DNA of 64,000 bases. Origin: an uncultured Verrucomicrobiae bacterium. GTDB taxonomy: Bacteria; Chlamydiota; Chlamydiia; Chlamydiales; Rhabdochlamydiaceae. Under the pieces are notes generated by a model. That model saw nothing but the letters and a program-made list of their open reading frames with translations, did no database searches and had not been told where the DNA came from. The stretch spans positions 192,001 through 256,000 of the forward strand of contig OY970364.1 of assembly GCA_963718565.1 (NCBI GenBank), in the 5' to 3' direction. Shown here one piece after another: positions 1 through 64,000 of this stretch. Each line of letters opens with the position of its first letter. Position 1 is the stretch's first letter. A program made the position numbers and the translations under genes.

Positions 1-310
1 ATCATAAACGGACGACTCGCTAATTCTTAAAATCGCCGCTATTTCCCCTGGACTGTGGCAATCATCCCTACCTAAAATGACGCATACACGGTTCCGTTCG
101 TTGACATCTCTTGTTTTTTTTACAAGCTGTTCTAAATATAAACGCTGCTCATTGGACAACTTTTGCATAGAAGCATTATCCACTATCGCTGAAATATTTT
201 TTAGGGAAATTTAAAATTTTACAGAATCCAATCATGAATAGTATATATGATCAGGTTTGATCAAGTTTTGAAGAGCGGAAGAATTTTCAACAACAGGATA
301 TCTGATTAAG

Positions 311-499
311 TTGCCTGTGGATGGAGCCTTTTTTGAGATATCAGATTCCCCCTGGATACGTGAATTTGGACAAGAACGATCTAGAATTTTAGATAAGTGC
401 AAGCATTATGTCCTTCGGTTTTACGATGAAACAATAGAAATTATTGCCCAAGATTTTGTGTTTGAGCAATTGAAAGAAAAGCCGCTAATTAACTGCTAG
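311..499 (+). CDS. short hypothetical ORF, probably a C-terminal gene fragment
   Basis: TTG start; protein-like composition (SPW...HY...YDETIEIIA), loosely like small proteins of toxin/immunity loci; no confident family. Confidence 0.35.
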   Translation: MPVDGAFFEISDSPWIREFGQERSRILDKCKHYVLRFYDETIEIIAQDFVFEQLKEKPLINC

Positions 500-553
500 G
501 GCATTGAAATTTTCTAGAAAAAAGAGAGGATTCTTTTTAATTAAGGTAAATAA

Positions 554-704
554 ATGAATGCCGATATTTACATCAAAGTGAGATTCAAGACAAGCGAGGA
601 AGGCGGCCGTAAAACGTCTGTGAAACGCAAAACTCCGCTCGGGCCAGATTTTTATGGCTGTCCATTGATGGTTGATGGCAAAGCATATGACTGTCGCTTA
701 CTAA
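554..704 (+). pseudogene. small protein with EF-Tu domain-III-like motif (EEGGRKT), truncated by IS701-like insertion
   Basis: ORF runs into the IS terminal repeat CTCACCTTACGCAAA at 705; later residues are IS-derived. Confidence 0.5.
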
Positions 705-861
705 CTCACCTTACGCAAATCGGTAAAAATTTCTTGACAAGGCCTGTCTTTTTTTCGTAGTCTTGTTCAATTTTTTGGAGAAAAAATGAACAGACTACTC
801 GATATCTATTCGGATTACTTGATTGCTCAGAATCAATATGCAACAGCAGTTGGTCTCTCAG
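705..861 (+). mobile_element. 5' fragment of IS701-like element, interrupted by an IS3
   Basis: Matches the first 157 bp of the copy at 6730, including transposase start ATGAACAGACTACTC; match ends at 861. Confidence 0.9.
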
Positions 862-1264
862 TGCGCTGCCGACAAAAAGTTGGACAGAAAATCGAGGGGA
901 ATAAGTAACTCTCTGTGTTAAGTCTTTCTCTATAAGCCATTCTGCAGCTCATATTCGCTGCATATTATTCTAAGGTTATATTTCCTACAATCTCTTTTTT
1001 TCTTTTCTTCTTTTTTCTCCAGTGAGAACTTTCCTGTTTTCGGGGGTGCGGGGGCGAAGCCCCGACCCTCCTCTTATTCTGAAAAACAGACCTTATAATG
1101 CCCAAACTGAGGTGGATGGGGTAGGGGCCCCATCCGCCGAAGGCGGGAGCAGGGGGGACGGTAGTCCCCCGACAAGCCTTTCCCAAATAAGCCGGACAGG
1201 CTTCTTGAAAAGCCCTCGGAATGCTTGGCATATACGTACACAAACGTTCTTGGATTTTCAACTT

Positions 1265-2152
1265 TCATTTTTTTGCTTTTTTGACTTCGAATCCTTTGTA
1301 CTCTCCTTTTGAATATTTGGGTTTGATTCCATGATAAATTTCATTGGGTGTCGCATACAATAAGGCCTGATGCGGTCTACTGCAATTGAAATGCTCGATA
1401 TACTCATCAACCCCAGCACGCAGTGCTCTTACTGTTTCATAACGATGTAAATATATTTTTTCGTATTTCAGAGACCACCAACCTCTCTCTTGATAGACGT
1501 TGTCAATGCACCTGCCCTTGCCGTCCATGCTGATCTTGATACCTCGTTGCCGCAATAATTCTAGAAACGCGGTGCTTGTAAATTGAGACCCTTGATCCGT
1601 GTTAAAATATTCTGGACACGTTTTCTGTAAGGCTATTTCTAGTGCTGCAAGACAAAAATCCACAGTTATAGTGTTCGAGAGCTCCTGAGCAAGCACGTAT
1701 CTGCTAAACCAATCGGTCACTGTAATCAGATAGACAAAACCGTTAGCCAATGGGAGAAATGTTATATCGGCACTGAAAACCTGGTTAGGAGTTCCAATCC
1801 ACAAACCATTTAATAAATAGGGATAGTGCGGGTGTGATGCGGAGGGTTTGCTGAGGTTTTTTCTGGGAAGAACAGATAAAAACCCCATTTTTCTCCATAA
1901 CCTCTCAATCCTTTTTTCATTCACGTTAAATCCCTCACGCCTTAAATCGGCATGTATTTTTCTATAACCATATTCGGGTTGCGCATAATGCAATTCTTCT
2001 ATTTTCTGCATAAGAGCAAGGGTTTCTTCTGACTCTACTATAGGAGCATAGTAATAACTAGATCGAGGGAGGCCCAACGCTTCACATTGAGCCTCGACAG
2101 ACAACATGGGATGTTCAGGTTCAATCAACCTGCGTTTCTCAAGAGTTGTCAA
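1265..2152 (-). CDS. IS3-family transposase OrfB
   Basis: YGYRKI, ADITF, NTDQGSQF, GRCIDNVYQER, RPHQAL motifs. Confidence 0.93.
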   Translation of the reverse strand: MTTLEKRRLIEPEHPMLSVEAQCEALGLPRSSYYYAPIVESEETLALMQKIEELHYAQPEYGYRKIHADLRREGFNVNEKRIERLWRKMGFLSVLPRKNLSKPSASHPHYPYLLNGLWIGTPNQVFSADITFLPLANGFVYLITVTDWFSRYVLAQELSNTITVDFCLAALEIALQKTCPEYFNTDQGSQFTSTAFLELLRQRGIKISMDGKGRCIDNVYQERGWWSLKYEKIYLHRYETVRALRAGVDEYIEHFNCSRPHQALLYATPNEIYHGIKPKYSKGEYKGFEVKKAKK

Positions 2153-2351
2153 CCCCGGTTTTTTTTTTCAAAAATTCGAGCTGAGACTGAAGCCTGCCTA
2201 TTTGGGCATAAAGCGCCTCAATGTCTATATCTGGGGCCGATTTTTTTTTACGCCTATCTTCAAACAGCCGCGAGATGCCTTGAACTGCTTGACTTTTCCA
2301 TTTGGTGATTTGTGCTGGATGTATTTTGAATTGTTGGGCCAAGTCTGATAG
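2139..2351 (-). pseudogene. IS3 OrfA, N-terminally truncated
   Basis: LAQQFKIHPAQITKWK...LYAQIGRL...FLKKK; the MGTII start in the ORF track comes from the neighbouring IS end. Confidence 0.8.
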
Positions 2352-2416
2352 TATAATGGTCCCCAAAATTTAGACCACTGTCTAAGCTAATATCCTCCCA
2401 ATGCGAGGAGGCCAAA

Positions 2417-2707
2417 ATGGCCAAAACAAAAAAACAATATTCACCGGAGTTCAAGCTCAAAGTAGTACTAGAAGTGCTCAAGGGTGAGAAGACAGCAACC
2501 CAACTCGCTGGCGAGTTGGGGGTACATCCCGTAGTTCTGTCGGAATGGAAAAAACAATTTATTGAGGCAGGACCTCAGATTTTTGTAAAGACCAGGAGGT
2601 CTAGGGATACAGCAGAGGGCAAAGAAAAGGCCGAACTGTTCGAACAGATTGGAAGACTCAAGATGGAGAACGAGTGGCTTAAAAAAAAATTGGGGGCTTT
2701 GACCTGA
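2417..2707 (+). CDS. IS3 OrfA (HTH)
   Basis: YSPEFKLKVVLEVLKGEKT...ENEWLKKK; GGAGG RBS. Confidence 0.92.
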   Translation: MAKTKKQYSPEFKLKVVLEVLKGEKTATQLAGELGVHPVVLSEWKKQFIEAGPQIFVKTRRSRDTAEGKEKAELFEQIGRLKMENEWLKKKLGALT

Positions 2708-2793
2708 ATGAAAAACGGGCACTCATTGAACCTCACGATATCAAATTTTCCCAAAGAGCACAGTGTAAGCTCCTCGGAGTATGTCGATCTGGA

Positions 2794-3528
2794 TTGTACT
2801 ACGAGCCACAGCAGCCTGGTGAAGAAGACTTGCGACTCATGTGCGCAATCGACAAACAGTACCTCGAAACCCCCTATTATGGGAGGCGTCGAATGACAGT
2901 GGCAATGAGAAAACTAGGATTTGTCGTGGGACAGAAAAAAGTGCGAACAGCGATGCAGGTGATGGGGATAGAGGCGATCTATCCAAAGCCGAACCTGAGC
3001 GCTGGGAATAAACAGCATAAAAAGTTCCCGTATTTACTGAGGGGCCTAATTGTTGATCGTTCCGATCAAGCTTGGGCAGCTGACATCACTTACATTCCAT
3101 TAACAAAAGGATTCGGATATCTGTTTGCAATCATAGACTGGTATAGTCGGTACGTGATTGAGTGGGAGCTCTCAAATCTGCTTGATACAGAATTTTGCAT
3201 GGAGGCATTGCAAAGGAGTCTTTGGCAAAAAAGACCTGAGATATTTAATACTGATCAAGGTGTGCAGTTTACGAGTAGTCAATTCACCGGGAAACTTGAA
3301 GAGAATGGGATTAAAATCAGTATGGACGGGAAGGGTCGAGCTCTTGATAACGTGTTTATTGAGAGGCTGTGGAGAAGCGTGAAGTATGAAGAAATTTACC
3401 CGAAAGGATACGAGAGCATGAAAGAGGTTCGATCGGGGCTGAAAAAGTACTTTGAGTTTTACAACAACAAGCGACCCCATCAGGGTCTCGATTATCGAAC
3501 CCCAGCAGAGGTGTATTATGGGACATAA
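2794..3528 (+). CDS. IS3 OrfB (DDE), likely made as an OrfAB fusion by -1 frameshift near 2681-2689
   Basis: WAADITYI, NTDQGVQF, GRALDNVFIERLWRSVKYE. Confidence 0.93.
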   Translation: MYYEPQQPGEEDLRLMCAIDKQYLETPYYGRRRMTVAMRKLGFVVGQKKVRTAMQVMGIEAIYPKPNLSAGNKQHKKFPYLLRGLIVDRSDQAWAADITYIPLTKGFGYLFAIIDWYSRYVIEWELSNLLDTEFCMEALQRSLWQKRPEIFNTDQGVQFTSSQFTGKLEENGIKISMDGKGRALDNVFIERLWRSVKYEEIYPKGYESMKEVRSGLKKYFEFYNNKRPHQGLDYRTPAEVYYGT

Positions 3529-3697
3529 GAAAAAGAAAGGGGCTTTGCCCCTTGAACCCCAGCAAAGGGCTGACTGCCCTTTGCAAACCCGTGGGCTTTT
3601 GTATAGGGCCCTGGGAGTTAGATTAAACAACAGAGGAGATTAGCTTAGATTTCTCGATTTTTGGTCTAGACAAAAGGAACCACTTTAAGGAGGAAGC

Positions 3698-5074
3698 TTG
3701 GCTTGGCGTCTCAATAACCCAGGTCTTTTACGATCCCATGATTCAATAGTTCAAAAAAATACAATCATAGGAACACATTCTCCATATGCAATTTTTCCAA
3801 CATCCGCCTCTGGTATGCAGGCACTACATATCTGGCTAAGGTCAAAATTTTCTGATGGGTTTCTTTTAGCTATTGCCAAGTATTATCATCCCGGCTGTCC
3901 AGAAACATGGCTAAAAAAGCTTTGTCAAATAGCCGACTTAAATTCAGAGTCCAGGTTAAAAGATTTATCAAATGATGCATTTCGTCGCTTAGTAAAAGCC
4001 ATTCACTTGCTCTGCGAATTTTCAGCTTCTTATGAAGGAAAGCTCCAGATTCTTCCTAAAATTTCAGCTAGGTATTATTCACGAGATAGAAAGGTAGAGT
4101 ACTATCTTGCTGGTTTTGAATATCTTTTGACAAAAGCTGACGCTATCTCATGGGTGGAAATGCATCGTTTAGATGCTGTAATTGTCCATAAAAGTAATGG
4201 TGTAGTTTATCTCAGATCACGCCCGGGCCACCACTTAGATCAGATACGATTTTCAGAAGAGGCTTATGGAAAAGAAACTGGATTTAAAGATGCTCTTAGA
4301 GATGTTGGAAAAAAAACAGAGGGACAATGCATTTGGGGGTATATCAATGGAATCTGGAATGATGATGATTATGCTATACAATCGGCTCAAATGATCTCTA
4401 AAATCGCTAAAGACGAACAAGTTTGGTCTTTGGTCAATAATACAAAATCCAAGTTGAAAGATCTAGTGGAGTGTGGTCATCAAAAATTGAGTCTGGATAC
4501 TGATATTGTGAAATTCGCCGCAAAATTTATGCAGCTTCTGCTTCAATTTTCACGCGAATCTTCTCGCAACCCAGATGTTATCGTTTTTGTTCATAGTCAG
4601 GGTGCGATAATTGCAGATCTAGCTCTTGATCTGCTGAGTCAAGAAGAGCGTAAAAAAATACGAATTTTTGCTTTTGGTGGTGGCTCTTTTATTTTTCCTG
4701 GTAAAAGTCATCCTGAATCGCACAATTATATTAGCATCGGAGACCTTGTTTCTCGAATAGGATCTCCCGAGCTTGCTCTATTAGCAATACGACTTCATGA
4801 AGAACAAAAAAAGAACCGTTCTCTCAAACAAGTGATTGATTTATTGGCTGATGAAGATGCAGATTATTATCTCGACACAACGGATCCAAAGATTGTGGAA
4901 ATCTTTCGTGAAAAGCGGAGAGAATTTTACAACGATAAGTTTAAGAAAATTACAAATGTCACGGTCTTAGAACAAAGCGATGACGCATTTTTAGGAACAT
5001 GGGAACATTCATTTCGTGTTCCCTGTTATCAATCTAAAGTAAAAGAAATTATCAATCGATGCCGCAATGATTAG
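3698..5074 (+). CDS. multidomain hypothetical: NNPG-motif N-terminus, DUF3892-like middle, alpha/beta-hydrolase (DUF687-like) C-terminus; probably 5'-truncated by IS3
   Basis: WRLNNPGLLR; NGVVYLRSRP; YINGIWN and VHSQG nucleophile elbow; TTG start 10 bp after IS end. Confidence 0.55.
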   Translation: MAWRLNNPGLLRSHDSIVQKNTIIGTHSPYAIFPTSASGMQALHIWLRSKFSDGFLLAIAKYYHPGCPETWLKKLCQIADLNSESRLKDLSNDAFRRLVKAIHLLCEFSASYEGKLQILPKISARYYSRDRKVEYYLAGFEYLLTKADAISWVEMHRLDAVIVHKSNGVVYLRSRPGHHLDQIRFSEEAYGKETGFKDALRDVGKKTEGQCIWGYINGIWNDDDYAIQSAQMISKIAKDEQVWSLVNNTKSKLKDLVECGHQKLSLDTDIVKFAAKFMQLLLQFSRESSRNPDVIVFVHSQGAIIADLALDLLSQEERKKIRIFAFGGGSFIFPGKSHPESHNYISIGDLVSRIGSPELALLAIRLHEEQKKNRSLKQVIDLLADEDADYYLDTTDPKIVEIFREKRREFYNDKFKKITNVTVLEQSDDAFLGTWEHSFRVPCYQSKVKEIINRCRND

Positions 5075-5591
5075 ACTTCTTAAGTTTTTTCTAAAATCTT
5101 GCATCCTTGCATTTGTTTTTTTTGTTGCGATTGATTATTTTTTTCTGCGCGAAAAGAAAGTCGATTTAAGCGATAAGACAGATTTTAAAAAATTGATAGG
5201 GGCAACATTTGAAATGAAACAAGATACTTTTCTCTATAAGCAATATGAGGATCAAAATTTCCATTTAGGAATTTCTCAAGAAAAAACATGGCTTCCTGAG
5301 AACACGGAAGAGTATCTCAATGATTTGAAAAGAGGGGAATCTACGCCTAACTATGTTTGGCATCAGGAAAGATTTCAAGCTATTCATCTATTACCACCAG
5401 GAACACAATTCAGAATAACTGGAATTTTTCGATTTGAAAAGCCTTTAGTTGGAGATTATTTAGCCATTGAGATAGTAATCCTAAATGGCCCATATGAAGG
5501 TCGTCATGCGCAAGCACAAGGGCTATTTAACTATAATGTAGAGCCTTATGAAGTGATTGGACCTAATGCATCGCTCTATCAGGTGATATGA
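5067..5591 (+). CDS. hypothetical membrane-anchored or exported protein
   Basis: N-terminal hydrophobic helix; start overlaps upstream stop. Confidence 0.7.
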   Translation: MIRLLKFFLKSCILAFVFFVAIDYFFLREKKVDLSDKTDFKKLIGATFEMKQDTFLYKQYEDQNFHLGISQEKTWLPENTEEYLNDLKRGESTPNYVWHQERFQAIHLLPPGTQFRITGIFRFEKPLVGDYLAIEIVILNGPYEGRHAQAQGLFNYNVEPYEVIGPNASLYQVI

Positions 5592-5621
5592 AGAGAACTT
5601 TCATGGCTTTGCTTGCCTTAT

Positions 5622-6656
5622 TTATTTTTCTAAATTATTAGTTTTCATTGGGTTTTTTATCAGAGCAGCCTTTTCGAACTCTTTAATTGTCTCAAGGAAA
5701 TGTTGTTCTACCAAAGAAGGGCCATCAAGAACTTGCTGCTGATACTTAGTATATTCAACCCTGGCTTTATCAAGAGCTTCTTCATGACTTATTTTTCCAG
5801 CATGGGAGAGGATATCACGAGAAGCTGTCTTTAAAAAGTCATCAAGTTTGGCAATCCAATCTTTCATGGACATGGGATTGCGACTTAAAGCTTGCAATTC
5901 AGCGAAATCCAAATAGAGAGATACGATTAGGTTGAGAACTTTTAACTCTTCTTCATTGAGGTAGTTTTTTGCAATTTCAGCGTCAGTTTGTCTTGGTTTT
6001 TTCCCTGACCAAGAAGTGAGACCCATGTTTGTTTTCCCAGCATTTGCGCGCGAGTAAATAATTTCTGCGGCTGTATGACCATGAGCTGCCCAGTGCATTT
6101 TGTTTTGAACCACTGCGAAAAACTGCTTTGAGCTTTCTGTTTTTGGGTCGTAATCAATGCTTGTGGCATAGATATCGAGGATCTTGCGCCAGAATACTTT
6201 TTCAGAGGAACGTATGTCTCTGATTCTGGCCAAAAGTTCACTGAAATAGTTTCCGCCTCCGCTTCGCTTAAGTCGTTCGTCATCAAGGGCAAATCCTTTA
6301 ATCAAAAATTCTTTTAATCTATTGGTAGCCCAGATCCGGAACTGAGTACCTCTATGCGAACTGACCCTATATCCCACTGAGATGATCACATCCAAATTGT
6401 AGTGCATCACCTGGTAATTTTTGCCATCTGCGGCAGTATGCCGGAATTTCCGGCATACTGAATTTTCTTCTAACTCTTTTTCTGTAAATATGTTTTGTAT
6501 GTGTTCGGCTACTGTCCTTCGATCTTTATCAAATAATTCACTTAGCTGTGCCTGGTTCAACCAAACGGTTTCATCTTGTAGGCGTACTTCGATTTTGGTT
6601 TGGCCATCCTCTGTCTGATAGAGCAGTAGAGAGCTGTCTGTGGGGATCGTATCCAT
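5622..6656 (-). CDS. RhuM-family (virulence RhuM) protein
   Basis: ETVWLNQAQLSELF, YNLDVIISVGYRV, GTQFRIWAT, IRDIRSSEKVF, AKNYLNEEEL. Confidence 0.9.
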   Translation of the reverse strand: MDTIPTDSSLLLYQTEDGQTKIEVRLQDETVWLNQAQLSELFDKDRRTVAEHIQNIFTEKELEENSVCRKFRHTAADGKNYQVMHYNLDVIISVGYRVSSHRGTQFRIWATNRLKEFLIKGFALDDERLKRSGGGNYFSELLARIRDIRSSEKVFWRKILDIYATSIDYDPKTESSKQFFAVVQNKMHWAAHGHTAAEIIYSRANAGKTNMGLTSWSGKKPRQTDAEIAKNYLNEEELKVLNLIVSLYLDFAELQALSRNPMSMKDWIAKLDDFLKTASRDILSHAGKISHEEALDKARVEYTKYQQQVLDGPSLVEQHFLETIKEFEKAALIKNPMKTNNLEK

Positions 6657-6729
6657 CTTTTCCTTTGAGAAGCTATTTCGGTTAAGCGGTTAGCATAGCT
6701 GTAAGTAGAAAAAATTTCTATCTTTACAA

Positions 6730-7908
6730 CTCACCTTACGCAAATCGGTAAAAATTTCTTGACAAGGCCTGTCTTTTTTTCGTAGTCTTGTTCAATTTTT
6801 TGGAGAAAAAATGAACAGACTACTCGATATCTATTCGGATTACTTGATTGCTCAGAATCAATATGCAACAGCAGTTGGTCTCTCAGATCTCTTAGAAGGC
6901 CGGATTAGTCATGACAAAATTACTAGATTTTTGAACAGCAATGAATTTTCATCCAAAGAGCTATGGGAATACATCAAGCAGGAAATTCGCAAGATTGAAC
7001 AAGATGTAGGAGGAGTGCTTATTTTTGATGACACGATTGAAGAGAAGACCTACACGGACGAAAATGAGATTATTTGTTGGCATTACTCGCATGCCAAGGG
7101 AAGATGTGTGAAGGGGGTCAACCTTTTATCATGTCTTGCTCGCTACGGAGATATTGCCTTACCCATTGCTTATGAGCCTATTTATAAAGACGTGCTTTTT
7201 TGTGATGTCGCCAGCAAAAAAGTAAAAAGACAGTCTTCAGTCAGTAAAAATCAAATGTTTCGATCTATGATTGCCCAAGCTGTAACCAATAAGGTTAAAT
7301 TTGACTATATATTGTCTGATAATTGGTTCGGAGCGAAAAAAAATATGGAGTTTATTCATTATGATATGAAAAAGAAGTTTGTAATTGGGATCAAAGCTAA
7401 TCGATTGGTCGCTCTTTCTGAAGAGGACAGAAAAAATGGTCAGTACCAAAATCTAAATGCATTACCACTCAAGGATGGAGAAAAAAGAATAGTCTGGCTA
7501 AAAGACATGTCTTTTTCTGTAGCACTCATTACAAAGATCTTCAAAAACGAAGACGGCTCTACAGGCACTCTATACCTTGTTACAAATGACTTAGAAAGTA
7601 GTGCTGACCGAATCTACGAAATCTACCAAAAACGGTGGCGCATAGAAGAATATCACAAATCGATCAAGCAGAACGCTAGCCTTGAGAAATCGCCGACTAA
7701 GGTTCTGCGCTCTCAAAAGAACCATATTTTTGCATCAATCATCGCTTATTGCAAGTTGGAATTTCTCCGAACTCAAACTTTTTTGAATCATTTTGCTCTG
7801 AAATATCAATTACTGATGAAGGCAAATCGAATGGCATTTTTAGAACTTGAACGGCTGCGGTTCAGAACTGGTTGCGATATGGTTGGAGCCCATTTTGCGT
7901 AAGGTGAG
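6730..7908 (+). mobile_element. IS701-like element, full copy (1179 bp)
   Basis: 15-bp IR CTCACCTTACGCAAA/TTTGCGTAAGGTGAG; flanking direct repeat TTTACAA. Confidence 0.92.
6811..7902 (+). CDS. IS701-like DDE transposase
   Basis: SHDKITRFL, IFDDTIEEK, LSDNWF, YQKRWRIEEYHKSIKQ. Confidence 0.9.
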   Translation: MNRLLDIYSDYLIAQNQYATAVGLSDLLEGRISHDKITRFLNSNEFSSKELWEYIKQEIRKIEQDVGGVLIFDDTIEEKTYTDENEIICWHYSHAKGRCVKGVNLLSCLARYGDIALPIAYEPIYKDVLFCDVASKKVKRQSSVSKNQMFRSMIAQAVTNKVKFDYILSDNWFGAKKNMEFIHYDMKKKFVIGIKANRLVALSEEDRKNGQYQNLNALPLKDGEKRIVWLKDMSFSVALITKIFKNEDGSTGTLYLVTNDLESSADRIYEIYQKRWRIEEYHKSIKQNASLEKSPTKVLRSQKNHIFASIIAYCKLEFLRTQTFLNHFALKYQLLMKANRMAFLELERLRFRTGCDMVGAHFA

Positions 7909-7939
7909 TTTACAAATTGCAGGTTCGTATGCTTGGTGG

Positions 7940-8070
7940 GATGAAGTGTGATATTGCAACCTTTTTTCGGACTCTCTTGCTTAACGTCCGTAAGCTCCTT
8001 CCTCAACCTGGTCAACTCTTCATTACACGGCATTAAGGATCCGGAACCTGGAAAGCTTTTCTCACCATTT
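7940..8070 (-). pseudogene. decayed IS3 orfA remnant
   Basis: Minus strand reads KAFPGSGSLMPCNEELTRLRKELTDVKQE, typical of an IS3 OrfA C-terminus; no orfB follows. Confidence 0.55.
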
Positions 8071-8159
8071 GGGATGGGCTTGAGAAAAATCCAAGACGAC
8101 GTAAAACGACTTGAAAAATTCTTTGCAAAAAATCTCCAAGGAGATTAACATCCACTCTG

Positions 8160-8240
8160 AATGACGCGGGGTGCTGGAATTTTTCCTGGCTGAGAAAGAC
8201 CCGTTGAACTTGATCTGGATAATGCCAGCGCAAGGACGTC
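8160..8240 (+). promoter_or_regulatory. TPP riboswitch
   Basis: GGGGTGC...GCTGAGA...ACCCGTTGAACTTGATCTGGATAATGCCAGCGCAAGGA consensus, upstream of thi operon. Confidence 0.93.
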
Positions 8241-8285
8241 TGAACCTTCGTCATTTTTTATTCTTTTTTAACAAAGGATTTTTTT

Positions 8286-9224
8286 ATGACGAAGAAGATT
8301 CGCACTAATTTCCTCCTCAATTGGTACGCAAATCCCTACCACACCCCTCTTTTTGTGGCCCAAGCTCTTGGTTACTATGAGCAAGAAGGGATAAAACTTG
8401 CTCTGTTCGAACCGACAGATCCAAGTGACGTCACTGAAGCAGTCGGTGTTGGCGCGATGGATCTTGGACTCAAGGCAATGATTCATACATTGGCCGGGAG
8501 AACTAAAGGATTTCCCATCGTTTCTATCGGAACGCTTCTCGATGAACCACCTACAGGATTTTTAGCTTTGAAATCGAGCGGAATCAGCTCGTTCCAGGAC
8601 ATTGTCGGGAAACGGATTGGCTATATCGGCGAGTTCGGGAAGATCATCCTAGACGATCTTGCTCGTTTGGCGGGGATTGATCCCAATAGCTACGAGACAG
8701 TCCGGGTCGGAATGAATGTAACTGATGCCATTCTAAACGGAAAGATCGACGCTGGTATTGGCTTCATCAATTTTCAAAAGGTGGAGCTGGAATACTTACG
8801 CGGGGAAACGATCTTTCTTAGAATCGATCAGTTAGCGGGACTGGGGTGCTGTTGCTTCTGTTCGATCCAGTGCATTGTCAACGAAGCGTTTCTAGAGGCA
8901 AATCCTGAGGTAATTAAGGGCTTTCTCAATGCTACAACACGCGGAGCCGCTTTTACTGTTGAAGAGCCGGATAAGGCATTTGAGATATTCTGCAATGCGA
9001 AGCCGGCGATGCGGACAGAACTCCACAAGACCATTTTTATCAGGACTCTTCCTTATTTTTCGCGCAACCTCCTCAATGTGGATCGCGATTGGAATAAGGT
9101 GAACCGCTACTCAAAGCATCTCGGCATCATCCCTGATTCGTTTGATCTCAAAAAGGTCTATACTAATGATTATTTCCCGGAGATGCCCTATTCCGATCAG
9201 AAACCAATCGCCTGCTGTATCTAA
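8286..9224 (+). CDS. thi5: THI5/NMT1-type HMP-phosphate synthase
   Basis: GLKAMIH (PLP Lys, substrate His) and GCCCFCS motifs, which mark THI5 rather than ThiY; no signal peptide. Confidence 0.88.
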   Translation: MTKKIRTNFLLNWYANPYHTPLFVAQALGYYEQEGIKLALFEPTDPSDVTEAVGVGAMDLGLKAMIHTLAGRTKGFPIVSIGTLLDEPPTGFLALKSSGISSFQDIVGKRIGYIGEFGKIILDDLARLAGIDPNSYETVRVGMNVTDAILNGKIDAGIGFINFQKVELEYLRGETIFLRIDQLAGLGCCCFCSIQCIVNEAFLEANPEVIKGFLNATTRGAAFTVEEPDKAFEIFCNAKPAMRTELHKTIFIRTLPYFSRNLLNVDRDWNKVNRYSKHLGIIPDSFDLKKVYTNDYFPEMPYSDQKPIACCI

Positions 9225-9991
9225 TGGAGTGCGTATTGACCATAGCCGGGTCGGATAGCGGCGCTGGTGCCGGCATTCAGGCCGATCTGAAGACATTTGC
9301 TGCTCTGAGCTGCTATGGAACTTCCGTGATTACGGCGATCACGGCACAAAATACTTGGGGCGTTTTCGGTATCCAAGCTGTTTCGAAAAAAATGGTTCGA
9401 GGGCAAATCGAAGCGATCTTGTCCGATTTTCCTGTTCGCGCTGTAAAAATCGGAATGGTGTGGCACTGCTCAACCATCGAAGTGGTTGGGGAGCTTCTCC
9501 CTCGATCGCTTCCTATTGTAATCGATCCGGTGATGGCGGCAAAAGGGGGGAGCACGCTTTTACAGCGAAAAAGTTTAGCTGCCATGAAAGAACTCTTTGC
9601 TCTTGCATGGGTCATTACCCCTAATCTCATCGAAGCTTCCATTCTCTTGGAGAGGCCAATTGTCTCGAAAAAAGAGATGGAAGTGGGAGCGGAAGATCTT
9701 CTCTCGCTAGGTTGCAAAGCAGTGTTGTTGAAGGGAGGCCATCTTAAAGGGACACGTGCTTCCGATGTGTTGATGATGAAAGAGAAGAAGCGATGGTACG
9801 AGGCCCCTCGCATCGTAACTTCCAATACACATGGAACTGGATGTACTTTTTCTTCTGCGATTGCAGCATACCTGGCCAAAGGGCAAGATCTTGAAGAAGC
9901 TGTCGATCTGGCTAAGAAATATCTCCAGGGCCGGCTGGAAGCATCCAAAACTCTGAAGATTGGAGGCGGTAATGGACCTCTTCGACACTGA
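9224..9991 (+). CDS. thiD: HMP/HMP-P kinase
   Basis: LTIAGSDSGAGAGIQADLKT, TPNLIEA, THGTGCTFS. Confidence 0.96.
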   Translation: MECVLTIAGSDSGAGAGIQADLKTFAALSCYGTSVITAITAQNTWGVFGIQAVSKKMVRGQIEAILSDFPVRAVKIGMVWHCSTIEVVGELLPRSLPIVIDPVMAAKGGSTLLQRKSLAAMKELFALAWVITPNLIEASILLERPIVSKKEMEVGAEDLLSLGCKAVLLKGGHLKGTRASDVLMMKEKKRWYEAPRIVTSNTHGTGCTFSSAIAAYLAKGQDLEEAVDLAKKYLQGRLEASKTLKIGGGNGPLRH

Positions 9992-11078
9992 TCCTGTCCT
10001 GATCGTGGGTGGTGGCATCATTGGTCTCAGTATCGGCTGGCAGCTCGTAAGGAATCAGATCCCCGCGCTTATTTTAGAAAAAAGGAGGGTCGGTCGAGAA
10101 GCCAGCTGGACGGCTGCTGGGATGCTTGCCCCTTTTTCCGAAGCCGGATTTGAAGATGAAGAAAAGTTAGCAATTGGAAAAGAAGCGCTTCGCGTCTATC
10201 CCTCATTTTTGCGAGAACTCGAAGAGGATAGTGGCGAGCGATGTGAACTGCAAGAGAGCGGAACATTATTTGTGGGACTACATCGAAGTGACCAGGAGTG
10301 GCTCCAATGGATTTACTCGTTTAAGGAAAAGCAGAACATTCCTCTGGAATGGCTCTCTGAGCAAGAGATTCAAAAATGCTGGCCCCTCCTCTCTCCCAGA
10401 GTGTGCGGAGGAATCTGGCTACCAGATGAAAAACAGATCGAGCAGCGTTCCCTCATTTTGGCGCTAGAAAAAGCATTTCGATCGCGGGGTGGGCAAATCA
10501 GGGAGAATAGTGAGGTAGTCGAATTTCTTTGCTCTTCACAAGCGTTTGCCGGAGTGAAGCTTAGTAGCCAAGAGGAGATTACATCCAAACGAGGCGTCCT
10601 TGCTTGCGGCGCCTGGAGCTCTTCATTTCCTTTTCCAGAATGCCGAGAAATTCGCCCCGTCAAGGGACAAATTCTCAGAGCTAAAACGGAATTTAAGCTC
10701 TCCTCGATGATCCGGACGCCACGTGTTTATCTCGCACAAAAGAATGATCTTTCGATCTGCATCGGATCGACGAGCGAAGAAAAGGGTTTTGATCGAACGA
10801 GCACCTGCGGAGCCGCCTTGCAATTGCTCGAGTGTGCTCGGGAAGTGTTTCCCGCTCTTGACGAATGTACTTTCGAATCATTGGAAGTAAATTTTCGTCC
10901 CGTAGCCAAATCCGATCTTCCAATATTAAAAGAGAGCCCCATTTCCGGGTTGCATTTTGCGATGGGTCATGGGCGTGGAGGCATTTTGCTAGCTCCTTAT
11001 ACAGCTTATAGGTTTTTGCATGGAAATTACATTGAACGGTCAAAAAATGACGTTGTCGCAGCCGCAGACTTTGGCTGA
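9972..11078 (+). CDS. thiO: glycine oxidase
   Basis: GGGIIG FAD motif, ASWTAAGMLAP, PVKGQ, GHGRGGILLAP; GGAGG before 9972. Confidence 0.92.
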   Translation: MDLFDTDPVLIVGGGIIGLSIGWQLVRNQIPALILEKRRVGREASWTAAGMLAPFSEAGFEDEEKLAIGKEALRVYPSFLRELEEDSGERCELQESGTLFVGLHRSDQEWLQWIYSFKEKQNIPLEWLSEQEIQKCWPLLSPRVCGGIWLPDEKQIEQRSLILALEKAFRSRGGQIRENSEVVEFLCSSQAFAGVKLSSQEEITSKRGVLACGAWSSSFPFPECREIRPVKGQILRAKTEFKLSSMIRTPRVYLAQKNDLSICIGSTSEEKGFDRTSTCGAALQLLECAREVFPALDECTFESLEVNFRPVAKSDLPILKESPISGLHFAMGHGRGGILLAPYTAYRFLHGNYIERSKNDVVAAADFG

Positions 11079-11226
11079 GTTTTTAAGATCTCGTCAGATC
11101 ACAAAAGAGACACGCGGAGTAGCGGTGGCTCGAAACGGTTGCATCGCGCCTCGATCGATATGGGATGAATGTTGTCTTGAAACAGATGATGAATTGGAGG
11201 TGATCCATGCTGTCGCAGGAGGTTGA
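11020..11226 (+). CDS. thiS: sulfur carrier protein
   Basis: ITLNG, VAVARNG, C-terminal VAGG. Confidence 0.95.
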   Translation: MEITLNGQKMTLSQPQTLAEFLRSRQITKETRGVAVARNGCIAPRSIWDECCLETDDELEVIHAVAGG

Positions 11227-12008
11227 TGATCCCTTCATCATTGCTGGAAGAACCTTTTCTTCACGGCTTGGAATGGGGACATTCTCATTTCCCTGATTAT
11301 CAAACATTGGAAAGAGCAATCCGTGCTAGCGGTACAGAGATTGTAACGGTGGCCTTGCGCCGAATTGATTTTGAAAAGAAGCAGGAAAGCCCTCTTTTGC
11401 AGCTGATCGATGAGATGAAGCTGACGGTTTTACCGAATACAGCCCATTGTTTTACTGCCTATGAAGCAGTCTTTACCGCTCAACTGGCGAGGGAAGCATT
11501 AGGGAGCTCCTGGGTGAAGCTGGAAGTAATCGGTGATGAAAAGACTCTCTTTCCTAATAATGAAGAGCTTCTCAAGGCAGCTAGAGAGCTCGTCAGAGAC
11601 GGGTTCGAAGTCTTGCCTTTTTGCAGCGATGATTTGATCGTCTGTCAGAAACTGCAAGATATTGGTTGCGCTGCCGTGATGCCTTTTGGATCGCCGATTG
11701 GCACAGGAAGGGGAATCGGAAATAGGTACCACCTCGAATTGATCCGAGAAAGAATCGAAATTCCATTGATCATCGATGCGGGCTTAGGCACTGCCTCCGA
11801 TGCGGCCATCTCTATGGAACTCGGTGCTGATGCGATTTTGCTAAACATGGCGATCGCCCGCTCACAGCATCCAGTTCTTATGGCAGGCGCTATGAAAGAG
11901 GGGTGCTCAGCCGGAAGAAAGGCCTTTCTTGCCAAGCGGATGCCAATGAGTTACTACGCGATCTCTTCAAGTCCGCTCAAAGGAGTCATTGCATGCACAA
12001 AATGTTGA
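11207..12008 (+). pseudogene. thiG: thiazole synthase with +1 frameshift near 11282
   Basis: Frame from 11207 (RBS GGAGGTGA) gives DDPFIIAGRTFSSRLGMGT; the +1 frame continues SHFPDY...LPNTAHC...WVKLEVI...GSPIGTGRG...DAGLG. Confidence 0.88.
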
Positions 12009-12535
12009 TCACCGAAGGGATCGAAAGGTCCGATCTCTTCGAAAAATTAAAAGCTTTTTGTGAAACGAACTTCGGCGCTTATGTGGTGATCAGAGAGAAA
12101 ACCATGGCATCACTTCCGCTCTATCAGTTAGTCAAAAGATTGACTCCTATTGTAGCCTTAAACCACATTCAACTGCAGATCCATGATCGCACTGACATCG
12201 CACTTCTCACCAAGACCGCTGGTATTCACCTACCTGAAAGAGGCGTTTCACCTAGCATCCCCAAAAAATGGAATTTATTCGTAGGGTGCAGCGTCCATAC
12301 ATTAGAAAGTGCCCTTAAAAAAGAAAAGGAAGGAGCTGACTATCTGCTTTTTGGACCTATTTTCGAGACTCCGAATAAACAGCCTGTGGGACTTAGGGCT
12401 TTGCAAGAAGTGACCGCGCACGTCAAGATCCCAGTGTTTGCACTCGGAGGAATCAGACCCGAGCACATCTCAGTTTGCCAACAAGCCGGGGCTATTGGGG
12501 TCGCAGGCATCCGACTTTTTTGGAACAACATATGA
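11993..12535 (+). CDS. TenI-like thiazole tautomerase / thiamine phosphate synthase family
   Basis: IREK, GIHLPE, GCSVH, DYLLFGPIFET, ALGGI; follows thiG. Confidence 0.75.
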   Translation: MHKMLITEGIERSDLFEKLKAFCETNFGAYVVIREKTMASLPLYQLVKRLTPIVALNHIQLQIHDRTDIALLTKTAGIHLPERGVSPSIPKKWNLFVGCSVHTLESALKKEKEGADYLLFGPIFETPNKQPVGLRALQEVTAHVKIPVFALGGIRPEHISVCQQAGAIGVAGIRLFWNNI

Positions 12536-13152
12536 AACTCTATTTTATCTTAAGCACCAACCTCATGTCCGTATTAGAAATCGAAACGATCGGAAACAAA
12601 GCGATCGATGGGGGCGTCGACTGGATCCAGTTCCGTCATAAAGATCCTTATACCGAAGAAATCTTCGAGATCGCAAAAAAGATCGGCATCCGCTGCAGAG
12701 AAAACAAGATCCCGTTCCTCATTAATGATCGATTCGACATCGCTCTTGCTCTCGATGCCGATGGAGTCCACCTCGGTCAAGAGGATCTTCCTTTAGCTGA
12801 TGTCCGACTCTTTCTCAAAAAAAGAAAGATTATCGGGCAAACGACTCCTGATTTGGACACGATGAAGAGGGCTCATGCCTGGGGCGCCAATTATGCCTGT
12901 ATCGGACACATTTTCCCAACTTCCACAAAAATCAAATCAAGTCCGCCTCTAGGAGTTGAGAAAGTTCAGGAAGCAGCCCTCCATTGCCCTCTTCCTCTCT
13001 TTGCTATCGGAGGAATCGATCTTCAAAATATCGCTTTGCTTCTCGCAGCGCCTATTGCAGGAGTTGCCGTAAGTGCTGGCATTTGCAATGCAGTCGATCC
13101 GACTCTTGCAGTTCAACAATTCAAACAGAAATTGCAATATGTTCACGCCTGA
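12532..13152 (+). CDS. thiE: thiamine-phosphate synthase
   Basis: QFRHK, INDRFDIA, GVHLGQED, FPTSTK, AIGGI. Confidence 0.92.
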   Translation: MKLYFILSTNLMSVLEIETIGNKAIDGGVDWIQFRHKDPYTEEIFEIAKKIGIRCRENKIPFLINDRFDIALALDADGVHLGQEDLPLADVRLFLKKRKIIGQTTPDLDTMKRAHAWGANYACIGHIFPTSTKIKSSPPLGVEKVQEAALHCPLPLFAIGGIDLQNIALLLAAPIAGVAVSAGICNAVDPTLAVQQFKQKLQYVHA

Positions 13153-14119
13153 TGAAGAAAAGCGCTATTTGCGACAGATTCCTTTGCCTGGGTGGGGATG
13201 GGAAGCGCAAGAAAAATTGAAGAAAAGTTCGCTTCTTGTCGTCGGCGCTGGGGCTCTTGGTTGCGCTAGCCTTCCCTATCTCGTGAATGCAGGTGTTGGA
13301 AAAATTACCCTCATTGACGGGGATCGGATAGAAATATCCAATCTCCATCGACAACCACTCTACACAACCGATGAAATTGGTCAATTGAAGGTCAATGTAG
13401 CAAAAAAGAAACTCTCCACCTTGAACCCTCATGTAGAGATCGAAGCGATTCCCCATTTTTTTACCCAGGAAAATGGAGGTAGGCTTCTTACTTGCGATCT
13501 TCTCATCGACGCAACTGATACCTTTCTGGCGCGGCTTGATATAGATGTCCTATGTCACCAGAAGAACATTCCATGGATCCATGCTTCCTTAGAGCAATTC
13601 ATGGGGCAAGTGATCTTCTTCCATCGCCAGCTCTATACCGATCTCTTCCCTGGCCTAGAACAACACACTACCGTTTCCTGTTCGGAAGGAGGAATTTTAG
13701 GTCCATTTGCCGGTACGATCGGTTCTTTTCAAGCTCTTCTTGCTCTCCAATGGCTGGGAGGACTGGGTGCAGATCTTCCGGGCAAGTGCTTCCGAATCGA
13801 TGCATTAACCTGGCGCATGCAGGTTTTTACTTTTACTCAGAATGAGAAAGATACTATTTCTCACTTCGAGCTGTCTCAGTGGATGGAAGAAAACCGGGAC
13901 TTTCTATTGGTCGACATTCGAAATGATGAGGAAATTAAAGGAGGGGATCTTGACGGAGTAAGGATTGGGGCGATTGTTGCCTGGCCCAAAGAGAAGAAAA
14001 TTATCCTCTATTGTCAAAGAGGCATCCGAAGTCATGCGATGGCTAAACGGCTACGACAGCAAGGAATAGCTGCTTACTCGCTTGAAGGGGGATTCGTTGC
14101 TCATAATAGGACACAATGA
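13139..14119 (+). CDS. thiF: ThiF/MoeB adenylyltransferase with C-terminal rhodanese domain
   Basis: RYLRQI, GAGALG, SNLHRQ, SCSEGG, YCQRGIRS, SLEGG. Confidence 0.85.
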   Translation: MFTPDEEKRYLRQIPLPGWGWEAQEKLKKSSLLVVGAGALGCASLPYLVNAGVGKITLIDGDRIEISNLHRQPLYTTDEIGQLKVNVAKKKLSTLNPHVEIEAIPHFFTQENGGRLLTCDLLIDATDTFLARLDIDVLCHQKNIPWIHASLEQFMGQVIFFHRQLYTDLFPGLEQHTTVSCSEGGILGPFAGTIGSFQALLALQWLGGLGADLPGKCFRIDALTWRMQVFTFTQNEKDTISHFELSQWMEENRDFLLVDIRNDEEIKGGDLDGVRIGAIVAWPKEKKIILYCQRGIRSHAMAKRLRQQGIAAYSLEGGFVAHNRTQ

Positions 14120-14120
14120 T

Positions 14121-15107
14121 ATGCGATTTTGTGAAGATCAGTTTATTGAAGATCTGGCAAGACTATTTCCATCAAGAGAGGGTATCGTAGGAATTGGAGA
14201 CGATAGTGCAGTCATTCCCGAGGACAATGAGAAAGTATGGTTGGTAACAACAGACGCTTTAGTTGAATGGGTTCATTTCTTAAAAGATCAGATAAAAGCA
14301 AAAGATCTGGGCTATAAAACGGTTGCTGTGAATGTCAGTGATATCGCAGCTATGGGGGGTGAACCAAAATATGCTTTTTTATCGATAGCTCTCCCGAAAT
14401 CAACGGATTACTCTTGGGTGCGTCTTGTAATTGAGGGGGTTAAGGAAGCATGTGACAAATGGAATATTCTTCTTTTGGGAGGAGATACCGTCGGTTCAAA
14501 AAGAGACGTTTTCCTCAATCTTGCTCTCATTGGGTCAGCAGTTCGGGAAAAAACAAAATATAGAAATACGGCTCAGTCTGGAGACATCATCTGCGTTAGT
14601 GGATACTTAGGAGATTCCGGAGGCGGTTTAAAAGCTCTACAACACGAAACAATCAAAACAAGAGATGTTGAGTGTTTAATTCACTCGCATTTTCATCCTG
14701 AACCTTCTCCTAAGCAAGGCATGTGGTTAGCAGCTTACCCAGAGGTTCATGCCATGATGGATATTTCGGATGGGTTAGACTGTGATCTAAGGCGGTTAAT
14801 GAAAAGATCAGCAAAAGGAGCTGTGATAGAAACGAACCTGATCCCTATCTCAACTCCTCTTGCAAAAGTCAGCGTAAAAGAAGGCTGGGATGCCCTTCAG
14901 CTAGCTCTAGTAGGTGGAGAGGACTATTGTTTGTTGTTAACGGTTGATTCAGAATTCTTTGAAAATTTACAGTCGATGTTTCAAAAGACATTTAATTGTC
15001 CCCTGTTTCCTATAGGTCATGTCGGCGACAATTCTGACGAGATTATTTATTGTGATAATGGGAAGACAACTCAAATGAACTATGTAAACTATGATCATTT
15101 TCAATAG
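14121..15107 (+). CDS. thiL: thiamine-monophosphate kinase
   Basis: GIGDDSA, NVSDIAAMGG, GGDT, DISDGL, GGEDYCL. Confidence 0.95.
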   Translation: MRFCEDQFIEDLARLFPSREGIVGIGDDSAVIPEDNEKVWLVTTDALVEWVHFLKDQIKAKDLGYKTVAVNVSDIAAMGGEPKYAFLSIALPKSTDYSWVRLVIEGVKEACDKWNILLLGGDTVGSKRDVFLNLALIGSAVREKTKYRNTAQSGDIICVSGYLGDSGGGLKALQHETIKTRDVECLIHSHFHPEPSPKQGMWLAAYPEVHAMMDISDGLDCDLRRLMKRSAKGAVIETNLIPISTPLAKVSVKEGWDALQLALVGGEDYCLLLTVDSEFFENLQSMFQKTFNCPLFPIGHVGDNSDEIIYCDNGKTTQMNYVNYDHFQ

Positions 15108-15145
15108 AGCAGAATCTTATATGCACCCCATGACGCACGCGCATA

Positions 15146-15520
15146 TTAGGGAATAAACTCTCTTTTCTTCGCCCAATATGCAAGCATTCCGCGCCGTGCT
15201 GCAGCTCTACTTTTATCTTTGCCTTCCTGAGTTTTTGCCCCTGTTGATAGGCCTCCATGCATTCGACAACGGCCATTAATGGGTTCTCCTGTTTTGGGGT
15301 CCACCACGACCTTAGCTTTGCAAGAACGGCCACTTCGGCACTTGGCACCACATAAAGGCCGGTCCTTTTTCCACAAACTTTCGTTTTTCCAATGAGCCGA
15401 ATGATAAATATCTAACATCTGAGCTTTTCTGTGATTGGAATAACTCCATGGCTCCCAAGGTTTATACTGCCAGGATCTAACCATAATTCCCTTCCATTGA
15501 TAAGAATGGCTTACCACCAA
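15146..15520 (-). CDS. HGGxSTG-domain protein
   Basis: CGAKCRSGRSC...GRCRMHGGLSTGAKTQEGK. Confidence 0.85.
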   Translation of the reverse strand: MVVSHSYQWKGIMVRSWQYKPWEPWSYSNHRKAQMLDIYHSAHWKNESLWKKDRPLCGAKCRSGRSCKAKVVVDPKTGEPINGRCRMHGGLSTGAKTQEGKDKSRAAARRGMLAYWAKKREFIP

Positions 15521-15726
15521 TAATGTCCCGCTTCTCTGGCCATTATTTTGAATTGGTCATCTTGCTCTCTGTGTTTTTTCATCGCTTTAGATGCCCTCTC
15601 TTTTGCTTTATCATTGCCTTTTTCTTTGGCTACAAGCCACCGCCTAACATAATCCATATACTTACATGCTCTTTGATTTTTGAGCGCCTCAACCTTCTCA
15701 AAATCATAAAAGTCATACTTGTCCAT
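15511..15726 (-). CDS. small hypothetical protein of element A
   Basis: GGAG RBS; overlaps HGGxSTG gene; charged and helical. Confidence 0.6.
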   Translation of the reverse strand: MDKYDFYDFEKVEALKNQRACKYMDYVRRWLVAKEKGNDKAKERASKAMKKHREQDDQFKIMAREAGHYWW

Positions 15727-15796
15727 TTTGGTTCTCCAATTTTATGCACCATGGCTGCGGTGCTGCTTTCTCCTTATTTCTCTACTCAACTCCCTC

Positions 15797-15869
15797 GCTA
15801 AAGTTGCTAAACTGCTAAAGCTTCATGGCCTTAGATAAAAAATCCTTAGCAGATTAGCAGGTTTAGCAG
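15797..15869. repeat. origin-like repeats: GCTAAA x3, spacer, TTAGCAG x3
   Basis: Three direct copies then three inverted copies at the 3' end of the primase gene. Confidence 0.6.
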
Positions 15870-18202
15870 CTCTCCATATTTTGTGGAGGTTTAATCGTCC
15901 ACGCTTCCTTGCATTTTTTGTCATTGATGACGAGATTTGGAGTGGGGATGACCCACCCATGGCTTGCAAGGATGGACATGATCGTTCGAGCACGGTCGGC
16001 ATTCCTGATACCAAGAGAGAGGGGGCCATATTGGTAAATCGTGCTGAGTCCAACCTGTTTGTAGTTTTCTTTCCATAACCACTTGAGTAAGGAGGCTGCA
16101 CAAACGAGCTCTGGATTGATCGAGACAAATCCATGAATGCGTAGTCTCTCTGTGAAATAGAATTGGATAAGAATGATTGCTCTTTGGATGTACTCAGAGC
16201 TAATTTCTTCTACATCGGGATTTTCAATAAGTGCCAGAGTGCCGCTAAGCCGTAGAACATGTTCGGGTGCTTTACTGGCGAACCGGCGAATTGGGTGATA
16301 TGGTTTCCCCTCTGCCAGATCCTCTTCGTTTTTGTTATGAAAAGCGATCCAAATCTTTTTGGCATCGCTGCTTAGAGGGAGAAGGATTGGTGAGATTTCA
16401 TTCTTTGGATCAAGAGGTGAATTTTCCTTGGCATTCGCATCCAACAGGCGATTCATTGCGTCATTGAATCGTTTGATTGCGGGATCCGCAGAGAGATCTT
16501 CTTCGACATAGGCTCGACTTCCAGCCATAGACTGAGGAAACACAATCAGACAGCGAGGTAGGAACCCTTGCAAATCAAAGATGGGGTTACTCAGGAGTTG
16601 GCTGAGAACCACTTCTTGCATCATCAAGTGGAGAGAAAGTCTTTTTCCATAGAGGAGCATGTCACCATCGCCAGCCCTCATCCACGAAATTTCTTTACCA
16701 TCCCAAAGAGACGATAGCCCAGCCAACGTTTTTAATAGGTTGTCGCGATTCATAGCGTGCCCCCCAAAGAATCTTCCTCCCTCATCGCTAAACAAACCGA
16801 TACTAGGTTGGCCATCTGCAGAGAAGTATTTAACGATACCTTCGTAGGTGGGCTCTTCAGCAAGAACTAAGGGACGCAGGGGAGGTGCGGGAGGCGGTTC
16901 GGAAAAAGTCGAATCTGAGGAAGCACTTTTGATCCATTCTTTCTTCCTCGCTTCCCAGGCTTCCTTGTGGATCTGGAATTTTGGGTATTCTGTTCGATAG
17001 CAATCAGCTAACATTTTCTGCCAGGAGAATATCGGCTTTAAAGCTATTTTATCCGTGGCGCTCTTTCGATCCCCTGACTCTGCAATAGTGAGATAGAACT
17101 CCGAAAGAGGATTTTCTCGACCGTCGATGGTAATGTTTGCATGGGCTTGAGTTGCAAGTGAAGTTGCCGCTAGAACGCTCTGGGCGCATATGCTATCCGG
17201 TGCTTTGATAACTCTATGCATCGCTTGTGCGGCAGATCCGAGAATGGGGCCTAGCGCATCCATTGGAAAAGGCTGAGGAGATCCTATTTGACGATAGAGG
17301 GGAAGAGGGTCCACTGGACAATCACTTTCTATTCCTAGAAAAGTGATCAGATCACGGACTGTTTTCAATTCGCAATGCTTATGGAAACATTTAAATCCAT
17401 GGTCCGGATAGCCATTTGTGTTCGGTTCGTAATATTTTGTGCCTGTGTCTTGTTGGGAATGAAGCTGTGCCCATGGACATCGGATGCTCCAACATCCCTG
17501 TGGATGCGATTGTTTTTGGAGCAGCATCCCATGACGTTCGAGTGCTTCTAGAACAGGGTTATTTTTTGCCGATTCATTTGTGGAAATAGATGGCGTTGGG
17601 TTGGGAGAAAGTGAGATCCCAAACGCATCCAGGAATTGTTGTAGAGAAAAGGGTTGTTTGCCACTCTCTTGGATGATTTTAGTGAGAAAGGGATCTTGTT
17701 TTTGGTGGAGGAACCCAGGAAGACGCATGACCCTAGCAAGATCATGTACTTGGGGATCTCCCTGAAAAAAGCCGATTAGCTTTTTTTGGATGAGGGAAAA
17801 ATGTTGCAGTTCAATGCCTTCAACAACCCAATAAGCATGAAATCGACTGGGACTCGATTCAACGATGATGTGAGGAGATAAAGGAGCCGAAAAGATGGGT
17901 TCAAGAGGACTTCCATCAAGGTCGACAAAGACTGCTGTGACCTGAGTGATATTCTCTGTTTTGCGCCCTTTTCCATCGGTTTGATTGATTGTGACGAAAA
18001 TGCCCGCTCCCTGCTCTTGAAGTCGTATAAAATTGTTTGCGAATTCATCGAGTGTCCCGCAGAGAACTTGGGGCTTGACTAGCGTTTCGGAATTTTTCCG
18101 ATCGTTAAAGATTTGGAAGGCAAAAATAGATTCCTCATCCCGTGAAAGATGGCTTAAGAATCTTTTTGCCGTTGTGAGATCTTGCGAGTTATAATGGGTC
18201 AT
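15863..18202 (-). CDS. RepB'-type primase fused to DUF3987 helicase-like domain
   Basis: VFVDLD, VESSPSRFHAYW, RVMRLPGF; CPW...CFHKHC Zn motif; AESGDRKS, DEGG, GFLPRCL. Confidence 0.85.
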   Translation of the reverse strand: MTHYNSQDLTTAKRFLSHLSRDEESIFAFQIFNDRKNSETLVKPQVLCGTLDEFANNFIRLQEQGAGIFVTINQTDGKGRKTENITQVTAVFVDLDGSPLEPIFSAPLSPHIIVESSPSRFHAYWVVEGIELQHFSLIQKKLIGFFQGDPQVHDLARVMRLPGFLHQKQDPFLTKIIQESGKQPFSLQQFLDAFGISLSPNPTPSISTNESAKNNPVLEALERHGMLLQKQSHPQGCWSIRCPWAQLHSQQDTGTKYYEPNTNGYPDHGFKCFHKHCELKTVRDLITFLGIESDCPVDPLPLYRQIGSPQPFPMDALGPILGSAAQAMHRVIKAPDSICAQSVLAATSLATQAHANITIDGRENPLSEFYLTIAESGDRKSATDKIALKPIFSWQKMLADCYRTEYPKFQIHKEAWEARKKEWIKSASSDSTFSEPPPAPPLRPLVLAEEPTYEGIVKYFSADGQPSIGLFSDEGGRFFGGHAMNRDNLLKTLAGLSSLWDGKEISWMRAGDGDMLLYGKRLSLHLMMQEVVLSQLLSNPIFDLQGFLPRCLIVFPQSMAGSRAYVEEDLSADPAIKRFNDAMNRLLDANAKENSPLDPKNEISPILLPLSSDAKKIWIAFHNKNEEDLAEGKPYHPIRRFASKAPEHVLRLSGTLALIENPDVEEISSEYIQRAIILIQFYFTERLRIHGFVSINPELVCAASLLKWLWKENYKQVGLSTIYQYGPLSLGIRNADRARTIMSILASHGWVIPTPNLVINDKKCKEAWTIKPPQNMESC

Positions 18203-18266
18203 ATCCGTTCCTGTATGTTAGAGCCGTTGAGTTTGCCAACCGACGGCTCGAGTTTATTTTTAGTGT

Positions 18267-18464
18267 TCATCTTCTTGCCTGTTTTTCGAGCCAAGCGATG
18301 AAGAGATCCCTGCGGACTAGTACTTTTCTCCCAACGCGACGAAGTGCTGGTGCAAGTCCGTTACGATGGGCATGGAGGATGTAGTACCTGAGCATCGGTA
18401 CCGTAAAACAAAAAGTGGGATCCGAAGCGATCTGCTTCACTGTGCAATATGTTTGATCAGTCAT
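18267..18464 (-). CDS. small Xis/AlpA-like DNA-binding protein (element A)
   Basis: LRYYI...NGL...RRVGRKVLV...FIAWLE; similar to 30593 and 50683; AGGAG RBS. Confidence 0.75.
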   Translation of the reverse strand: MTDQTYCTVKQIASDPTFCFTVPMLRYYILHAHRNGLAPALRRVGRKVLVRRDLFIAWLEKQARR

Positions 18465-18618
18465 GATCAGTTCTCCTGAGGTTAGAAGCCTAATTCGGCT
18501 TTGTTAATAAACCCCAGTATTAGGCAGCACAAAGCCAGGCCGATACGCAGTAAAAAACGGGTGATCGGAAAATTTGGAATAGAAATCGATTTAACTGACT
18601 AAGCTAGAATCTTATGTG

Positions 18619-20061
18619 TTAAGATTTTCGTGGAAGATTAGAGGATTTCTCAACTAGCTGACGCTTGAGTTCTTGAAGTGAGATGGGGTCATGGTAAATT
18701 GGAATAGGATTTTCTCGCTGATCCCGCAGATGTTTTGGAAGCATTCTCAAATTCTTATGAGGGTGCGGGAAAAGAAGGAATGCTTCCGGTAAAGCAGGAG
18801 TATTCCCATGAGGAAGGATTTTTTCAGAGGCTCGTCTGAATCGTTCTGCAAGATTATCCATGGTCAGATTTGGAAACAATTTTTGTGGCCTTTTCAAAGG
18901 TTGATCTCCGATGTATTCCTTCAATAAATCAGCTAGCCCTTCCGAGTGCTCTATTTCTTCGTCATCTATCAGAAGTCCATTTTGAATAACGTCCTCTGTC
19001 GTCACTTCCAAAAGCCGCTTGATGGAATAGGAGCGAGTTCCATTTTGCGAAATGTAGACCATGATCCAAAGCAGCAGAACAATTTCTCCTTCGATATCAT
19101 GGTCTAAGGGATCTGCAATGAATTGATCAGCAAAGTGAAGGATATATTTCCCGAATGTATTTCGGTCAATTGCATAGCCCGATTTCCATCGAGAGGTAGA
19201 GGTAGTTTGTTGTTTAGATTGTTTAATTGAAACGAGCCCTTGCAGAAGGATCTCTTGCTTTTCCACACTCCATGTGACCCCCGAAAAAATCAGCTTACGA
19301 AGTTGGATCTTCCATAGTCTTTGAAAGTCCATGAAATCTCGCCTTTTTCCAGCAGTAATCGAATGAGACACCTGGCGGTAGGCTTCAGCCACGGAGATGC
19401 CTCCTTTGGGAGCAAATCTCTGGTTTTCTAGCGTTCTTCTTCTCACTTTGAGATCTTGCTTGAGATATTCTTTTATTGTTTGTAGATAATGGTAGTGCGC
19501 CCTTTGATGGAGATTCCGCATTACTGGTTCGAGATCTTTAGAATATTCATTAACAGCGCATAATTGATTGATCAGAGTGTGAGCTTTATTTTCTTTTTCG
19601 TACCATTCGATCCATTTGGACATCTCGGCTTTAGAGGCACAGAAGAGGAGCGCCTCTAATTTCTCCTCTTCGAGCTTACGAAGATTCTCCTCGGGGGGGA
19701 CGATTTGAACAGCCCAGGGTATATGCCAAATGACTTTTTTTGCTTCAGAGGGAAAGCAACGAATGCGACATTCCGGATAAAAGCGAGGGGTGAAAACCAT
19801 GCTGATGAGAGGAGCTGATGTGGCGGCCTCTCTTACCTTTTCATTGGGCGAGAATCTCTGTAAAACATATCGGTGGGTCTCCATCATGGTCTTTAATGCT
19901 CTTTCTGACATAAGCGGACGCCCAAGGATCAAATAAATTTCGGAAAAGAAAAAGTAAAGAACATTGGATTTTTCTGCGACCTTGGCATGAAAGTCTTCGA
20001 GATTTTGCAAGAGGGATCTGATCCCTCTCGCTAATTTTTGGTGTTTAGTCAGCGCCATCAT
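18619..20061 (-). CDS. hypothetical protein; C-terminus resembles a degenerate tyrosine-recombinase fold
   Basis: 480-aa ORF overlapping the integrase stop; G-T-R...LLEV..EDV...LLKEY...KLFP pattern. Confidence 0.6.
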   Translation of the reverse strand: MMALTKHQKLARGIRSLLQNLEDFHAKVAEKSNVLYFFFSEIYLILGRPLMSERALKTMMETHRYVLQRFSPNEKVREAATSAPLISMVFTPRFYPECRIRCFPSEAKKVIWHIPWAVQIVPPEENLRKLEEEKLEALLFCASKAEMSKWIEWYEKENKAHTLINQLCAVNEYSKDLEPVMRNLHQRAHYHYLQTIKEYLKQDLKVRRRTLENQRFAPKGGISVAEAYRQVSHSITAGKRRDFMDFQRLWKIQLRKLIFSGVTWSVEKQEILLQGLVSIKQSKQQTTSTSRWKSGYAIDRNTFGKYILHFADQFIADPLDHDIEGEIVLLLWIMVYISQNGTRSYSIKRLLEVTTEDVIQNGLLIDDEEIEHSEGLADLLKEYIGDQPLKRPQKLFPNLTMDNLAERFRRASEKILPHGNTPALPEAFLLFPHPHKNLRMLPKHLRDQRENPIPIYHDPISLQELKRQLVEKSSNLPRKS

Positions 20062-21166
20062 CTACTCCTGGCGATGGATCTGAGGCGATGATCTCGCTCA
20101 AATTGGTTGTATTGACCAATTTCTCATAAACTTTTGTCGTCAATTGTTGTACGCTGGCTGCATCTGGATGGCAGTAACGAAGCAGTTGAGACAAAGTTCT
20201 GTGGCCTGTGGCGGCGGATAATTGAATATTAGAAGTTCCTGATACAGAAGCTATTGTAGCAAAACAGTGCCTCAAATCATGCACGCGGAAGTCTTCGATC
20301 GTTGCTTCTTTTAAAGCTTTTTCCCAAGGCTTGCGCAAAGTCAACTGACCAAAACGGGTTTTGCTTGCGAAAACCAAGGATTTTTCTGGATGCTTTTTGG
20401 CGAATAGATCCTTAAGCATTTCCAGTACATCACCAACGATGGCCAAGACACGTGGGCGTCCATTTTTTGTGCTTTTCAAATGGATCAAACCATTTTCAAG
20501 ATCCACTGCGTTCCACTGTAGACTCAATAATTCGCCGCTTCTTGCACCGGTTGTGAGAGCCAAAATGACGAATGGGAGAAGCAGCCTGTTGAAACTTTTT
20601 GCACATGCTTTCAGTAGACGCGAGCACTCATCAGGAGAGAGAGTTCGGTTTCTGCCCTCTGCTTCCTTAAGCTTTTTAACGCGGGACATTGGATTTGATG
20701 AAATCCACTCACACTCTTTCACTCCATGGCTTAGGACGGCTGAAAGAGAAGCAAGGTAGCGATTGACGGTAGCCTCAGTGCGCTTCTTTCCTTTTGGAAG
20801 AACTTCATCAAGGAGTTCCCTCCGGTGTCTTGAGATGAGATCTGAAGAAACATGGTTGAGAGTGAATTTCCCCAGTTTCAATTTCCACCAGTTGAGATGG
20901 CGGAGCACATCTTCTGCACTTTTGATGGAGGGAAGAATATCTTGAATGTAGCGGTCGATAAGCTCAGCTAAAGTGTGCTTTTGTCTGCACTTCTCAGGAA
21001 AGTACAGACCTTGTCTTCGCTTTGCCTCTTCCTGAATTGCCCAGTCTTTAGCTTCCTGATGTGTTGGAAAAGTTTTATATTGGATTGGAAGCCCGTCATC
21101 AGGACGGATCATGACGCGGTAGCTGTTAGTACCGTTTTTATTTTTTCTTTTTTGTATTGTTGCCAT
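20045..21166 (-). CDS. tyrosine integrase (element A)
   Basis: GARSGE, TKNG, HDLRH, GH, RY catalytic set; N-terminal arm-binding YRVMIR. Confidence 0.95.
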   Translation of the reverse strand: MATIQKRKNKNGTNSYRVMIRPDDGLPIQYKTFPTHQEAKDWAIQEEAKRRQGLYFPEKCRQKHTLAELIDRYIQDILPSIKSAEDVLRHLNWWKLKLGKFTLNHVSSDLISRHRRELLDEVLPKGKKRTEATVNRYLASLSAVLSHGVKECEWISSNPMSRVKKLKEAEGRNRTLSPDECSRLLKACAKSFNRLLLPFVILALTTGARSGELLSLQWNAVDLENGLIHLKSTKNGRPRVLAIVGDVLEMLKDLFAKKHPEKSLVFASKTRFGQLTLRKPWEKALKEATIEDFRVHDLRHCFATIASVSGTSNIQLSAATGHRTLSQLLRYCHPDAASVQQLTTKVYEKLVNTTNLSEIIASDPSPGVDDGAD

Positions 21167-21330
21167 CTGTTCATCTCCATTTGTGGTTTACGTGAACAGA
21201 CAGTTCTGATGGGATGAGCTGACACGCATAAGATGTCAGCGTGCCGTATAAGTGCCATAAGGTAAAATGTTAAGTGAAAAATTCACATAACTTTCATTCT
21301 AACTTATTGCAGAACAAGCACTTAAAAATG

Positions 21331-21377
21331 TGGGGCAACCTGGACTTGAACCAGGGACCGACGGGTTATGAGTCCGC
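21331..21377 (-). repeat. att site: 3' half of tRNA(CAT; Ile2 or Met), A/B junction
   Basis: Reverse complement GCGGACTCATAACCCGTCGGTCCCTGGTTCAAGTCCAGGTTGCCCCA: anticodon loop, T arm, acceptor 3' strand; no 5' half. Confidence 0.9.
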
Positions 21378-21603
21378 TGACGCCCGCGCCACTTCCCAGC
21401 AGCTAACTCCCCGAAATCATAGCGGAAAGCACCCCTTTCCATCCATCGCAAACTATCGCCATTTATCGCCCTTTTTTGTATGCCAGTGGTCCACAAATGG
21501 TCCACAGACAAAAAATTGAATTCTATGAATGGGCTTTCTTGTATATGATGAATACCCTTAACGAGAGCTAAATATTCGAACCGGGAAAACGAGGGACTAG
21601 CGC

Positions 21604-24600
21604 ATGAAATGGGTACTCAATTTAATCAGCTTCCTACTGTGTTTACAGGGTCTGGAAGCGTCAACTAGCCAAGTGTACCTAGGATCGCGCGAAAGTGATC
21701 CAGCAAGTTTAGTAGAGAATGTGAGTACCATCCATGGCGATTATACAGAGGTTGAAGTTGATCTTACTGTTTCATCTCCAGATTCTCTAGTTTTATCTAG
21801 GTTCTATAGCAGTAGAGACACACTCCAAACAGCTAATTTTGGTGGATGGCGTTTTAATCCTCACTGCTTTCTTTCTATTCAGAAAGATCCGAAAGGAAAA
21901 TCCTATACAAGCGCTGAAGGAAAGTTCGAGCGCACTTATGTCTATGTCGGCAATCCTGATGGAACAATCCTGACCTATGTCGGCTGGCAGAACACTACCA
22001 ACCCCTCCAAGAAGTCCCTATTTAAAATTGATCCGGAAGGGGAGGTAGCAGGAATAGCGAATACAGCGAAGGGAACCATCAGCTGCTGGACAAACCTGAA
22101 AAATAACGAACTCTATTTTGATCCCCAAACGAATGGTTTTGAACTGCTTCTCTGTTCAGAAGGAAAGCGTTCTTATAGTAAACATCCTTCCCTCGATGTC
22201 TATTTTATCACGCAAGAAGTCCTTCCGAGCGGTAATAAAGTCTTCTATGAGTTCGATGAAAAAGGACAGCTCTCTTTCATCAAAGAAACCAACGCTTCAG
22301 AGAAGAAGGTGTTGGCTTGGATTAAAATTGAATATAGAAATGGGATTCACATTGAGACAAGCGACGGAAAATCCGCTGAATATCATTTCCAGCAAGATTC
22401 CTCAGGCGCAATGCTCTTAAGCGAGGTGATTAGGTCTCATAAGCCGAGCTTATCCTACCAATACCAAGTTGTGGGCAATCAAGCTCTTTTGACTAGAAAA
22501 ACTCTGCCTGAGGGACGTTTTGTCCAAATCGACTACTCCACTGATAAAGGGCAGAAAAACAAAGTTAGATCTGTGACTACCCCAGCTGGATCAGGAGGAA
22601 TGGCAAACGTCTTATTCTCCTATGGAGACGATTACACAGAAGTCGATGGTCCTGGAGAACGCAAGGCAGTATATCGATTTGATGATGATTACCAGCTCGT
22701 TGCTGTAGAACAATGCCTAGATGGATCTCCTTATCGGATTCACAAAAAGTCATGGGGGACAAAGAGCGATGCTGGAAACTTGATCTCTACATCTGTCGAA
22801 GACGCGGGTGGCAACATTTTCTACTACAAGCACTTCACTTATGATAGCAAAGACAAAGGAAATATTGTTGAAGAAAGAGAATATGGAGACGTCATAGGTT
22901 TAGGGGCCATCTCTTTGAATGTTGATGACAGTGGCCTTGTCACAAATCAAGATGGACACATCAAGAATTATGCCTATTTCTCTGGCAAAAACACTCATGG
23001 TTTTTTCCAAACAGATGCCAAGGGAACTGGAGTCAAATATTGGTACAAGAAAGGGACTAATCTTCTCCTGAAAAAGTTCATTTTGACAAAAGGGTCCCCT
23101 GATTCGGAAGAAGAAGACTATAGATCGGGCATAAAAGAGAGACATTTTTATGCCTATAACGATGATGCTGCTCTCATTCAGGTTATCGTCGATGATGGCA
23201 AAGAAGGACCCCTCAAAGACGATTATGGGGTTACCGAAAGGACTGTCACTCGCATTTCTCCAAAGCAAGAGCTCCCTAATGTCGGAGCGCCTGAAGTAGT
23301 TGAACAGAAATACAGCTCTACAGATGGGAAATCGGAATTTCTCCTAAGAAGAACTGTCAATCAGTTCGATGGACAGGGGAACATCGCTTCCCATGCCATT
23401 TATGACGCAGATGAAAACCATTGCTATACGCTTACCAAGGGATATGAACGTGGACTACTTGTTTTTGAGACCGATCCTCTTGGGAATGAGACGCATTACT
23501 CTTACGATGGGAATCAAAATCTGATCCTTGAAACCCACTCAGACACCGGCATTTCTATTGAATATGGCTATGATTTAAGAAACTTTCCTATTTACACCCT
23601 GGAGAAAGACCGAGCAGGGAATCGATTTGGAACACAAATCAGCTATGACCCCGCAGGACACAAACTCTCGGAACTCGATCGATATGGGAATGAGACGATC
23701 TATACTAATGATTCTCTGGGACGTCCCACCCAAATTACCTATCCAGAAGCCAGCGATGGTACTCGTTCTTCTGTAAGACCCACATACACTTATACCTACG
23801 ACCTATTTGACAATCCTATCTCTGTCACAGATCCAAAGGGAAGGACACTTGTAAGATCTTACAACGTCCATGGAAAGCCAATCGAGATCAATCATCTCAA
23901 TGGAACCAAAGAAGTGTTTAGATACGATAGCGGAGGGAATCTCCACCACTACTATGGCACGGATGGCCTTCTGCAAGTGTTTGCTTATGATTACAAAGGA
24001 AGATTAAACAAGCTCGAGCACTTTAAGAGGGGAAGTAAGAGCTCTAATTATGCCTTCAAGGAAACAACTTGTAGCTATGGAGCCTTCCATAAAACTTCGG
24101 AAACTGATGCCAGAGGTGAGCAAACAACCTATACTTATGGTCATTCAGGACGTCTAGCATCTTTGAGTAAAGACAAACAGAAGGTCGAGTTCATCTATGA
24201 CAGTCTTGGAAGAACTCGTGGAGTCAAAAAGTGGAAGTCTGCCAAGACCTTCACCTTGGACATCAAAGAATACGACCTTTTAGACAGGGTTATTGAAGAG
24301 CGTACCGAAGATCAAACAGGCAAAGTGCTACTCAAAAAAAGGTACGTCTACAATGATGCAGGGCAGATTACTCAAGTGATCGGCTATCCGCAGAATAAAG
24401 AAAGTATCTTACTCAAATATGAATATGATGGATTTGGTCGTCTTTACCAGGCAACCAATGCTGCAGGGCATACATCAACTATCGAGTATGATGACGCTTT
24501 TGTTAACGAATGGGGTCAAAGAACATGTAAACGTACTCTGATTGACCCGATTGGCAATCAGACCGAAGAGATCTTTGATATAGACGGTCGATTGATCAAA

Positions 24601-27102
24601 TTGACTAAAACAGATAAGTCAGGGCAGATCCTGGCTGATTCGGAGTCTTATTATGATAGTTTAGGAAATCAAGTCGCTCAAAAATCCCTCGTTCTCTCTG
24701 CCAATGCACCCTCTAGTGCCTATGAAACTCAATGGACCCTAAACCAGGCAGACCAAGTTGAATCATTCACCTTAGGAAGAGGAACTCCAGAAGAGCGCAC
24801 TCTGCGATATGAATACAATTCTTATGGAGATATCGCAGCGAAATATAATCACGGAGCTAAAGAGCCGATCACCTATCGATACAATAATGAAGGCAACCTG
24901 GACACCATCTCTTATAAAGAGGGGAAAAATGAGATCGACTACAAGCTTTCTTACGACCATCATAAAAACATCACGGAAGTTTACTTAGATTCCTCCTTCA
25001 CACTTAGCTATTCCTTCGATGCTCACGACATGCCTCTCACTGAAAAGATCAAAGATGAATTTGGATCTTATCAGGTAGGGCGTACCTACGATTGGGAGGG
25101 GAAAATTCAAACACTCCAACTTCCGGACGGCTCATTTGTCGAGTACTTTTATGAAGGACCTTTTGTCAAAGGAGCTAAACGCTTTAGCAAAGATAAAAAG
25201 GAGCTCTATAGCTATCAGGTGGCTTCAAGAGATCTCATGGGCAACATTCTCGAGGAAATCCTGCCCGGCCACCTTGGAGGAAGAAATCAGACTTGGGATG
25301 AAGCCGGTCGCAGAATAGAAATATCGACCGATTTCTTCCAAGATCGGGTGACAGCTGATGGATACGATCCTCTTGAAAACATCAAAAAACGAGAGACCGT
25401 CCTAGATGATGAGACGTATACCATCGACTATGACTACAATGCCTTATCTCAACTGATCCTCGAGAAAGGAGAGATCGAGCACAAGTACTCTTATGATTCG
25501 ATTGGAAACCGCCTACAAAGAGACGGATCAGCTTATAAAGTCGATGGCGTTAACCAACTCATAGAGGCTGAAGGAGCTACCTATACTTTCGATCCGAATG
25601 GCAATCTTGCTACTAAAACGATAGGGACCAGAATATGGACTTATCGAAGCAATCATCTAAATCAGATCGTCTCTATCACAGACCCTGATCAAACGACCGT
25701 AAAATTCACTTACGACCCTAGCGGCAAGCGTCTGACAAAAAGAATCGAATCTAAGGGAAAGAAATCGAAGGTGCTTCGTTTCTTCTATTTAGGAGACACA
25801 GAGATCGGCTCAGTGGATGAAAAGGGAGTTATCGTTGAGCTCAAAGTCCCGGGCAATCCTAATAACCCCGAGGCTCCAAGCATTGCCATTGAAATCAAGA
25901 AGGAAACCTATGTCCCCCTTTATGATCTGCAGGGAAATATCACTTGTCTTCTCGATCATCAGAGACGAAAGGTAGTAGAAACTTATCGTTATTCTGCCTT
26001 TGGGGAAGAGGAGATCTTCAATGAAAGAGGCCGTGTTATTTCCGACTCTTCTGCAGGTAATCCTTGGAGATATCGAGGCAAACGAGTCGACAAAGAGGTC
26101 GGCCTGATGTACTTCGGCTACCGATACTATGACCCTGAAGTAGGAAGATGGATTAGCCCTGATCCTGCAGGAGTGATCGATGGCCCCAATCTCTATGCTT
26201 ATGCTCGCAACAACCCCATGAAATATGTCGACTATTTTGGCTTGAATTCCGCGCTCGATGAAAATTGTGGGTGCACACAGCATGGCCATCCCGGGTGGCA
26301 TAATGCTCCTGAAGGCTGCGTTTGCATTTGTGGGAGGAATGGGAGTGCATATTCTGCAGGGAGCTACAGAAGTAAAATCGGGAGCGATATTAAGAGCGCT
26401 ATCTGCGGGGTCAGTCACGGGGTAGTGGACTTTGTGGTCGGCTCTATCCATGACCTGCAAACTGCTGCCACTTACATTGGGGCAGCCGAATTGGAGATCA
26501 GCCTTGAGGAGCGCATTCAAATCATAGAAGCTGTTGAGCAGTCACAAGCCGATCAAATGGATAAAGTCGGAAACTGGGTGATGGACATGCTTTCTATTGA
26601 TGAATCTGATTCCGTTTACCATTCTTTTCGATCTACGGCAACCACAGGATTAGAGATTGGATCTTTGATTGCTGGGGGGTATGGAGCTGTTAAAGGGGTT
26701 ATAGCGTTCAATAAATTAGCCAAAATGCCTATGCAAGTATCCAGGCTTATTAAGGCAGAAAGTCTTGTTGTTAAAAATATTGGGCAATCTAACAAAATTT
26801 GGACTTCAACAAAAAAAAGAACATCTGTCCAAAATGCTTATAGGCATTGGAAAGATCATGGGCATGAATTCTCTACACTGCAAAATTCAAAACAGTATGT
26901 TGAAGCAACAAGAAATTTTACTCAAAACCCTCCTTCAGGAACCCTTACGAAAATTCGACCAAATGGAGATGTTGTTCTTTACAATCCATCTTCTAATACT
27001 TTCGCTATAACAAATGAACAAGGATTGCCTCGTACCATGTATAAACCCGATCCTTTAATTCATAATTATTCAACAAACTTGGAATATTTTTATGGTCAAT
27101 AA
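21604..27102 (+). CDS. Rhs/YD-repeat polymorphic toxin with signal peptide and putative RNase tip
   Basis: Hydrophobic N-terminus; YD repeats; NPWRYRGKR, RYYDPEVGRWISPDP, NNPMKYVDYFG core; HWKDHGHEF...RTMYKP tip. Confidence 0.93.
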   Translation: MKWVLNLISFLLCLQGLEASTSQVYLGSRESDPASLVENVSTIHGDYTEVEVDLTVSSPDSLVLSRFYSSRDTLQTANFGGWRFNPHCFLSIQKDPKGKSYTSAEGKFERTYVYVGNPDGTILTYVGWQNTTNPSKKSLFKIDPEGEVAGIANTAKGTISCWTNLKNNELYFDPQTNGFELLLCSEGKRSYSKHPSLDVYFITQEVLPSGNKVFYEFDEKGQLSFIKETNASEKKVLAWIKIEYRNGIHIETSDGKSAEYHFQQDSSGAMLLSEVIRSHKPSLSYQYQVVGNQALLTRKTLPEGRFVQIDYSTDKGQKNKVRSVTTPAGSGGMANVLFSYGDDYTEVDGPGERKAVYRFDDDYQLVAVEQCLDGSPYRIHKKSWGTKSDAGNLISTSVEDAGGNIFYYKHFTYDSKDKGNIVEEREYGDVIGLGAISLNVDDSGLVTNQDGHIKNYAYFSGKNTHGFFQTDAKGTGVKYWYKKGTNLLLKKFILTKGSPDSEEEDYRSGIKERHFYAYNDDAALIQVIVDDGKEGPLKDDYGVTERTVTRISPKQELPNVGAPEVVEQKYSSTDGKSEFLLRRTVNQFDGQGNIASHAIYDADENHCYTLTKGYERGLLVFETDPLGNETHYSYDGNQNLILETHSDTGISIEYGYDLRNFPIYTLEKDRAGNRFGTQISYDPAGHKLSELDRYGNETIYTNDSLGRPTQITYPEASDGTRSSVRPTYTYTYDLFDNPISVTDPKGRTLVRSYNVHGKPIEINHLNGTKEVFRYDSGGNLHHYYGTDGLLQVFAYDYKGRLNKLEHFKRGSKSSNYAFKETTCSYGAFHKTSETDARGEQTTYTYGHSGRLASLSKDKQKVEFIYDSLGRTRGVKKWKSAKTFTLDIKEYDLLDRVIEERTEDQTGKVLLKKRYVYNDAGQITQVIGYPQNKESILLKYEYDGFGRLYQATNAAGHTSTIEYDDAFVNEWGQRTCKRTLIDPIGNQTEEIFDIDGRLIKLTKTDKSGQILADSESYYDSLGNQVAQKSLVLSANAPSSAYETQWTLNQADQVESFTLGRGTPEERTLRYEYNSYGDIAAKYNHGAKEPITYRYNNEGNLDTISYKEGKNEIDYKLSYDHHKNITEVYLDSSFTLSYSFDAHDMPLTEKIKDEFGSYQVGRTYDWEGKIQTLQLPDGSFVEYFYEGPFVKGAKRFSKDKKELYSYQVASRDLMGNILEEILPGHLGGRNQTWDEAGRRIEISTDFFQDRVTADGYDPLENIKKRETVLDDETYTIDYDYNALSQLILEKGEIEHKYSYDSIGNRLQRDGSAYKVDGVNQLIEAEGATYTFDPNGNLATKTIGTRIWTYRSNHLNQIVSITDPDQTTVKFTYDPSGKRLTKRIESKGKKSKVLRFFYLGDTEIGSVDEKGVIVELKVPGNPNNPEAPSIAIEIKKETYVPLYDLQGNITCLLDHQRRKVVETYRYSAFGEEEIFNERGRVISDSSAGNPWRYRGKRVDKEVGLMYFGYRYYDPEVGRWISPDPAGVIDGPNLYAYARNNPMKYVDYFGLNSALDENCGCTQHGHPGWHNAPEGCVCICGRNGSAYSAGSYRSKIGSDIKSAICGVSHGVVDFVVGSIHDLQTAATYIGAAELEISLEERIQIIEAVEQSQADQMDKVGNWVMDMLSIDESDSVYHSFRSTATTGLEIGSLIAGGYGAVKGVIAFNKLAKMPMQVSRLIKAESLVVKNIGQSNKIWTSTKKRTSVQNAYRHWKDHGHEFSTLQNSKQYVEATRNFTQNPPSGTLTKIRPNGDVVLYNPSSNTFAITNEQGLPRTMYKPDPLIHNYSTNLEYFYGQ

Positions 27103-27361
27103 AATCAATAAGCTAGCTTGTAGAGTATGTGGAAAAATTCAGGATGATCCTCCGTGGGGAGAAGATGGACAATCCCCAACATATGATATATGCGATTGTT
27201 GTGGAACTGAATTTGGATATGGGGACTGCACATTAAAGGCTATTCAAGCTTCGAGAGAGCGCTGGTTAGCCAAAGATGCTGATTGGAGATATCCGGAAGA
27301 AAAACCAAAGAATTGGTCATTGGAAGAGCAGATGAAAAATATTCCTCAAGAGTACAGGTAA
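27092..27361 (+). CDS. Cys-rich (CPCC-like) putative immunity protein
   Basis: CRVCG...ICDCCGTEFGYGD; overlaps toxin stop. Confidence 0.75.
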   Translation: MVNKINKLACRVCGKIQDDPPWGEDGQSPTYDICDCCGTEFGYGDCTLKAIQASRERWLAKDADWRYPEEKPKNWSLEEQMKNIPQEYR

Positions 27362-27383
27362 GTTTTCTAGAGAGGAACTAAAA

Positions 27384-27641
27384 ATGGAAAAAAATGAAAA
27401 ATATTGCCCTTGTCCATGCTGTAATTTTTTGACTAGATCTGAACCAGATCATGGCACATTTGAAATTTGTCCTGTGTGTAATTGGGAAGATGATGATGTG
27501 CAATTTAATAACCCAGACTTTCGCGGTGGGGCTAACCAAGAAAGCCTTAATGAAGCCAGAGAAAATTATAAAAAATTTGGGGCTTCAGCTCAAAAATATA
27601 TAAAAGCGGTTAGACCGCCACTTCCAGAGGAAATTCCATGA
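27384..27641 (+). CDS. CPCC Cys-rich protein, second putative immunity gene
   Basis: CPCC...FEICPVCNWEDD...GGANQESLNEARENY. Confidence 0.85.
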   Translation: MEKNEKYCPCPCCNFLTRSEPDHGTFEICPVCNWEDDDVQFNNPDFRGGANQESLNEARENYKKFGASAQKYIKAVRPPLPEEIP

Positions 27642-28637
27642 TAGCCAAAAAAATTATCATGGAGAATATGTGTGAATGCCATGCCAGCATGTTTATTTTG
27701 GGCAAATGAGGGTTGACTGAGGGTGTATGAATCTAACTCCGCCTGATCGCGTAAATCCGATTCTTGAATTTCAGTCTCTTATTGTTTTTCTGGCTGTTCA
27801 ATATTTTCAGCTGTTCGATATATATTGAACAGTTGAATTAAGTGAACAGACAGCATCTATGGTTTTTGAGAGTCAAAGTTCTGCCTCTATCCACCGACCA
27901 TCTCTGTCAAAATCTATAATTCGATTTTGAAGATCGGCTCAAAGACCTCTTGAAAGACATGTGTTTTGGGATCTAGTTGGTAGAGTTTTCCAGGGCGTTT
28001 TGCAATCGTCTTCTGTAAGCTTGTCTCGATATTTGTAATCGAGCCTAGAATCAATGCATTACGCTTTTCAAAAGCCTGCTGATCATGAGGCGGATAAGCC
28101 ACCGCGCAAATAGGGCGCAGCTCTCCAGCTGCTTTGCTTCCCATAATCAAACGGGTATGCATCTCAGCGTCAACCATGTCCTCAAACTCCTTAAAATGCG
28201 AACGGAACTCCAAGTCATAGTAGCCAACTTGATCGTCGACGATTTTTCCTATGGGGAGCTCTATGCCCTCTTCCCAAAATTGGAGCCAGAAACCCAGTTG
28301 TCTTTGTCTAATCAGCTTGAGAGAAAGTCCTATTGGGTTAACGCCGCATTTTCAACTTCTTCTTTGTAAACCCAATGTATTCGAAAAAGAGATAACAGGA
28401 TTGAATCGGCCGGAATCTTCGCCCAAATGTTTTTATAAACGGATCATGTAGATCATTCCAAGTTTGCGGAATCTCCATTAGAGATCTAACTACAGGATTA
28501 TCAAAATAAATCAATTCCATCACGGATTCCATAGGGAAAAAGTGAAATTTTACACTGACGCCATTTTTCGTTCCAACAGTTTGCAATAGAATTCGATCGT
28601 TTACAACTAAACTCGTGTTATAACAATAGGAGCAAAT

Positions 28638-29774
28638 ATGGGACGGAAAGAAAGCCTCGAGAAGGCGGAAAATGATCTCAGAGGAATTATCGTGAGGACG
28701 CATAGGCATTGCAAAACCTATCGAGTGCGCATTCGGATGAAGGGCGGTCAGTGTTTTGACAGGTCGTTTAGATCGAAGACTTTGGCTAAAAAATGGAAGA
28801 GAGATATGGAGTCGGCAATCGAGCATGATCGGTATGAATTCACGAATCCTGCAACCAAGCACACTCTTGCGGATTTGATTGACCTCTACATTGAGAGAGT
28901 GCTGCCTGGAAAGCCACGGAATGCCAAGAATGTTTTTCGGCACCTGACTTGGTGGAAGGAGGAACTTGGGCATTTGTTGTTAGCTCAAGTGCGGCCTAGC
29001 ATAATCGCAGAAAAAAGGGATGAGCTGCTTGCGGGCTTGGTCAGGAGCGGAAAGCTGCGCTCTCCTACGACGGTGGTGCGCTATTTGAGCAGCTTATCTC
29101 ATGTCTTTTCAAAAGCAGTTAAAGAATGGGAGTGGATGAGAGAGAATCCGGTTTTTAAGATTGAAAAGCCCAAGCAGGCGCAAGGCAGAAAGCGGGTATT
29201 AACCGAAGAGGAGCAGCAAAGGCTTTTGCAATCATGCCAAGAGAGCGGATCGAAAGACTTGTTTTTGATCGTTGCTCTTGCCCTAGGAACGGGTATGCGA
29301 AAAGGCGAAATAATGGGGCTTAGATGGAGAAATATGCAGTTGGGAGAACCCACAGGAACGATTGTGCTCGAAAGAACGAAGAATGGTCGTTCAAGGTCTG
29401 TTTTGATTACCGGCTTGTTGTTAGAGCTTTTACAGGAACGACGGAAACAACAGTGCACTGATAGCTTGGTCTTTCCATCTCCCAATTATCCCAACCAACC
29501 TATTGATATTCGATCTGCTTGGGAAAAAGCTTTGCAAAAAGCTGGAATAGAAGGATTTGTTTTCCATGGATTGCGTCATCAGGCGGCTTCTCAAGCAGCA
29601 ACGATTGAAAACAGCCCCTTGGTGATCGGAGAGTTGCTCGGCCACCAGACCCTTCAGATGACCAGGCATTACGTTCATTTGCCAAGCGCTCATATGCACA
29701 CGATGGTCGAAGCACTTCAATCAAAAATTTTTCAAAACTATCAGGAGGGCAGCCATGCACAACTTAGAAAATAA
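28638..29774 (+). CDS. tyrosine integrase (internal module B')
   Basis: GMRKGE, TKNG, HGLRH, LGH, HY; paralogous to 37367..38458. Confidence 0.93.
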   Translation: MGRKESLEKAENDLRGIIVRTHRHCKTYRVRIRMKGGQCFDRSFRSKTLAKKWKRDMESAIEHDRYEFTNPATKHTLADLIDLYIERVLPGKPRNAKNVFRHLTWWKEELGHLLLAQVRPSIIAEKRDELLAGLVRSGKLRSPTTVVRYLSSLSHVFSKAVKEWEWMRENPVFKIEKPKQAQGRKRVLTEEEQQRLLQSCQESGSKDLFLIVALALGTGMRKGEIMGLRWRNMQLGEPTGTIVLERTKNGRSRSVLITGLLLELLQERRKQQCTDSLVFPSPNYPNQPIDIRSAWEKALQKAGIEGFVFHGLRHQAASQAATIENSPLVIGELLGHQTLQMTRHYVHLPSAHMHTMVEALQSKIFQNYQEGSHAQLRK

Positions 29775-30477
29775 AACTCTTACGGCATTGTGGAGACCAG
29801 AGCTGCTTAGCGATGAGGAAATGCACGAATGCTTGAAGGAAACGTGCTGGACTGCCAGAAGAGCCGCTTATTATGTCCTGGGCTTGAAAATCCCTGAGCT
29901 AAGTAGCCTTGAGGAAGAGAAAAGGCTTTGCCCTGATTTTGAAAAGTACTACGAGCTTTTCAAAAGCTGTTTTGAAGAGGGAAGAATTGCGGTCCATTCG
30001 TTTTGTTCAGAATATGGCAAGACTGTTCGGACTGCCTTGCCTGTCGATTGGTTGAAGCTAGTCCATAGGGGACGGCTGAAAGATGATGCCATCAATGACA
30101 AAGAGGTAAAGCGAGAAGGTCTGTATGTCGCTCCTTTGCTTACAGAAGCTTGGCTGCTTTTGCAAGGGAAAGCAGTCTTCGCCAAAAGGCGACCTGCTCA
30201 AGAAAGGGACGATAAGCTTTTCGCTTGGAGTGCTGCTAGAAAGCTGCGCAAGGATTTTTCTCAGTTGTCCAACCGTCAAATGGCACAGATCATCCACAAG
30301 CATTGCTCGAAGGTGCAGAAATATCCCTTCAAGACCGTTTACGGCTGGGTCATCGATTCAGCCATCCCCCTGAATGAAGAGCCTTCGCAAAATAGGCGAG
30401 ATAGAAATGGCCGTCCTAAAAAAGACAGCTATCAGAAGCTCTCTGTCGATTTCTCCTCCTATTTTAATCATTTGTAA
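29755..30477 (+). CDS. hypothetical protein, putative regulator similar to 51131..51874
   Basis: Overlaps int stop; shared KL...AA..L and KT(V/I)..W(V/I).D motifs. Confidence 0.65.
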   Translation: MHNLENKTLTALWRPELLSDEEMHECLKETCWTARRAAYYVLGLKIPELSSLEEEKRLCPDFEKYYELFKSCFEEGRIAVHSFCSEYGKTVRTALPVDWLKLVHRGRLKDDAINDKEVKREGLYVAPLLTEAWLLLQGKAVFAKRRPAQERDDKLFAWSAARKLRKDFSQLSNRQMAQIIHKHCSKVQKYPFKTVYGWVIDSAIPLNEEPSQNRRDRNGRPKKDSYQKLSVDFSSYFNHL

Positions 30478-30592
30478 CTCACTGCTACTCAACGTATTTT
30501 ACGGTTTTTCCACCGACGCCATTTTTTCATGGCGATAGGTCGCCGTAAAATGCGGTTATTAAATTCAAACTGCAATAGCAGAGGAGTGCGAA

Positions 30593-30886
30593 ATGAAAAA
30601 CGATAGATCAAAAAATACAGACGAAGTGGCCATAGAGCCAAAACAGACCCGGTTTATTCCTGTGTCGAAATGGAATGAGTTTCATGAGTGGCCTCCAGTC
30701 GGCGGCATGCGCCACTTGATCTTTTTTCGAAACGAAAATGGATTTGCTAAGGTCTTAAAGCGTCCTAATCGCACCTGGCTCATCGATGAGAAGGCATTCT
30801 TCAAGTGGGTGTCAGAGAAAAAGTACAGACCCCGCAAAAAGGAGTCAGAGATCCAGGAAAACTCTAAAATCGCAGTACAGCCATGA
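30593..30886 (+). CDS. Xis/AlpA-like DNA-binding protein (B')
   Basis: IPVSKWNEFHEWP...LIDEKAFFKWV, similar to 50683..50880. Confidence 0.75.
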   Translation: MKNDRSKNTDEVAIEPKQTRFIPVSKWNEFHEWPPVGGMRHLIFFRNENGFAKVLKRPNRTWLIDEKAFFKWVSEKKYRPRKKESEIQENSKIAVQP

Positions 30887-31932
30887 TAACTTCCGAAGGA
30901 TTCGTAAAACTTTATCGAGAGGGGCTTGCACTTTTAGAACTAAGTCTTCCAGCTTTCGCGTTATTGACGCAGATTGCTTTGCGTGCAAACCGGATGGATC
31001 CCGCTTATTCAATCTATCAACTCAAGGCTAACGAAGCACTCGTTGGCGATCATAAAAAGATTGGTTTGTCCAGGCAGCAATACCGTGATGCGGTACTGAG
31101 ACTTGAAGCACACGGCCTTGCAACTTTTCGAAAAACCAATCAAGGGACTATTGCAGTTCTCACTAACAAAGCCATTTTTGACATCAATGCTGAATCGGAT
31201 GAAGGGCCTATAAAGGCGTGCACAGCCTTAGAAAAAGAACCAATTTACAGCCAAGCGAGAACCATTCATCAACCATTGGAGAACCAAAAAGAAACCACTT
31301 TGGAACCATCAAAAGAACCAGCAGATTTGTCAATGAAAAATCGAGAAAAAGAACCATCCGAAGAACCAGTTGACAACCACCAAAGAACCATAAGAGAACC
31401 GGATAGAAACCAATCGGGAACCAAACCAGAACCACTAACAAAGAAAGAAGAAAAAGAAAAAAGAGCTGCAGCAGCTTATTCACGCACCATTTACAAATGC
31501 CTGGATGGGTTGGATTTGAGCGATCAGGAGAAGAGATCCCTGATGTGCTATAGCGAACATCGTGTGGCTCATGCTGCGGAATTTGTGAGAAGAAAGCACA
31601 ATGTCGACAGCCCCATCGGGCTGATGATGTGGGTTTGTCAACAGCCTAGCCTACCTGAGCTTCCCAAGGAAAATCGAAAAAGCATGACTCCTCAACAAAA
31701 GCTTGCCTGGGAGTACAACCAATTTTTTAGCAGCAATGGCTATACTGCTCAAGCAAAGCAAAATGAGGAAAAGATCCCCAATGATCGAATGGTGATTTTA
31801 GAACAGGGGCAACTTATGCCGATTACGCTAAACCATCCCCTTCAGATCTTGCAGGAAGATTTTCGAAAGTCCAAAGAGGAAATTTTGAAAAGCCAGAGGA
31901 TAGTTCGAGGACTGCAAAGTGATAAATTGTAA
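30883..31932 (+). CDS. phage-type replication initiator with internal iterons
   Basis: GFVKLYR N-terminus, LSRQQYRDA wHTH, linker made of 11-bp-phased AACCA repeats. Confidence 0.75.
   Translation: MITSEGFVKLYREGLALLELSLPAFALLTQIALRANRMDPAYSIYQLKANEALVGDHKKIGLSRQQYRDAVLRLEAHGLATFRKTNQGTIAVLTNKAIFDINAESDEGPIKACTALEKEPIYSQARTIHQPLENQKETTLEPSKEPADLSMKNREKEPSEEPVDNHQRTIREPDRNQSGTKPEPLTKKEEKEKRAAAAYSRTIYKCLDGLDLSDQEKRSLMCYSEHRVAHAAEFVRRKHNVDSPIGLMMWVCQQPSLPELPKENRKSMTPQQKLAWEYNQFFSSNGYTAQAKQNEEKIPNDRMVILEQGQLMPITLNHPLQILQEDFRKSKEEILKSQRIVRGLQSDKL
31237..31434 (+). repeat. iteron array (G/C/A)AACC(A/G), about 11-bp period; putative origin
   Basis: Copies at 31237, 31259, 31270, 31281, 31292, 31303, 31315, 31351, 31363, 31374, 31385, 31396, 31407, 31418, 31429. 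Confidence 0.8.
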
Positions 31933-32143
31933 GCTATCTGACAAGGCGCAATGGGGAGACTTTAGGGAGGGGTTTTGCGGAGCTAATAAAAAAGGGATTT
32001 TCATGGAAAAATTGATTTGTCTAGAGCTGCAAAACTTTTCTTATGTATTAAAAAAGGTAGTATCTATTTGTTAATCTTTTTCTCTGGAAATCCGCCCTTG
32101 GCAGATGCTATGATTTATTAGAAAATCCTCAATAAGAGTCGCT

Positions 32144-32725
32144 ATGAAAAACATCGAACACCCGCCGATTATACGGACGGACAGACTGGTGCTTAGGCAA
32201 TGGAGCAGCGCAGACCTGGAGCCGTTCGCCAGCATGAATGCCGACCCTAGAGTCAGAGAATACTTTCCCGGCTTGCAGACCAGGGAAGAGAGCAACCATT
32301 CCGTCTCCCTCGCGTCAAACCATATTGAAAAATTCGGATGGGGGTTCTGGGCGGCCTCACTTGCTGAAACGGGTGAATTCATCGGCTTTATTGGACTGGA
32401 GGATGTCTACTTTCAAGCTAAATTCGTCCCGGCTGTTGAAATAGGATGGAGGCTGGCATTCAAGCATTGGGGGAAAGGATATGCCACAGAGGGGGCTTTA
32501 GCCTGCCTACGCTATGGTTTTGAAACGCTTAAACTGAATGAAATAGTTTCCTTCACGCCTGTTGAAAATACCAGATCACGCGCAGTAATGCAGAAAATCG
32601 GCATGCATCATGACTCAAAAGACGATTTCGACCATCCGAAACTTCCAGAAGGGCATCCGCTAAAGCGCCACGTTCTCTACCGCTTGGAAGGAGATGAATG
32701 GAGGAAACAGCACAGGACGTCATGA
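32144..32725 (+). CDS. RimJ/RimL-type GNAT acetyltransferase
   Basis: TDRLVLRQW, EIGWRL...WGKGYATEGA, SRAVMQKIGM. Confidence 0.93.
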   Translation: MKNIEHPPIIRTDRLVLRQWSSADLEPFASMNADPRVREYFPGLQTREESNHSVSLASNHIEKFGWGFWAASLAETGEFIGFIGLEDVYFQAKFVPAVEIGWRLAFKHWGKGYATEGALACLRYGFETLKLNEIVSFTPVENTRSRAVMQKIGMHHDSKDDFDHPKLPEGHPLKRHVLYRLEGDEWRKQHRTS

Positions 32726-34668
32726 GCAAATATACATTCAAACCTTACAGCCCGTTATTTCCTAGCCTGTTTATAAAAGAAAAGGCTCGGATTGCCCCCC
32801 ATTTGCACTTTCCTGCGTCCATTGAACATGTTGGGAGCACGGCCGTCCCTGGACTGGGCGGAAAAGGCATTATCGATATAGCCATTGCAGTTGAGAAAGA
32901 CTGCATGGAGGCAGCAAAAAGCAAGCTCCAAGAGCTCGGCTATGAATTCCGTTCTTCTTTCAGCACGCCAGATCGCTTTTATTTCATCATCTACCTACCG
33001 GATCCAGAAGAGAGCAGTAGAAGGTATCATGTCCACCTGACTTACTCTGAAAGTAAAGAATGGAAAGAGCTGGTAGGCTTCCGAGACTTCCTTCTAAGCG
33101 ATTCTGAAGCCCTTCAGGAATACGCCGAACTGAAAAAGGACGCAGCGCTTACGGCGGATCAGAACGGAGAAAAATACAGGAAAATGAAAGAGCCGATGTT
33201 TCAAAAATTCAGAGCCTGGGTTGAAAAGAATATAACAGAAAAACGCTCTCTTTCAACTCAATCCATTATTGATTGCTTAAAAGCTAATTACGGCCTTGCA
33301 ATTACTGCGCTTATGCTTCTTCCTTTAGGGGCGGATATGAATGCGTCAGTCTATAAGGCTGAAACACAGAGTAGCCAGTCTTATTTCGTAAAGCTGAAAC
33401 GCGGCCATCGCTATAATATGAGCGTTGCAATATTAGCCTTGCTGCAAGCTTCAGGAATTCAACAGATCATTCCTCCTATCAAAACAACCAATGGCGAGCT
33501 GACTCAGCACATCAATGATTTCACTCTTACTGTATACCCATTTGTCGATGGACAGAACGGATTTTGCTATAACCTAACGGACGATCAATGGATTGCTCTC
33601 GGCAAAGTATTGAGGCAGGTGCATGAATTCGATGTGCCGTCTTCAATCAGAGATTTGATCAGGAAAGAAGCCTATTCTGATAAATGGCGCAAAGCAGTTC
33701 GAGCACTCGATGCTCATATTGATAAAACCCTAAATTCTGATGAAACGGCTTTGAAGCTGCAATCATTTATGAGAGAACACAGGGCCGTAATCCATCATCT
33801 GGTAGATCGGGCTGAAGCTTTAAGCCAAAAGATACAGGAACAATCGCCAGAATTCGTGCTGTGCCATTCAGATATTCACGGCGGCAACGTGCTGATCGAT
33901 GAAAACGGTTCCATCTTCATAGTGGATTGGGACGATCCTATTATGGCTCCCAAAGAGCGCGATCTCATGTTTGTTGGCGGAGGGGTAGCTAATGTCTGGA
34001 ATAATCCCCGAGAAGAAGAATTTTTTTATAAAGGATATGGAAAGACTGAAATTGACCGGCTAATCCTAGCTTATTACCGGCATGAGCGTATCGTGGAAGA
34101 TATTGCAGAGTACGGACAAGCGCTGCTTTTGACGCTGGACAGAGGCGAGGACAGGCTGGAAATGTTCGAACAGTTTAAGGGCATGTTTGAACCCAATGGC
34201 GTGGTAGACATAGCATTAAAAACAGATATCGATCCTCAGGCACGCCTCATATTCTCTGAAAAAGAAAGAAAAGTAGCGCTTGATTTTAGGCAGAAACATT
34301 TTTTTGATCGGTTGAAAATTCAAGATCCCTATGCTTGGGCATTAGATCAGAAAGATCATCTTCATTGGCTCTTATATGATGGAGATGAAGTTATTGGGTA
34401 TGCCCATGTGCAAATGTGGCCGGATCATAGGGCGGCTCTGCGCATCATAGTCATCGATGAGCAAAGACGCGGGCAGGGAATGGGAAAATACTTGATGGAT
34501 CATTGCGAGCAAGAATTGAAACAACGAGGCGCAACCATTCTCCAAACAGAAGCTTCCCCCAATGCTTATCTTTTTTACAAGAAACTTGGGTACATAGAAA
34601 TGCTATTCAATAATCCGGATGGAGAGCCTACCCACCCTGATGATCGGGCAATGGGGAAATATTTATGA
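32722..34668 (+). CDS. GrpB, APH(9)-like phosphotransferase, GNAT three-domain fusion
   Basis: EHVGSTAVPGLGGKGIIDI; LCHSDIHGGN, DWDDPIMAPKERDL, YYRHERIVEDI; RGQGMGK...FYKKLGY. Confidence 0.85.
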   Translation: MSKYTFKPYSPLFPSLFIKEKARIAPHLHFPASIEHVGSTAVPGLGGKGIIDIAIAVEKDCMEAAKSKLQELGYEFRSSFSTPDRFYFIIYLPDPEESSRRYHVHLTYSESKEWKELVGFRDFLLSDSEALQEYAELKKDAALTADQNGEKYRKMKEPMFQKFRAWVEKNITEKRSLSTQSIIDCLKANYGLAITALMLLPLGADMNASVYKAETQSSQSYFVKLKRGHRYNMSVAILALLQASGIQQIIPPIKTTNGELTQHINDFTLTVYPFVDGQNGFCYNLTDDQWIALGKVLRQVHEFDVPSSIRDLIRKEAYSDKWRKAVRALDAHIDKTLNSDETALKLQSFMREHRAVIHHLVDRAEALSQKIQEQSPEFVLCHSDIHGGNVLIDENGSIFIVDWDDPIMAPKERDLMFVGGGVANVWNNPREEEFFYKGYGKTEIDRLILAYYRHERIVEDIAEYGQALLLTLDRGEDRLEMFEQFKGMFEPNGVVDIALKTDIDPQARLIFSEKERKVALDFRQKHFFDRLKIQDPYAWALDQKDHLHWLLYDGDEVIGYAHVQMWPDHRAALRIIVIDEQRRGQGMGKYLMDHCEQELKQRGATILQTEASPNAYLFYKKLGYIEMLFNNPDGEPTHPDDRAMGKYL

Positions 34669-36431
34669 GCCGTATGAACTCGCGCGTTAGAAAGTTTTTT
34701 TCATACTACAAACCTTATCTTGGGCTTTTCAGCGCAGATATGGCTTGCGCGGTGATTGCTTCCGCAGCAATGCTTGCTATCCCGTTATGTGTCCGATACA
34801 TCACTACTAATTTGCTGCAGGTTGGCTCCACGGATGCCCTTCATCAAATCTATATGATGGGCGGCATTATGCTTGGTCTGATTGCTATTTACGCAGCATG
34901 CCATGCCTTTATTGACTATAAAGGGCATGTAATGGGCGCCTTGATGGAAAGAGATATGCGAAGCGAGCTGTTTGATCACTATCAAAAGCTCTCTTTCAAA
35001 TTTTATGATGAGCATAAAACCGGCCAGCTCATGACTCGCATTTCCCACGACACATTCGATCTTGCAGAACTCTACCATCACGGTCCCGAAGACGCAGTCA
35101 TTTCCTTTTTGAATTTCATCGGGGCATTTGTCATCTTGATGAGCATCAATGCCAAACTTGCTCTTATCGCCTTTCTTTTTGTTCCTGTTATGGGAATCTA
35201 TGGATTTTATACGGCCAAGAAAATGTACGCTGCATTAAAGAAAAGCAGCGACAAAATCGGAGATATCAATGCGCAAGTAGAGGACACTCTTGCAGGAATT
35301 AGAGTAGTCAAATCCTTTACTAATGAAGAAATCGAAAAGAAAAAATTCGCCTCTGAAAATAATCGTTTCCTTGAAAGCAGGCGAAAAGGTTATAAGGCCG
35401 AGGCTTATTTCTATGACGGGCTGATCTCTTTTACTCAGCTCATGACCGTCGCCATTGTCATTTTTGGAGCAGCAAGCATCGTTAAAGGCTCTTTAGATCT
35501 GGCTGATCTGCTCACTTTTCTTCTGTACATCGTTATCCTAATAGAGCCGATTCAACGCCTTGGCAATTTTATTCGGTTATATCAGCAGGGCGTTACCGGG
35601 TTTAACCGATTTATGGATGTTTTGGAAGTTGAACCGGACATTGAAGATGCACCGAACGCTGAGGGGCTGGATCAAGTTCGGGGAGAGATAGAATTCAAAA
35701 CGGTCAGCTTTAAATATAGAGAGGGCTATGACCATGTTTTAAAAAATATCTCCCTGAAAATAAATGTTGGAGAATACGTAGCCCTAGTTGGATTTTCAGG
35801 AGTTGGAAAGACGACTCTTTGCTCTTTGATTCCAAGGTTTTATGAGGCTAGCGAAGGGAAAATATTGGTCGACGGCCGAGATATTAAAAGTCTTAAGCTT
35901 ACATCGCTGAGGAAAAATATCGGCCTTGTCCAGCAGGATATCTATCTTTTTGCAGGAACGGTTTTGGAAAACATCCGCTACGGAAAACCTGATGCAACAG
36001 AAGAAGAAATCATCGCCGCAGCCAAACAGGCCAATGCGCATGATTTTATTATGATGCTCCCAAATGGGTATTCTACAGACATTGGCCAGCGCGGAGTTAA
36101 ACTTTCCGGAGGACAAAAGCAAAGGATCAGCATCGCTCGTGTCTTTCTAAAAAATCCGCCTATTATCATTTTCGACGAAGCCACTAGCAGTCTTGATAAC
36201 GAAAGCGAAAGAGCTGTGCAGAGTTCCATTGAAAGATTGATGAAGAATCGCACAACGCTTGTCATAGCGCACCGCTTGTCAACTATCAGAAATGCTCAGA
36301 GAATTCTTGTGCTGACAGATAAAGGGATTGAAGAACAAGGCACGCATGAGGAGCTTATCGCTTTAGATAAGACTTACGCCAGCCTGTATAATATGCAGCT
36401 AAGAATCGAAGATACTGGAGAAAGCACATAG
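34665..36431 (+). CDS. ABC exporter, fused permease/ATPase
   Basis: TM helices, GFSGVGKT, LSGGQKQR, FDEATS, AHRLST. Confidence 0.95.
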   Translation: MSRMNSRVRKFFSYYKPYLGLFSADMACAVIASAAMLAIPLCVRYITTNLLQVGSTDALHQIYMMGGIMLGLIAIYAACHAFIDYKGHVMGALMERDMRSELFDHYQKLSFKFYDEHKTGQLMTRISHDTFDLAELYHHGPEDAVISFLNFIGAFVILMSINAKLALIAFLFVPVMGIYGFYTAKKMYAALKKSSDKIGDINAQVEDTLAGIRVVKSFTNEEIEKKKFASENNRFLESRRKGYKAEAYFYDGLISFTQLMTVAIVIFGAASIVKGSLDLADLLTFLLYIVILIEPIQRLGNFIRLYQQGVTGFNRFMDVLEVEPDIEDAPNAEGLDQVRGEIEFKTVSFKYREGYDHVLKNISLKINVGEYVALVGFSGVGKTTLCSLIPRFYEASEGKILVDGRDIKSLKLTSLRKNIGLVQQDIYLFAGTVLENIRYGKPDATEEEIIAAAKQANAHDFIMMLPNGYSTDIGQRGVKLSGGQKQRISIARVFLKNPPIIIFDEATSSLDNESERAVQSSIERLMKNRTTLVIAHRLSTIRNAQRILVLTDKGIEEQGTHEELIALDKTYASLYNMQLRIEDTGEST

Positions 36432-36433
36432 AA

Positions 36434-37327
36434 ATGGCACCTCTTATTTCGCTTTATAAAGAGCGTTTAAATCTTCCTGAAGCTCAATTCACCTTCATAG
36501 ACCATGAAGATGCAATGGTAGCTGCAGTATTTAAAATCTCTCAGCCCGGAAACTCTGATCTGATTTTGAAAGTTTGCTCTCGAAAAGGAGACTTTTTAAG
36601 AGAGTCTTATTTCTTAAGCCGTTTTGCCGGCAAGATTCCAGTGCCGAAGATCATCCAGCTTATAGAACAAGAAGCTGGGCTGGATGCAGCTGTTTTGATG
36701 GAATACATTCAGGGCGATCTTCTTAAATCGAAAACAGTCACTAATGCTTTGGCATGGGAAGTCGGCTTGCTTCTTGCCCGTATCCACATCGAGCATGCTG
36801 AAGGCTATGGAGACCTGACAGATCCATCCCAGTTGAGCGGTGACCCTCGAATCCCTTTTACAATGAAATTCGAAGAGGGGTTAGAAGAATGCAAAGGCCA
36901 TCTGCCAGAGAGCCTGCTTGAAACATGCAGGCGCCATTTCGATAAAGACATCGATCTTCTTTTGTCCGCCGATGGCCCCTGCGTTATACACCGCGATTTC
37001 CGACCCGGCAACCTTATCGCTTCTGATGGAAAAGTGCGAGGAATTATCGACTGGTCTTCCGGCAGGGGAGGATTCGCTGAGGATGATTTCTGTCCATTGG
37101 AATTCGGAGAGTGGCCCGCAGGCTGTAAAAACGCCTTCTTAGAAGGATACTCTTCTGTCAGAAAGGTTCCTGACTACAAGCCAATGATGCCTCTTTTGCG
37201 CTTAAGCAGAGCGATTGCGGCGGTCGGCTTCACTGTCAAAAGAGGAACTTGGGAATCCAGAAACTCAAAACTTTATCAATTCAATCTCAGCTATCTTGAA
37301 TCTCTTCCCATCGGAGAGAAAGCATGA
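36434..37327 (+). CDS. aminoglycoside phosphotransferase-family protein
   Basis: IHRDFRPGN, GIIDW. Confidence 0.88.
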   Translation: MAPLISLYKERLNLPEAQFTFIDHEDAMVAAVFKISQPGNSDLILKVCSRKGDFLRESYFLSRFAGKIPVPKIIQLIEQEAGLDAAVLMEYIQGDLLKSKTVTNALAWEVGLLLARIHIEHAEGYGDLTDPSQLSGDPRIPFTMKFEEGLEECKGHLPESLLETCRRHFDKDIDLLLSADGPCVIHRDFRPGNLIASDGKVRGIIDWSSGRGGFAEDDFCPLEFGEWPAGCKNAFLEGYSSVRKVPDYKPMMPLLRLSRAIAAVGFTVKRGTWESRNSKLYQFNLSYLESLPIGEKA

Positions 37328-37366
37328 TGTTCGCATATTTGGAAAGAGCAACCTTCTTTTTTAATC

Positions 37367-38458
37367 TCAAAAATCACCAAAAAATCTGTTGTTTAGCGCT
37401 GTAGATAAGGATTGGATGTGTATATTCGAAAGATGGGCATATCTCTTGGTCATTTGGACGGTTTTATGGCCGAGGAGAGTTCCAATCTCAAGCAAGCTGG
37501 CTTGGTTCATGGCTAAATAGGAAGCTGCTGTATGGCGAAGATCATGGAATCGAAAGTTAGAAATACTTGCTTTTTCAAGTGCAGTTTCCCAGGCGGAGCG
37601 AATATCGATCGGTTTTGATGGAGAATGTGGAGCGGGGAATACAAGGGAAGTTGCAGACTGATTGGCATATCGAGATTTGAGTAGATCTAGCGCAATGCCA
37701 ACAAGGGGGACAAAACGGCGTTCTCCATTTTTGGTTGTCTGCAAAAGAATAGCTCCTCGATCCAGATCGACATCACCCCACTTGAGATTGAGGATTTCTC
37801 CTCGTCTCATCCCTGTAGAAAGAGCGAGTATAACAACAGGGTAGAGTCCTTTTGATTCACTCTCTTGGCAAGCTCTGATAAGCCTTGTTCGTTCTTCATC
37901 GCTTAAGAAGCGAGTCCGTTCGTTTGAAATTTTCGGTTTAGAGATCTTGAGGATGGGATTTTCTTGCATCCACTCCCAATCCCTCACAGCAACAGAAAAA
38001 GCATGAGACAGACTCGCTAGGTAGCGAACGACAGTGGTTGGAGAACGGGGTCTATTTTTACATGTGAGACTTGAGAGAAGATCGTCACGTTTTTTGGAGA
38101 TGAGATTAGGTTTGATATCAGAAAGGAGATAGCTTCCTAGCTCTTGTTTCCACCAAAGAAGATGCTGGCGCACATTGCGGGCGTTTTTTGGTTTGGTGAG
38201 TAAAACTTTTTCGATATAGCGATCGATCAGTTCGGAGAGAGTATGTCTGCTCCCTGGCTTCTCATAAGCGAAAGCGCCTCGTTCGATGGCCGATTCGGTA
38301 TCGCGTTTCCATTTCATGGCGAGGGTTTTGGAAGAGAAAGATTGGATGATTACCGGATTCCCTTTGATGCGAACGCGGGCGCGGTAGGAGACTGTCCCGT
38401 CTTTATGGGTGCGTTTGTCGATGCCTTTCACAAGCTTACCTTTGGTTTGAGTTTTCAA
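37367..38458 (-). CDS. tyrosine integrase (element B)
   Basis: GMRRGE, TKNG, FHDLRH, LGH, RYAH. Confidence 0.95.
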   Translation of the reverse strand: MKTQTKGKLVKGIDKRTHKDGTVSYRARVRIKGNPVIIQSFSSKTLAMKWKRDTESAIERGAFAYEKPGSRHTLSELIDRYIEKVLLTKPKNARNVRQHLLWWKQELGSYLLSDIKPNLISKKRDDLLSSLTCKNRPRSPTTVVRYLASLSHAFSVAVRDWEWMQENPILKISKPKISNERTRFLSDEERTRLIRACQESESKGLYPVVILALSTGMRRGEILNLKWGDVDLDRGAILLQTTKNGERRFVPLVGIALDLLKSRYANQSATSLVFPAPHSPSKPIDIRSAWETALEKASISNFRFHDLRHTAASYLAMNQASLLEIGTLLGHKTVQMTKRYAHLSNIHIQSLSTALNNRFFGDF

Positions 38459-38599
38459 AGGTTAGCTGCTGGGGTTATCGCCAATTGTTGTAGGCGAGTG
38501 GTCCACAAATGGTCCACGGAGAGAAATCGCACTTTGGGTTGGTTTTGATGTTATTGCATAACCAGCTCATTTTTAGTGCAATAAGCTCAAAAAGAAATG

Positions 38600-38646
38600 T
38601 GGGGCAACCTGGACTTGAACCAGGGACCGACGGGTTATGAGTCCGC
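38600..38646 (-). repeat. att site: tRNA(CAT) 3' half, B/C junction
   Basis: Identical to 21331..21377. Confidence 0.9.
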
Positions 38647-38809
38647 GGTGTGCCTCCAATTGGCAATCAATCGCATTAACTAACAGCAGACAGTTTAGCG
38701 GGTTACGAGATTTCAATCTATTGCGATCTTGAGCGATTTGTTGTGGTGTTTGGGACTTTAGTGGTCATCCAGTGGTCATTTGAGGAGTCTGGCCTATGCC
38801 CGGAAGAGC

Positions 38810-38846
38810 AACCCCGAAGAACCCCGAAGCCAAAAACTTCGGGGTT
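38810..38846 (-). terminator. hairpin AACCCCGAAG/CTTCGGGGTT with duplicated arm; possible terminator
   Basis: 10-bp inverted repeat just past the 38852 stop. Confidence 0.4.
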
Positions 38847-38851
38847 GGTTT

Positions 38852-40210
38852 TCAGGGTTCAGTTTTAGGTAAAATAAAGACTTTTAAAGGGTCAAAAGGA
38901 CCTTTGGAGAGTTCGACTAGCAAGGCTTCTTTGCAAAGGGACTTAAGCCGAATGCTAGCTGTTCTGTCGCTAACACTCCAAAGTTTTGTTGCTTCAATGA
39001 CCGAGATACGTTGATGCTGCCGCAGATAAGCAATCAGGGATTCTTGCCACGGTTGTTTTGGTTTAGATTGGACTGCTATCGGATAGAGGGTCACTCTAAA
39101 AAAGAGATCGAGTTCTTCAAATTTAGGCGAAGTTCCTCCTGATGCAAGGCAAACATCGCGCATACGCGCCAGTCCCGATCCCCATTGCTCGATGAGACGG
39201 AGTTCTCTAAAAACCCTTCCCAAGACGCGATTGCGGAGTTGAGAAACACCTGAAAGAGCAGTTTCTAAGCTTAACCCTAGGGGGAGGGGGCCAGGGTTGG
39301 TGATCTCCATGCGATCATCAAAGATCGCAATTTGGATGCAGGAGCGCATTGTCGAATAATCAGAATGTAGGACAGCATTGATGACAGCCTCACGCACGGC
39401 TTCATGCGGATACTGAGGAATGTCCTCTCTTCGCATAGCCTGGATGACAGCTTTCATTGAAGTGTTACGACGAATGAAGGCGAGAGCTTCATCAATAGCA
39501 ACAGGAAGAGGACTCTTGATGTCTAGATGGTCAATGGCACTTGATTTGGTTGTTCCTTCAAATCTGATGAGGCGAATAAATGGATCGGGGAACAATTCGT
39601 CGCGCCTTTTGCCGAAAAGCAATAAGCCCCCTTTGGTTGGATAGGTGTGTTCGTGATAGTCCGCAACAAGTTCGAGTGACCTAGCATTTGATTTCGTGCA
39701 AGATTTGCCGACAGGCGATAAGAGCTGATTCGCTAAATGTAAGTCTAGATCGTCAGGGGAGGCTCTCAAATCAGGAAGTTGATCGAATGAGATGTGTTCT
39801 TTCAATCGCTTGATTTCTGCGATCATGGAGGCATCTGCAATACGATTTGTCGATCCAAGGCGCACATAAACTCCGTTATTTTCTCCTTTATCTTTAAGAT
39901 AAAAAGGACCCAGATTGTGGGGCACGGTAAGGATCAATACGTCTTTCTCTCTCCAAGAAATGAACTGGATGTTGGGTAGGAGCGTTGGAGCTACGGAATC
40001 AGCGATAGCATTTGCAATGCGCTCTTCGTCTTGTAGAATGTTTGCAATTCCAATGACGTTTTTTGTCTTATCTTGGATGCCAATAACAAGCGTGCCGCCA
40101 GCAGTATTAGCAAAAGCGACGACCGTTTGGACGATTTTGGAAAGGGTATGGGCATTTTCTTTGAATTCAAGCGTCTTGCTTTCAGACTTTGAGAGCAACT
40201 CTTCTAGCAC
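38852..40210 (-). CDS. AlbA_2 (Schlafen-like) domain plus RecG-C/HATPase-like and HTH protein
   Basis: ESKTLEFKE, AFANTAGGTLVIG, REAVINAVLHSDY, RNRVLG, EQWGSG. Confidence 0.88.
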   Translation of the reverse strand: MLEELLSKSESKTLEFKENAHTLSKIVQTVVAFANTAGGTLVIGIQDKTKNVIGIANILQDEERIANAIADSVAPTLLPNIQFISWREKDVLILTVPHNLGPFYLKDKGENNGVYVRLGSTNRIADASMIAEIKRLKEHISFDQLPDLRASPDDLDLHLANQLLSPVGKSCTKSNARSLELVADYHEHTYPTKGGLLLFGKRRDELFPDPFIRLIRFEGTTKSSAIDHLDIKSPLPVAIDEALAFIRRNTSMKAVIQAMRREDIPQYPHEAVREAVINAVLHSDYSTMRSCIQIAIFDDRMEITNPGPLPLGLSLETALSGVSQLRNRVLGRVFRELRLIEQWGSGLARMRDVCLASGGTSPKFEELDLFFRVTLYPIAVQSKPKQPWQESLIAYLRQHQRISVIEATKLWSVSDRTASIRLKSLCKEALLVELSKGPFDPLKVFILPKTEP

Positions 40211-40659
40211 GGAATCCTCTCTTGTAGAGTCGACAATTTTTCTAGTAGCTCTTTAGGATAATGTGAGAGCAATTCAAGCGTTTTGTTTAGGTTCGCCCAT
40301 TGAAATTGGATGTGTTCATCACTTAGTTGAATGTTGCTATTCTTAGGAATTGTGCAGAGGTAGGTTGCAAAAATGAGCCCTACATCAGCACCAGTTGGTG
40401 CGACAATACGGATGTTTGTTAAAACCATCATAAAAGGGCGTACATCAAGGAGAGTTGCTATGCCTGTTTCTTCAAGAACTTCTCGTTTAAGAGTGGTTTC
40501 TAAGTGTTCTCCTTTCTGGATACGTCCGCCTGGGATGTCCCAACGAGCTTCTCTGGTGTTCCTAGATTTGTTAGGGTTTAGTTGCAATAAAAGTAATTGA
40601 CCACTTTCATTGTGAATCAGAGCTTTTGCGCCCAGATGGAAACAATCTTCTTGTGCCAT
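40204..40659 (-). CDS. NUDIX hydrolase
   Basis: PGGRIQKGEHLETTLKREVLEETGI Nudix box. Confidence 0.93.
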   Translation of the reverse strand: MAQEDCFHLGAKALIHNESGQLLLLQLNPNKSRNTREARWDIPGGRIQKGEHLETTLKREVLEETGIATLLDVRPFMMVLTNIRIVAPTGADVGLIFATYLCTIPKNSNIQLSDEHIQFQWANLNKTLELLSHYPKELLEKLSTLQERIPC

Positions 40660-40672
40660 GAAAATCTACCTT

Positions 40673-41470
40673 TCAATTTCTCTTGCGTCGTTTTGGTATG
40701 ATTGCCCTAGGGGATTTGCGAGGCTGCCACCCTTGGTGTTGTGTCTGCAGTTCTCTTAACTCTGCTTCCTGCGCGAGCTTATCGTAAGTATTAATATACT
40801 CACGAATTGGGTCTGGAAGTACTCTAGGCTGTTTCATGACCGTTGTTACGAAATCCTGGCGCGATACTGCAACCATCACAGCACGTTTTTTGGTTCGCCC
40901 TGGCAACAAACACCATAAGGTATTGCGCATCAAATCTTTTGAGTCGTTCGGTAAAGTACCCAGGAAATCAAAAATAACCATCACCGAACTCTCGATCCAT
41001 GCGATAGGAAAACATTCTTCAGGGAAATGAACCAAGAAGAACCCTTGTTTGTGTCCACGTATAAAGTTCTTCTTTCCTTCAAAAAAGCGGGGATAATCTC
41101 TCTTCAGACGTGTGCCATCAACAACCCACACCATATTCTGATAAAAGGTCTCACGTGCGGTTCGTTCCTGAGGGTCTAAATGCGAATGCTGAAACTCAAT
41201 CACTAACCCTTGATCAGTTTTCACATCAGCTCTATGTTCTTCGCCATTCTCAGCAGGATGAATCACCTCATGCCATTCCTTAGGAAACTTATTTTTCCAC
41301 TCGCAGTGCCACGGGGTTTCTGGCTCCCACCATGAATCACGTTCGCGTTCTCCAACGAGAGCCCAATGCGAGCTTCTCAATGTTCCACACTTTGCTATAA
41401 CAGGAAGACCGGTGATTTCGCATGTGCCAGTAAGACCTGATTTGGCTTCTTGACGTTCGCCATTTACTAA
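40673..41470 (-). pseudogene. CoiA-like nuclease; native start removed by IS3
   Basis: EPETPWH..WK, HRADV, IEFQHS, WVVDG; first codons of ORF-track call are IS sequence. Confidence 0.75.
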
Positions 41471-42806
41471 TATAATGGTCCCCAAAATTTAGACCACTGT
41501 CTAAGCTAATATCCTCCCAATGCGAGGAGGCCAAAATGGCCAAAACAAAAAAACAATATTCACCGGAGTTCAAGCTCAAAGTAGTACTAGAAGTGCTCAA
41601 GGGTGAGAAGACAGCAACCCAACTCGCTGGCGAGTTGGGGGTACATCCCGTAGTTCTGTCGGAATGGAAAAAACAATTTATTGAGGCAGGACCTCAGATT
41701 TTTGTAAAGACCAGGAGGTCTAGGGATACAGCAGAGGGCAAAGAAAAGGCCGAACTGTTCGAACAGATTGGAAGACTCAAGATGGAGAACGAGTGGCTTA
41801 AAAAAAAATTGGGGGCTTTGACCTGAATGAAAAACGGGCACTCATTGAACCTCACGATATCAAATTTTCCCAAAGAGCACAGTGTAAGCTCCTCGGAGTA
41901 TGTCGATCTGGATTGTACTACGAGCCACAGCAGCCTGGTGAAGAAGACTTGCGACTCATGTGCGCAATCGACAAACAGTACCTCGAAACCCCCTATTATG
42001 GGAGGCGTCGAATGACAGTGGCAATGAGAAAACTAGGATTTGTCGTGGGACAGAAAAAAGTGCGAACAGCGATGCAGGTGATGGGGATAGAGGCGATCTA
42101 TCCAAAGCCGAACCTGAGCGCTGGGAATAAACAGCATAAAAAGTTCCCGTATTTACTGAGGGGCCTAATTGTTGATCGTTCCGATCAAGCTTGGGCAGCT
42201 GACATCACTTACATTCCATTAACAAAAGGATTCGGATATCTGTTTGCAATCATAGACTGGTATAGTCGGTACGTGATTGAGTGGGAGCTCTCAAATCTGC
42301 TTGATACAGAATTTTGCATGGAGGCATTGCAAAGGAGTCTTTGGCAAAAAAGACCTGAGATATTTAATACTGATCAAGGTGTGCAGTTTACGAGTAGTCA
42401 ATTCACCGGGAAACTTGAAGAGAATGGGATTAAAATCAGTATGGACGGGAAGGGTCGAGCTCTTGATAACGTGTTTATTGAGAGGCTGTGGAGAAGCGTG
42501 AAGTATGAAGAAATTTACCCGAAAGGATACGAGAGCATGAAAGAGGTTCGATCGGGGCTGAAAAAGTACTTTGAGTTTTACAACAACAAGCGACCCCATC
42601 AGGGTCTCGATTATCGAACCCCAGCAGAGGTGTATTATGGGACATAAGAAAAAGAAAGGGGCTTTGCCCCTTGAACCCCAGCAAAGGGCTGACTGCCCTT
42701 TGCAAACCCGTGGGCTTTTGTATAGGGCCCTGGGAGTTAGATTAAACAACAGAGGAGATTAGCTTAGATTTCTCGATTTTTGGTCTAGACAAAAGGAACC
42801 ACTTTA
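41471..42806 (+). mobile_element. IS3-family element type B, copy 2 (orfA 41536..41826, orfB 41913..42647)
   Basis: Appears identical to 2352..3687; identical ORF translations. Confidence 0.95.
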
Positions 42807-42837
42807 GTTTACATCGCAATCAAGAGGGATCAATAAA

Positions 42838-43197
42838 ATGGAAATTGAGCAGCAGTCTATTTCAGAACAAATCCAGTTTTCAGACTTTCTGAAGGTCGAT
42901 ATTCGTGTAGGCACGATTATTGCTGTAGAGGATTATCCAGAAGCAAGGAAACCCGCTTATAAGCTTGAAATTGATTTTGGCCCTCTTGGGAAAAGGCGTT
43001 CTTCAGCCCAGATTACCCAGCATTATCGAAAAGAGGAGTTGATAGGCAAACAAGTCATTGCTGTGGTCAATTTCCCTCCAAAACAAATTGGAAAATTTAT
43101 GTCAGAGGTGTTGACTCTTGGATTGCCCGATGAAAAACAGCAAGTGGTCCTTCTAGAACCTTCACTGAAAGTGCCAAATGGCGGGAGGTTGTTTTGA
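42838..43197 (+). CDS. csaA: CsaA/Trbp111 tRNA-binding, export chaperone
   Basis: [37 protein letters not shown]. Confidence 0.9.
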
Positions 43198-43691
43198 AAG
43201 CCCCTGCTTTTAAGGTCCGAAATGCACACCCTGAAGATACAGGATTAATTCTGCAAATGATTCGAGAGCTTGCTGATTTTGAGCAGCTCTTGGACCAAGT
43301 CGTAACGGACGAGAAAACTCTCAAACATAGCCTTTTTAACGATCCAAAAGGACCTGAGGTTCTGATTGCAGAAGAGAGCAATCAACCAGTTGGTTTTGTT
43401 CTATTCTTCCACAACTTTTCCACTTTCCTTGGTAAGAAAGGGATTTACATTGAAGATTTATATGTTCGTTCAGATTATCGAGGGAAAGGATATGGTGAGC
43501 TGATTCTAAGAGAGATATGTGAGTTGGCAAGGAAGCGTAATTGCGGACGTGTTGAATGGTGGGTGCTTGATTGGAATGAACGAGCAATCAATTTTTATAA
43601 GAAAATTGGGGCAGTTCCGATGTCTGATTGGACTGTATTTCGGCTCACGGAAGACTCAATCAATCGGTTGATACTAAAGACTGAAAAATGA
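43194..43691 (+). CDS. GNAT acetyltransferase (diamine/SSAT-like)
   Basis: [35 protein letters not shown]. Confidence 0.9.
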
Positions 43692-44275
43692 AGAAGTTGA
43701 ATTCATCCGACTTGTCTCAGTTAGAGGTCTATTTATATTATTTCCACGTTTCCGAATTGAAGAAAGTCTGTGATCAATTTCAGCTCTCGTCTTCTGGGAA
43801 GAAGAAAGATTTGATTTTACGGATTTTGGCCTACTTCAAATCTGGCAAGAAACAAGAATTGATAGATTTTCCTGACAGCTCTAGAGCTTGCAAGGGAGAA
43901 AAATATCCGCTTGAACCGAAAATGAAAATCCTGATCGGAGCATATAAAAATGATCTTGCAACACGTCTATTTTTCAAGGAACTAATTGGGGATTATTTTC
44001 ACTTTACAGCTTTTGGAATTGACTGGATTAACGAGAGATGGGCACAGGGAAATCCACCAACTTATCAAGAATTTGCTTCTTTTTGGGAAAAGGAATATGC
44101 GTTTCGAAAAACACAGAAAGCAAAACCCAAAACAGAGTGGGCTTATTTAAATTTCATACAACGCTGTTCAAAAGAACATCCAGAATTTTCAAAAGCACAG
44201 ATTGTAAAGGCTTGGAAGCTCGAACGAAACTCTTGCATTCAGAAAGCCAAAATGATTCTTGAGAAAATTTCTTAA
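43688..44275 (+). CDS. SAP-like / DUF6434-like hypothetical protein
   Basis: ELKKVC...SGKKKDLILRI; YKND..TRLFFKELIG..FHF. Confidence 0.65.
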   Translation: MKKLNSSDLSQLEVYLYYFHVSELKKVCDQFQLSSSGKKKDLILRILAYFKSGKKQELIDFPDSSRACKGEKYPLEPKMKILIGAYKNDLATRLFFKELIGDYFHFTAFGIDWINERWAQGNPPTYQEFASFWEKEYAFRKTQKAKPKTEWAYLNFIQRCSKEHPEFSKAQIVKAWKLERNSCIQKAKMILEKIS

Positions 44276-44298
44276 AACAAGAAGAGGTTTTTCATCCT

Positions 44299-45000
44299 AT
44301 GGATAAGGAAAAGAAAATGATCGGAATTCTAGCAGGGATGGGACCAAAATCAACTGGGCCATTTGTTGACCAAGTGGTGCGTGCATTTCAAATGTTGAGT
44401 GGAGCCAAAGATGATATCGATTTTCCTCCTATGATGATCTATTCTCTTCCAACACCTTTTTACGTAGATAGACCTATCGATCATAAGCTTATGGAAATGA
44501 CTATTTGCGAGGGACTGAAGAAATTAGAATCTTGTGGCGTTGCCTTCATTGCTATGCCTTGCAATACAGCGCATCGTTATTTTCAAACGCTAAAACAGTG
44601 CATTCAAGTTCCTCTGCTGAATATGGTTGAAGTCACTTTGAGCCGTATTCCAAAATCAGCTAAAAAAGTTACTGTGCTAGGAACTCGATCGACGCTTGAG
44701 TCAGAGGTTTATCAGAACGGGCTTGCTCATGCTCGGTTGAATTGTGTTCTCAATCCTGGATGGCAAAAGAAAATTGATGAAATGCTCTTGAGTATCAAGG
44801 CTTCTTCAGACCATCTTGTCGCTACCAAGTTATGGAAAGAGCTTAGTGAAGAATTACGAATGGCGGAAATAGACACCATTGTTCTTGCATGTACCGATTT
44901 AAATGTTGTCATCAAAGGAGCGCATTCATCGATCAAAATAATTGATTCTTCCCTTGCTCTTGCTGAGGCAATTGTTCATCAATGGAAAGCGATTCATTAG
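44299..45000 (+). CDS. aspartate/glutamate racemase family
   Basis: GILAGMGP, MPCNTAH, LACTD two-Cys active site. Confidence 0.92.
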   Translation: MDKEKKMIGILAGMGPKSTGPFVDQVVRAFQMLSGAKDDIDFPPMMIYSLPTPFYVDRPIDHKLMEMTICEGLKKLESCGVAFIAMPCNTAHRYFQTLKQCIQVPLLNMVEVTLSRIPKSAKKVTVLGTRSTLESEVYQNGLAHARLNCVLNPGWQKKIDEMLLSIKASSDHLVATKLWKELSEELRMAEIDTIVLACTDLNVVIKGAHSSIKIIDSSLALAEAIVHQWKAIH

Positions 45001-46632
45001 CCTTTAACGTGATTCAAGGCGAGAAATGGGTGTGAAGCGATAGAGGTACACATTCAATAGGTTAGAGTGCATTAAGACTATGTTTCACACGTATACACCC
45101 TGTACACGTAGGATACAGGGTGGGACAAGTAATGGAGCGGGTCTACTTTTCTATCTGTGAGGACGCAATCACATAAAAGCGCTTTGATTTTGCTTCTGAT
45201 ATCGGTTTAGCAGAGCAAGTGAACTTGCCTTCAGCATCTTTCTTCAACAGTCCTCGATCGAAAAGGGTTTGTTTTACAAATTTCTCTTCTCGTCCCTTGC
45301 AAACTTCTCTTTTGAAGGTTTCTGGGAAAATATAGAACTCCATTCCTTCAGAGGTATGTTTTCGGAACCCAGATCGGTGATGAGTTCGGTATCCAGTCGA
45401 TGCTTCATCAGGATTATTAGCATACCAATCCGTAAAACGCGATTCTCCATGCTGTTCGAGGAAATATTCTAAATCGGCAAGTAATTGGGTGACTTCTTGA
45501 ATATCAGTACTGCCAAATACGGCTAGCCAATCGTTGAAACATTTCAATGCAGCCCGATGTGCGTCGCCTGGATTCCACCCGATTGCAGCCAAACCATCTT
45601 TGCCGAGATTGCGGGTTATGTTGCAGGCGATGGCGAACTCTCCAGCTGCGGCAACCAGGGCAAATCTCGCTGCAACTCGATGAATTTGGCCTGTTGCTTT
45701 TGGAGGCAGTGCCTCGTTCAAGAAACCTTCCATAGCCTTTTTTACAAAGGCTTTGGCATCGTGAATGTTTTGGGTAAGGATTTTAAGAAACTCTCTTCCA
45801 GCTGCGCCATAATATTTTTGAGCGTTCTTTGCTAGAGTATCTGCAAAAACTGAACCATTCGGAAGCCCATGCAGTTCCTCAAATAGCCCGTGCTTTCCTG
45901 TATCAGCAGGAATTTCTGCCAAGCGAATCTCTTGTCCAGCTTTTGATTTTTTGCCCGCCTGTTCCATGTGTGTAGAAAGGCCGATCTCTCCACTTGATAG
46001 AAACAGCACTCTCCAAGTCAATGGGTCTCTCAACCCCCCGTCCGCTTTAGCTCTGTTTTTGCCTGAACCATTGGCTAGCATATAGGCCGCATCACCAACG
46101 TCAAATGGGCTCATTTCTCCTATCTCATCCAAGCAGAGGATTGTGTCATTATGCTGGAATGCAATCCCTTCCAGTCCATTTGTTGTTGATTTCCACTTTC
46201 TCATAAAATCTTTCGATCCATAGACAGAAGAGCTTACGCGAAGGGCTGTTGTTTTGCCTGAACTACTGTGCGAATAGAAATGAAATCCTCCTCCCTCCAT
46301 TTCCATGAGATGTAGAAGTGGACCTGCAAACGAAGCACTTACAGAGAAAATTAATCTCGAATTGCCTACACAGAAGTCTGCAACGTGCTCTTGCCAATCA
46401 AGAAGAGTGCCTGAGGTAGCATAAGCGACAAAGTGGCAGGTTTTGCCTTGGATCACGATTTTTTCTTGCCCTAGATCACCTATATTCAAGTCAGGTAGCA
46501 CAAAGCCCTGCTTATGCCATCCAGTGCGAGAGACGCAGCGAGCTGTGTTTACAGGAGAGGAACGCTGCACGTAATCAGCAAGCCATTGCCTTGCTCGCGG
46601 CGATGTGGAAATTTCAAGACCAGCATTCATCA

Positions 46633-47811
46633 CTCACCTTACGCAAAATGGGCTCCAACCATATCGCAACCAGTTCTGAACCGCAGCCGTTCAAGTTCTA
46701 AAAATGCCATTCGATTTGCCTTTATCAGTAATTGATATTTCAGAGCAAAATGATTCAAAAAAGTTTGAGTTCGGAGAAATTCCAACTTGCAATAAGCGAT
46801 GATTGATGCAAAAATATGGTTCTTTTGAGAGCGCAGAACCTTAGTCGGCGATTTCTCAAGGCTAGTGTTCTGCTTGATCGATTTGTGATATTCTTCTATG
46901 CGCCACCGTTTTTGGTAGATTTCGTAGATTCGGTCAGCACTACTTTCTAAGTCATTTGTAACAAGGTATAGAGTGCCTGTAGAGCCGTCTTCGTTTTTGA
47001 AGATCTTTGTAATGAGTGCTACAGAAAAAGACATGTCTTTTAGCCAGACTATTCTTTTTTCTCCATCCTTGAGTGGTAATGCATTTAGATTTTGGTACTG
47101 ACCATTTTTTCTGTCCTCTTCAGAAAGAGCGACCAATCGATTAGCTTTGATCCCAATTACAAACTTCTTTTTCATATCATAATGAATAAACTCCATATTT
47201 TTTTTCGCTCCGAACCAATTATCAGACAATATATAGTCAAATTTAACCTTATTGGTTACAGCTTGGGCAATCATAGATCGAAACATTTGATTTTTACTGA
47301 CTGAAGACTGTCTTTTTACTTTTTTGCTGGCGACATCACAAAAAAGCACGTCTTTATAAATAGGCTCATAAGCAATGGGTAAGGCAATATCTCCGTAGCG
47401 AGCAAGACATGATAAAAGGTTGACCCCCTTCACACATCTTCCCTTGGCATGCGAGTAATGCCAACAAATAATCTCATTTTCGTCCGTGTAGGTCTTCTCT
47501 TCAATCGTGTCATCAAAAATAAGCACTCCTCCTACATCTTGTTCAATCTTGCGAATTTCCGGCTTGATGTATTCCCATAGCTCTTTGGATGAAAATTCAT
47601 TGCTGTTCAAAAATCTAGTAATTTTGTCATGACTAATCCGGCCTTCTAAGAGATCTGAGAGACCAACTGCTGTTGCATATTGATTCTGAGCAATCAAGTA
47701 ATCCGAATAGATATCGAGTAGTCTGTTCATTTTTTCTCCAAAAAATTGAACAAGACTACGAAAAAAAGACAGGCCTTATCAAGAAATTTTTACCGATTTG
47801 CGTAAGGTGAG
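46633..47811 (-). mobile_element. IS701-like element, full copy (transposase 46639..47730)
   Basis: Same IRs as 6730; direct repeat TTCATCA; three amino-acid differences from the 6811 copy. Confidence 0.93.
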
Positions 47812-48460
47812 TTCATCAGTGTACTCCTGAATTCAGCGCAATCTTTGGCCAACATTTCCATCGGCATCGGCCAAGTGTGATGAACTCCGTCAGCATCATC
47901 GAATTCAATGAGTTTCCCGTGATTTAACCCATTTTCGTCACGAATGCGGGCTGTGATTTGAATAGGAGACGAAATCCAAGTTTTACCTCCTTCATCTATA
48001 TGCCAAAGTCCATTTTCATCGACTTCAAAAGGGTTTTCTCCATGGATGATGGAGACATTTTCGACAGTCAGCAATTCAAGTTCCTTCCGTAGAGCTAAGA
48101 TAGCCTGTCTTCTTTCATAAAAGACCGCTTCGGTTTGAACTTGAATGGAGCTTTTGTTTTCACTCATTGGCTTTGTGTCAAAATCGCTTTCCGAAAGGAA
48201 TTTGTCATAGGCATGGATATCGCACATCAGCCGTGTGCTTTCTCGATAGATTTTCTCTTGGAGTATGGAGGTTTTAAGCTCGCGATTATTCTTCGCTTTA
48301 CCGACGGCAGTGAATAGCTTGTCATCGATGGGTATTTCTGAAATCTCAATCTGCAATTTCCAGGGATCGAGCAGAGTTTCCATTGAGCTTTTCTGTGCAG
48401 GAGGAGTTGCATACCCTTGATACCCGTCTATCCATACAGCACCTAATCGCATCAGCTTAG

Positions 48461-50527
48461 CCCAAGTTCGCGGCTTTCCCAGAGGAGCTATGCAAATTCG
48501 TCACTACATCTTGAATTAAACGAGTGTTTTATGACCTCTGAGAATTGAAGACGATAATCCCAGCGCCCTGTAAATCTCTATTTGCTCGCCTTCTGCCTTT
48601 GTAGTGCTGCGGTGGTAGAGCACCCTGCCTTCTGTTGTCTTGGCCCGCACAGTTACTCGGACTCGAGTAATCATGATATTACGTATTGTCTGCCACAAAT
48701 AGTTTATCCCTTTTCGAATTAATTGGTGCCTGCAGTGTTGGATTAGATGGTAGGCAAGTATGGTGATCCATAAATGCCCGTCCACTCGATGTTCCTTCTG
48801 GTGATAGACTGGACGCAATCCTAATGAGGATTTCATAAATCGAAACGCATCCTCAACGCTTCTGAGAACATTATACAATTGCCATAACTCTTTTGCTTCC
48901 AAATCGGTTCGATTTGTTCTCAGAAAATAGGAGCCAGTGAGCTTTTCTTGCATTTTTTCTTCGATCACCTTCCATTCCACAGCAATTGTGGTGAGCCCAT
49001 CTTCTGAAGGAATTGCATTGACTTCATAGCATCCTGAAATTCTCTTATGCTTTTCCTTGAGCCGACCTACCCGTTCAAGCACTTTGTTATGCTTCTTGCG
49101 CCCTTTAGGTTTGGAAAGACCATTCGCAAGTTTTTGTAGATCATCTTCAAATCGTTTTCTAAATTTTTTCTTCATCCCTGAGGCGACCGCTGCTTTTGCT
49201 TCAGATTCGCAATAGAGCCAATTTTCCTCATTACCATCCTGACTGATCAAGGCAGCTTTTACTAGGTCATGCTGATCACCTACTGAGACTAATTGTCCTT
49301 CAAATTCAACAACGGGAGGATCTTGTCTTGCTGAGACAACATACGTATATCTATTCTTGCGTAACCAGGTCAGATTCTCTTCGGTAGCAATCCCTGCATC
49401 CAATACAATAGTTGGCTTGATTAGAGACGAGTGAATACTTAGGCTCGCGATCATTGTTTGTAGGGTTTGGGGCTCTGAAGCATTTCCTGCAAGTAATGAG
49501 GTTTTGATGAGAAATCCGTGCTCATTCATGACTAGCCCTATAGTAATGAGAGGGCAATCATTTCGTTTTTCTTTCGAAAGACCATAGGCAGCTTTTGGAT
49601 TTGCCTCAGCCCGCCCTTCTGTATACGTATTGGTTAAATCGTAGAGAGCTATTGTACTTTTGTATCCATGAAATTGCTGTTCGATGGTTTCTAAAGCTGT
49701 TTCCAACCCGTCTTTATGAGACAGCAACGTATCGCTGATTTTATAGAGCTTGTGCAAAGTAGTTTTTGTAAAGTCGAAATCAAGTAATTCGCCAAGACCA
49801 CTGCTAGTGCATAGCCACCGATAAGCTTCCCTTTCGCTGCTTGGGTGTACAGCCCTGGCAACGATCGATCCCAAGGCAATTGCGGCATCTGTTTTTGAAA
49901 GGCCTAGTTTTTGCAGCTGTTCCGGCAGTTTGAGTTGATTTCCCATCTGAAGTAAGAGATGTTCCGCACCAACAGACCGTGGTTCAGTCTGTTCAATTGA
50001 ATGAACGTCGATATTGACAAATTCAGGTAGTAGATCTTGTTTTAGTTGTTCCGCGTTGTCTCCTGGGTCGGACAAACGACGCACAATCTGCGAGGTGTAA
50101 GATTGGGCTAGCTTTTGAATCTCTTCTGGATAAGCGAATAACGATTGCGCACTTGTAAGAATATCTTCAATGCATTGAGCGAGAAGTGCATGCTGTTCTT
50201 CTGGGAGGTTGATTTCGGCTCCCATGTATAGAAGCGCGCGTTGGCGCGGGCCTCTATCAGTCCTCACGGATTCAACCAAGTGAAAAGCAGAGTAGGTTTT
50301 TCCGCTCTTACGGTCTGTCTTGAGGGTTTTCCTTATATACATGCCCTCAGATCTTACCGATGGATCGAATTTATTTAAACATGAAATAATTATTTTACAA
50401 ATTTTCAGTCACTACAAATTCGCAAAAACAGCAAAGCACTAAAAATAAGGGACTTACGAAAGCAAAGGTTGATTTTAATGTTGTTGATTATGAGGGACTT
50501 AGGTCAGCTCTCTCGGGCGAACTTGGG
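48461..50527 (-). mobile_element. IS1634-like element (transposase 48516..50342)
   Basis: IR CCCAAGTTCGC/GCGAACTTGGG, direct repeat TTAG; LVESVR..GPRQR, YDLTNTY, LDAGI, VEDAFRFMKS.LGLRPVYH. Confidence 0.9.
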
Positions 50528-50682
50528 TTAGCTTTAATCGGAGGGGGCAGTTTTGTTTTTACTCTTATTAAGAGAGCATTTTTTGGGAAATCATTCCCAT
50601 TTTTTTCGTTTGATGGTATGTTCATTGTGTAACCTATTGCGTATAAGAGCATCGAGCTTGTCCATCTCGATGCTCTTTTTTT

Positions 50683-50880
50683 TTAGTTGCTTTTGTTTCT
50701 TTCCTCGACCCAGTCAAAAAATGCTTCTTCGTCGATCAAAATTCTTCTCCCCACACGTTTAAAAACTGTGTGGAAATTATTAAATTCGCCATTAAACACG
50801 TAATATCTAAGGGCCGCAGCAGTCGGCCACGTATGAAATTGTGGCCACTTCGTCAACGGGATCATTTTCTTCATCACCAA
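50683..50880 (-). CDS. Xis/AlpA-like DNA-binding protein (element C)
   Basis: WPTAAALRYYVF...KRVGRRILIDEEAFFDWV; AGGAGG RBS. Confidence 0.78.
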   Translation of the reverse strand: MVMKKMIPLTKWPQFHTWPTAAALRYYVFNGEFNNFHTVFKRVGRRILIDEEAFFDWVEERNKSN

Positions 50881-50974
50881 CCTCCTATTGGTTTGTTTTG
50901 TAATGAATGGCCCTACATTGGCATTTAATGACGAAAAAAAAGAGAGATGGTCAATAGAAGTATCCCCATTTGAC

Positions 50975-51049
50975 GACGAGGGAATTTTCTCTCGAGAAAA
51001 GACATTGACGAGGGAATGTGTCGACTAGAAAATGTGCTGACGGGGGAAT
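50975..51049. promoter_or_regulatory. three GACG(A/G)GGGAAT direct repeats spaced 32 bp
   Basis: Copies at 50975, 51007, 51039 upstream of the xis-like gene. Confidence 0.6.
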
Positions 51050-51130
51050 GCTTTACGTGTGGTGATAGCTGAGATTGTGATATTAGCTAGGGATAAATAC
51101 TTTCAGCGGGCTATCGAAATAGGAGAGGAA

Positions 51131-51874
51131 TTATTTTTTAGGATTGTAGTTGGGATTCAAATCGCGAATCCAATCTTCGATCGTTTTGGGGTCAATTGCA
51201 TTAGTTTTTCCCATGATTTCTTGCGCCATAGACACAGCTTTTTTAAAAAGAGGCTGTTTCTGAATCGTTTGAAGAGAGAGCGTTTTATCTGCCTTCCAAA
51301 GACTTGCAGCAGCAACTCGGCAAAGCAATTTTCCTTGTTGTTCGGGACGGAACCGCCCCATGTCGTATGCAAGAATACCACGCTTTAAATCTTCTTCCTG
51401 CCCTGGTTGGGATAATTTTTGATTTTCTGGCTCTTGAATAGGGAATGGCAGATTTTTCGATTTCATCCATTGAACTACACTGGAAGCGGGGAGATTTCGT
51501 TCGCTAGAACTAAAGTCAAAGGGGTCTGGTTTGGGAAAGCCTCGTTCTAACAAATCTTCCAAGTTCTCTTCATCTAACCAACGAATGAAATGAGGGATTG
51601 GATTGGTATACTCCTTTTGAGGAAAATGCACTCGAAGATAACTTAAAAATTCTCGATGAGCTTCGTCTACGGTTTTTCCCAGTGGACAATCTAGAATGCG
51701 CTCGGGAATTACGCCATAAAACAGTAAAATGATTTCGTGAAAAGACAGCGTATCCACCCTTTTCCAATATTGGAGTTCTTTGTTTGTCAGGCTAAATAAC
51801 CTTTTGACAATTGAAAGGGGAGATTCATTCTCCAATGAATTAGCTTCTGTGTGATTTTTAGTCTTAGTTTTCAT
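51131..51874 (-). CDS. hypothetical protein, putative regulator similar to 29755..30477
   Basis: Overlaps int stop; KLLCRVAAASLW...KTIEDWIRD. Confidence 0.65.
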   Translation of the reverse strand: MKTKTKNHTEANSLENESPLSIVKRLFSLTNKELQYWKRVDTLSFHEIILLFYGVIPERILDCPLGKTVDEAHREFLSYLRVHFPQKEYTNPIPHFIRWLDEENLEDLLERGFPKPDPFDFSSSERNLPASSVVQWMKSKNLPFPIQEPENQKLSQPGQEEDLKRGILAYDMGRFRPEQQGKLLCRVAAASLWKADKTLSLQTIQKQPLFKKAVSMAQEIMGKTNAIDPKTIEDWIRDLNPNYNPKK

Positions 51875-52967
51875 GGAGTAGTTCCTCGAGGCGATTGACG
51901 AGTTTTCGTTTATGCGCGTTTGCTAAATGGGAATATCGTTTCGTGGTCTGCAAACTTTTATGGCCTAAAATTTCGGCCACTTCTCGAGTAGAGGTTCCAT
52001 CCATGGTTAAATAGCTTGCAGTTGTGTGACGAATGTCATGGAAGCGAAAGTCTTGAAGAGCGGCGCGCTTGACGACGGTCTCCCAGGCAGAGCGAATGCA
52101 CACAGGCTGATTAGGGTCTCTGGGAGAGGGAAAGAGCAAGTTTGATCCTTCAATAGGCCGATTTTTAATCATCTCGAGAATTTGATCGCTGATAGGTAAT
52201 GTCCGATTATCGCCGTTTTTCGTATCGAGGAGGAGGAAGATGCGATTCTCTAGATCGACCTCTCTAGCTCTTATGCCTAAAATTTCGGATTTTCTGGCTC
52301 CAGTCGTTAAAGCAATGAGAAAAATGAGGAGAAGGTCTTTGTTTTGGCTCCGTTTGCACTCTTCTGTAAGCCTAATGAGTTCCTCTTTGCTTAAGTAACG
52401 GACTCGGCCTGGAGGAGATTTGGGCTTTCTTACTTTGAGGCAGGGGTTTTCGTTCATCCATTGCCATTCGGTTACTGCAGTGCTAAGAACATGAGAAAGG
52501 CTCGCCAAGTATCTAGAGACGGTGCTGTTGGAGCGCAGTTGTTCTGGACGGATGTTTTCAGCAAGCATCTTATCGCGCACCTCGGCGATGACTGATTGGT
52601 TGAGACGGCTTAGCTTAAGATGGCCAAGTTCTGCTTCCCATCGATTGAGGTGTCTTGCGACGTTTTCGCCATCGTTCGTTTTAAGAGGAAGAATTTCTCT
52701 TCGATAGCGACGAATGGCATCAGCAACTGTATGTTGATCGGCTTTTGAAAAGCTGACATAGAGTCCCTTTTCAATTTGGCCTTCTGTGACTCGTTTCCAA
52801 CGCTTGGCATGAGTGAGGCATTTAAAGTTTTTTGATACGGGCTTGTGCCCCTTGATCCGAATACGAACTCTATAACGGTAAGTTCCATCTTCGAGTGGCA
52901 GGCGATCAATGCCTGGAGGAATATTCATGGCGTCTCCTTGTGTCTGTTTTTTCAAAGAGTTAGCCAT
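51864..52967 (-). CDS. tyrosine integrase (element C)
   Basis: GARKSE, TKNG, FHDIRH, LGH, RYSH. Confidence 0.95.
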   Translation of the reverse strand: MANSLKKQTQGDAMNIPPGIDRLPLEDGTYRYRVRIRIKGHKPVSKNFKCLTHAKRWKRVTEGQIEKGLYVSFSKADQHTVADAIRRYRREILPLKTNDGENVARHLNRWEAELGHLKLSRLNQSVIAEVRDKMLAENIRPEQLRSNSTVSRYLASLSHVLSTAVTEWQWMNENPCLKVRKPKSPPGRVRYLSKEELIRLTEECKRSQNKDLLLIFLIALTTGARKSEILGIRAREVDLENRIFLLLDTKNGDNRTLPISDQILEMIKNRPIEGSNLLFPSPRDPNQPVCIRSAWETVVKRAALQDFRFHDIRHTTASYLTMDGTSTREVAEILGHKSLQTTKRYSHLANAHKRKLVNRLEELLHEN

Positions 52968-53095
52968 GCGATTGTTTGTCCTCCGATGTAGACTTTTGCT
53001 GTTTAGTGGTCAGCCATTGGTCATCAGAGAGTAGCAAACATTTTAGTGAGAGCCAATTAATTTCTTATGTCGCTGATAATCAGCTAGATGAAATG

Positions 53096-53142
53096 TGGGG
53101 CAAGCAGGACTTGAACCTGCGACCAGCGGGTTATGAGTCCGC
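53096..53142 (-). repeat. att site: variant tRNA(CAT) 3' half, C/D junction
   Basis: 41/47 identical to the other two copies; compensated T stem GCAGG/CCTGC. Confidence 0.88.
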
Positions 53143-53273
53143 AGCACCCATGCTACTTCCCAGCAGCTAACTTCCCGAAATCATAGCGGAAAGCGCCCCT
53201 TTCCAGCTACCGCGATCTATCGTCATTTATCGCACTTTTTTGTATGCCAGTGGTCCACAAATGGTCCACGGAA

Positions 53274-54644
53274 TTAGATTGATCTATAGGCATGAAGAGC
53301 TTCTTTTGCTGCCTTTTCATGATTGGTCATTGGAGCTGGATATTTTTTGCATCCAGCACGGTACTTTTCCTCATACCACGCATGAATGGCTTTAGGCGGG
53401 AAATCGCGAAGTTCAGGAATCCACTTTTTAATATAAGTACATTCAGGATCGAATTTCTTCTGCTGGTTCCAAGGATTGAAAATGCGAAAATAAGGCTGGG
53501 CATCGCTCCCAGTGCTAGCTACCCATTGCCAATTTCCATTATTTACAGCAGGGTCGTAATCAACCAAGCTTTGCGCAAAGTATTTTTCACCCCATCTCCA
53601 ATCGATGTGTAAGTCTTTGATGAGAAATGAGGCTGCAATCATTCGAACGCGGTTATGCATAAAACCTGTTTCGTTCATCTCTCTCATTCCTGCATCGACA
53701 ATCGGAAAACCGGTAGAGCCTTCGCACCATCGTTGATAAGCTTTTTTGTTATAGGACCACTTGAGCTTATCAAATTTGGGATGGAAAGCACCCTGAAAGA
53801 CGTGAGGAAAGAAAAATGCAATCGATGTAAAAAAGTCTCTCCAGTAGAGAGCTCGGATCAGCTCGTGGTGCGGACTTAAATTACGGCAGATTGCCGCATA
53901 AACTTCGCGAGGAGAGCAGACGGTGAATTTCAGATAAGGAGAGAGATGTGTAGAGTATTCTTCTGCTGGAAAATCTCTCAGGCTTCCATATTTACCAAAA
54001 GAACCTAACTTTTTGAGAATTTTGAGAGCCTCCGACCTTCCTCCGATCAACTCATTCTCTACAGTTGGCTTGGGAAAGGACGACTTATCTTCTGCAAAAG
54101 GGATCGATCCGCGGAAGTAGTTGGTCCCTTTGGTTTGCATGGGAGGCAATACTTTCTGTTTTGAAGCATTGCGAAAATAGGGTGTGAAAATTGAGTAAGG
54201 CTTTCCATCTTTTTTCAGAGTCTCTTCAGGTGGATGAAGGAGAGCATCATCGAATGAATAAAATGGAATGTGGTCTGTTTTGCAGACTTTTTCGAGCTTT
54301 TTGTCTCTTTGAAGGCTGTAGGGAGTATAGTCCCGATTTACGATCAAAGCCTCGATGTTGAGTTCGCGAATACATTTGCTTACAACTTCTTCGGGCTTTC
54401 CCTTAAAAAAGAAGAGCTTACCTCCTTTTTTCTTCAGCTGGTTTTCGAGATCTTTGAGAGATTCAATCATAAATTTCAGGCAATGATCGCTTCTAAAAGG
54501 ATTTCTCTCGATTTGTTCTGGCGTGAAAATGAAGGCAGGAATGACAACTTCCGAAGACTTCAACGCAAAAATAAGCCCTGTATTATCCTCAAGTCGCAAA
54601 TCGCGCCTGAATAAAAAGAGGGATTTTCGAAATTTCTTCTCCAT
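53274..54644 (-). CDS. phrB: deoxyribodipyrimidine photolyase
   Basis: FRRDLRLEDN, LSPYL, TGFPIVDAGMR, MHNRVRM, NNGNWQW, RIFNP. Confidence 0.92.
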   Translation of the reverse strand: MEKKFRKSLFLFRRDLRLEDNTGLIFALKSSEVVIPAFIFTPEQIERNPFRSDHCLKFMIESLKDLENQLKKKGGKLFFFKGKPEEVVSKCIRELNIEALIVNRDYTPYSLQRDKKLEKVCKTDHIPFYSFDDALLHPPEETLKKDGKPYSIFTPYFRNASKQKVLPPMQTKGTNYFRGSIPFAEDKSSFPKPTVENELIGGRSEALKILKKLGSFGKYGSLRDFPAEEYSTHLSPYLKFTVCSPREVYAAICRNLSPHHELIRALYWRDFFTSIAFFFPHVFQGAFHPKFDKLKWSYNKKAYQRWCEGSTGFPIVDAGMREMNETGFMHNRVRMIAASFLIKDLHIDWRWGEKYFAQSLVDYDPAVNNGNWQWVASTGSDAQPYFRIFNPWNQQKKFDPECTYIKKWIPELRDFPPKAIHAWYEEKYRAGCKKYPAPMTNHEKAAKEALHAYRSI

Positions 54645-54646
54645 TT

Positions 54647-56080
54647 TTATCCCTTTGCGATGTGCTTTGCCAATTGGCTAAAAATAAGAGCATGAAACGG
54701 GTAAAGACTATACCAATAAAACCTACCCCAGACTCCATTGGGACGAAAAGAGGCTGTTTGTTTCAGAGTCCCTCCTGTTTCATGAGGGATGATCTCAAAT
54801 TCAAGCCACGCTTCACCTGGCAATTTCATTTCAGCATAGAGAAGCAAGCGTCGATTTTTTTCATCTGCTAACAAAACGCGCCAGAAATCGAGAGCGTCTC
54901 CTACTTTTAGCCGCGTCGGATGAGTTCTGCCTCGGCGCAGCCCAATTCCTCCCACCAATTTATCCAGAAAACCCCTGAGTTTCCAAGCCCAATTCATTGC
55001 AAGCCAACCCCGATCTCCGCCTAGAGACCAAATCCGTTTTTGCACTTGTTCTATAGGACAAGAAAAAGGAATGATCCGTCTATCGCTCAAGATGCCGAAT
55101 TTAGGAACGTGGACATAAATGGAAAGATCGGGATTTAAAGCGGAGCCGCTTAAAGTATCTTTCCAGCTTGAAGGTACCCAATCTTCTTCGGTACGGGTAA
55201 AAGCCAGTTGCAGCGCCTCTTCATAAGAGAGTAGTTTTCTAGGAAAAAGCGTTTGAATTCGGTTTTCTTTGCAAACCGCATTATTAATGAGACTTTCGAC
55301 TAGGAAACGGGCAAGTGAAAAGCTTGTGCTAGTCACAAAGAAAAGCCAGTAGGAGGAGAGGCGCGGTGTAAGAACGGGAACCGTAAAAATTTTCCGCTTC
55401 AACCCCCGCATTTTAGCGAAATTTAATAGAAGGTCTTTGTAGCTCATGACATCAGGTCCTCCGATCTCAAAAGATTGACCAAAGCAGGCAGGATTGCCCA
55501 AAACAAGCGTCAGATAAGCTAGAACATCGCTTATGGCGATCGGTTGGGTGAGCTGCTTAAGCCATTTTGGGGCAATCATAATGGGCAGTTTTTCAACCAA
55601 GTCTCGGATAATTTCAAATGAAGCACTTCCTGAACCGATGATGATTCCAGCCATTAAAATAGTCACAGGAACTTTTCCTTCTCGGAGGATTTCTCCTACC
55701 CTTTTTCTCGAGGTTAAATGACGGGAAAGATGGGCTTCATTTGAGAGACCGCTCAAGTAGATGATTTGTTTCGCTTGTGTATTTTCCAATCGACTCACAA
55801 AATTTTTTGCTGAAGCAGCTTCTAATTCGGAAAATTTTTGCGAATAACTCATTGAATGGACTAGATAGTAAGCTACATCGATATCATCCGGAATCTTTAG
55901 CAAAGAGGAAGGATTAAGGAGATCAGCTTCAATGACATGAAGTTGAGATTGAAATTTCTCGGGAATTTCAATTCGAGAACGGCTTCTTACCAGGGCATAG
56001 ATCTCATGCCCCTCCTCTACCAAACGAGGAAGAAGGCGAGTTCCAATATACCCATTAGCTCCAGTAAGTAAGATTTTCAT
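54647..56080 (-). CDS. SDR/NAD-binding protein with DUF2867 (YbjT-like)
   Basis: TGANGYIG, YYLVHSM, GSGSASFE, GDALDFWRV, AEMKLPGEAWL. Confidence 0.9.
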   Translation of the reverse strand: MKILLTGANGYIGTRLLPRLVEEGHEIYALVRSRSRIEIPEKFQSQLHVIEADLLNPSSLLKIPDDIDVAYYLVHSMSYSQKFSELEAASAKNFVSRLENTQAKQIIYLSGLSNEAHLSRHLTSRKRVGEILREGKVPVTILMAGIIIGSGSASFEIIRDLVEKLPIMIAPKWLKQLTQPIAISDVLAYLTLVLGNPACFGQSFEIGGPDVMSYKDLLLNFAKMRGLKRKIFTVPVLTPRLSSYWLFFVTSTSFSLARFLVESLINNAVCKENRIQTLFPRKLLSYEEALQLAFTRTEEDWVPSSWKDTLSGSALNPDLSIYVHVPKFGILSDRRIIPFSCPIEQVQKRIWSLGGDRGWLAMNWAWKLRGFLDKLVGGIGLRRGRTHPTRLKVGDALDFWRVLLADEKNRRLLLYAEMKLPGEAWLEFEIIPHETGGTLKQTASFRPNGVWGRFYWYSLYPFHALIFSQLAKHIAKG

Positions 56081-56092
56081 AGTCTACTCTGG

Positions 56093-57130
56093 CTAAGGGG
56101 TTAATATCACTTTCAACGCTTTTTGTTCAGCAGCATGACCAAAGACTTCATAAGCTCGCATAGCATCTGCTAAGGCAAAATGATGAGTGATCAACTTCTC
56201 TGGCTGTAGTTGATCATTTTCGACGAGACGCAATAAATTAGGGATAGAAAAGGTATCTACTAGAGCTGTCGTGAGAGTTATATTTCGATCCCAAAGTTTT
56301 TCGAGGTGTAAGTCCACGCTTTTTCCATGGACGCCAATGTTCGCGAGATAGCCTCCAGGAGCGAGGATCGCTTGGCATATGTTAAAGGCTTCGGGGGTGC
56401 CGACTGCTTCTACTGAAACATCCACCCCTTTTTGGCGAGTGTGTTCTAAAATCTTTAGCACAGCTTTCCCGTCTCTCCCGTTGATAGTTAGGGTCGCTCC
56501 TAGTTTTTTGGCTACCTCTAAGCGAAAATCATCTACATCCACCAAGATGATTTGGCTGGGAAAGTAGAATTGGGCTGTCAATAAAACGGCTAAACCTATT
56601 GGCCCTGCGCCTATAATCGCGACAGTATCGCCCAATTTTATTTGTCCCTTTAAAACTCCTGCTTCGTAGCCCGTTGGGAAAATATCGCTCAACAAGACAA
56701 GTGCTTCCTCATTTAGATGCGGAGGGAGCTGATGAAGGCTTGTGTCAGCGTAAGGAATGCGTACATATTCAGCTTGGGTTCCATCAATGCGGTGTCCGAG
56801 CAGCCATCTTCCATCAGAACAGTGGGAGTACATTTTCTCTTTGCAATGAGCGCAGCGTCCACAAGAAGTAATGCAAGAAATAAGGACTTTATCTCCTATT
56901 TTAAAATCTAAAACTCCTTCTCCAATTGCTTCAATAACGCCGATTCCTTCATGTCCCAGTGTGCGGCCTACGTCAACTGTAGGGACGTCGCCTTTACAGA
57001 TATGAAGATCTGTGCCGCAAATCGTTGTTTTCAAAATTTTCACAAGGCAGTCTGTCGGTTTTTCAAGGCGGGGTTTAGGCTTTTCTTCGAGGGCGAGTTT
57101 CCCAGGACCACGATATACGACTGCTTTCAT
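56093..57130 (-). CDS. zinc-dependent alcohol dehydrogenase
   Basis: TICGTDLH, GHEG, CGRCAHC, GAGPIG. Confidence 0.93.
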   Translation of the reverse strand: MKAVVYRGPGKLALEEKPKPRLEKPTDCLVKILKTTICGTDLHICKGDVPTVDVGRTLGHEGIGVIEAIGEGVLDFKIGDKVLISCITSCGRCAHCKEKMYSHCSDGRWLLGHRIDGTQAEYVRIPYADTSLHQLPPHLNEEALVLLSDIFPTGYEAGVLKGQIKLGDTVAIIGAGPIGLAVLLTAQFYFPSQIILVDVDDFRLEVAKKLGATLTINGRDGKAVLKILEHTRQKGVDVSVEAVGTPEAFNICQAILAPGGYLANIGVHGKSVDLHLEKLWDRNITLTTALVDTFSIPNLLRLVENDQLQPEKLITHHFALADAMRAYEVFGHAAEQKALKVILTP

Positions 57131-57158
57131 CTTTTTACTTCCTATAAGTCGAGTGGAT

Positions 57159-59776
57159 TCATTTTCTTTGAGCCTTTGTATGCTTTTTATTTTTCAGAAT
57201 TTCCTGCTCCGCTTGTCTCCAATCCTGATCCGCTAGACCGTCCTGGTGGCCTCGCTGCTCATATAGTTCGTAGGCGCGTTTAGAGATCTGTGAGGTTAAA
57301 TCAGAGGATGTCATGGATTTAACTGGATCAAAAATCCGATAGGCAAGCCATTTTACTTGATCATTTAGGAGGAACCATACAATGGCATAGCCCCAAACAA
57401 AACCGGCCCATTTCCAGCCTAGAGGAGTCATAAGTAGCCCATAAACAGCAATCAAAGTCGCTATCATTTGCGTGCCGAGGACTGCTCCCCATAAAATATT
57501 TGCAGGTCGGATAGTCCAGAACGGACCCCGAGTACGCGTCAGGAAAATCGTCAGGTGCCCGGCTACGGATAATTTCAAATACATCAGCGTTTGGATATGT
57601 GGACGGTCAAGATGAAAGACGCGCTCGCCAAGATAAAATAAACCGAAGGCAGACACGACGCCGATGAGGCCCAAGGCTGTGGCAACCCCAAGCACCATCT
57701 TCATGTTCCATCCTTCAGGCTGATTCTTATAGTGAACATTGTCATAGGCAATAGATAGAATGGCGCCGTCGTTGAGCAATGCCAGCATCACGATCATCAC
57801 AGCTGTCAATGGATAGAAATTAAAGATCAGAATGGCCAGCGTCATGAAAAACAGCACGCGCAGCGTCTCGGCAATCCGATAGATCGCGTAGCTGTTCATT
57901 CGTTGAAAAATTTTTCGGCTCTCCTTGATCGCATCAATGATTACAGAGAGGCCTGGAGTTAGCAACACAATGGCCGCTGCCGCGCGCGCTGCGTCCGTCG
58001 CGCTTGAAACAGCGATGCCGCAGTCGGCTTTTTTCAGTGCAGGAGCGTCATTCACTCCATCGCCCGTCATACCAACGATATGGCCTCGTTTTTGCAGGAC
58101 ATCTACAATATGAAACTTGTGTTCAGGAAACACCTGGGCAAAACCGTCAGCCTTCTCGATCGACTCGGCAACTTGAGCTGTCTCTTGCTTCTTGACATCG
58201 CCAAGGCCGGTAGCATCGAGAATGTCTGTGCCCATTCCTAATTTTTTAGCAGTTTCCTTGGCAATGGCCAGTTGATCACCCGTGACCATCTTGACTTTCA
58301 CACCCATTTGAGTTGCGGTCTCAATGGTTGCCTTAGCATCTTCTCTCGGTGGATCGAACAGGGGTAATACGCCAAGAAACTGCCATCCTCCCTCTCCATC
58401 TGCCGGGCTACTCCAAGCGATCGAAATCCACGTGCTGCGAATTCATTGACGGCTTTTTCAACTTCAGCTTTTACTTGGGCCGCATTAGCCGATAAGGCCA
58501 AAATCACTTGAGGCGCCCCCTTGGTCACCTTGAACTCTTTACCATCCTGGCCTTTGATAACGGCTTCGGTCCGTTTATGCACCGCATCAAACGGCTGAAA
58601 ATGGACCATTTGATAACCCTTCAATGCATCTTTATTTTTTAAACCGCCCAAAACAGCGAGATCAATGGTGTCGTTATTTTCCGCGCGCGATGCAAGAGCG
58701 GCATAGAGAATCACTTGCTCAGCGGGGATATTATTTACGCTGAACGGATCGCCGAGTGTTAGCTTGTTCTGGGTCAAAGTGCCGGTCTTGTCCGCACACA
58801 GGATGTCTACGCCTGCCAACTCCTCGATAGCCACGAGCCGACTCACAATCGCTTGTTTTTTGGCGAGCAAGCGAGCCCCGACCGCCATTGTTACAGACAA
58901 TACCGTTGGCATTGCTACGGGGATCGAAGCAACGGTCAGGACTAAGGCAAACTGCAGCGTGGTGAGGATCGGATCTCCTCGGAAGATCGCAACGGTTATG
59001 ATTCCCGCAACCAAAACGCCTGCGAGAATGATCAGATAATTGCCGATCTTCAAAACCGCTTTTTGAAAATGACTAACTGTGTGCGCTTCTTGTACTAGTT
59101 GTGCCGTTTTACCGAAGTAGGTATTCATACCGGTTCCGTAGACGAATGCTTCGATTTCTCCTTGCCGGACAATCGACCCTGAAAACACCGACTCTCCAGA
59201 TTTGCGTGTGACAGGCAATGATTCTCCCGTCAAAGCAGACTGATCTACTTCGACAGGATCGCCATCTAGAAGCTTTGCATCCGCAGGTACAATGTCGCCC
59301 GAGCGCAATCGGATAACGTCTCCTGGAACCAACTCGCGTGCCGCCGGAGTGATCCACTTTCCATCGCGCTTCACTCGGGCCTTGACCGCAAGCTGGGCTT
59401 TCAGGGCAGCAATAGCGCCTGCTGCCTTATGTTCTTCCCAGAATCCGACTACTGCATTGGCAAGAAGTAAAAGGAGAATAATGAAAAAATCTGGCCAGTG
59501 GCGAACCACGCCGGATAGAATCACCGCTATTTCAATCATCCATGGGATAGGTCCCCAAAAATAGCTAAGAAATTTTAGAAATAGATTCGTTTTCTTTTCT
59601 TCGATCTCGTTAGACCCGTATTGAGTCAGCCGTTTTGCCGCTTCAGCTTCAGTAAGGCCATCAGGAGAGAATCCCAATTTTTTCTTAACCTCTTCCAGAG
59701 AGAGGGATTTTAGATCCTCATTCGCATTGGGATTTTTCAATACTGGAGCTTTAGGTTTATCGGCATTAGGTTCCAT
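57159..59776 (-). pseudogene. P-type IIIA proton-efflux ATPase with DUF2934-like tail; frameshift near 58403
   Basis: DKTGTLT, TGES, KGAPQ, GDGVNDAPALKKA; adding one base gives VARADGEGGWQFLGVLPLFDPPREDA. Confidence 0.88.
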
Positions 59777-62146
59777 TATTTAAAGTTACCCCACTTCCAA
59801 TTCCGGATTTCCGGCATGTCTTGACCGTGCTTGTCGATGTAGTGTTTGTGTTCGATGAGCTTGTCCTGCATCATCTGTTTGAGATAGGCCCCCTTAGCTC
59901 CCAAATTCGCTAGCCTGTCGATCACGTCTTGCACTAGATGAAAGCGGTCCAGGTCATTCTGAACCCGCATGTCAAAAGCTGTGGTGATTGTACCTTCTTC
60001 CTTGTAGCCTCGAACATGCAGATTTCTGTTGGTTCGGCGATACGTTAGTCGGTGGATCAGCGTGGGATATCCATGGAAGCCGAAGATGATGTGCTTATCT
60101 TTTGTAAAAAGAGAATCGTAATCCATCTCAGAGAGGCCGTGCGGATGCTCGCTTTGGGACTGGAGCTTCATCAAATCGACGACATTGACCACACGGATTT
60201 TCAGATCGGGCAGATGCTCGCGGAGGATGGAAACGGCAGCCAAGATTTCCAGTGTGGGTGTATCTCCGCAGCAGCCCATCACTACATCAGGCTCGGCATC
60301 CTGGTCGTTGCTAGCCCATTGCCAGATGCCAATTCCTTCTGTGCAGTGCACAACTGCAGCATCCATAGTCAGCCATTGAGGGAGAGGGTGTTTGCCCGCA
60401 ACTACCACATTGACGTAGTTGCGGCTGCGCAAACAGTGATCAAATACCGACAAGAGGCAGTTGGCATCAGGCGGCAGGTAAACCCGCACAATAGTAGCCT
60501 TTTTGTTGATCACGTGGTCGAGAAATCCGGGATCTTGATGCGTAAAGCCGTTATGATCCTGCTGCCAGACGTGAGAGGCGAGCAGGTAATTCAGGGAAGC
60601 GATCTTCCGGCGCCAAGGCAATTCTAAGCACACTTTCAGCCACTTAGCATGCTGGCTAAACATCGAATCGACAATGCGGATGAACGCCTCATAACTATTG
60701 AATAGACCGTGCCGCCCGGTCAGCAGATATCCTTCTAACCAACCTTCGCACTGGTGCTCGCTGAGCATTGAATCCAGCACTTGCCCTGCGGGTGCGAGGA
60801 ACTCATCACTATTTACTTCCCTCGCATCCCACTGACGGTTGGTGACTTCAAAGACGGCGCCCAAGAGATTCGAAAGCGTCTCATCTGGCCCGAAGATCCG
60901 AAAATTCCGTTGATCCTGATTCAATTTGGCTATGTCACGCAGAAAATTTCCCAATACGAGAGTATCTTGACCCTCAACAGCACCAGGCGCTGGCACATTG
61001 ACTGCGTGTTCATGAAAGTCCGGCATGCGCAAATCACGCAGCAGCAGACCGCCGTTGGCGTGAGGATTCGCTCCCATCCGCCGGTTACCTTTCGGCGCCA
61101 GTTCAGCCAATTCCGGTATAAGCTTTCCATTCTTATCAAATAATTCTTCTGCTTTGTAGCTCTTCATCCAGCTTTCAAGTTGCTGGACGTGCTCAGGATG
61201 CTCGGGGTTTACTAGAATCGGTACCTGGTGCGCTCGAAACGTGCCTTCAATTTGCAACCCATCGACGATTTTAGGCCCTGTCCAGCCTTTAGGCGATCTC
61301 AGGACAATCATTGGCCATCGCCGTCTTGTGGTGTCGTTTTTACTGCGTGCATTGTCTTGGATTTGGTGAATGTCTTCGATTGCCTTTTCCATAGACGCAG
61401 CCATGAGTTGATGCATCAACTCCGGTTCACAGCCTTCTACAAAGTAGGGCGTCCAGCCGCAGCCTCGTAAAAATTGCTCCAATTCCTCATGCTCGATGCG
61501 AGCCAAAACGGTTGGGTTGCTGATCTTATAGCCATTGAGGTGGAGGATTGGCAGCACAGCTCCATCAGTAATGGGATCGAGAAATTTATTGGACTGCCAC
61601 GCTGTTGCCAAAGGACCTGTTTCCGCTTCGCCGTCGCCAATGACACAGGCGACAATTAGATCGGGGTTGTCAAACACGGCTCCAAAGGCATGGCTAAGTG
61701 AATACCCCAGCTCGCCGCCTTCATGAATCGACCCTGGAGTTGTTGGGGCAACATGGCTGGAAATTCCGCCTGGAAACGAGAATTGCTTGAACAGCTTTTG
61801 CATTCCCGTTTCGTCTTGGCTGATATCCGGATAAATCTCACTATAGGAACCTTCGAGATATGTATTGGCTACGAGAGCCGGACCTCCATGGCCGGGACCT
61901 GCGATGTAAAACATATTCAGATCATATTTCTTGATCACCCGGTTCAAATGCACATAGATGAAATTCTGGCCTGGCGTTGTTCCCCAATGTCCGACCACGA
62001 GGGGCTTCACATCAGACAATGAATAGCGGCCGCTTTAGCAATGGATTATCGTAGAGATAAATCTGACCTACCGATAAATAGTTGGCGGCCCGCCAATAGG
62101 CATCCATCCTATGAAGTAGTTCTGGTGAAAGAATATTTATTGTCAT
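59776..62146 (-). pseudogene. xfp: phosphoketolase; frameshift near 62022
   Basis: [16 protein letters not shown] lies in another frame from [27 protein letters not shown]. Confidence 0.9.
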
Positions 62147-63356
62147 GGCTCTACTTCCTTTGTTCCAAGACCTGAGAGCGCGGCAAACCGTCTTGGCTAT
62201 CATCCATTCTTCGTCCGTACGAATGACGCGAACCGCAACGCGGCTCTTGCCGGAAGAAATTACACCCTCATTCGCACTGTTTTGCTTTTCTTCGAGTTCG
62301 ATTCCAAGAAATTCCAGGCCTTTGCAAATCCTAGCCCGTACAATAGGTGCATTCTCTCCGATGCCGCCAGCGAACACTAGCGTATCCAGACCACCTAAAG
62401 CCGCTGCGAATGAGCCAATCCATTTCTTAACCTGGTAACAGAAGAGCGCTATAGCTTCAGCAGCCCGCACGTCCTTTGCTTCAGCTTTCAGCAAGTCATG
62501 CATGTCGGAACTGGTCTCCGATATTCCGAGCAGTCCGGACTTGGAAATTGACCATTTCATTGAAACGTTTTGCATCGAATCCATCGGTACGCGCCAAATA
62601 CCAGACCAGTCCAGGATCGAGATCGCCAGAACGGGTGCTCATCGGCACCCCGGCAGTCGGCGTGAAACTCATACTTGTATCTATGGATTTGCCGTCTCGT
62701 ACGGCTGCTAGGCTCGCGCCATTCCCAAGGTGAGCAAGAATGACTCGGCCTTGTGCCGCTTCTAATCCTGCAAGGCGGCCTAATTCCCCAACAAGAAACT
62801 CGTACGACAGCCCATGAAACCCATATCGTCTCACCCCTTGCGTTTCAAAGCGTCGCGGGATCGGCAACATTTTAGCCACGCGAGGCAGGTCATGATGAAA
62901 AGCAGTATCGAAACAAGCCCATTGGGGCAAATCAGGAAACCTACGATGAAACGCCTCAACGAGCAGGATCTCCTCCGGCATATGTTCAGGATCAAAAGAC
63001 TCGAGGCTGTGCAGATCTTCAATCATTTTTGAAGTGATTCGCTCCGGTTTCCAATACTTCGGACCGCCATGCACCATGCGATGCCCTACCGCAGCCAATG
63101 CATCGTGCTGACTGCGCTGCTCGATCCAATCCATTAGGAAGCCCACTGCTGCTGTATGATCTGTCGCCGCTATCGGTCTTGAGAAATTGTCCGCCGGGTT
63201 TACACCCTTCACTCGCAAAGCAGCGTCAGGCAATCCAATCCGCTCGATTGTGCCTTCTAGAATCCGTTGAAGAGAGTCATCCACTTCAAACAGCGCAAAC
63301 TTGATGCTCGAAGAGCCGCCATTGATCGTCAGGACGCGCGATTTAGCTGGTTTCAT
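62143..63356 (-). pseudogene. ackA: acetate kinase; frameshift near 62543
   Basis: INGGSSSIK, GHRMVHGG, FDTAFH, YGFHGLS, HLGNGAS; SGLLGIS and FAGGIGEN in second frame. Confidence 0.9.
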
Positions 63357-63987
63357 GGATAGCTCCTTCGTAATTATGCAATCCAAACGAAGCTAATTTC
63401 GTACAGGTGGATTTATAATCTGTGTGAAGAATGCTTCGAATCCCCAGCCCTTCAGCGATCTCGACAAACATCGGGGTGTTTTCAATATAGAGCACCTTTT
63501 GAGGCTCCGCTTGAGCGATATCCAACGCAAGCCGAAAAATTTCCTTGTCTGGTTTGCGGATGTGGACGAAGCAGGAAGAAATAAAAGAGTCTATAAAGCG
63601 ATTCAGCTTGAACGTTCGAATCCGATACGCATTTAGTTCTCGCGCTTCGTTGCTAACCACAACGATTTTCAATCCATGCCGAACCTTGAGTTGAGTAACC
63701 ATCTCGATCATCTCAGAATAAGGTTTCGATTGCGCGAACATAAAACGTCGAAACTGAGCCCGAGTGAACGATCGCTTTTGGTAGAAGACCACTAGATTTA
63801 AATATTCTTCTAGAGTGATCTTTCCTTTCTCATAGATTTCGAAGATTAGGTGATGCCGATCTTCTATATCGGAAAACTTGAGTTTGAAGTGGATCGCTGC
63901 CCGTTTGCGGGCATGATGATCCCATCCGTTAGTGAGCAGGACGCCGCCGATATCCAGAAATAAGTGTGTGATTGCCGCATTTTTCAT
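63343..63987 (-). CDS. HAD-family phosphatase
   Basis: FLDIGGVL, SNE, KPDKEIF. Confidence 0.9.
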   Translation of the reverse strand: MKNAAITHLFLDIGGVLLTNGWDHHARKRAAIHFKLKFSDIEDRHHLIFEIYEKGKITLEEYLNLVVFYQKRSFTRAQFRRFMFAQSKPYSEMIEMVTQLKVRHGLKIVVVSNEARELNAYRIRTFKLNRFIDSFISSCFVHIRKPDKEIFRLALDIAQAEPQKVLYIENTPMFVEIAEGLGIRSILHTDYKSTCTKLASFGLHNYEGAIHETS

Positions 63988-64000
63988 CGCGTTTTTCTTC

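Follow-up and report, generated by a model that had tools for sequence, protein, structure and literature searches.

Satellites of the P4-like and PICI kinds combine an integrase, a small excisionase or AlpA-like protein and a primase-helicase, integrate into tRNA genes and carry defence cargo. The logic of islands lined up in tandem at one tRNA gene is that described in Islander (Hudson, Lau and Williams; PMC4383910), where Table 1 gives 125 tandems of at least two, and only 4 of at least three, among 3919 islands. The tycheposons of Prochlorococcus, as presented by Hackl et al. (10.1101/2020.12.28.424599), are tyrosine-integrase elements of tRNA genes with a primase/helicase and adaptive or defence cargo; they stack between partial tRNAs, and the older ones are pushed inward and decay into islands. 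Serial integration at a single small-RNA gene is likewise reported for the ssrA tandem islands of Dehalococcoides (McMurdie et al. 2011, PMC3146451).

The window analysed here, a stretch of 64,000 nucleotides, comprises bases 192001-256000 of a 2.28-Mb single-contig genome, the host being an uncultured environmental chlamydia (Parachlamydiales). Environmental chlamydiae are intracellular, and their gene acquisition is poorly understood; our literature search found no such array for Chlamydiota. The region to which the window belongs is, with high confidence, an accretion array of at least six distinct integrative elements at one single-copy tRNA(CAT). As in the Islander tandems, in the terms of that survey, an intact tDNA lies at one end, co-oriented 3' fragments lie between the islands and each fragment has an integrase, and the identity block, from the anticodon stem to the 3' end, corresponds to the 'anticodon-centred' site class (PMC4383910). 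What sets the array apart from those tandems is its size, six elements and a decayed seventh segment. Structures built by tandem accretion at tRNA genes are already known, and the array is a large, clear case, textbook accretion that ranks, against the 2014 Islander survey as far as its tabulated tandems go, among the longest clearly bounded cases. With the tycheposons, as outlined by their authors, the array shares a tRNA-targeting integrase, a replication module and cargo in stacked form, a likeness of organisation; it differs from them in host phylum and in the tRNA, its elements are larger and riddled with insertion sequences (IS), the alpha type has a second integrase cassette, and no capsid or terminase genes of the PICI-like tycheposon subtype were found. 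The Dehalococcoides islands, in the account of McMurdie et al., are similarly separated by direct repeats of the 3' end of the gene, whereas their target is tmRNA and their cargo consists of reductive dehalogenase genes (PMC3146451).

The tRNA(CAT) gene and the extent of the array

When the 47-nt tRNA half was sought on both strands throughout the 2.28-Mb genome, with up to 12 substitutions tolerated, 9 matches were obtained; seven of them, all oriented alike, lie within genome 165060-271626, so that chance does not explain the copies. Counting the one in the intact gene, these seven 3'-half copies form a series 106.6 kb long and set off six elements of 4.5-29 kb (E1-E6). Beyond them, the decayed segment E0, which has no integrase and is excluded from the island count, reaches out to 145.7 kb, and the entire region of about 126 kb makes up 5.5% of the genome. 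The six tDNA fragments (genome 165060, 169583, 184048, 213331, 230600 and 245096) are all on the minus strand, that of the tRNA itself, and differ from it by 0-6 substitutions in 47 nt.

The original prediction of a tandem stack of integrative elements at the 3' end of one tRNA(CAT) thus holds, with seven co-oriented copies and an integrase per copy, although its count of at least four elements was too low. The three 47-nt copies in the window (21331, 38600 and 53096) are placed as it had claimed, and the intact tRNA and integrase that it expected to the right were found there, the tRNA 15.6 kb outside the window. For the far end of the leftmost element (A in the prediction, E3 here) it had offered a position left of the window or deletion; the former applies, with a 3'-half copy 7.95 kb to the left, at genome 184048, past which, on the far side of E3, lie two further elements. 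No tRNA 5' half is present within the window, again as predicted. ARAGORN called two 'tRNA-Met' genes there (21330-21398, 69 nt; 53095-53162, 68 nt), each of which is a 3' half fused to the arm of the next element; in Rfam, the second call scores 34.7 bits and the first falls under the threshold, compared with 69 bits for the intact gene.

The copy at the E3/E4 junction extends from the anticodon stem to the acceptor end. Positions 21326-21377 and 38595-38646 are 100% identical over 52 nt, and identity drops to 88% for 53091-53142; the copy at 53096 differs at 6 of 47 positions, four of these being compensatory T-stem changes. Thus, two T-stem types, each with base pairing kept, occur in one genome with a single tRNA(CAT), a coexistence that would favour element-borne tRNA copies. 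T-arm type and integrase clade show no correspondence across genomes. Three copies (165060, 169583 and 860161) have chimeric T arms, which are unexpected under a crossover purely in the anticodon loop.

Table 1 Coordinates of features of the array (window positions unless marked as genome)
Feature	Position	Strand	Basis
Intact tRNA(CAT)	genome 271579-271653 (window-equivalent 79579-79653)	-	ARAGORN, 75 nt; Rfam RF00005, 69 bits
E3 (element A of the prediction)	genome 184095-213330, 29.2 kb; window 1..21330 (right 21.3 kb)		flanking 3'-half copies
TPP riboswitch	8157-8253	+	Rfam RF00059, 73.9 bits
Thiamine biosynthesis operon, after the riboswitch, inside E3	8157..15107 (riboswitch included)	+	Pfam
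E3 core	15146..21166	-	Pfam, PHROG, NCBIfam
E3 integrase, 373 aa	20045-21166	-	Pfam
3'-half copy, E3/E4 junction	21331..21377	-	identical to 3' half of intact tRNA
E4 far-end arm (alpha class), with GTGGTCCACAAATGGTCCAC	21378..21514		86-91% to other arms
E4 cargo slot 1	21604..27361	+	Pfam RHS_repeat 1.4e-32, DUF6531
Cys-rich CPCC protein, after slot 1	27384-27641		Pfam
E4 int2 cassette, 3.46 kb	28547..32001	+	92.8% to genome 261977-265435 in E6
E4 cargo slot 2	32144..37327	+	Pfam
E4 integrase int1, 363 aa	37367-38458	-	Pfam Phage_integrase 2.4e-32
GTGGTCCACAAATGGTCCAC arm-type repeat (family D5), between int1 and attachment site	38475..38526		repeat search
3'-half copy, E4/E5 junction	38600..38646	-	sequence comparison
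E5 far-end arm (beta class), with GTGGTCATCCAGTGGTCAT	38647..38790		similarity to other arms
E5 body	38852..51874		Pfam, PHROG, tblastn, IS comparison
E5 integrase, 367 aa	51864-52967	-	Pfam 2.1e-31
3'-half copy, variant type, E5/E6 junction	53096..53142	-	compensatory T-stem changes
E6 far-end arm (alpha class), with GTGGTCCACAAATGGTCCAC	53143..53278		repeat and motif searches
E6	genome 245143-271579; genes 53274..64000 in window (left 10.9 kb)	-	Pfam, PADLOC, tRNA calls
E6 integrase int1, 355 aa	genome 270343-271410		Pfam; 169 nt downstream of intact tRNA

Element ends and the order of arrival

In five of the six elements, the same short repeat motif is found at both ends. The motif is GTGGTCCACAAATGGTCCAC on both arms of E4 and of E6 and GCACCG-N5-GCACCG on both arms of E2 (3 occurrences in the entire genome), and E5 and E1 each have a variant of their own on both arms; TGGTCCAC occurs 29 times genome-wide, with 12 occurrences in the array against 1.6 expected there. 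These repeats are likely to be binding sites for the N-terminal domain of the integrases. The far arm of E4 shares 86-91% identity with those at genome 184095, 245143 and 860208, and that of E5 resembles the arm at the 165060 copy and an orphan arm at genome 145714-145824. In E3, which lies between the copies at genome 184048 and 213331, the far arm is of the alpha class, as opposed to GTGCC-N6-GTGCC beside the integrase. Given these mismatched ends, one interval or more must be other than a simple, single element, and E3, the A of the prediction, is probably composite.

In the proposed scheme, the attachment site of an element would hold a tRNA copy of about 47-50 nt that runs from the anticodon stem (5' strand) as far as the acceptor end. 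Integration would restore a functional tRNA beside the incoming integrase, the older 3' half would stay as a scar at the far end of the element, and repeated insertion would push the older elements away from the gene. We infer, rather than observe, the recombination mechanism, the point of strand exchange, replication of the excised circles and the present mobility of the elements. Under the default model, the proximal element would be the youngest, which corresponds to the predicted arrival order A, B, C, D; this order is not firm, as insertion could have occurred at any one of seven almost identical sites.

Relatives and alternative origins of the array

In seven of the 30 relatives searched, the contig with the tRNA also bears 3'-half copies downstream of it, between one and three in number. 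The copies number 1-3 in G003, G006, G013, G014 and G017, with a spacing unlike that seen here where there is more than one; in G006, G013 and G017, two or three are arranged in series on long contigs. G007 has only an E3-like element at the tRNA, G005 has a different element, and in G015 no integrase of the array family lies within 10 kb of this tRNA. The prediction that the block is not colinear core genome is therefore upheld, given that relatives hold different elements at the same tRNA. In G006, the far flank corresponds to genome 143.2-145.5 kb of the present host (79-88% amino-acid identity); a clean empty site was seen in none of the four relatives inspected.

Fewer than six integrations would have taken place at this gene if part of the stack had been built in another genome and had arrived as one composite by recombination between its outermost sites, a course of accretion and then cis-mobilisation. 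We consider such block transfer unlikely, albeit a serious contender: all 47 nt are the same in the copies at 213331, 230600 and 271580, so that composites such as E4+E5+E6 could excise jointly, relatives also carry multi-element stacks, and the E3 interval is already fusion-like, but the same adjacent pair of elements occurs in no relative examined.

It is very improbable that the array is an assembly artefact in which strains with single elements were chained through shared attachment-site repeats of 47-180 bp. The genome does look like a metagenome assembly, in that all of its closest relatives are MAGs, and elsewhere the same integrase end joins other partners at the core boundary: contigs of three other metagenomes switch partner exactly at 38641/38646, and one of them runs into a plain tRNA 5' half. 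Nevertheless, the contig is one 2.28-Mb piece with repeats of only 47-180 bp, and the independent assemblies of G006, G013 and G017 show serial 3'-half copies too. Furthermore, the distal elements look older (the E2 integrase is frameshifted, E0 lacks an integrase and the terminal copies are degenerate and chimeric), a gradient that a genuine array should show but a chain of strain variants should not. Long-read sequencing errors, rather than decay, could account for the frameshifts in the E2 integrase, ackA and xfp. None of the public runs searched for the test stretch, which are stored as contigs, contained even half of it (best share 0.37).

Integrases of the array and their foreign relatives

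Each of the six accreted islands has its own integrase, full-length in five; that of E2 is complete in length but spread across three reading frames. All belong to one tyrosine-recombinase family (PF00589; Pfam E-values 7e-26 to 2e-35), with pairwise identities of 37-80%, and in seven of seven aligned intact integrases R218, K243, H305, R308, H331 and Y340 (numbered as in the 363-aa int1 of E4), which we take to be the catalytic set of tyrosine recombinases, are invariant. The integrase starts 122-169 nt downstream of five of the six upper copies. In the window, each copy is adjoined, as had been predicted, by an intact minus-strand integrase (373, 363 and 367 aa, all full-length) at a distance of 128-164 nt.

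The best foreign relatives are 92% identical for E3, 91% for E4 (L041), 88% for E5 (L101), 96% for E6 and 74-90% for E2, compared with at most 80% for the best paralog of any array integrase in its own genome; the exception is the E1 integrase (58% to the best foreign relative, 57% to the best home paralog). Five of the six integrases are thus closer to foreign relatives than to those at home, which indicates separate arrivals and not duplication. Amplification of one element in place, followed by divergence or cargo swap, is hardly credible: it would account for the kinship of E4 and E6 (80% identity of the integrases, 92.8% of the int2 cassettes and 88% of the far arms), but the remaining integrase pairs are only 37-57% identical, and both E4 (91%) and E6 (96%) have nearer counterparts in other genomes than in one another.

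The setting of related integrases in other genomes speaks for target specificity. In 44 of 80 related foreign integrase loci, the anticodon core, a tRNA(CAT) call or both precede the integrase (core in 35, call in 22, both in 13), and where a 3' half can be recognised among the closest relatives (34 loci, at least 60% identical), it lies 129-189 nt upstream of the integrase gene. The presence of the same integrase family at this tRNA order-wide offers a concrete route of gene flow among these bacteria, and the natural pairs of integrase and attachment site are candidate genetic tools for a group that has few.

Gene content of the elements

The elements would share a backbone in which an integrase, a variable uncharacterised protein, a small protein akin to excisionases and a replication-type protein (primase-helicase or winged-helix) precede the cargo. 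Primase-helicases are present in E2, E3 and E5 (Pfam, PHROG); E1 yielded no recognisable excisionase-like gene, E2 and E3 no confirmed one, and several of the backbone proteins fall into no family. The order of the backbone genes, the tRNA target and the defence cargo match those of the P4-like and PICI satellites as generally known, but packaging-redirection, capsid and terminase genes had no Pfam match among the 133 ORFs at genome 152-280 kb and no PHROG match among 31 proteins. The same 133 ORFs yielded no relaxase or type IV secretion gene of the kind found in integrative conjugative elements (Pfam). With no transfer machinery encoded, spread would depend on a helper, for instance a phage or conjugative element, or on the uptake of DNA within a host cell that the bacteria share; we know of no helper phage for these elements.

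Most of the recognisable defence systems of the region (Kiwa, type I restriction-modification, CBASS and several candidate systems) fall within a single integration hotspot that accounts for about 5% of a 2.3-Mb genome; it also has a contact-toxin gene of the Rhs type, enzymes that might modify antibiotics and a complete thiamine operon under riboswitch control. This operon, in E3, encodes THI5/NMT1, ThiD, a ThiO-like protein, ThiG, two ThiE, ThiF and an AIR-synthase-related protein. The part of E3 within the window also contains a RhuM/PDC-S05 gene (Pfam, PADLOC) and at least seven IS copies that are at least 99.5% identical to others elsewhere in the chromosome. The E3 core encodes an HGGxSTG-domain protein (124 aa), a RepB-primase/DUF3987 primase-helicase (779 aa), proteins of 65 and 480 aa without known family and the integrase, with a 92-aa ORF on the plus strand; G007 has the same block beside its tRNA(CAT), at 76-89% amino-acid identity (integrase 92%).

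The E5 body encodes a Schlafen/AlbA_2 protein, a NUDIX protein, a CoiA-like nuclease, a tRNA-binding protein, a GNAT protein, a SAP protein, a racemase and a 247-aa protein without known family. One of its three IS copies interrupts a DUF927 primase-helicase (45143-48452). In E6, the window covers genes for a photolyase, an NAD-binding/DUF2867 protein, an alcohol dehydrogenase, a split P-type ATPase, phosphoketolase and a split acetate kinase; right of it follow an AbiEi-like gene, a CBASS cyclase and patatin, a second int2 cassette, a 1265-aa ZnF-helicase-methyltransferase, int1 and the intact tRNA.

The second-integrase cassette

E4 has two cargo slots. The first encodes an Rhs-repeat protein of 1832 aa, with an 89-aa ORF that begins 11 nt before the Rhs stop, and the second a GNAT protein, a GrpB-APH-GNAT fusion, an ABC exporter and an APH-family kinase. 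Between the slots lies the int2 cassette, which encodes int2 (378 aa, convergent with int1), an uncharacterised protein of 240 aa, an excisionase-like protein of 97 aa and a winged-helix protein of 349 aa. The cassette is present in E4 and E6, two copies of one element type, and in 10 other chlamydial loci; the convergent layout of int1 and int2 recurs in at least four other chlamydial MAGs. Both ends of the cassette are sharp and almost base-for-base constant in the 12 sequences, in at least five unrelated left-hand contexts, and locus L073 joins an E6-type left neighbour to an E4-type right neighbour. These near-constant ends in varied contexts and the mixed neighbours of L073 fit a cargo-swapping platform. 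Conceivably, then, alpha-type elements could run on two recombinases with separate jobs, int1 docking at tRNA(CAT) and the int2 cassette acting as a nested mini-element or cargo-swap hinge; we regard this division of labour as doubtful, but, if true, it would amount to an integron-like cargo-swapping platform inside a tRNA-targeted island.

The 97-aa protein, a homolog of which is encoded in E5 (50698-50868, minus strand; tblastn), has no Foldseek match at E <= 0.001 and no Pfam match. The core of its predicted model reaches a pLDDT of about 90, and in VIA-align comparisons several of the top eight chains are excisionases, with Z-scores of only 4.5-5.3 (2kvv, 5.3; Tn916 Xis, 4.9; RdfS, 4.6; Pukovnik Xis, 4.5; GIsul2 Xis, 4.5).

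A tandem array of six elements at one tRNA(CAT) gene

A genome-wide search for the 47-nt tRNA(CAT) 3' half (both strands, up to 12 substitutions allowed) yielded nine matches, seven of them on one strand within genome 165060-271626. These seven copies delimit six consecutive integrative elements, E1 to E6, and extend beyond the window on both sides, so the original prediction of at least four elements stacked at a single tRNA is the correct reading of a bigger array than first described. The three copies in the window lie where they were predicted: over 52 nt, 21326-21377 matches 38595-38646 without a difference and 53091-53142 at 88% identity, and each is accompanied by a full-length tyrosine integrase on the minus strand. 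The intact tRNA expected to the right was found as a 75-nt tRNA(CAT) at genome c[271579-271653], recognized by both ARAGORN and Rfam (69 bits). It includes the last 3' half, is one of three tRNAs with a CAT anticodon in the genome, and has a unique sequence; the integrase predicted to lie in this direction (355 aa) starts 169 nt downstream of it. The source is a single contig of 2,284,058 bp (genome completeness 95%), whose bases 192001-256000 form the window; the six elements combined account for 106.6 kb of the genome, or 4.7%. Their GC content (40.6-45.2%) is close to that of the genome (43.6%), so the elements are not marked by composition.

Tandem tRNA(CAT) 3' halves and the segments they delimit
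Feature	Genome position	Length	Label in original prediction	Repeat on both arms	Content
Seven co-oriented 3' halves (one strand, 47-mer search)	165060, 169583, 184048, 213331, 230600, 245096, 271580
E0 (putative decayed segment)	145.7-165.06 kb				insertion sequences, TOTE-type primase-helicase, PDC-S27 ATPase; no integrase
E1		4.5 kb	none	TGGTCCA pair	PDC-S02 nuclease
E2		14.4 kb	none	GCACCG-N5-GCACCG	Kiwa (KwaA + KwaB), type I restriction-modification, PDC-S57, PDC-S02 nuclease
E3		29.2 kb	A		AbiLi-like ATPase, RhuM/PDC-S05, thiamine operon with TPP riboswitch
E4		17.2 kb	B	GTGGTCCACAAATGGTCCAC	1832-aa Rhs protein, APH and GNAT enzymes, ABC exporter
E5		14.4 kb	C	GTGGTCA-N4-TGGTCAT	Schlafen-type protein
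E6		26.4 kb	D	GTGGTCCACAAATGGTCCAC	photolyase, phosphoketolase, AbiEi-like, CBASS cyclase and patatin, 1265-aa zinc-finger/helicase/methyltransferase

Tandem islands at tRNA genes form a known class, for which the array is unusually long: in the Islander survey, 3919 islands include 125 tandems of at least two and four of at least three, resolved by the same criteria as applied here (PMC4383910). The tycheposons of Prochlorococcus share the stacking, the decay and the primase-bearing backbone (10.1101/2020.12.28.424599), and the ssrA islands of Dehalococcoides are a third case of tandem islands (PMC3146451). A search of the open-access literature yielded no report of such tRNA(CAT) island stacks from chlamydiae.

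Where a 3' half meets an arm of the alpha class (the far-end arm type of E4 and E6), ARAGORN calls short tRNA-Met genes of 68-69 nt (window 21330-21398 and 53095-53162, as well as L010:12047-12114 of this genome). One of the two window junctions scores 34.7 bits in Rfam and the other falls below threshold, compared with 69 bits for the real gene. Such pseudo-tRNAs reach 30.9-34.7 bits where they are called, barely over the 29-bit cut-off, and would falsely raise tRNA counts in automatic annotation.

Element ends and putative attachment sites

All elements except E3 carry a short direct repeat on the integrase-side arm that recurs on the far arm, and these matched repeats are independent evidence that five of the six intervals are discrete elements. 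The E2 repeat has just three occurrences in the genome; the third of them is next to a paralogous integrase at the other tRNA(CAT) locus. The motif TGGTCCAC occurs 12 times in the array, where 1.6 occurrences are expected, and 29 times genome-wide; 11 of the 12 array occurrences are within about 170 nt of a 3' half. The arm repeats sit where arm-type integrase binding sites are expected and are putative sites of this kind.

The ends of E3 are mismatched: its far arm belongs to the E4/E6 class, and its integrase-side motif is GTGCC-N6-GTGCC, which is conserved in relative G007. No second copy of this motif, which would mark the true far end of E3, was found in the array or in the G007 locus. 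Because the two arms are of different classes, the E3 interval is probably an E3-type core fused to the remains of an E4/E6-type element. The core covers window 15146-21330, as originally drawn for element A; the interval as a whole is probably not a simple element.

Two orphan 3' halves lie far from the array, at L012 (genome 860161-860339) and L013 (genome 1647549-1647590). One adjoins a far arm of the alpha class, with 86-92% identity to its counterparts in E3, E4 and E6, and the downstream flank of the other is E2-like. Translocation out of the array or insertion at a secondary site may account for them.

Separate arrivals and their presumed order

The integrase at copy 169583 has 376 aa, and the one at copy 184048 (E2) aligns over its full length with a 356-aa integrase of relative G005, but in three reading frames. 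The seven intact integrases, namely those of the terminal positions other than E2 and two internal copies, form one family with six invariant catalytic-type residues and pairwise identities of 37-80%, or 95% between the two internal copies. The closest relatives in other genomes are 92% identical for E3 (in G007), 91% for E4, 88% for E5, 96% for E6 and 74-90% for E2 (in G005); the exception is E1, with a best match of 58% in other genomes versus 57% in this genome. With five of the six elements closest to another genome, integrase comparison indicates that the stack consists of separate arrivals rather than duplications. The nearest relatives come from metagenome-assembled genomes labelled Simkania, Parachlamydiales, Chlamydiae and similar, on which basis the organism is taken to be an uncultured environmental chlamydia.

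Among 80 related integrase loci from other genomes, the closest have the integrase directly downstream of a tRNA(CAT) or its anticodon core, with a gap of 129-189 nt in the 34 loci that are at least 60% identical and retain a recognizable 3' half. Distant proteobacterial relatives (41-53% identical) adjoin tRNA-Thr, Asn, Lys or Leu instead. The identity block begins at the 5' strand of the anticodon stem, consistent with an anticodon-centred site. Three further full-length integrases of the family, 41-47% identical, are encoded outside the array (genome 692480-693529, 2117412-2118440 and 958878-959882); one neighbours the other elongator-type tRNA(CAT), one a tRNA-Phe, and one has a tmRNA gene about 6 kb away. 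Together with three integrase fragments elsewhere, they are observed in a genome that has several further islands of the same kind.

By default, the element proximal to the tRNA would be the youngest, and the predicted order of arrival (A, B, C, D) fits the decay gradient, since the distal copies are degenerate, the E2 integrase is frameshifted and E0 lacks an integrase. This order is only the default, however, because any near-identical 3' half could have been the integration target. Sequencing errors might account for the broken frames of ackA, xfp and the E2 integrase. The T arm is chimeric in three copies (165060, 169583 and the orphan at 860161), its two strands deriving from different variants; possible causes are exchange in the T loop, mosaic attachment sites and conversion from one copy to another. 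The T-arm type was ruled out as a clock or crossover marker, showing no match to integrase clade in 34 loci.

A cassette with a second integrase

The most interesting thread of the array is the two-integrase element type. Both E4 and E6 contain an internal cassette, on the strand opposite to the terminal integrase (int1), that encodes a second integrase (int2, 378 aa) and proteins of 240, 97 and 349 aa; the two cassettes are 92.8% identical across 3.46 kb. It recurs in 10 other chlamydial loci, in the truncated ones with its first genes only, and in four other genomes int1 and int2 are convergent, 6-15 kb apart on one contig. Both ends are sharp. On the left, a stretch of about 95 nt upstream of int2 hardly varies among 12 sequences and borders on at least five contexts unrelated to one another; on the right, the cassette stops at a conserved ...GCGGAGCTAATAAAAA. 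One locus, L073, combines the left neighbour of the E6 cassette with the right neighbour of the E4 cassette. Public metagenome runs are stored as contigs and contained at best a share of 0.37 of the test stretch, and the four runs compared represent related strains only; in two of these, the cassette depth is several-fold that of its flanks, and one 3559-nt contig corresponds to the cassette alone.

The 240-, 97- and 349-aa proteins matched no family in Pfam, PHROGs, PADLOC or NCBIfam. Homologs of the 97-aa protein are encoded beside many of this family's integrases, E5 containing one of them, and its model (core pLDDT about 90) best matches excisionases, but weakly (Z 4.5-5.3). For the 349-aa protein, a poor model (mean pLDDT 59.8) has an N-terminal winged helix, and the ESM Atlas leads, HTH_36 and RepA_N, tentatively point toward replication initiators; nothing named was returned by ESM Atlas for the 240-aa protein. 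A Foldseek search of the 97- and 349-aa models against the PDB gave no match at E <= 0.001. With int2 and these three proteins, the cassette has the full predicted backbone of an integrative element, and it may serve as a resolvase system or as a hinge for cargo exchange, or be an element nested within another.

Immediately past the right end of the cassette, a stretch resembling a promoter, TTGTTAAT ... TATGAT or TATAAT, is common to E4 and E6 (window 32002-32130 and L011:9436-9560 of this genome) and is directed toward the variable cargo. Through this putative promoter, the cassette may drive expression of whatever cargo is inserted beside it.

Backbone genes and cargo

Primase-helicases are encoded in E2 (AAA_25 and DnaG zinc ribbon), E3 (RepB-primase/DUF3987) and E5 (DUF927, interrupted by an insertion sequence). 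Among the 133 ORFs, no Pfam match to relaxase, type IV secretion, capsid, portal or terminase families was detected. In E3, a TPP riboswitch (73.9 bits) precedes a complete-looking thiamine biosynthesis operon with insertion sequences on either side (window 8157-15107), an unusual cargo for the mobile island of an intracellular bacterium. In E6 (window 57159-63386), the genes for acetate kinase and a P-type ATPase, as well as the first part of the phosphoketolase gene, are each broken over several frames, which reflects either cargo decay or long-read frameshift errors.

The region contains at least 13 insertion sequence copies that are near-identical to copies elsewhere in the chromosome. They are dense in window 1-7909, 41471-42806 and 46632-50530, with some nested in others, and represent at least eight families, each with roughly 8-20 near-identical copies genome-wide; one family combines an IS607-like resolvase with TnpB.

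Relatives and the flanks of the array

The genus includes 18 other species genomes, and the 3'-half search covered 30 relatives. In seven of these, the contig with the tRNA carries one to three 3' halves downstream of it (G003, G009, G014 and G028, one each; G013 and G017, two each; G006, three), counts that are lower bounds, given that in G013 and G017 the island genes run on past the outermost 3' half detected. Contents at the tRNA(CAT) differ, with an E3-like core in G007 and an E2-like element in G005, and the block is not colinear core genome. The proposed comparison with an empty site covered the tRNA neighbourhoods of G001, G005, G007 and G015. The first three carry an element; G015 has no integrase of the array family within 10 kb of the tRNA, but the genes downstream of its tRNA show no synteny with the G006 far flank, so that none of the four is a clean empty site.

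The G006 genes beyond its last 3' half, for an outer-membrane protein and a GMC oxidoreductase, are in the expected orientation and have their homologs (79-88% identity) at genome 143.2-145.5 kb; the corresponding flank of G017 matches genome 129.0-129.9 kb. An orphan far arm of the E1/E5 type, with no tRNA fragment, lies at genome 145714-145824. From these flank matches and the orphan arm, we infer a decayed seventh segment, E0, with which the island region would span about 126 kb.

On the other side, directly upstream of the tRNA, is a cluster of guaA, guaB, purF, purN, purD and purE (loci L011/L017, genome about 273000-287700). G005, G007 and G015 lack the cluster at this site; their tRNA region instead borders homologs of the stretch from genome 287.7 kb onward. 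A dispersed repeat of 110-185 nt, with roughly 70 or more chromosomal copies at 93-99% identity, looks like a miniature inverted-repeat element, and one copy (L011:16822-17003, genome 272822-273003) lies a short way upstream of the tRNA(CAT) region.

Follow-up and report, generated by a model that had tools for sequence, protein, structure and literature searches.

P4-like satellites, PICIs and capsid-forming PICIs (cfPICIs) share a core of an integrase gene, an alpA-like gene and a primase gene and integrate beside tRNA genes. PICMIs, ~6 kb elements of Vibrionaceae, are described in the sections of their report used here as int, an integrase-overlapping gene at the end of int (IOLG), an AlpA/Xis-like HTH gene, a DUF3987 primase gene and small accessory genes. 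They lack capsid-remodelling and terS genes, their IOLGs come from many unrelated families and are of unknown function, and their integration site is the end of fis, with repeats of 17 bp (bioRxiv 10.1101/2023.07.18.549517). The PICMI model of SatelliteFinder, as worded in those sections, combines an integrase (PF00589, PF00239 or PF07508), an AlpA protein (PF05930 or PF12728) and a primase (DUF3987, PF13148, or DUF5906, PF19263) (bioRxiv 10.1101/2023.07.18.549517). Tycheposons of Prochlorococcus, according to the passages of their report drawn on here, carry a tRNA-specific tyrosine recombinase gene beside the tRNA gene with excisionase and primase/helicase as hallmarks, exist in PICI-like and cargo forms, and build tandem stacks split by partial tRNAs, in large islands that grow from the tRNA (bioRxiv 10.1101/2020.12.28.424599).

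The stretch analysed here, referred to as the window, comprises 64,000 nucleotides of contig OY970364.1 (positions 192,001 to 256,000), and coordinates are those of the window unless given as genome positions. A sequence-only reading of it had noticed three times the order integrase, overlapping ORF, small HTH and replication gene. All three modules were found (A, 21166 to 15863; B', 28638 to 31932; C, 52967 to 45143); the tRNA-derived repeats that bound them had gone unnoted. The 3' part (47 nt) of a tRNA(CAU) gene occurs in seven co-oriented copies between genome positions 165,060 and 271,626, a span of 106.6 kb or 4.7% of the genome, and the final copy (genome 271580-271626) sits inside a proper 75-nt tRNA(CAU) gene; the region is therefore likely to be part of a tandem accretion array of site-specific integrative islands at this one tRNA gene. 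The observations concern its anatomy, att repeats and arm motifs as well as the conservation and horizontal spread of its elements. A chlamydial host, with which the sequence-only reading would have found the islands notable, is supported by the relatives of rpoB and ORF349.

Every element in the array is bounded by or abuts a tRNA(CAU)-derived core of 47-52 nt, with the exception of the distal end of island A. The core at the junction of island A and element D (21326-21377, minus strand) is a 52-nt exact repeat of 38595-38646, includes the 47-nt 3' part, which matches the one in the real tRNA (genome 271580-271626) exactly, and bounds element D together with its second copy. Integrase-specific paired arm motifs flank elements D (21487 and 38499) and C (38761 and 53006), with a chance expectation of 0-0.01 matches. 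On the other side of element C, a tRNA core, a pseudo-tRNA (53095-53162) and a distal arm (motif 53251-53269) at 53091-53278 (minus strand) open a further two-integrase element that extends past the end of the window; there is another IntB backbone at genome positions 262068-265362, and an IntD ortholog adjoins the real tRNA gene (genome 270352-271434). Comparison with relatives, whose own flanks vary, did not fix the native left border. Indel-type breaks occur in rpoB of this assembly, and some ORF boundaries may be off.

Parts of the array would also suit the reading that the modules are immobile leftovers of decayed prophages or ICEs, their repeated order being what deletion happened to spare. 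An integrase of the same family is frameshifted at genome 182.8-183.9 kb, and ~23 kb with a thiamine operon, from island A to the next core leftward, fits no complete element. This reading is nonetheless considered very improbable, as many genomes show the compact order again between two defined ends and the evidence from island A and from related islands described below points away from decay.

The mutual similarity of the integrases, claimed earlier for three proteins, was confirmed, with 38-52% pairwise identity; a fourth tyrosine integrase of the same family, IntD, had been missed. All four are matched by Pfam Phage_integrase (PF00589, E 7e-26 to 2e-32) and keep the R-K-H-R-H-Y residues. 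The ORF following the integrase gene overlaps it by 17 nt in A, 20 nt in B' and 11 nt in C, and is by position the equivalent of the PICMI IOLG. Homology among the three overlapping ORFs (ORF480, ORF240 and ORF247) was not detectable, with an hhalign probability of 4.5% or less; none of them belongs to a known family, and ORF480 had no relative in Pfam, PHROG, NCBIfam or PDB searches. The idea of ORF480 as a cryptic second tyrosine recombinase, raised by an atlas lead of 0.92-0.93 with few shared features, found no support either, with an hhalign probability of 0.3% against a 53-sequence integrase alignment and an empty PDB profile search. Complex prediction for integrase and ORF240 gave no answer (score 0.00).

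The small HTH proteins are related to each other as proposed (blastp E 6e-5 to 1e-16), HTH-C matching HTH-B at 1.2e-16 and HTH-A at 1.6e-9. Their assignment as Xis/AlpA-like is supported by structure prediction, in which HTH-A models as an excisionase-type winged helix (pLDDT 90.7). The beta-alpha-alpha-beta-beta-alpha arrangement of ~60 aa agrees with the Xis/AlpA-type (MerR-like) fold, and its best structural matches are excisionases, HTH domains of TerS/Rpp and MerR proteins with Z of 5.8-7.0, values under 8 not being decisive; 53-59 residues were aligned to 6hn7_B, 7lw0, 2kvv, 8c3t, 4j2n, 8dgl and 1y6u at an rmsd of 1.9-3.2 A. Foldseek E-values were 0.2 or worse, and the HTH profile had no match below E 1 among PDB sequences. 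HTH-A scored 19.6 bits against PF12728 (HTH_17), under the 27-bit cut-off, and nine of the 18 members of the family have a match to PF12728 (E up to 0.1).

Island A (15116-21325, 6.2 kb) is a compact PICMI-like element on the minus strand. Its integrase gene intA (20045-21166; Phage_integrase, 7e-26) is followed by the overlapping gene ORF480 (18619-20061), the small excisionase-type HTH gene (18267-18464) and a gene for a primase-helicase combining a RepB'-type AEP primase with DUF3987 (15863-18202; DUF3987 2.8e-79, RepB_primase 1.2e-11), which also matches PHROG DNA helicase and primase families. The terminal gene encodes an HGGxSTG-domain protein (15146-15520; NCBIfam NF041373, E 4e-15) and is kept in genomes G250 and G062 as well as in a Legionella element. 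Behind the primase gene lies an iteron-like inverted cluster (15797-15867; three GCTAAA, 17 nt, three TTAGCAG) with arms of 27 nt that are 81% complementary; it is nearly invariant across three A-type islands and is the putative origin of the island.

The DNA of island A is 84.9% identical to that of G250 (over 15119-21379) and 83.8% and 82.6% identical to that of G062 (over 15116-21379), and the left flanks are unrelated. The rpoB identity among the same genomes is 75-78%, below the ~84% of the island, which therefore indicates that island A spread horizontally. Its frames are open throughout and it looks intact, and a conservation higher than that of rpoB across chlamydial families, with open frames, is hard to reconcile with decayed leftovers. 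No distal tRNA-derived repeat of 13 nt or more was detected in the three genomes, nor was one found with minimum lengths of 11-13 nt, a point against the integrative-island reading; a single arm-like motif lies at 21241-21259 with no second copy. None of the public sequencing-run contigs sharing words with island A joined the island ends, and they gave no direct sign of excision or of circles. Contigs of four runs cover parts of it at 85-99% identity, at most 0.25 of its sampled words being present in any run, and no listed holder is recorded as RNA. Joints in run contigs that go back by 180-182 positions, from 21505 to 21324/6, are most likely due to proximal arms of other elements, in which the core is followed by the motif.

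The gene order and size of island A, together with overlapping genes from unrelated families as given for IOLGs in the cited PICMI passages, argue for the islands being true PICMI-type satellites. A phage of environmental chlamydiae, perhaps virulent and so far undescribed, would then induce excision via the HTH protein, and the island would replicate and be packaged as concatemers in unmodified helper capsids. We consider this less likely than not, and the evidence bearing on the helper is taken up below.

Module B', read earlier as a minimal island, turned out to be the 3.5-kb inner backbone of element D, an element of 17.2 kb (21378-38594) with two integrases. This larger variant adds cargo, a terminal second integrase and a pseudo-tRNA arm carried by the element itself. 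The distal arm (21378-21514, minus strand) consists of a pseudo-tRNA 5' half, a promoter-like stretch and the motif GTGGACCATTTGTGGACCAC (21487-21505), and is also found upstream of IntB in six other loci. It is followed by a first cargo stretch (21604-27641, plus strand) that differs between loci and here encodes an RHS-repeat protein (RHS_repeat, 1.4e-32), a small ORF and a CPCC protein (Cys_rich_CPCC, 4e-30). The conserved backbone (28545-32011, plus strand) contains IntB (28638-29774), ORF240 (29755-30477), the HTH gene (30593-30886) and ORF349 (30883-31932); as a DNA block it has sharp limits, the 12 loci that contain all of it being 71-93% identical, and its gene order is kept in 13 of the 15 loci reaching upstream. 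The second cargo stretch (32144-37327, plus strand; Pfam), 88% identical in locus L002, encodes a GNAT protein, a GrpB-APH-GNAT fusion, an ABC transporter and an APH protein. The tRNA-proximal integrase IntD (37367-38458, minus strand; Pfam, 2.4e-32) has orthologs of 79-93% identity convergent to the backbone in six of 18 loci, and next to it the proximal arm (38499-38646, minus strand) runs from a motif at 38499-38517 to the tRNA core repeat at 38595-38646, a motif-core arrangement that adjoins IntD orthologs in five loci.

The product of ORF349 had been called an iteron-bearing initiator. Iterons found no support, as TRF reported only a 22-nt unit in 2.3 copies with 75% match (31350-31400), lying inside ORF349 itself in a central stretch that has no confident modelled structure. 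ORF349 had no Pfam, PHROG, NCBIfam or PDB match; residues 4-102 of its model form a generic winged helix (Foldseek and VIA, Z up to 8.2), and the C-terminal half matched no known fold in either search. Its position and a language-model atlas lead to HTH_36 and RepA_N clusters, scored 0.93, suggest that it may be a replication initiator. GGCGATA was considered as a binding motif of the D arms and backbone and discarded, with nine matches against 4.85 expected and nine reached in six of 100 shuffles. A 21-nt repeat present in two copies (28548 and 30506), whose 12-nt core is equalled in eight of 100 shuffles, is only a lead to an operator.

Element C (38647-53090, 14.4 kb, minus strand) lies between the cores at 38595-38646 and 53091-53142, with its paired arm motifs at 38761-38779 and 53006-53024 (0 chance matches expected). 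IntC (51864-52967; Pfam) and ORF247 (51131-51874), together at 51131-52967 on the minus strand, keep their synteny in genomes G117, G172 and G111, and are followed by the small HTH gene (50683-50880, minus strand). The DUF927 primase/helicase gene (45143-48452, minus strand) is split into an N-part (47790-48452) and a C-part (45143-46633) by a DDE transposase gene at 46639-47730, Pfam DUF927 positions 79-281 and 1-80 falling in two ORFs, and is contiguous in the same three genomes. A second DDE transposase (48516-50342, minus strand; Pfam DDE_Tnp_1) occupies the space between HTH-C and DUF927, a gap of ~170-190 nt in relatives. Element C is probably replication-dead because of these two IS insertions, and its damage is a further point on the side of the decay reading. 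The cargo of element C (38852-45000; Pfam) comprises a Schlafen/AlbA_2-HATPase_c_4 protein, NUDIX, a CoiA-like nuclease, an IS3-type IS, tRNA_bind, GNAT, SAP and a racemase, of which the Schlafen and NUDIX proteins are PADLOC candidate-defence matches.

The replication slot is indeed interchangeable, as had been proposed with RepB'-DUF3987, an iteron initiator and DUF927 as its three occupants, although the DUF927 gene of element C is IS-split and the iterons fell away. Across Chlamydiota genomes the ORF480 family pairs with either RepB'-DUF3987 or DUF927, and a fourth type, a DnaG zinc ribbon with AAA_25, is present in a related island. By Pfam and PHROGs the replication modules belong to plasmid or MGE types, which favours the alternative that the islands are integrative plasmid-like or mobilizable elements (integrase plus Rep) moving without any phage, by vesicles, by transformation or through the borrowed T4SS of chlamydial plasmids or ICEs; tycheposons are thought to be partly vesicle-borne. 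The tRNA targeting, the cargo and the tandem stacking, as in the cited passages on tycheposons, lean the same way. We regard this alternative as somewhat unlikely.

The synteny held in a wider comparison, with tRNA, integrase, overlapping ORF, HTH and replication gene recurring in other Chlamydiota. Among 400 Chlamydiota genomes, the HTH family was matched in 154, and homologs of ORF349, ORF480 and ORF247 in 30, 24 and nine, respectively; a family integrase adjoins ORF480 homologs in 18 of 20 loci. Three related islands of 7.5, 11.7 and 14.3 kb have clean tRNA direct repeats of 46-48 nt. The relatives sit in islands of 6-17 kb that lack phage and conjugation genes, as the reading of the modules as independent of full prophages and ICEs would have it, and six related islands, with Pfam on 44 of 69 ORFs, had no structural or transfer gene, contrary to what decayed prophages or ICEs would lead one to expect. 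Related islands carry defence-type cargo, and the cargo seen includes RHS protein, aminoglycoside-kinase-like and ABC genes, restriction-like systems and toxin-antitoxin pairs. Both the defence-type cargo and the spread of the islands across chlamydial families are in keeping with PICMI-type satellites.

A related backbone was also found outside Chlamydiota, in Legionella adelaidensis (NZ_LR134418.1, 235.9-243.5 kb), at a locus annotated only as hypothetical proteins and an integrase. The integrase is 50% identical to IntD and has an adjacent 220-aa ORF, the HTH protein is 40% identical to HTH-B, the HGGxSTG protein is 39% identical to the terminal gene product of island A, and a tRNA(CAT) gene lies 4 kb upstream; its toprim primase is of a different type from those of the present islands. 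Such a record fits gene exchange among amoeba-associated bacteria and thereby a phage-free plasmid-like element.

The earlier statement that capsid, tail, relaxase and T4SS genes are lacking was borne out by Pfam and PHROGs, which matched no terminase family either. No genes for capsid size, packaging redirection or an own capsid were detected among the ORFs scanned at 15146-52967, where ORFs below 50 aa, many overlapping ORFs and proteins of unknown families leave room for them. PICMIs are themselves described, in the passages cited, without capsid or terS genes, and the absence here is therefore no objection to PICMI-type satellites. What weighs against such satellites is the helper. The islands had been taken as helper-dependent, and genome-wide searches for Phage_capsid (PF05065), TerL_ATPase (PF03354) and Microviridae F revealed no helper in this genome; among 129 genomes of the host's family, TerL_ATPase was found in none and Phage_capsid in one. 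Pattern scans of IMG/VR, a method reaching only fairly close relatives, returned no relative of ORF480 or ORF349, and the known chlamydial phages are small Microviridae. Helper dependence of the islands is accordingly put forward tentatively, with more doubt than confidence. Virulent helpers would escape all these genome searches. Against the plasmid-like alternative, no relaxase, T4CP or T4SS gene was found in the window, no oriT-type gene in the islands or this genome, and no T4CP family PF02534 in this genome, and tblastn with ORF349 yielded no relative in the 72,556 plasmid records of PLSDB.

For islands integrating in tandem at one tRNA gene, the following cycle is proposed. The integrase and the HTH protein, probably with the overlapping-gene product, would recombine two tRNA cores to release an excised circle, which would be amplified by the island's own primase-helicase or initiator, in island A at the inverted cluster behind the primase gene. 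The circle would then reach a new cell and enter the same tRNA site, so that older islands are displaced inward. That the islands excise and replicate, and what each protein does, is what we infer; for the cell-to-cell vehicle, piracy of a phage in the PICMI manner is the leading single candidate, by analogy. A bolder proposal, which we think somewhat unlikely, is that the islands represent the first phage satellites from bacteria with an obligate intracellular life, PICMI-like, pirating an as yet unknown phage of environmental chlamydiae and shuttling defence and competition cargo between chlamydial families, and perhaps Legionella, in shared amoebal or arthropod hosts, with the pseudo-tRNA arm of the two-integrase variant rebuilding a tRNA-like site at the far end that seeds the next integration. 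Such seeding, if true, would account for a tandem stack of 100 kb.

Eukaryotic cells are the only habitat of environmental chlamydiae, and to our knowledge little is understood of how these bacteria exchange genes, apart from plasmids and a small number of conjugative islands. Much of their flexible gene content could be explained by tiny islands that integrate and probably replicate themselves. Were the islands true satellites, an undiscovered phage of chlamydiae would be predicted; were they not, they would be a clear example of tycheposon-like transfer away from the ocean. In either event, the interchangeable slot and the unrelated overlapping genes provide comparative material on what the PICMI IOLG does.

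Compared with known systems, the int-alpA-primase core named in the sequence-only reading as PICI/PICMI/P4-like has the very gene order of PICMIs, the integrase-overlapping gene included. The likeness to the cited description is seen in island A, with int, overlapping gene, AlpA-like HTH, DUF3987 primase and accessory genes in 6.2 kb; the primase of the PICMI model is present in island A only (PF13148, 2.8e-79) and not in B' (ORF349) or C (DUF927). The elements abut tRNA(CAU) cores of 46-52 nt, with no Fis-family match in the scanned ORFs, and lack of the fis site that defines PICMIs counts against PICMI-type satellites. In contrast to PICMIs as described in those passages, the present islands reside in another host phylum, have a replication gene of at least four types and no known helper phage, and in the D-type variant have two integrases, a backbone with cargo to either side, and a pseudo-tRNA arm. 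The psu/sid/delta, terS/ppi/cpm and capsid genes of P4-like elements, PICIs and cfPICIs were not detected by Pfam and PHROGs, nor were the relaxase, T4CP and T4SS genes of ICEs and IMEs. With tycheposons the islands share the tyrosine recombinase beside a tRNA and the full or partial tRNA flanks, except that island A has no detectable distal repeat, and also the excisionase and primase/helicase with or without cargo; neither an integrase-overlapping gene nor an architecture with two integrases is mentioned in the passages on tycheposons. Full-text literature searches returned no paper describing these chlamydial islands, and the Koestlbacher 2021 plasmid paper uses neither tRNA nor primase as a term and has 'genomic island' only in the title of a reference. 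The suggestion of a possibly undescribed family thus stands within the searched literature, whereas the kind of element is already in print, as PICMI and as tycheposon.

Tyrosine integrases head the replication modules of this stretch, which corresponds to bases 192,001-256,000 in a single-contig genome of 2.28 Mb with 43.6% G+C. Four were recognized by Pfam between 15 and 53 kb, namely IntA (20045-21166, minus strand), IntB (28638-29774, plus strand), IntD (37367-38458, minus strand) and IntC (51864-52967, minus strand), instead of the three counted in the sequence-only reading, although three do head the backbone order described there. The catalytic residues R-K-H-R-H-Y are present in all four, and their mutual similarity was borne out by pairwise identities of 38-52%, the closest pair being IntB and IntD (52.5%). 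The order of integrase, overlapping ORF, gap, a protein of 65-97 aa and a replication-type gene was likewise recovered three times, in modules A, B' and C. The small HTH proteins are interrelated as had been proposed (blastp E 1.2e-16 for B-C, 1.6e-9 for A-C and 6.3e-5 for A-B), and the replication slot is indeed interchangeable, holding, according to Pfam, RepB_primase-DUF3987 in A and DUF927 in C, and ORF349 in B'. The integrase gene overlaps the next ORF by 17 nt in A (ORF480), 20 nt in B' (ORF240) and 11 nt in C (ORF247); hhalign detected no homology among these three ORFs (probability at most 4.5%) and no kinship between them and the integrases.

The HTH protein of module A, HTH-A, was modelled with a pLDDT of 90.7 in the order strand-helix-helix-strand-strand-helix. 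Comparison of the model with structures by Foldseek gave weak E-values. The top ranks of a second structural aligner (Z 5.8-7.0) were occupied by a PICI Rpp/TerS entry, TerS DNA-binding domains, BldC and excisionases, the last comprising a putative excisionase, the GIsul2 excisionase, Pukovnik Xis, RdfS and Tn916 Xis, with MerR proteins ranking after the excisionase/TerS set. At the level that so small a domain allows, the predicted structure agrees with the Xis/AlpA fold assigned earlier. Three direct 16-nt repeats (ATTCCCTCGTC core) lie at 51006-51050 between ORF247 and the HTH-C gene, and may be an operator upstream of the latter.

The modules are embedded in a tRNA-bounded array. A 47-nt 3' part of a tRNA(CAU) gene occurs in seven genome copies, all in one orientation, from 165,060 to 271,626, the last of them inside a normal 75-nt tRNA(CAU), and most copies are adjoined by family integrases or integrase remains. 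This pattern, spanning 106.6 kb, is the trace of repeated site-specific integration at one tRNA, in which each incoming island would displace the older ones away from the tRNA. The array units in the window are island A (15116-21325), element D, which surrounds B' (21378-38594), and element C (38647-53090). Element D bears the paired direct-repeat motif GTGGACCATTTGTGGACCAC near both ends, at 21487 and 38499, and element C bears a related but distinct pair at 38761 and 53006; with a chance expectation of 0-0.01, both pairs are probably integrase arm-type sites.

Two 68-69 nt "tRNA-Met" genes were called by ARAGORN at 21330-21398 and 53095-53162, only one of which reached the Rfam tRNA threshold, and weakly (34.7 bits). 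Their 3' part has a 52-nt exact copy at 38595-38646, and the genes are chimeras of a D-type far-arm 5' half and a displaced tRNA core as the 3' half. Besides the pseudo-tRNA 5' half, the D-type far arm includes the D motif and a promoter-like stretch; in six loci of other genomes, too, IntB is preceded by this arm. A further chimeric "tRNA-Met" of 68-69 nt lies at genome 184047-184114. In the chimeric 5' half, the acceptor stem is poor and the D arm stunted; this half is conserved in the elements of other genomes and is preceded by a promoter-like stretch similar to the one before the real tRNA. Three normal CAU tRNAs are encoded in the genome (271579-271653, 693689-693762 and 693770-693844). 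One of them looks like an initiator, and the island target could be not tRNA-Met but a lysidine-type tRNA-Ile2. Another family member was noted at genome 688678-693529; its integrase, 46% identical to IntA, adjoins the tRNA(CAU) pair at 693.7 kb, and an HTH-A-like ORF lies 4 kb away.

Module B' had been read as a minimal island. Relatives of ORF349 were found in 18 MAG loci, with 63-92% identity for full-length matches; most of the MAG titles name Chlamydiae, Chlamydiales, Simkaniaceae, Rhabdochlamydiaceae or Parachlamydiaceae, and a few are labelled Verrucomicrobia or "uncultured bacterium". The order IntB-ORF240-HTH-ORF349 is kept in 13 of the 15 loci reaching far enough upstream, the exceptions being one without ORF240 and one with a disrupted IntB. 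The conserved DNA block is sharply bounded, from about 28545 to 32011, between variable flanks, and a convergent IntD ortholog (79-93% identity) lies 4-8 kb downstream of the backbone in six loci, adjoined by motif and core in five. A second full copy of the D-type arrangement also exists in the same genome, next to the real tRNA. By these findings, B' is instead the backbone inside an element with two integrases. The D-type layout runs from the far arm with its pseudo-tRNA half through cargo, backbone, cargo and IntD to the near arm with the core; in element D, one cargo stretch encodes an RHS-repeat protein and the opposite one carries GNAT, APH and ABC genes (Pfam).

The description of B' as iteron-bearing was not supported either, as the repeat is a 22-nt unit in 2.3 copies inside ORF349. 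ORF349 had no family match in Pfam, PHROGs, NCBIfam or PDB sequences. Its model (pLDDT 64) starts with a winged helix at the N-terminus and is helical in the C-terminal half, the centre being modelled without confidence; the structural matches were generic winged helices, with ORC/Cdc6 and RepA among many regulators, and a language-model search pointed to HTH_36 and RepA_N clusters. From these predictions, a role of ORF349 as replication initiator is plausible. A 21-nt repeat, TTTTnCACnGACGCCATTTTT, lies where the conserved backbone begins on the left (28548-28568) and recurs upstream of HTH-B (30506-30526); it is a possible shared operator. Within the otherwise variable cargo-1 region, a 57-nt piece (27794-27850) is 82-86% conserved in five other D-type loci. 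It contains TTAAGTGAACAGACAG, and a similar sequence (21188-21203) precedes the IntA start by 20 nt.

Island A has close counterparts in two other genomes: its DNA identity is 84.9% to that of G250, along 6,279 nt, and 83.8% and 82.6% to those of G062. The similarity spans from 15116/15119 to the tRNA with unrelated left flanks, and the counterparts adjoin a normal 74-nt tRNA(CAU). The rpoB identities of these genomes to the present one are only 77.7% and 75.2%, so the island is younger than the divergence of its hosts, which indicates horizontal transfer. In none of the three genomes was a distal tRNA repeat found for island A. Immediately past the end of the primase-helicase gene, an inverted cluster at 15797-15867 (three GCTAAA, 17 nt, three TTAGCAG) is nearly invariant across all three A-type islands and represents a candidate origin.

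In element C, the DUF927 gene is broken into 47790-48452 and 45143-46633, with a DDE transposase gene between the two parts, and DUF927 is in turn separated from the HTH-C gene by another transposase; in three relatives, DUF927 is whole and starts about 170-190 nt after the HTH gene. The rpoB gene of this genome falls into six frame pieces (genome 312992-314454), while in four relatives it is a single open frame of about 1,250-1,290 aa, which suggests that the assembly carries indel errors, and single frameshifts are therefore not readable as pseudogenes from the assembled sequence alone. The DUF927 break is of another kind, because a whole transposase gene sits within it. Two IS types are present in the window in two copies each (2417-3528 and 41536-42647; 6811-7902 and 46639-47730), the paired copies having equal ORF lengths and identical or nearly identical Pfam scores; one copy of each type is inside element C, and one of these splits DUF927. 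The P-type ATPase at 57159-59776 is split as well, perhaps through an assembly error like that in rpoB.

Elsewhere in the array, a TPP riboswitch at 8157-8253 (73.9 bits) heads a thiamine gene set (8286-15107) encoding a THI5-like protein, a ThiD-type kinase, a ThiO-like oxidase, ThiG, a ThiF-rhodanese and an AIR-synthase-related protein; since the set is within a part of the array that has a tRNA core on either side, the pathway may be cargo brought by an island. A RhuM-family gene lies at 5622-6656 (PADLOC candidate PDC-S05, E 8e-159), and a second one was found by Pfam in the tRNA-Phe island of another genome, G146 (locus L051, 4747-5850).

The idea of a modular backbone is right and extends to a phylum-wide family. 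Among 400 genomes scored from the phylum of the host (a further one was left unscored), the HTH profile matched 154 genomes in 103 of 212 genera, with up to eight matches per genome, while the ORF349 profile matched 30 genomes, ORF480 24 and ORF247 9. Of 20 ORF480 loci, 18 have a family integrase as direct neighbour and in 16 the HTH gene comes next; within short flanks, a RepB'-DUF3987 gene was seen in eight and DUF927 in two, and both pairings were confirmed in wider stretches. Further replication types in related islands are a DnaG zinc ribbon with AAA_25, constituting a fourth type, and a DUF3987-only protein. Clean direct repeats of 46-48 nt at tRNA-Met, tRNA-Phe or tRNA-Asn bound the islands of three relatives (11.7, 7.5 and 14.3 kb).

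Cargo was surveyed by Pfam in 44 of the 69 ORFs of six related islands, excluding tblastn backbone matches and several short unmatched ORFs. Toxin-antitoxin pairs, a SNF2-methylase-ResIII-PD(D/E)XK set, a VWA-PP2C-kinase set, RhuM, Ntox50 and nucleotide enzymes were found, and no capsid, terminase, tail, relaxase or T4SS gene was among these 44 ORFs. In the present genome, which is 95% complete by markers, no match was obtained for the Phage_capsid family PF05065, TerL_ATPase PF03354 or T4CP PF02534; Microviridae F also had none, a result of little weight as its control matched nowhere. Across 129 genomes of the host's family, PF05065 occurred in one and PF03354 in none, a search that virulent phages would escape. 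As only named terminase and capsid families were covered and virulent phages are invisible in genomes, helper dependence of the islands stays tentative, possible but in our judgement somewhat on the doubtful side.

The backbone also occurs beyond the phylum. Legionella adelaidensis (NZ_LR134418.1, 235.9-243.5 kb) carries the same series of integrase, adjacent ORF, HTH, primase and HGGxSTG genes, with an integrase 50% identical to IntD, an HTH protein 40% identical to HTH-B, a toprim primase and an HGGxSTG protein resembling the product of the last gene of island A. The best match of IntB among plasmid records was this Legionella record, not a chlamydial plasmid. The presence of the backbone in this gammaproteobacterium, also amoeba-dwelling, hints at exchange between unrelated intracellular bacteria.

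Full-text literature searches found no description of such elements in chlamydiae; in a chlamydial plasmid paper, "tRNA" and "primase" are absent and "genomic island" occurs in one reference title only. The chlamydial islands are best classed as PICMI- or tycheposon-like integrative replicative islands, of which none was found described in this phylum. In the portions of the preprint at hand, PICMI is a 6.1-kb satellite comprising int, an integrase-overlapping gene, alpA, a DUF3987 primase and small accessory genes; it lacks capsid and terS genes and has a virulent phage as its carrier. Excision depends on the overlapping gene, whose function is unknown and whose versions belong to 13 unrelated families, and alpA was modelled by the authors as Xis/TorI-like (10.1101/2023.07.18.549517). 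By that account, island A corresponds to PICMI part for part in gene content, but it is not at fis, the PICMI-defining site, and its HTH protein is below the Pfam threshold. Tycheposons, according to the available part of their preprint, combine tRNA-specific recombinases with excisionase and primase/helicase genes, include PICI-like and cargo-carrying forms, and stand as tandem elements with partial tRNAs between them in islands that grow from the tRNA (10.1101/2020.12.28.424599). Such tandem stacking, partial tRNAs and growth from the tRNA, as far as described there, are the behaviour of the chlamydial array.
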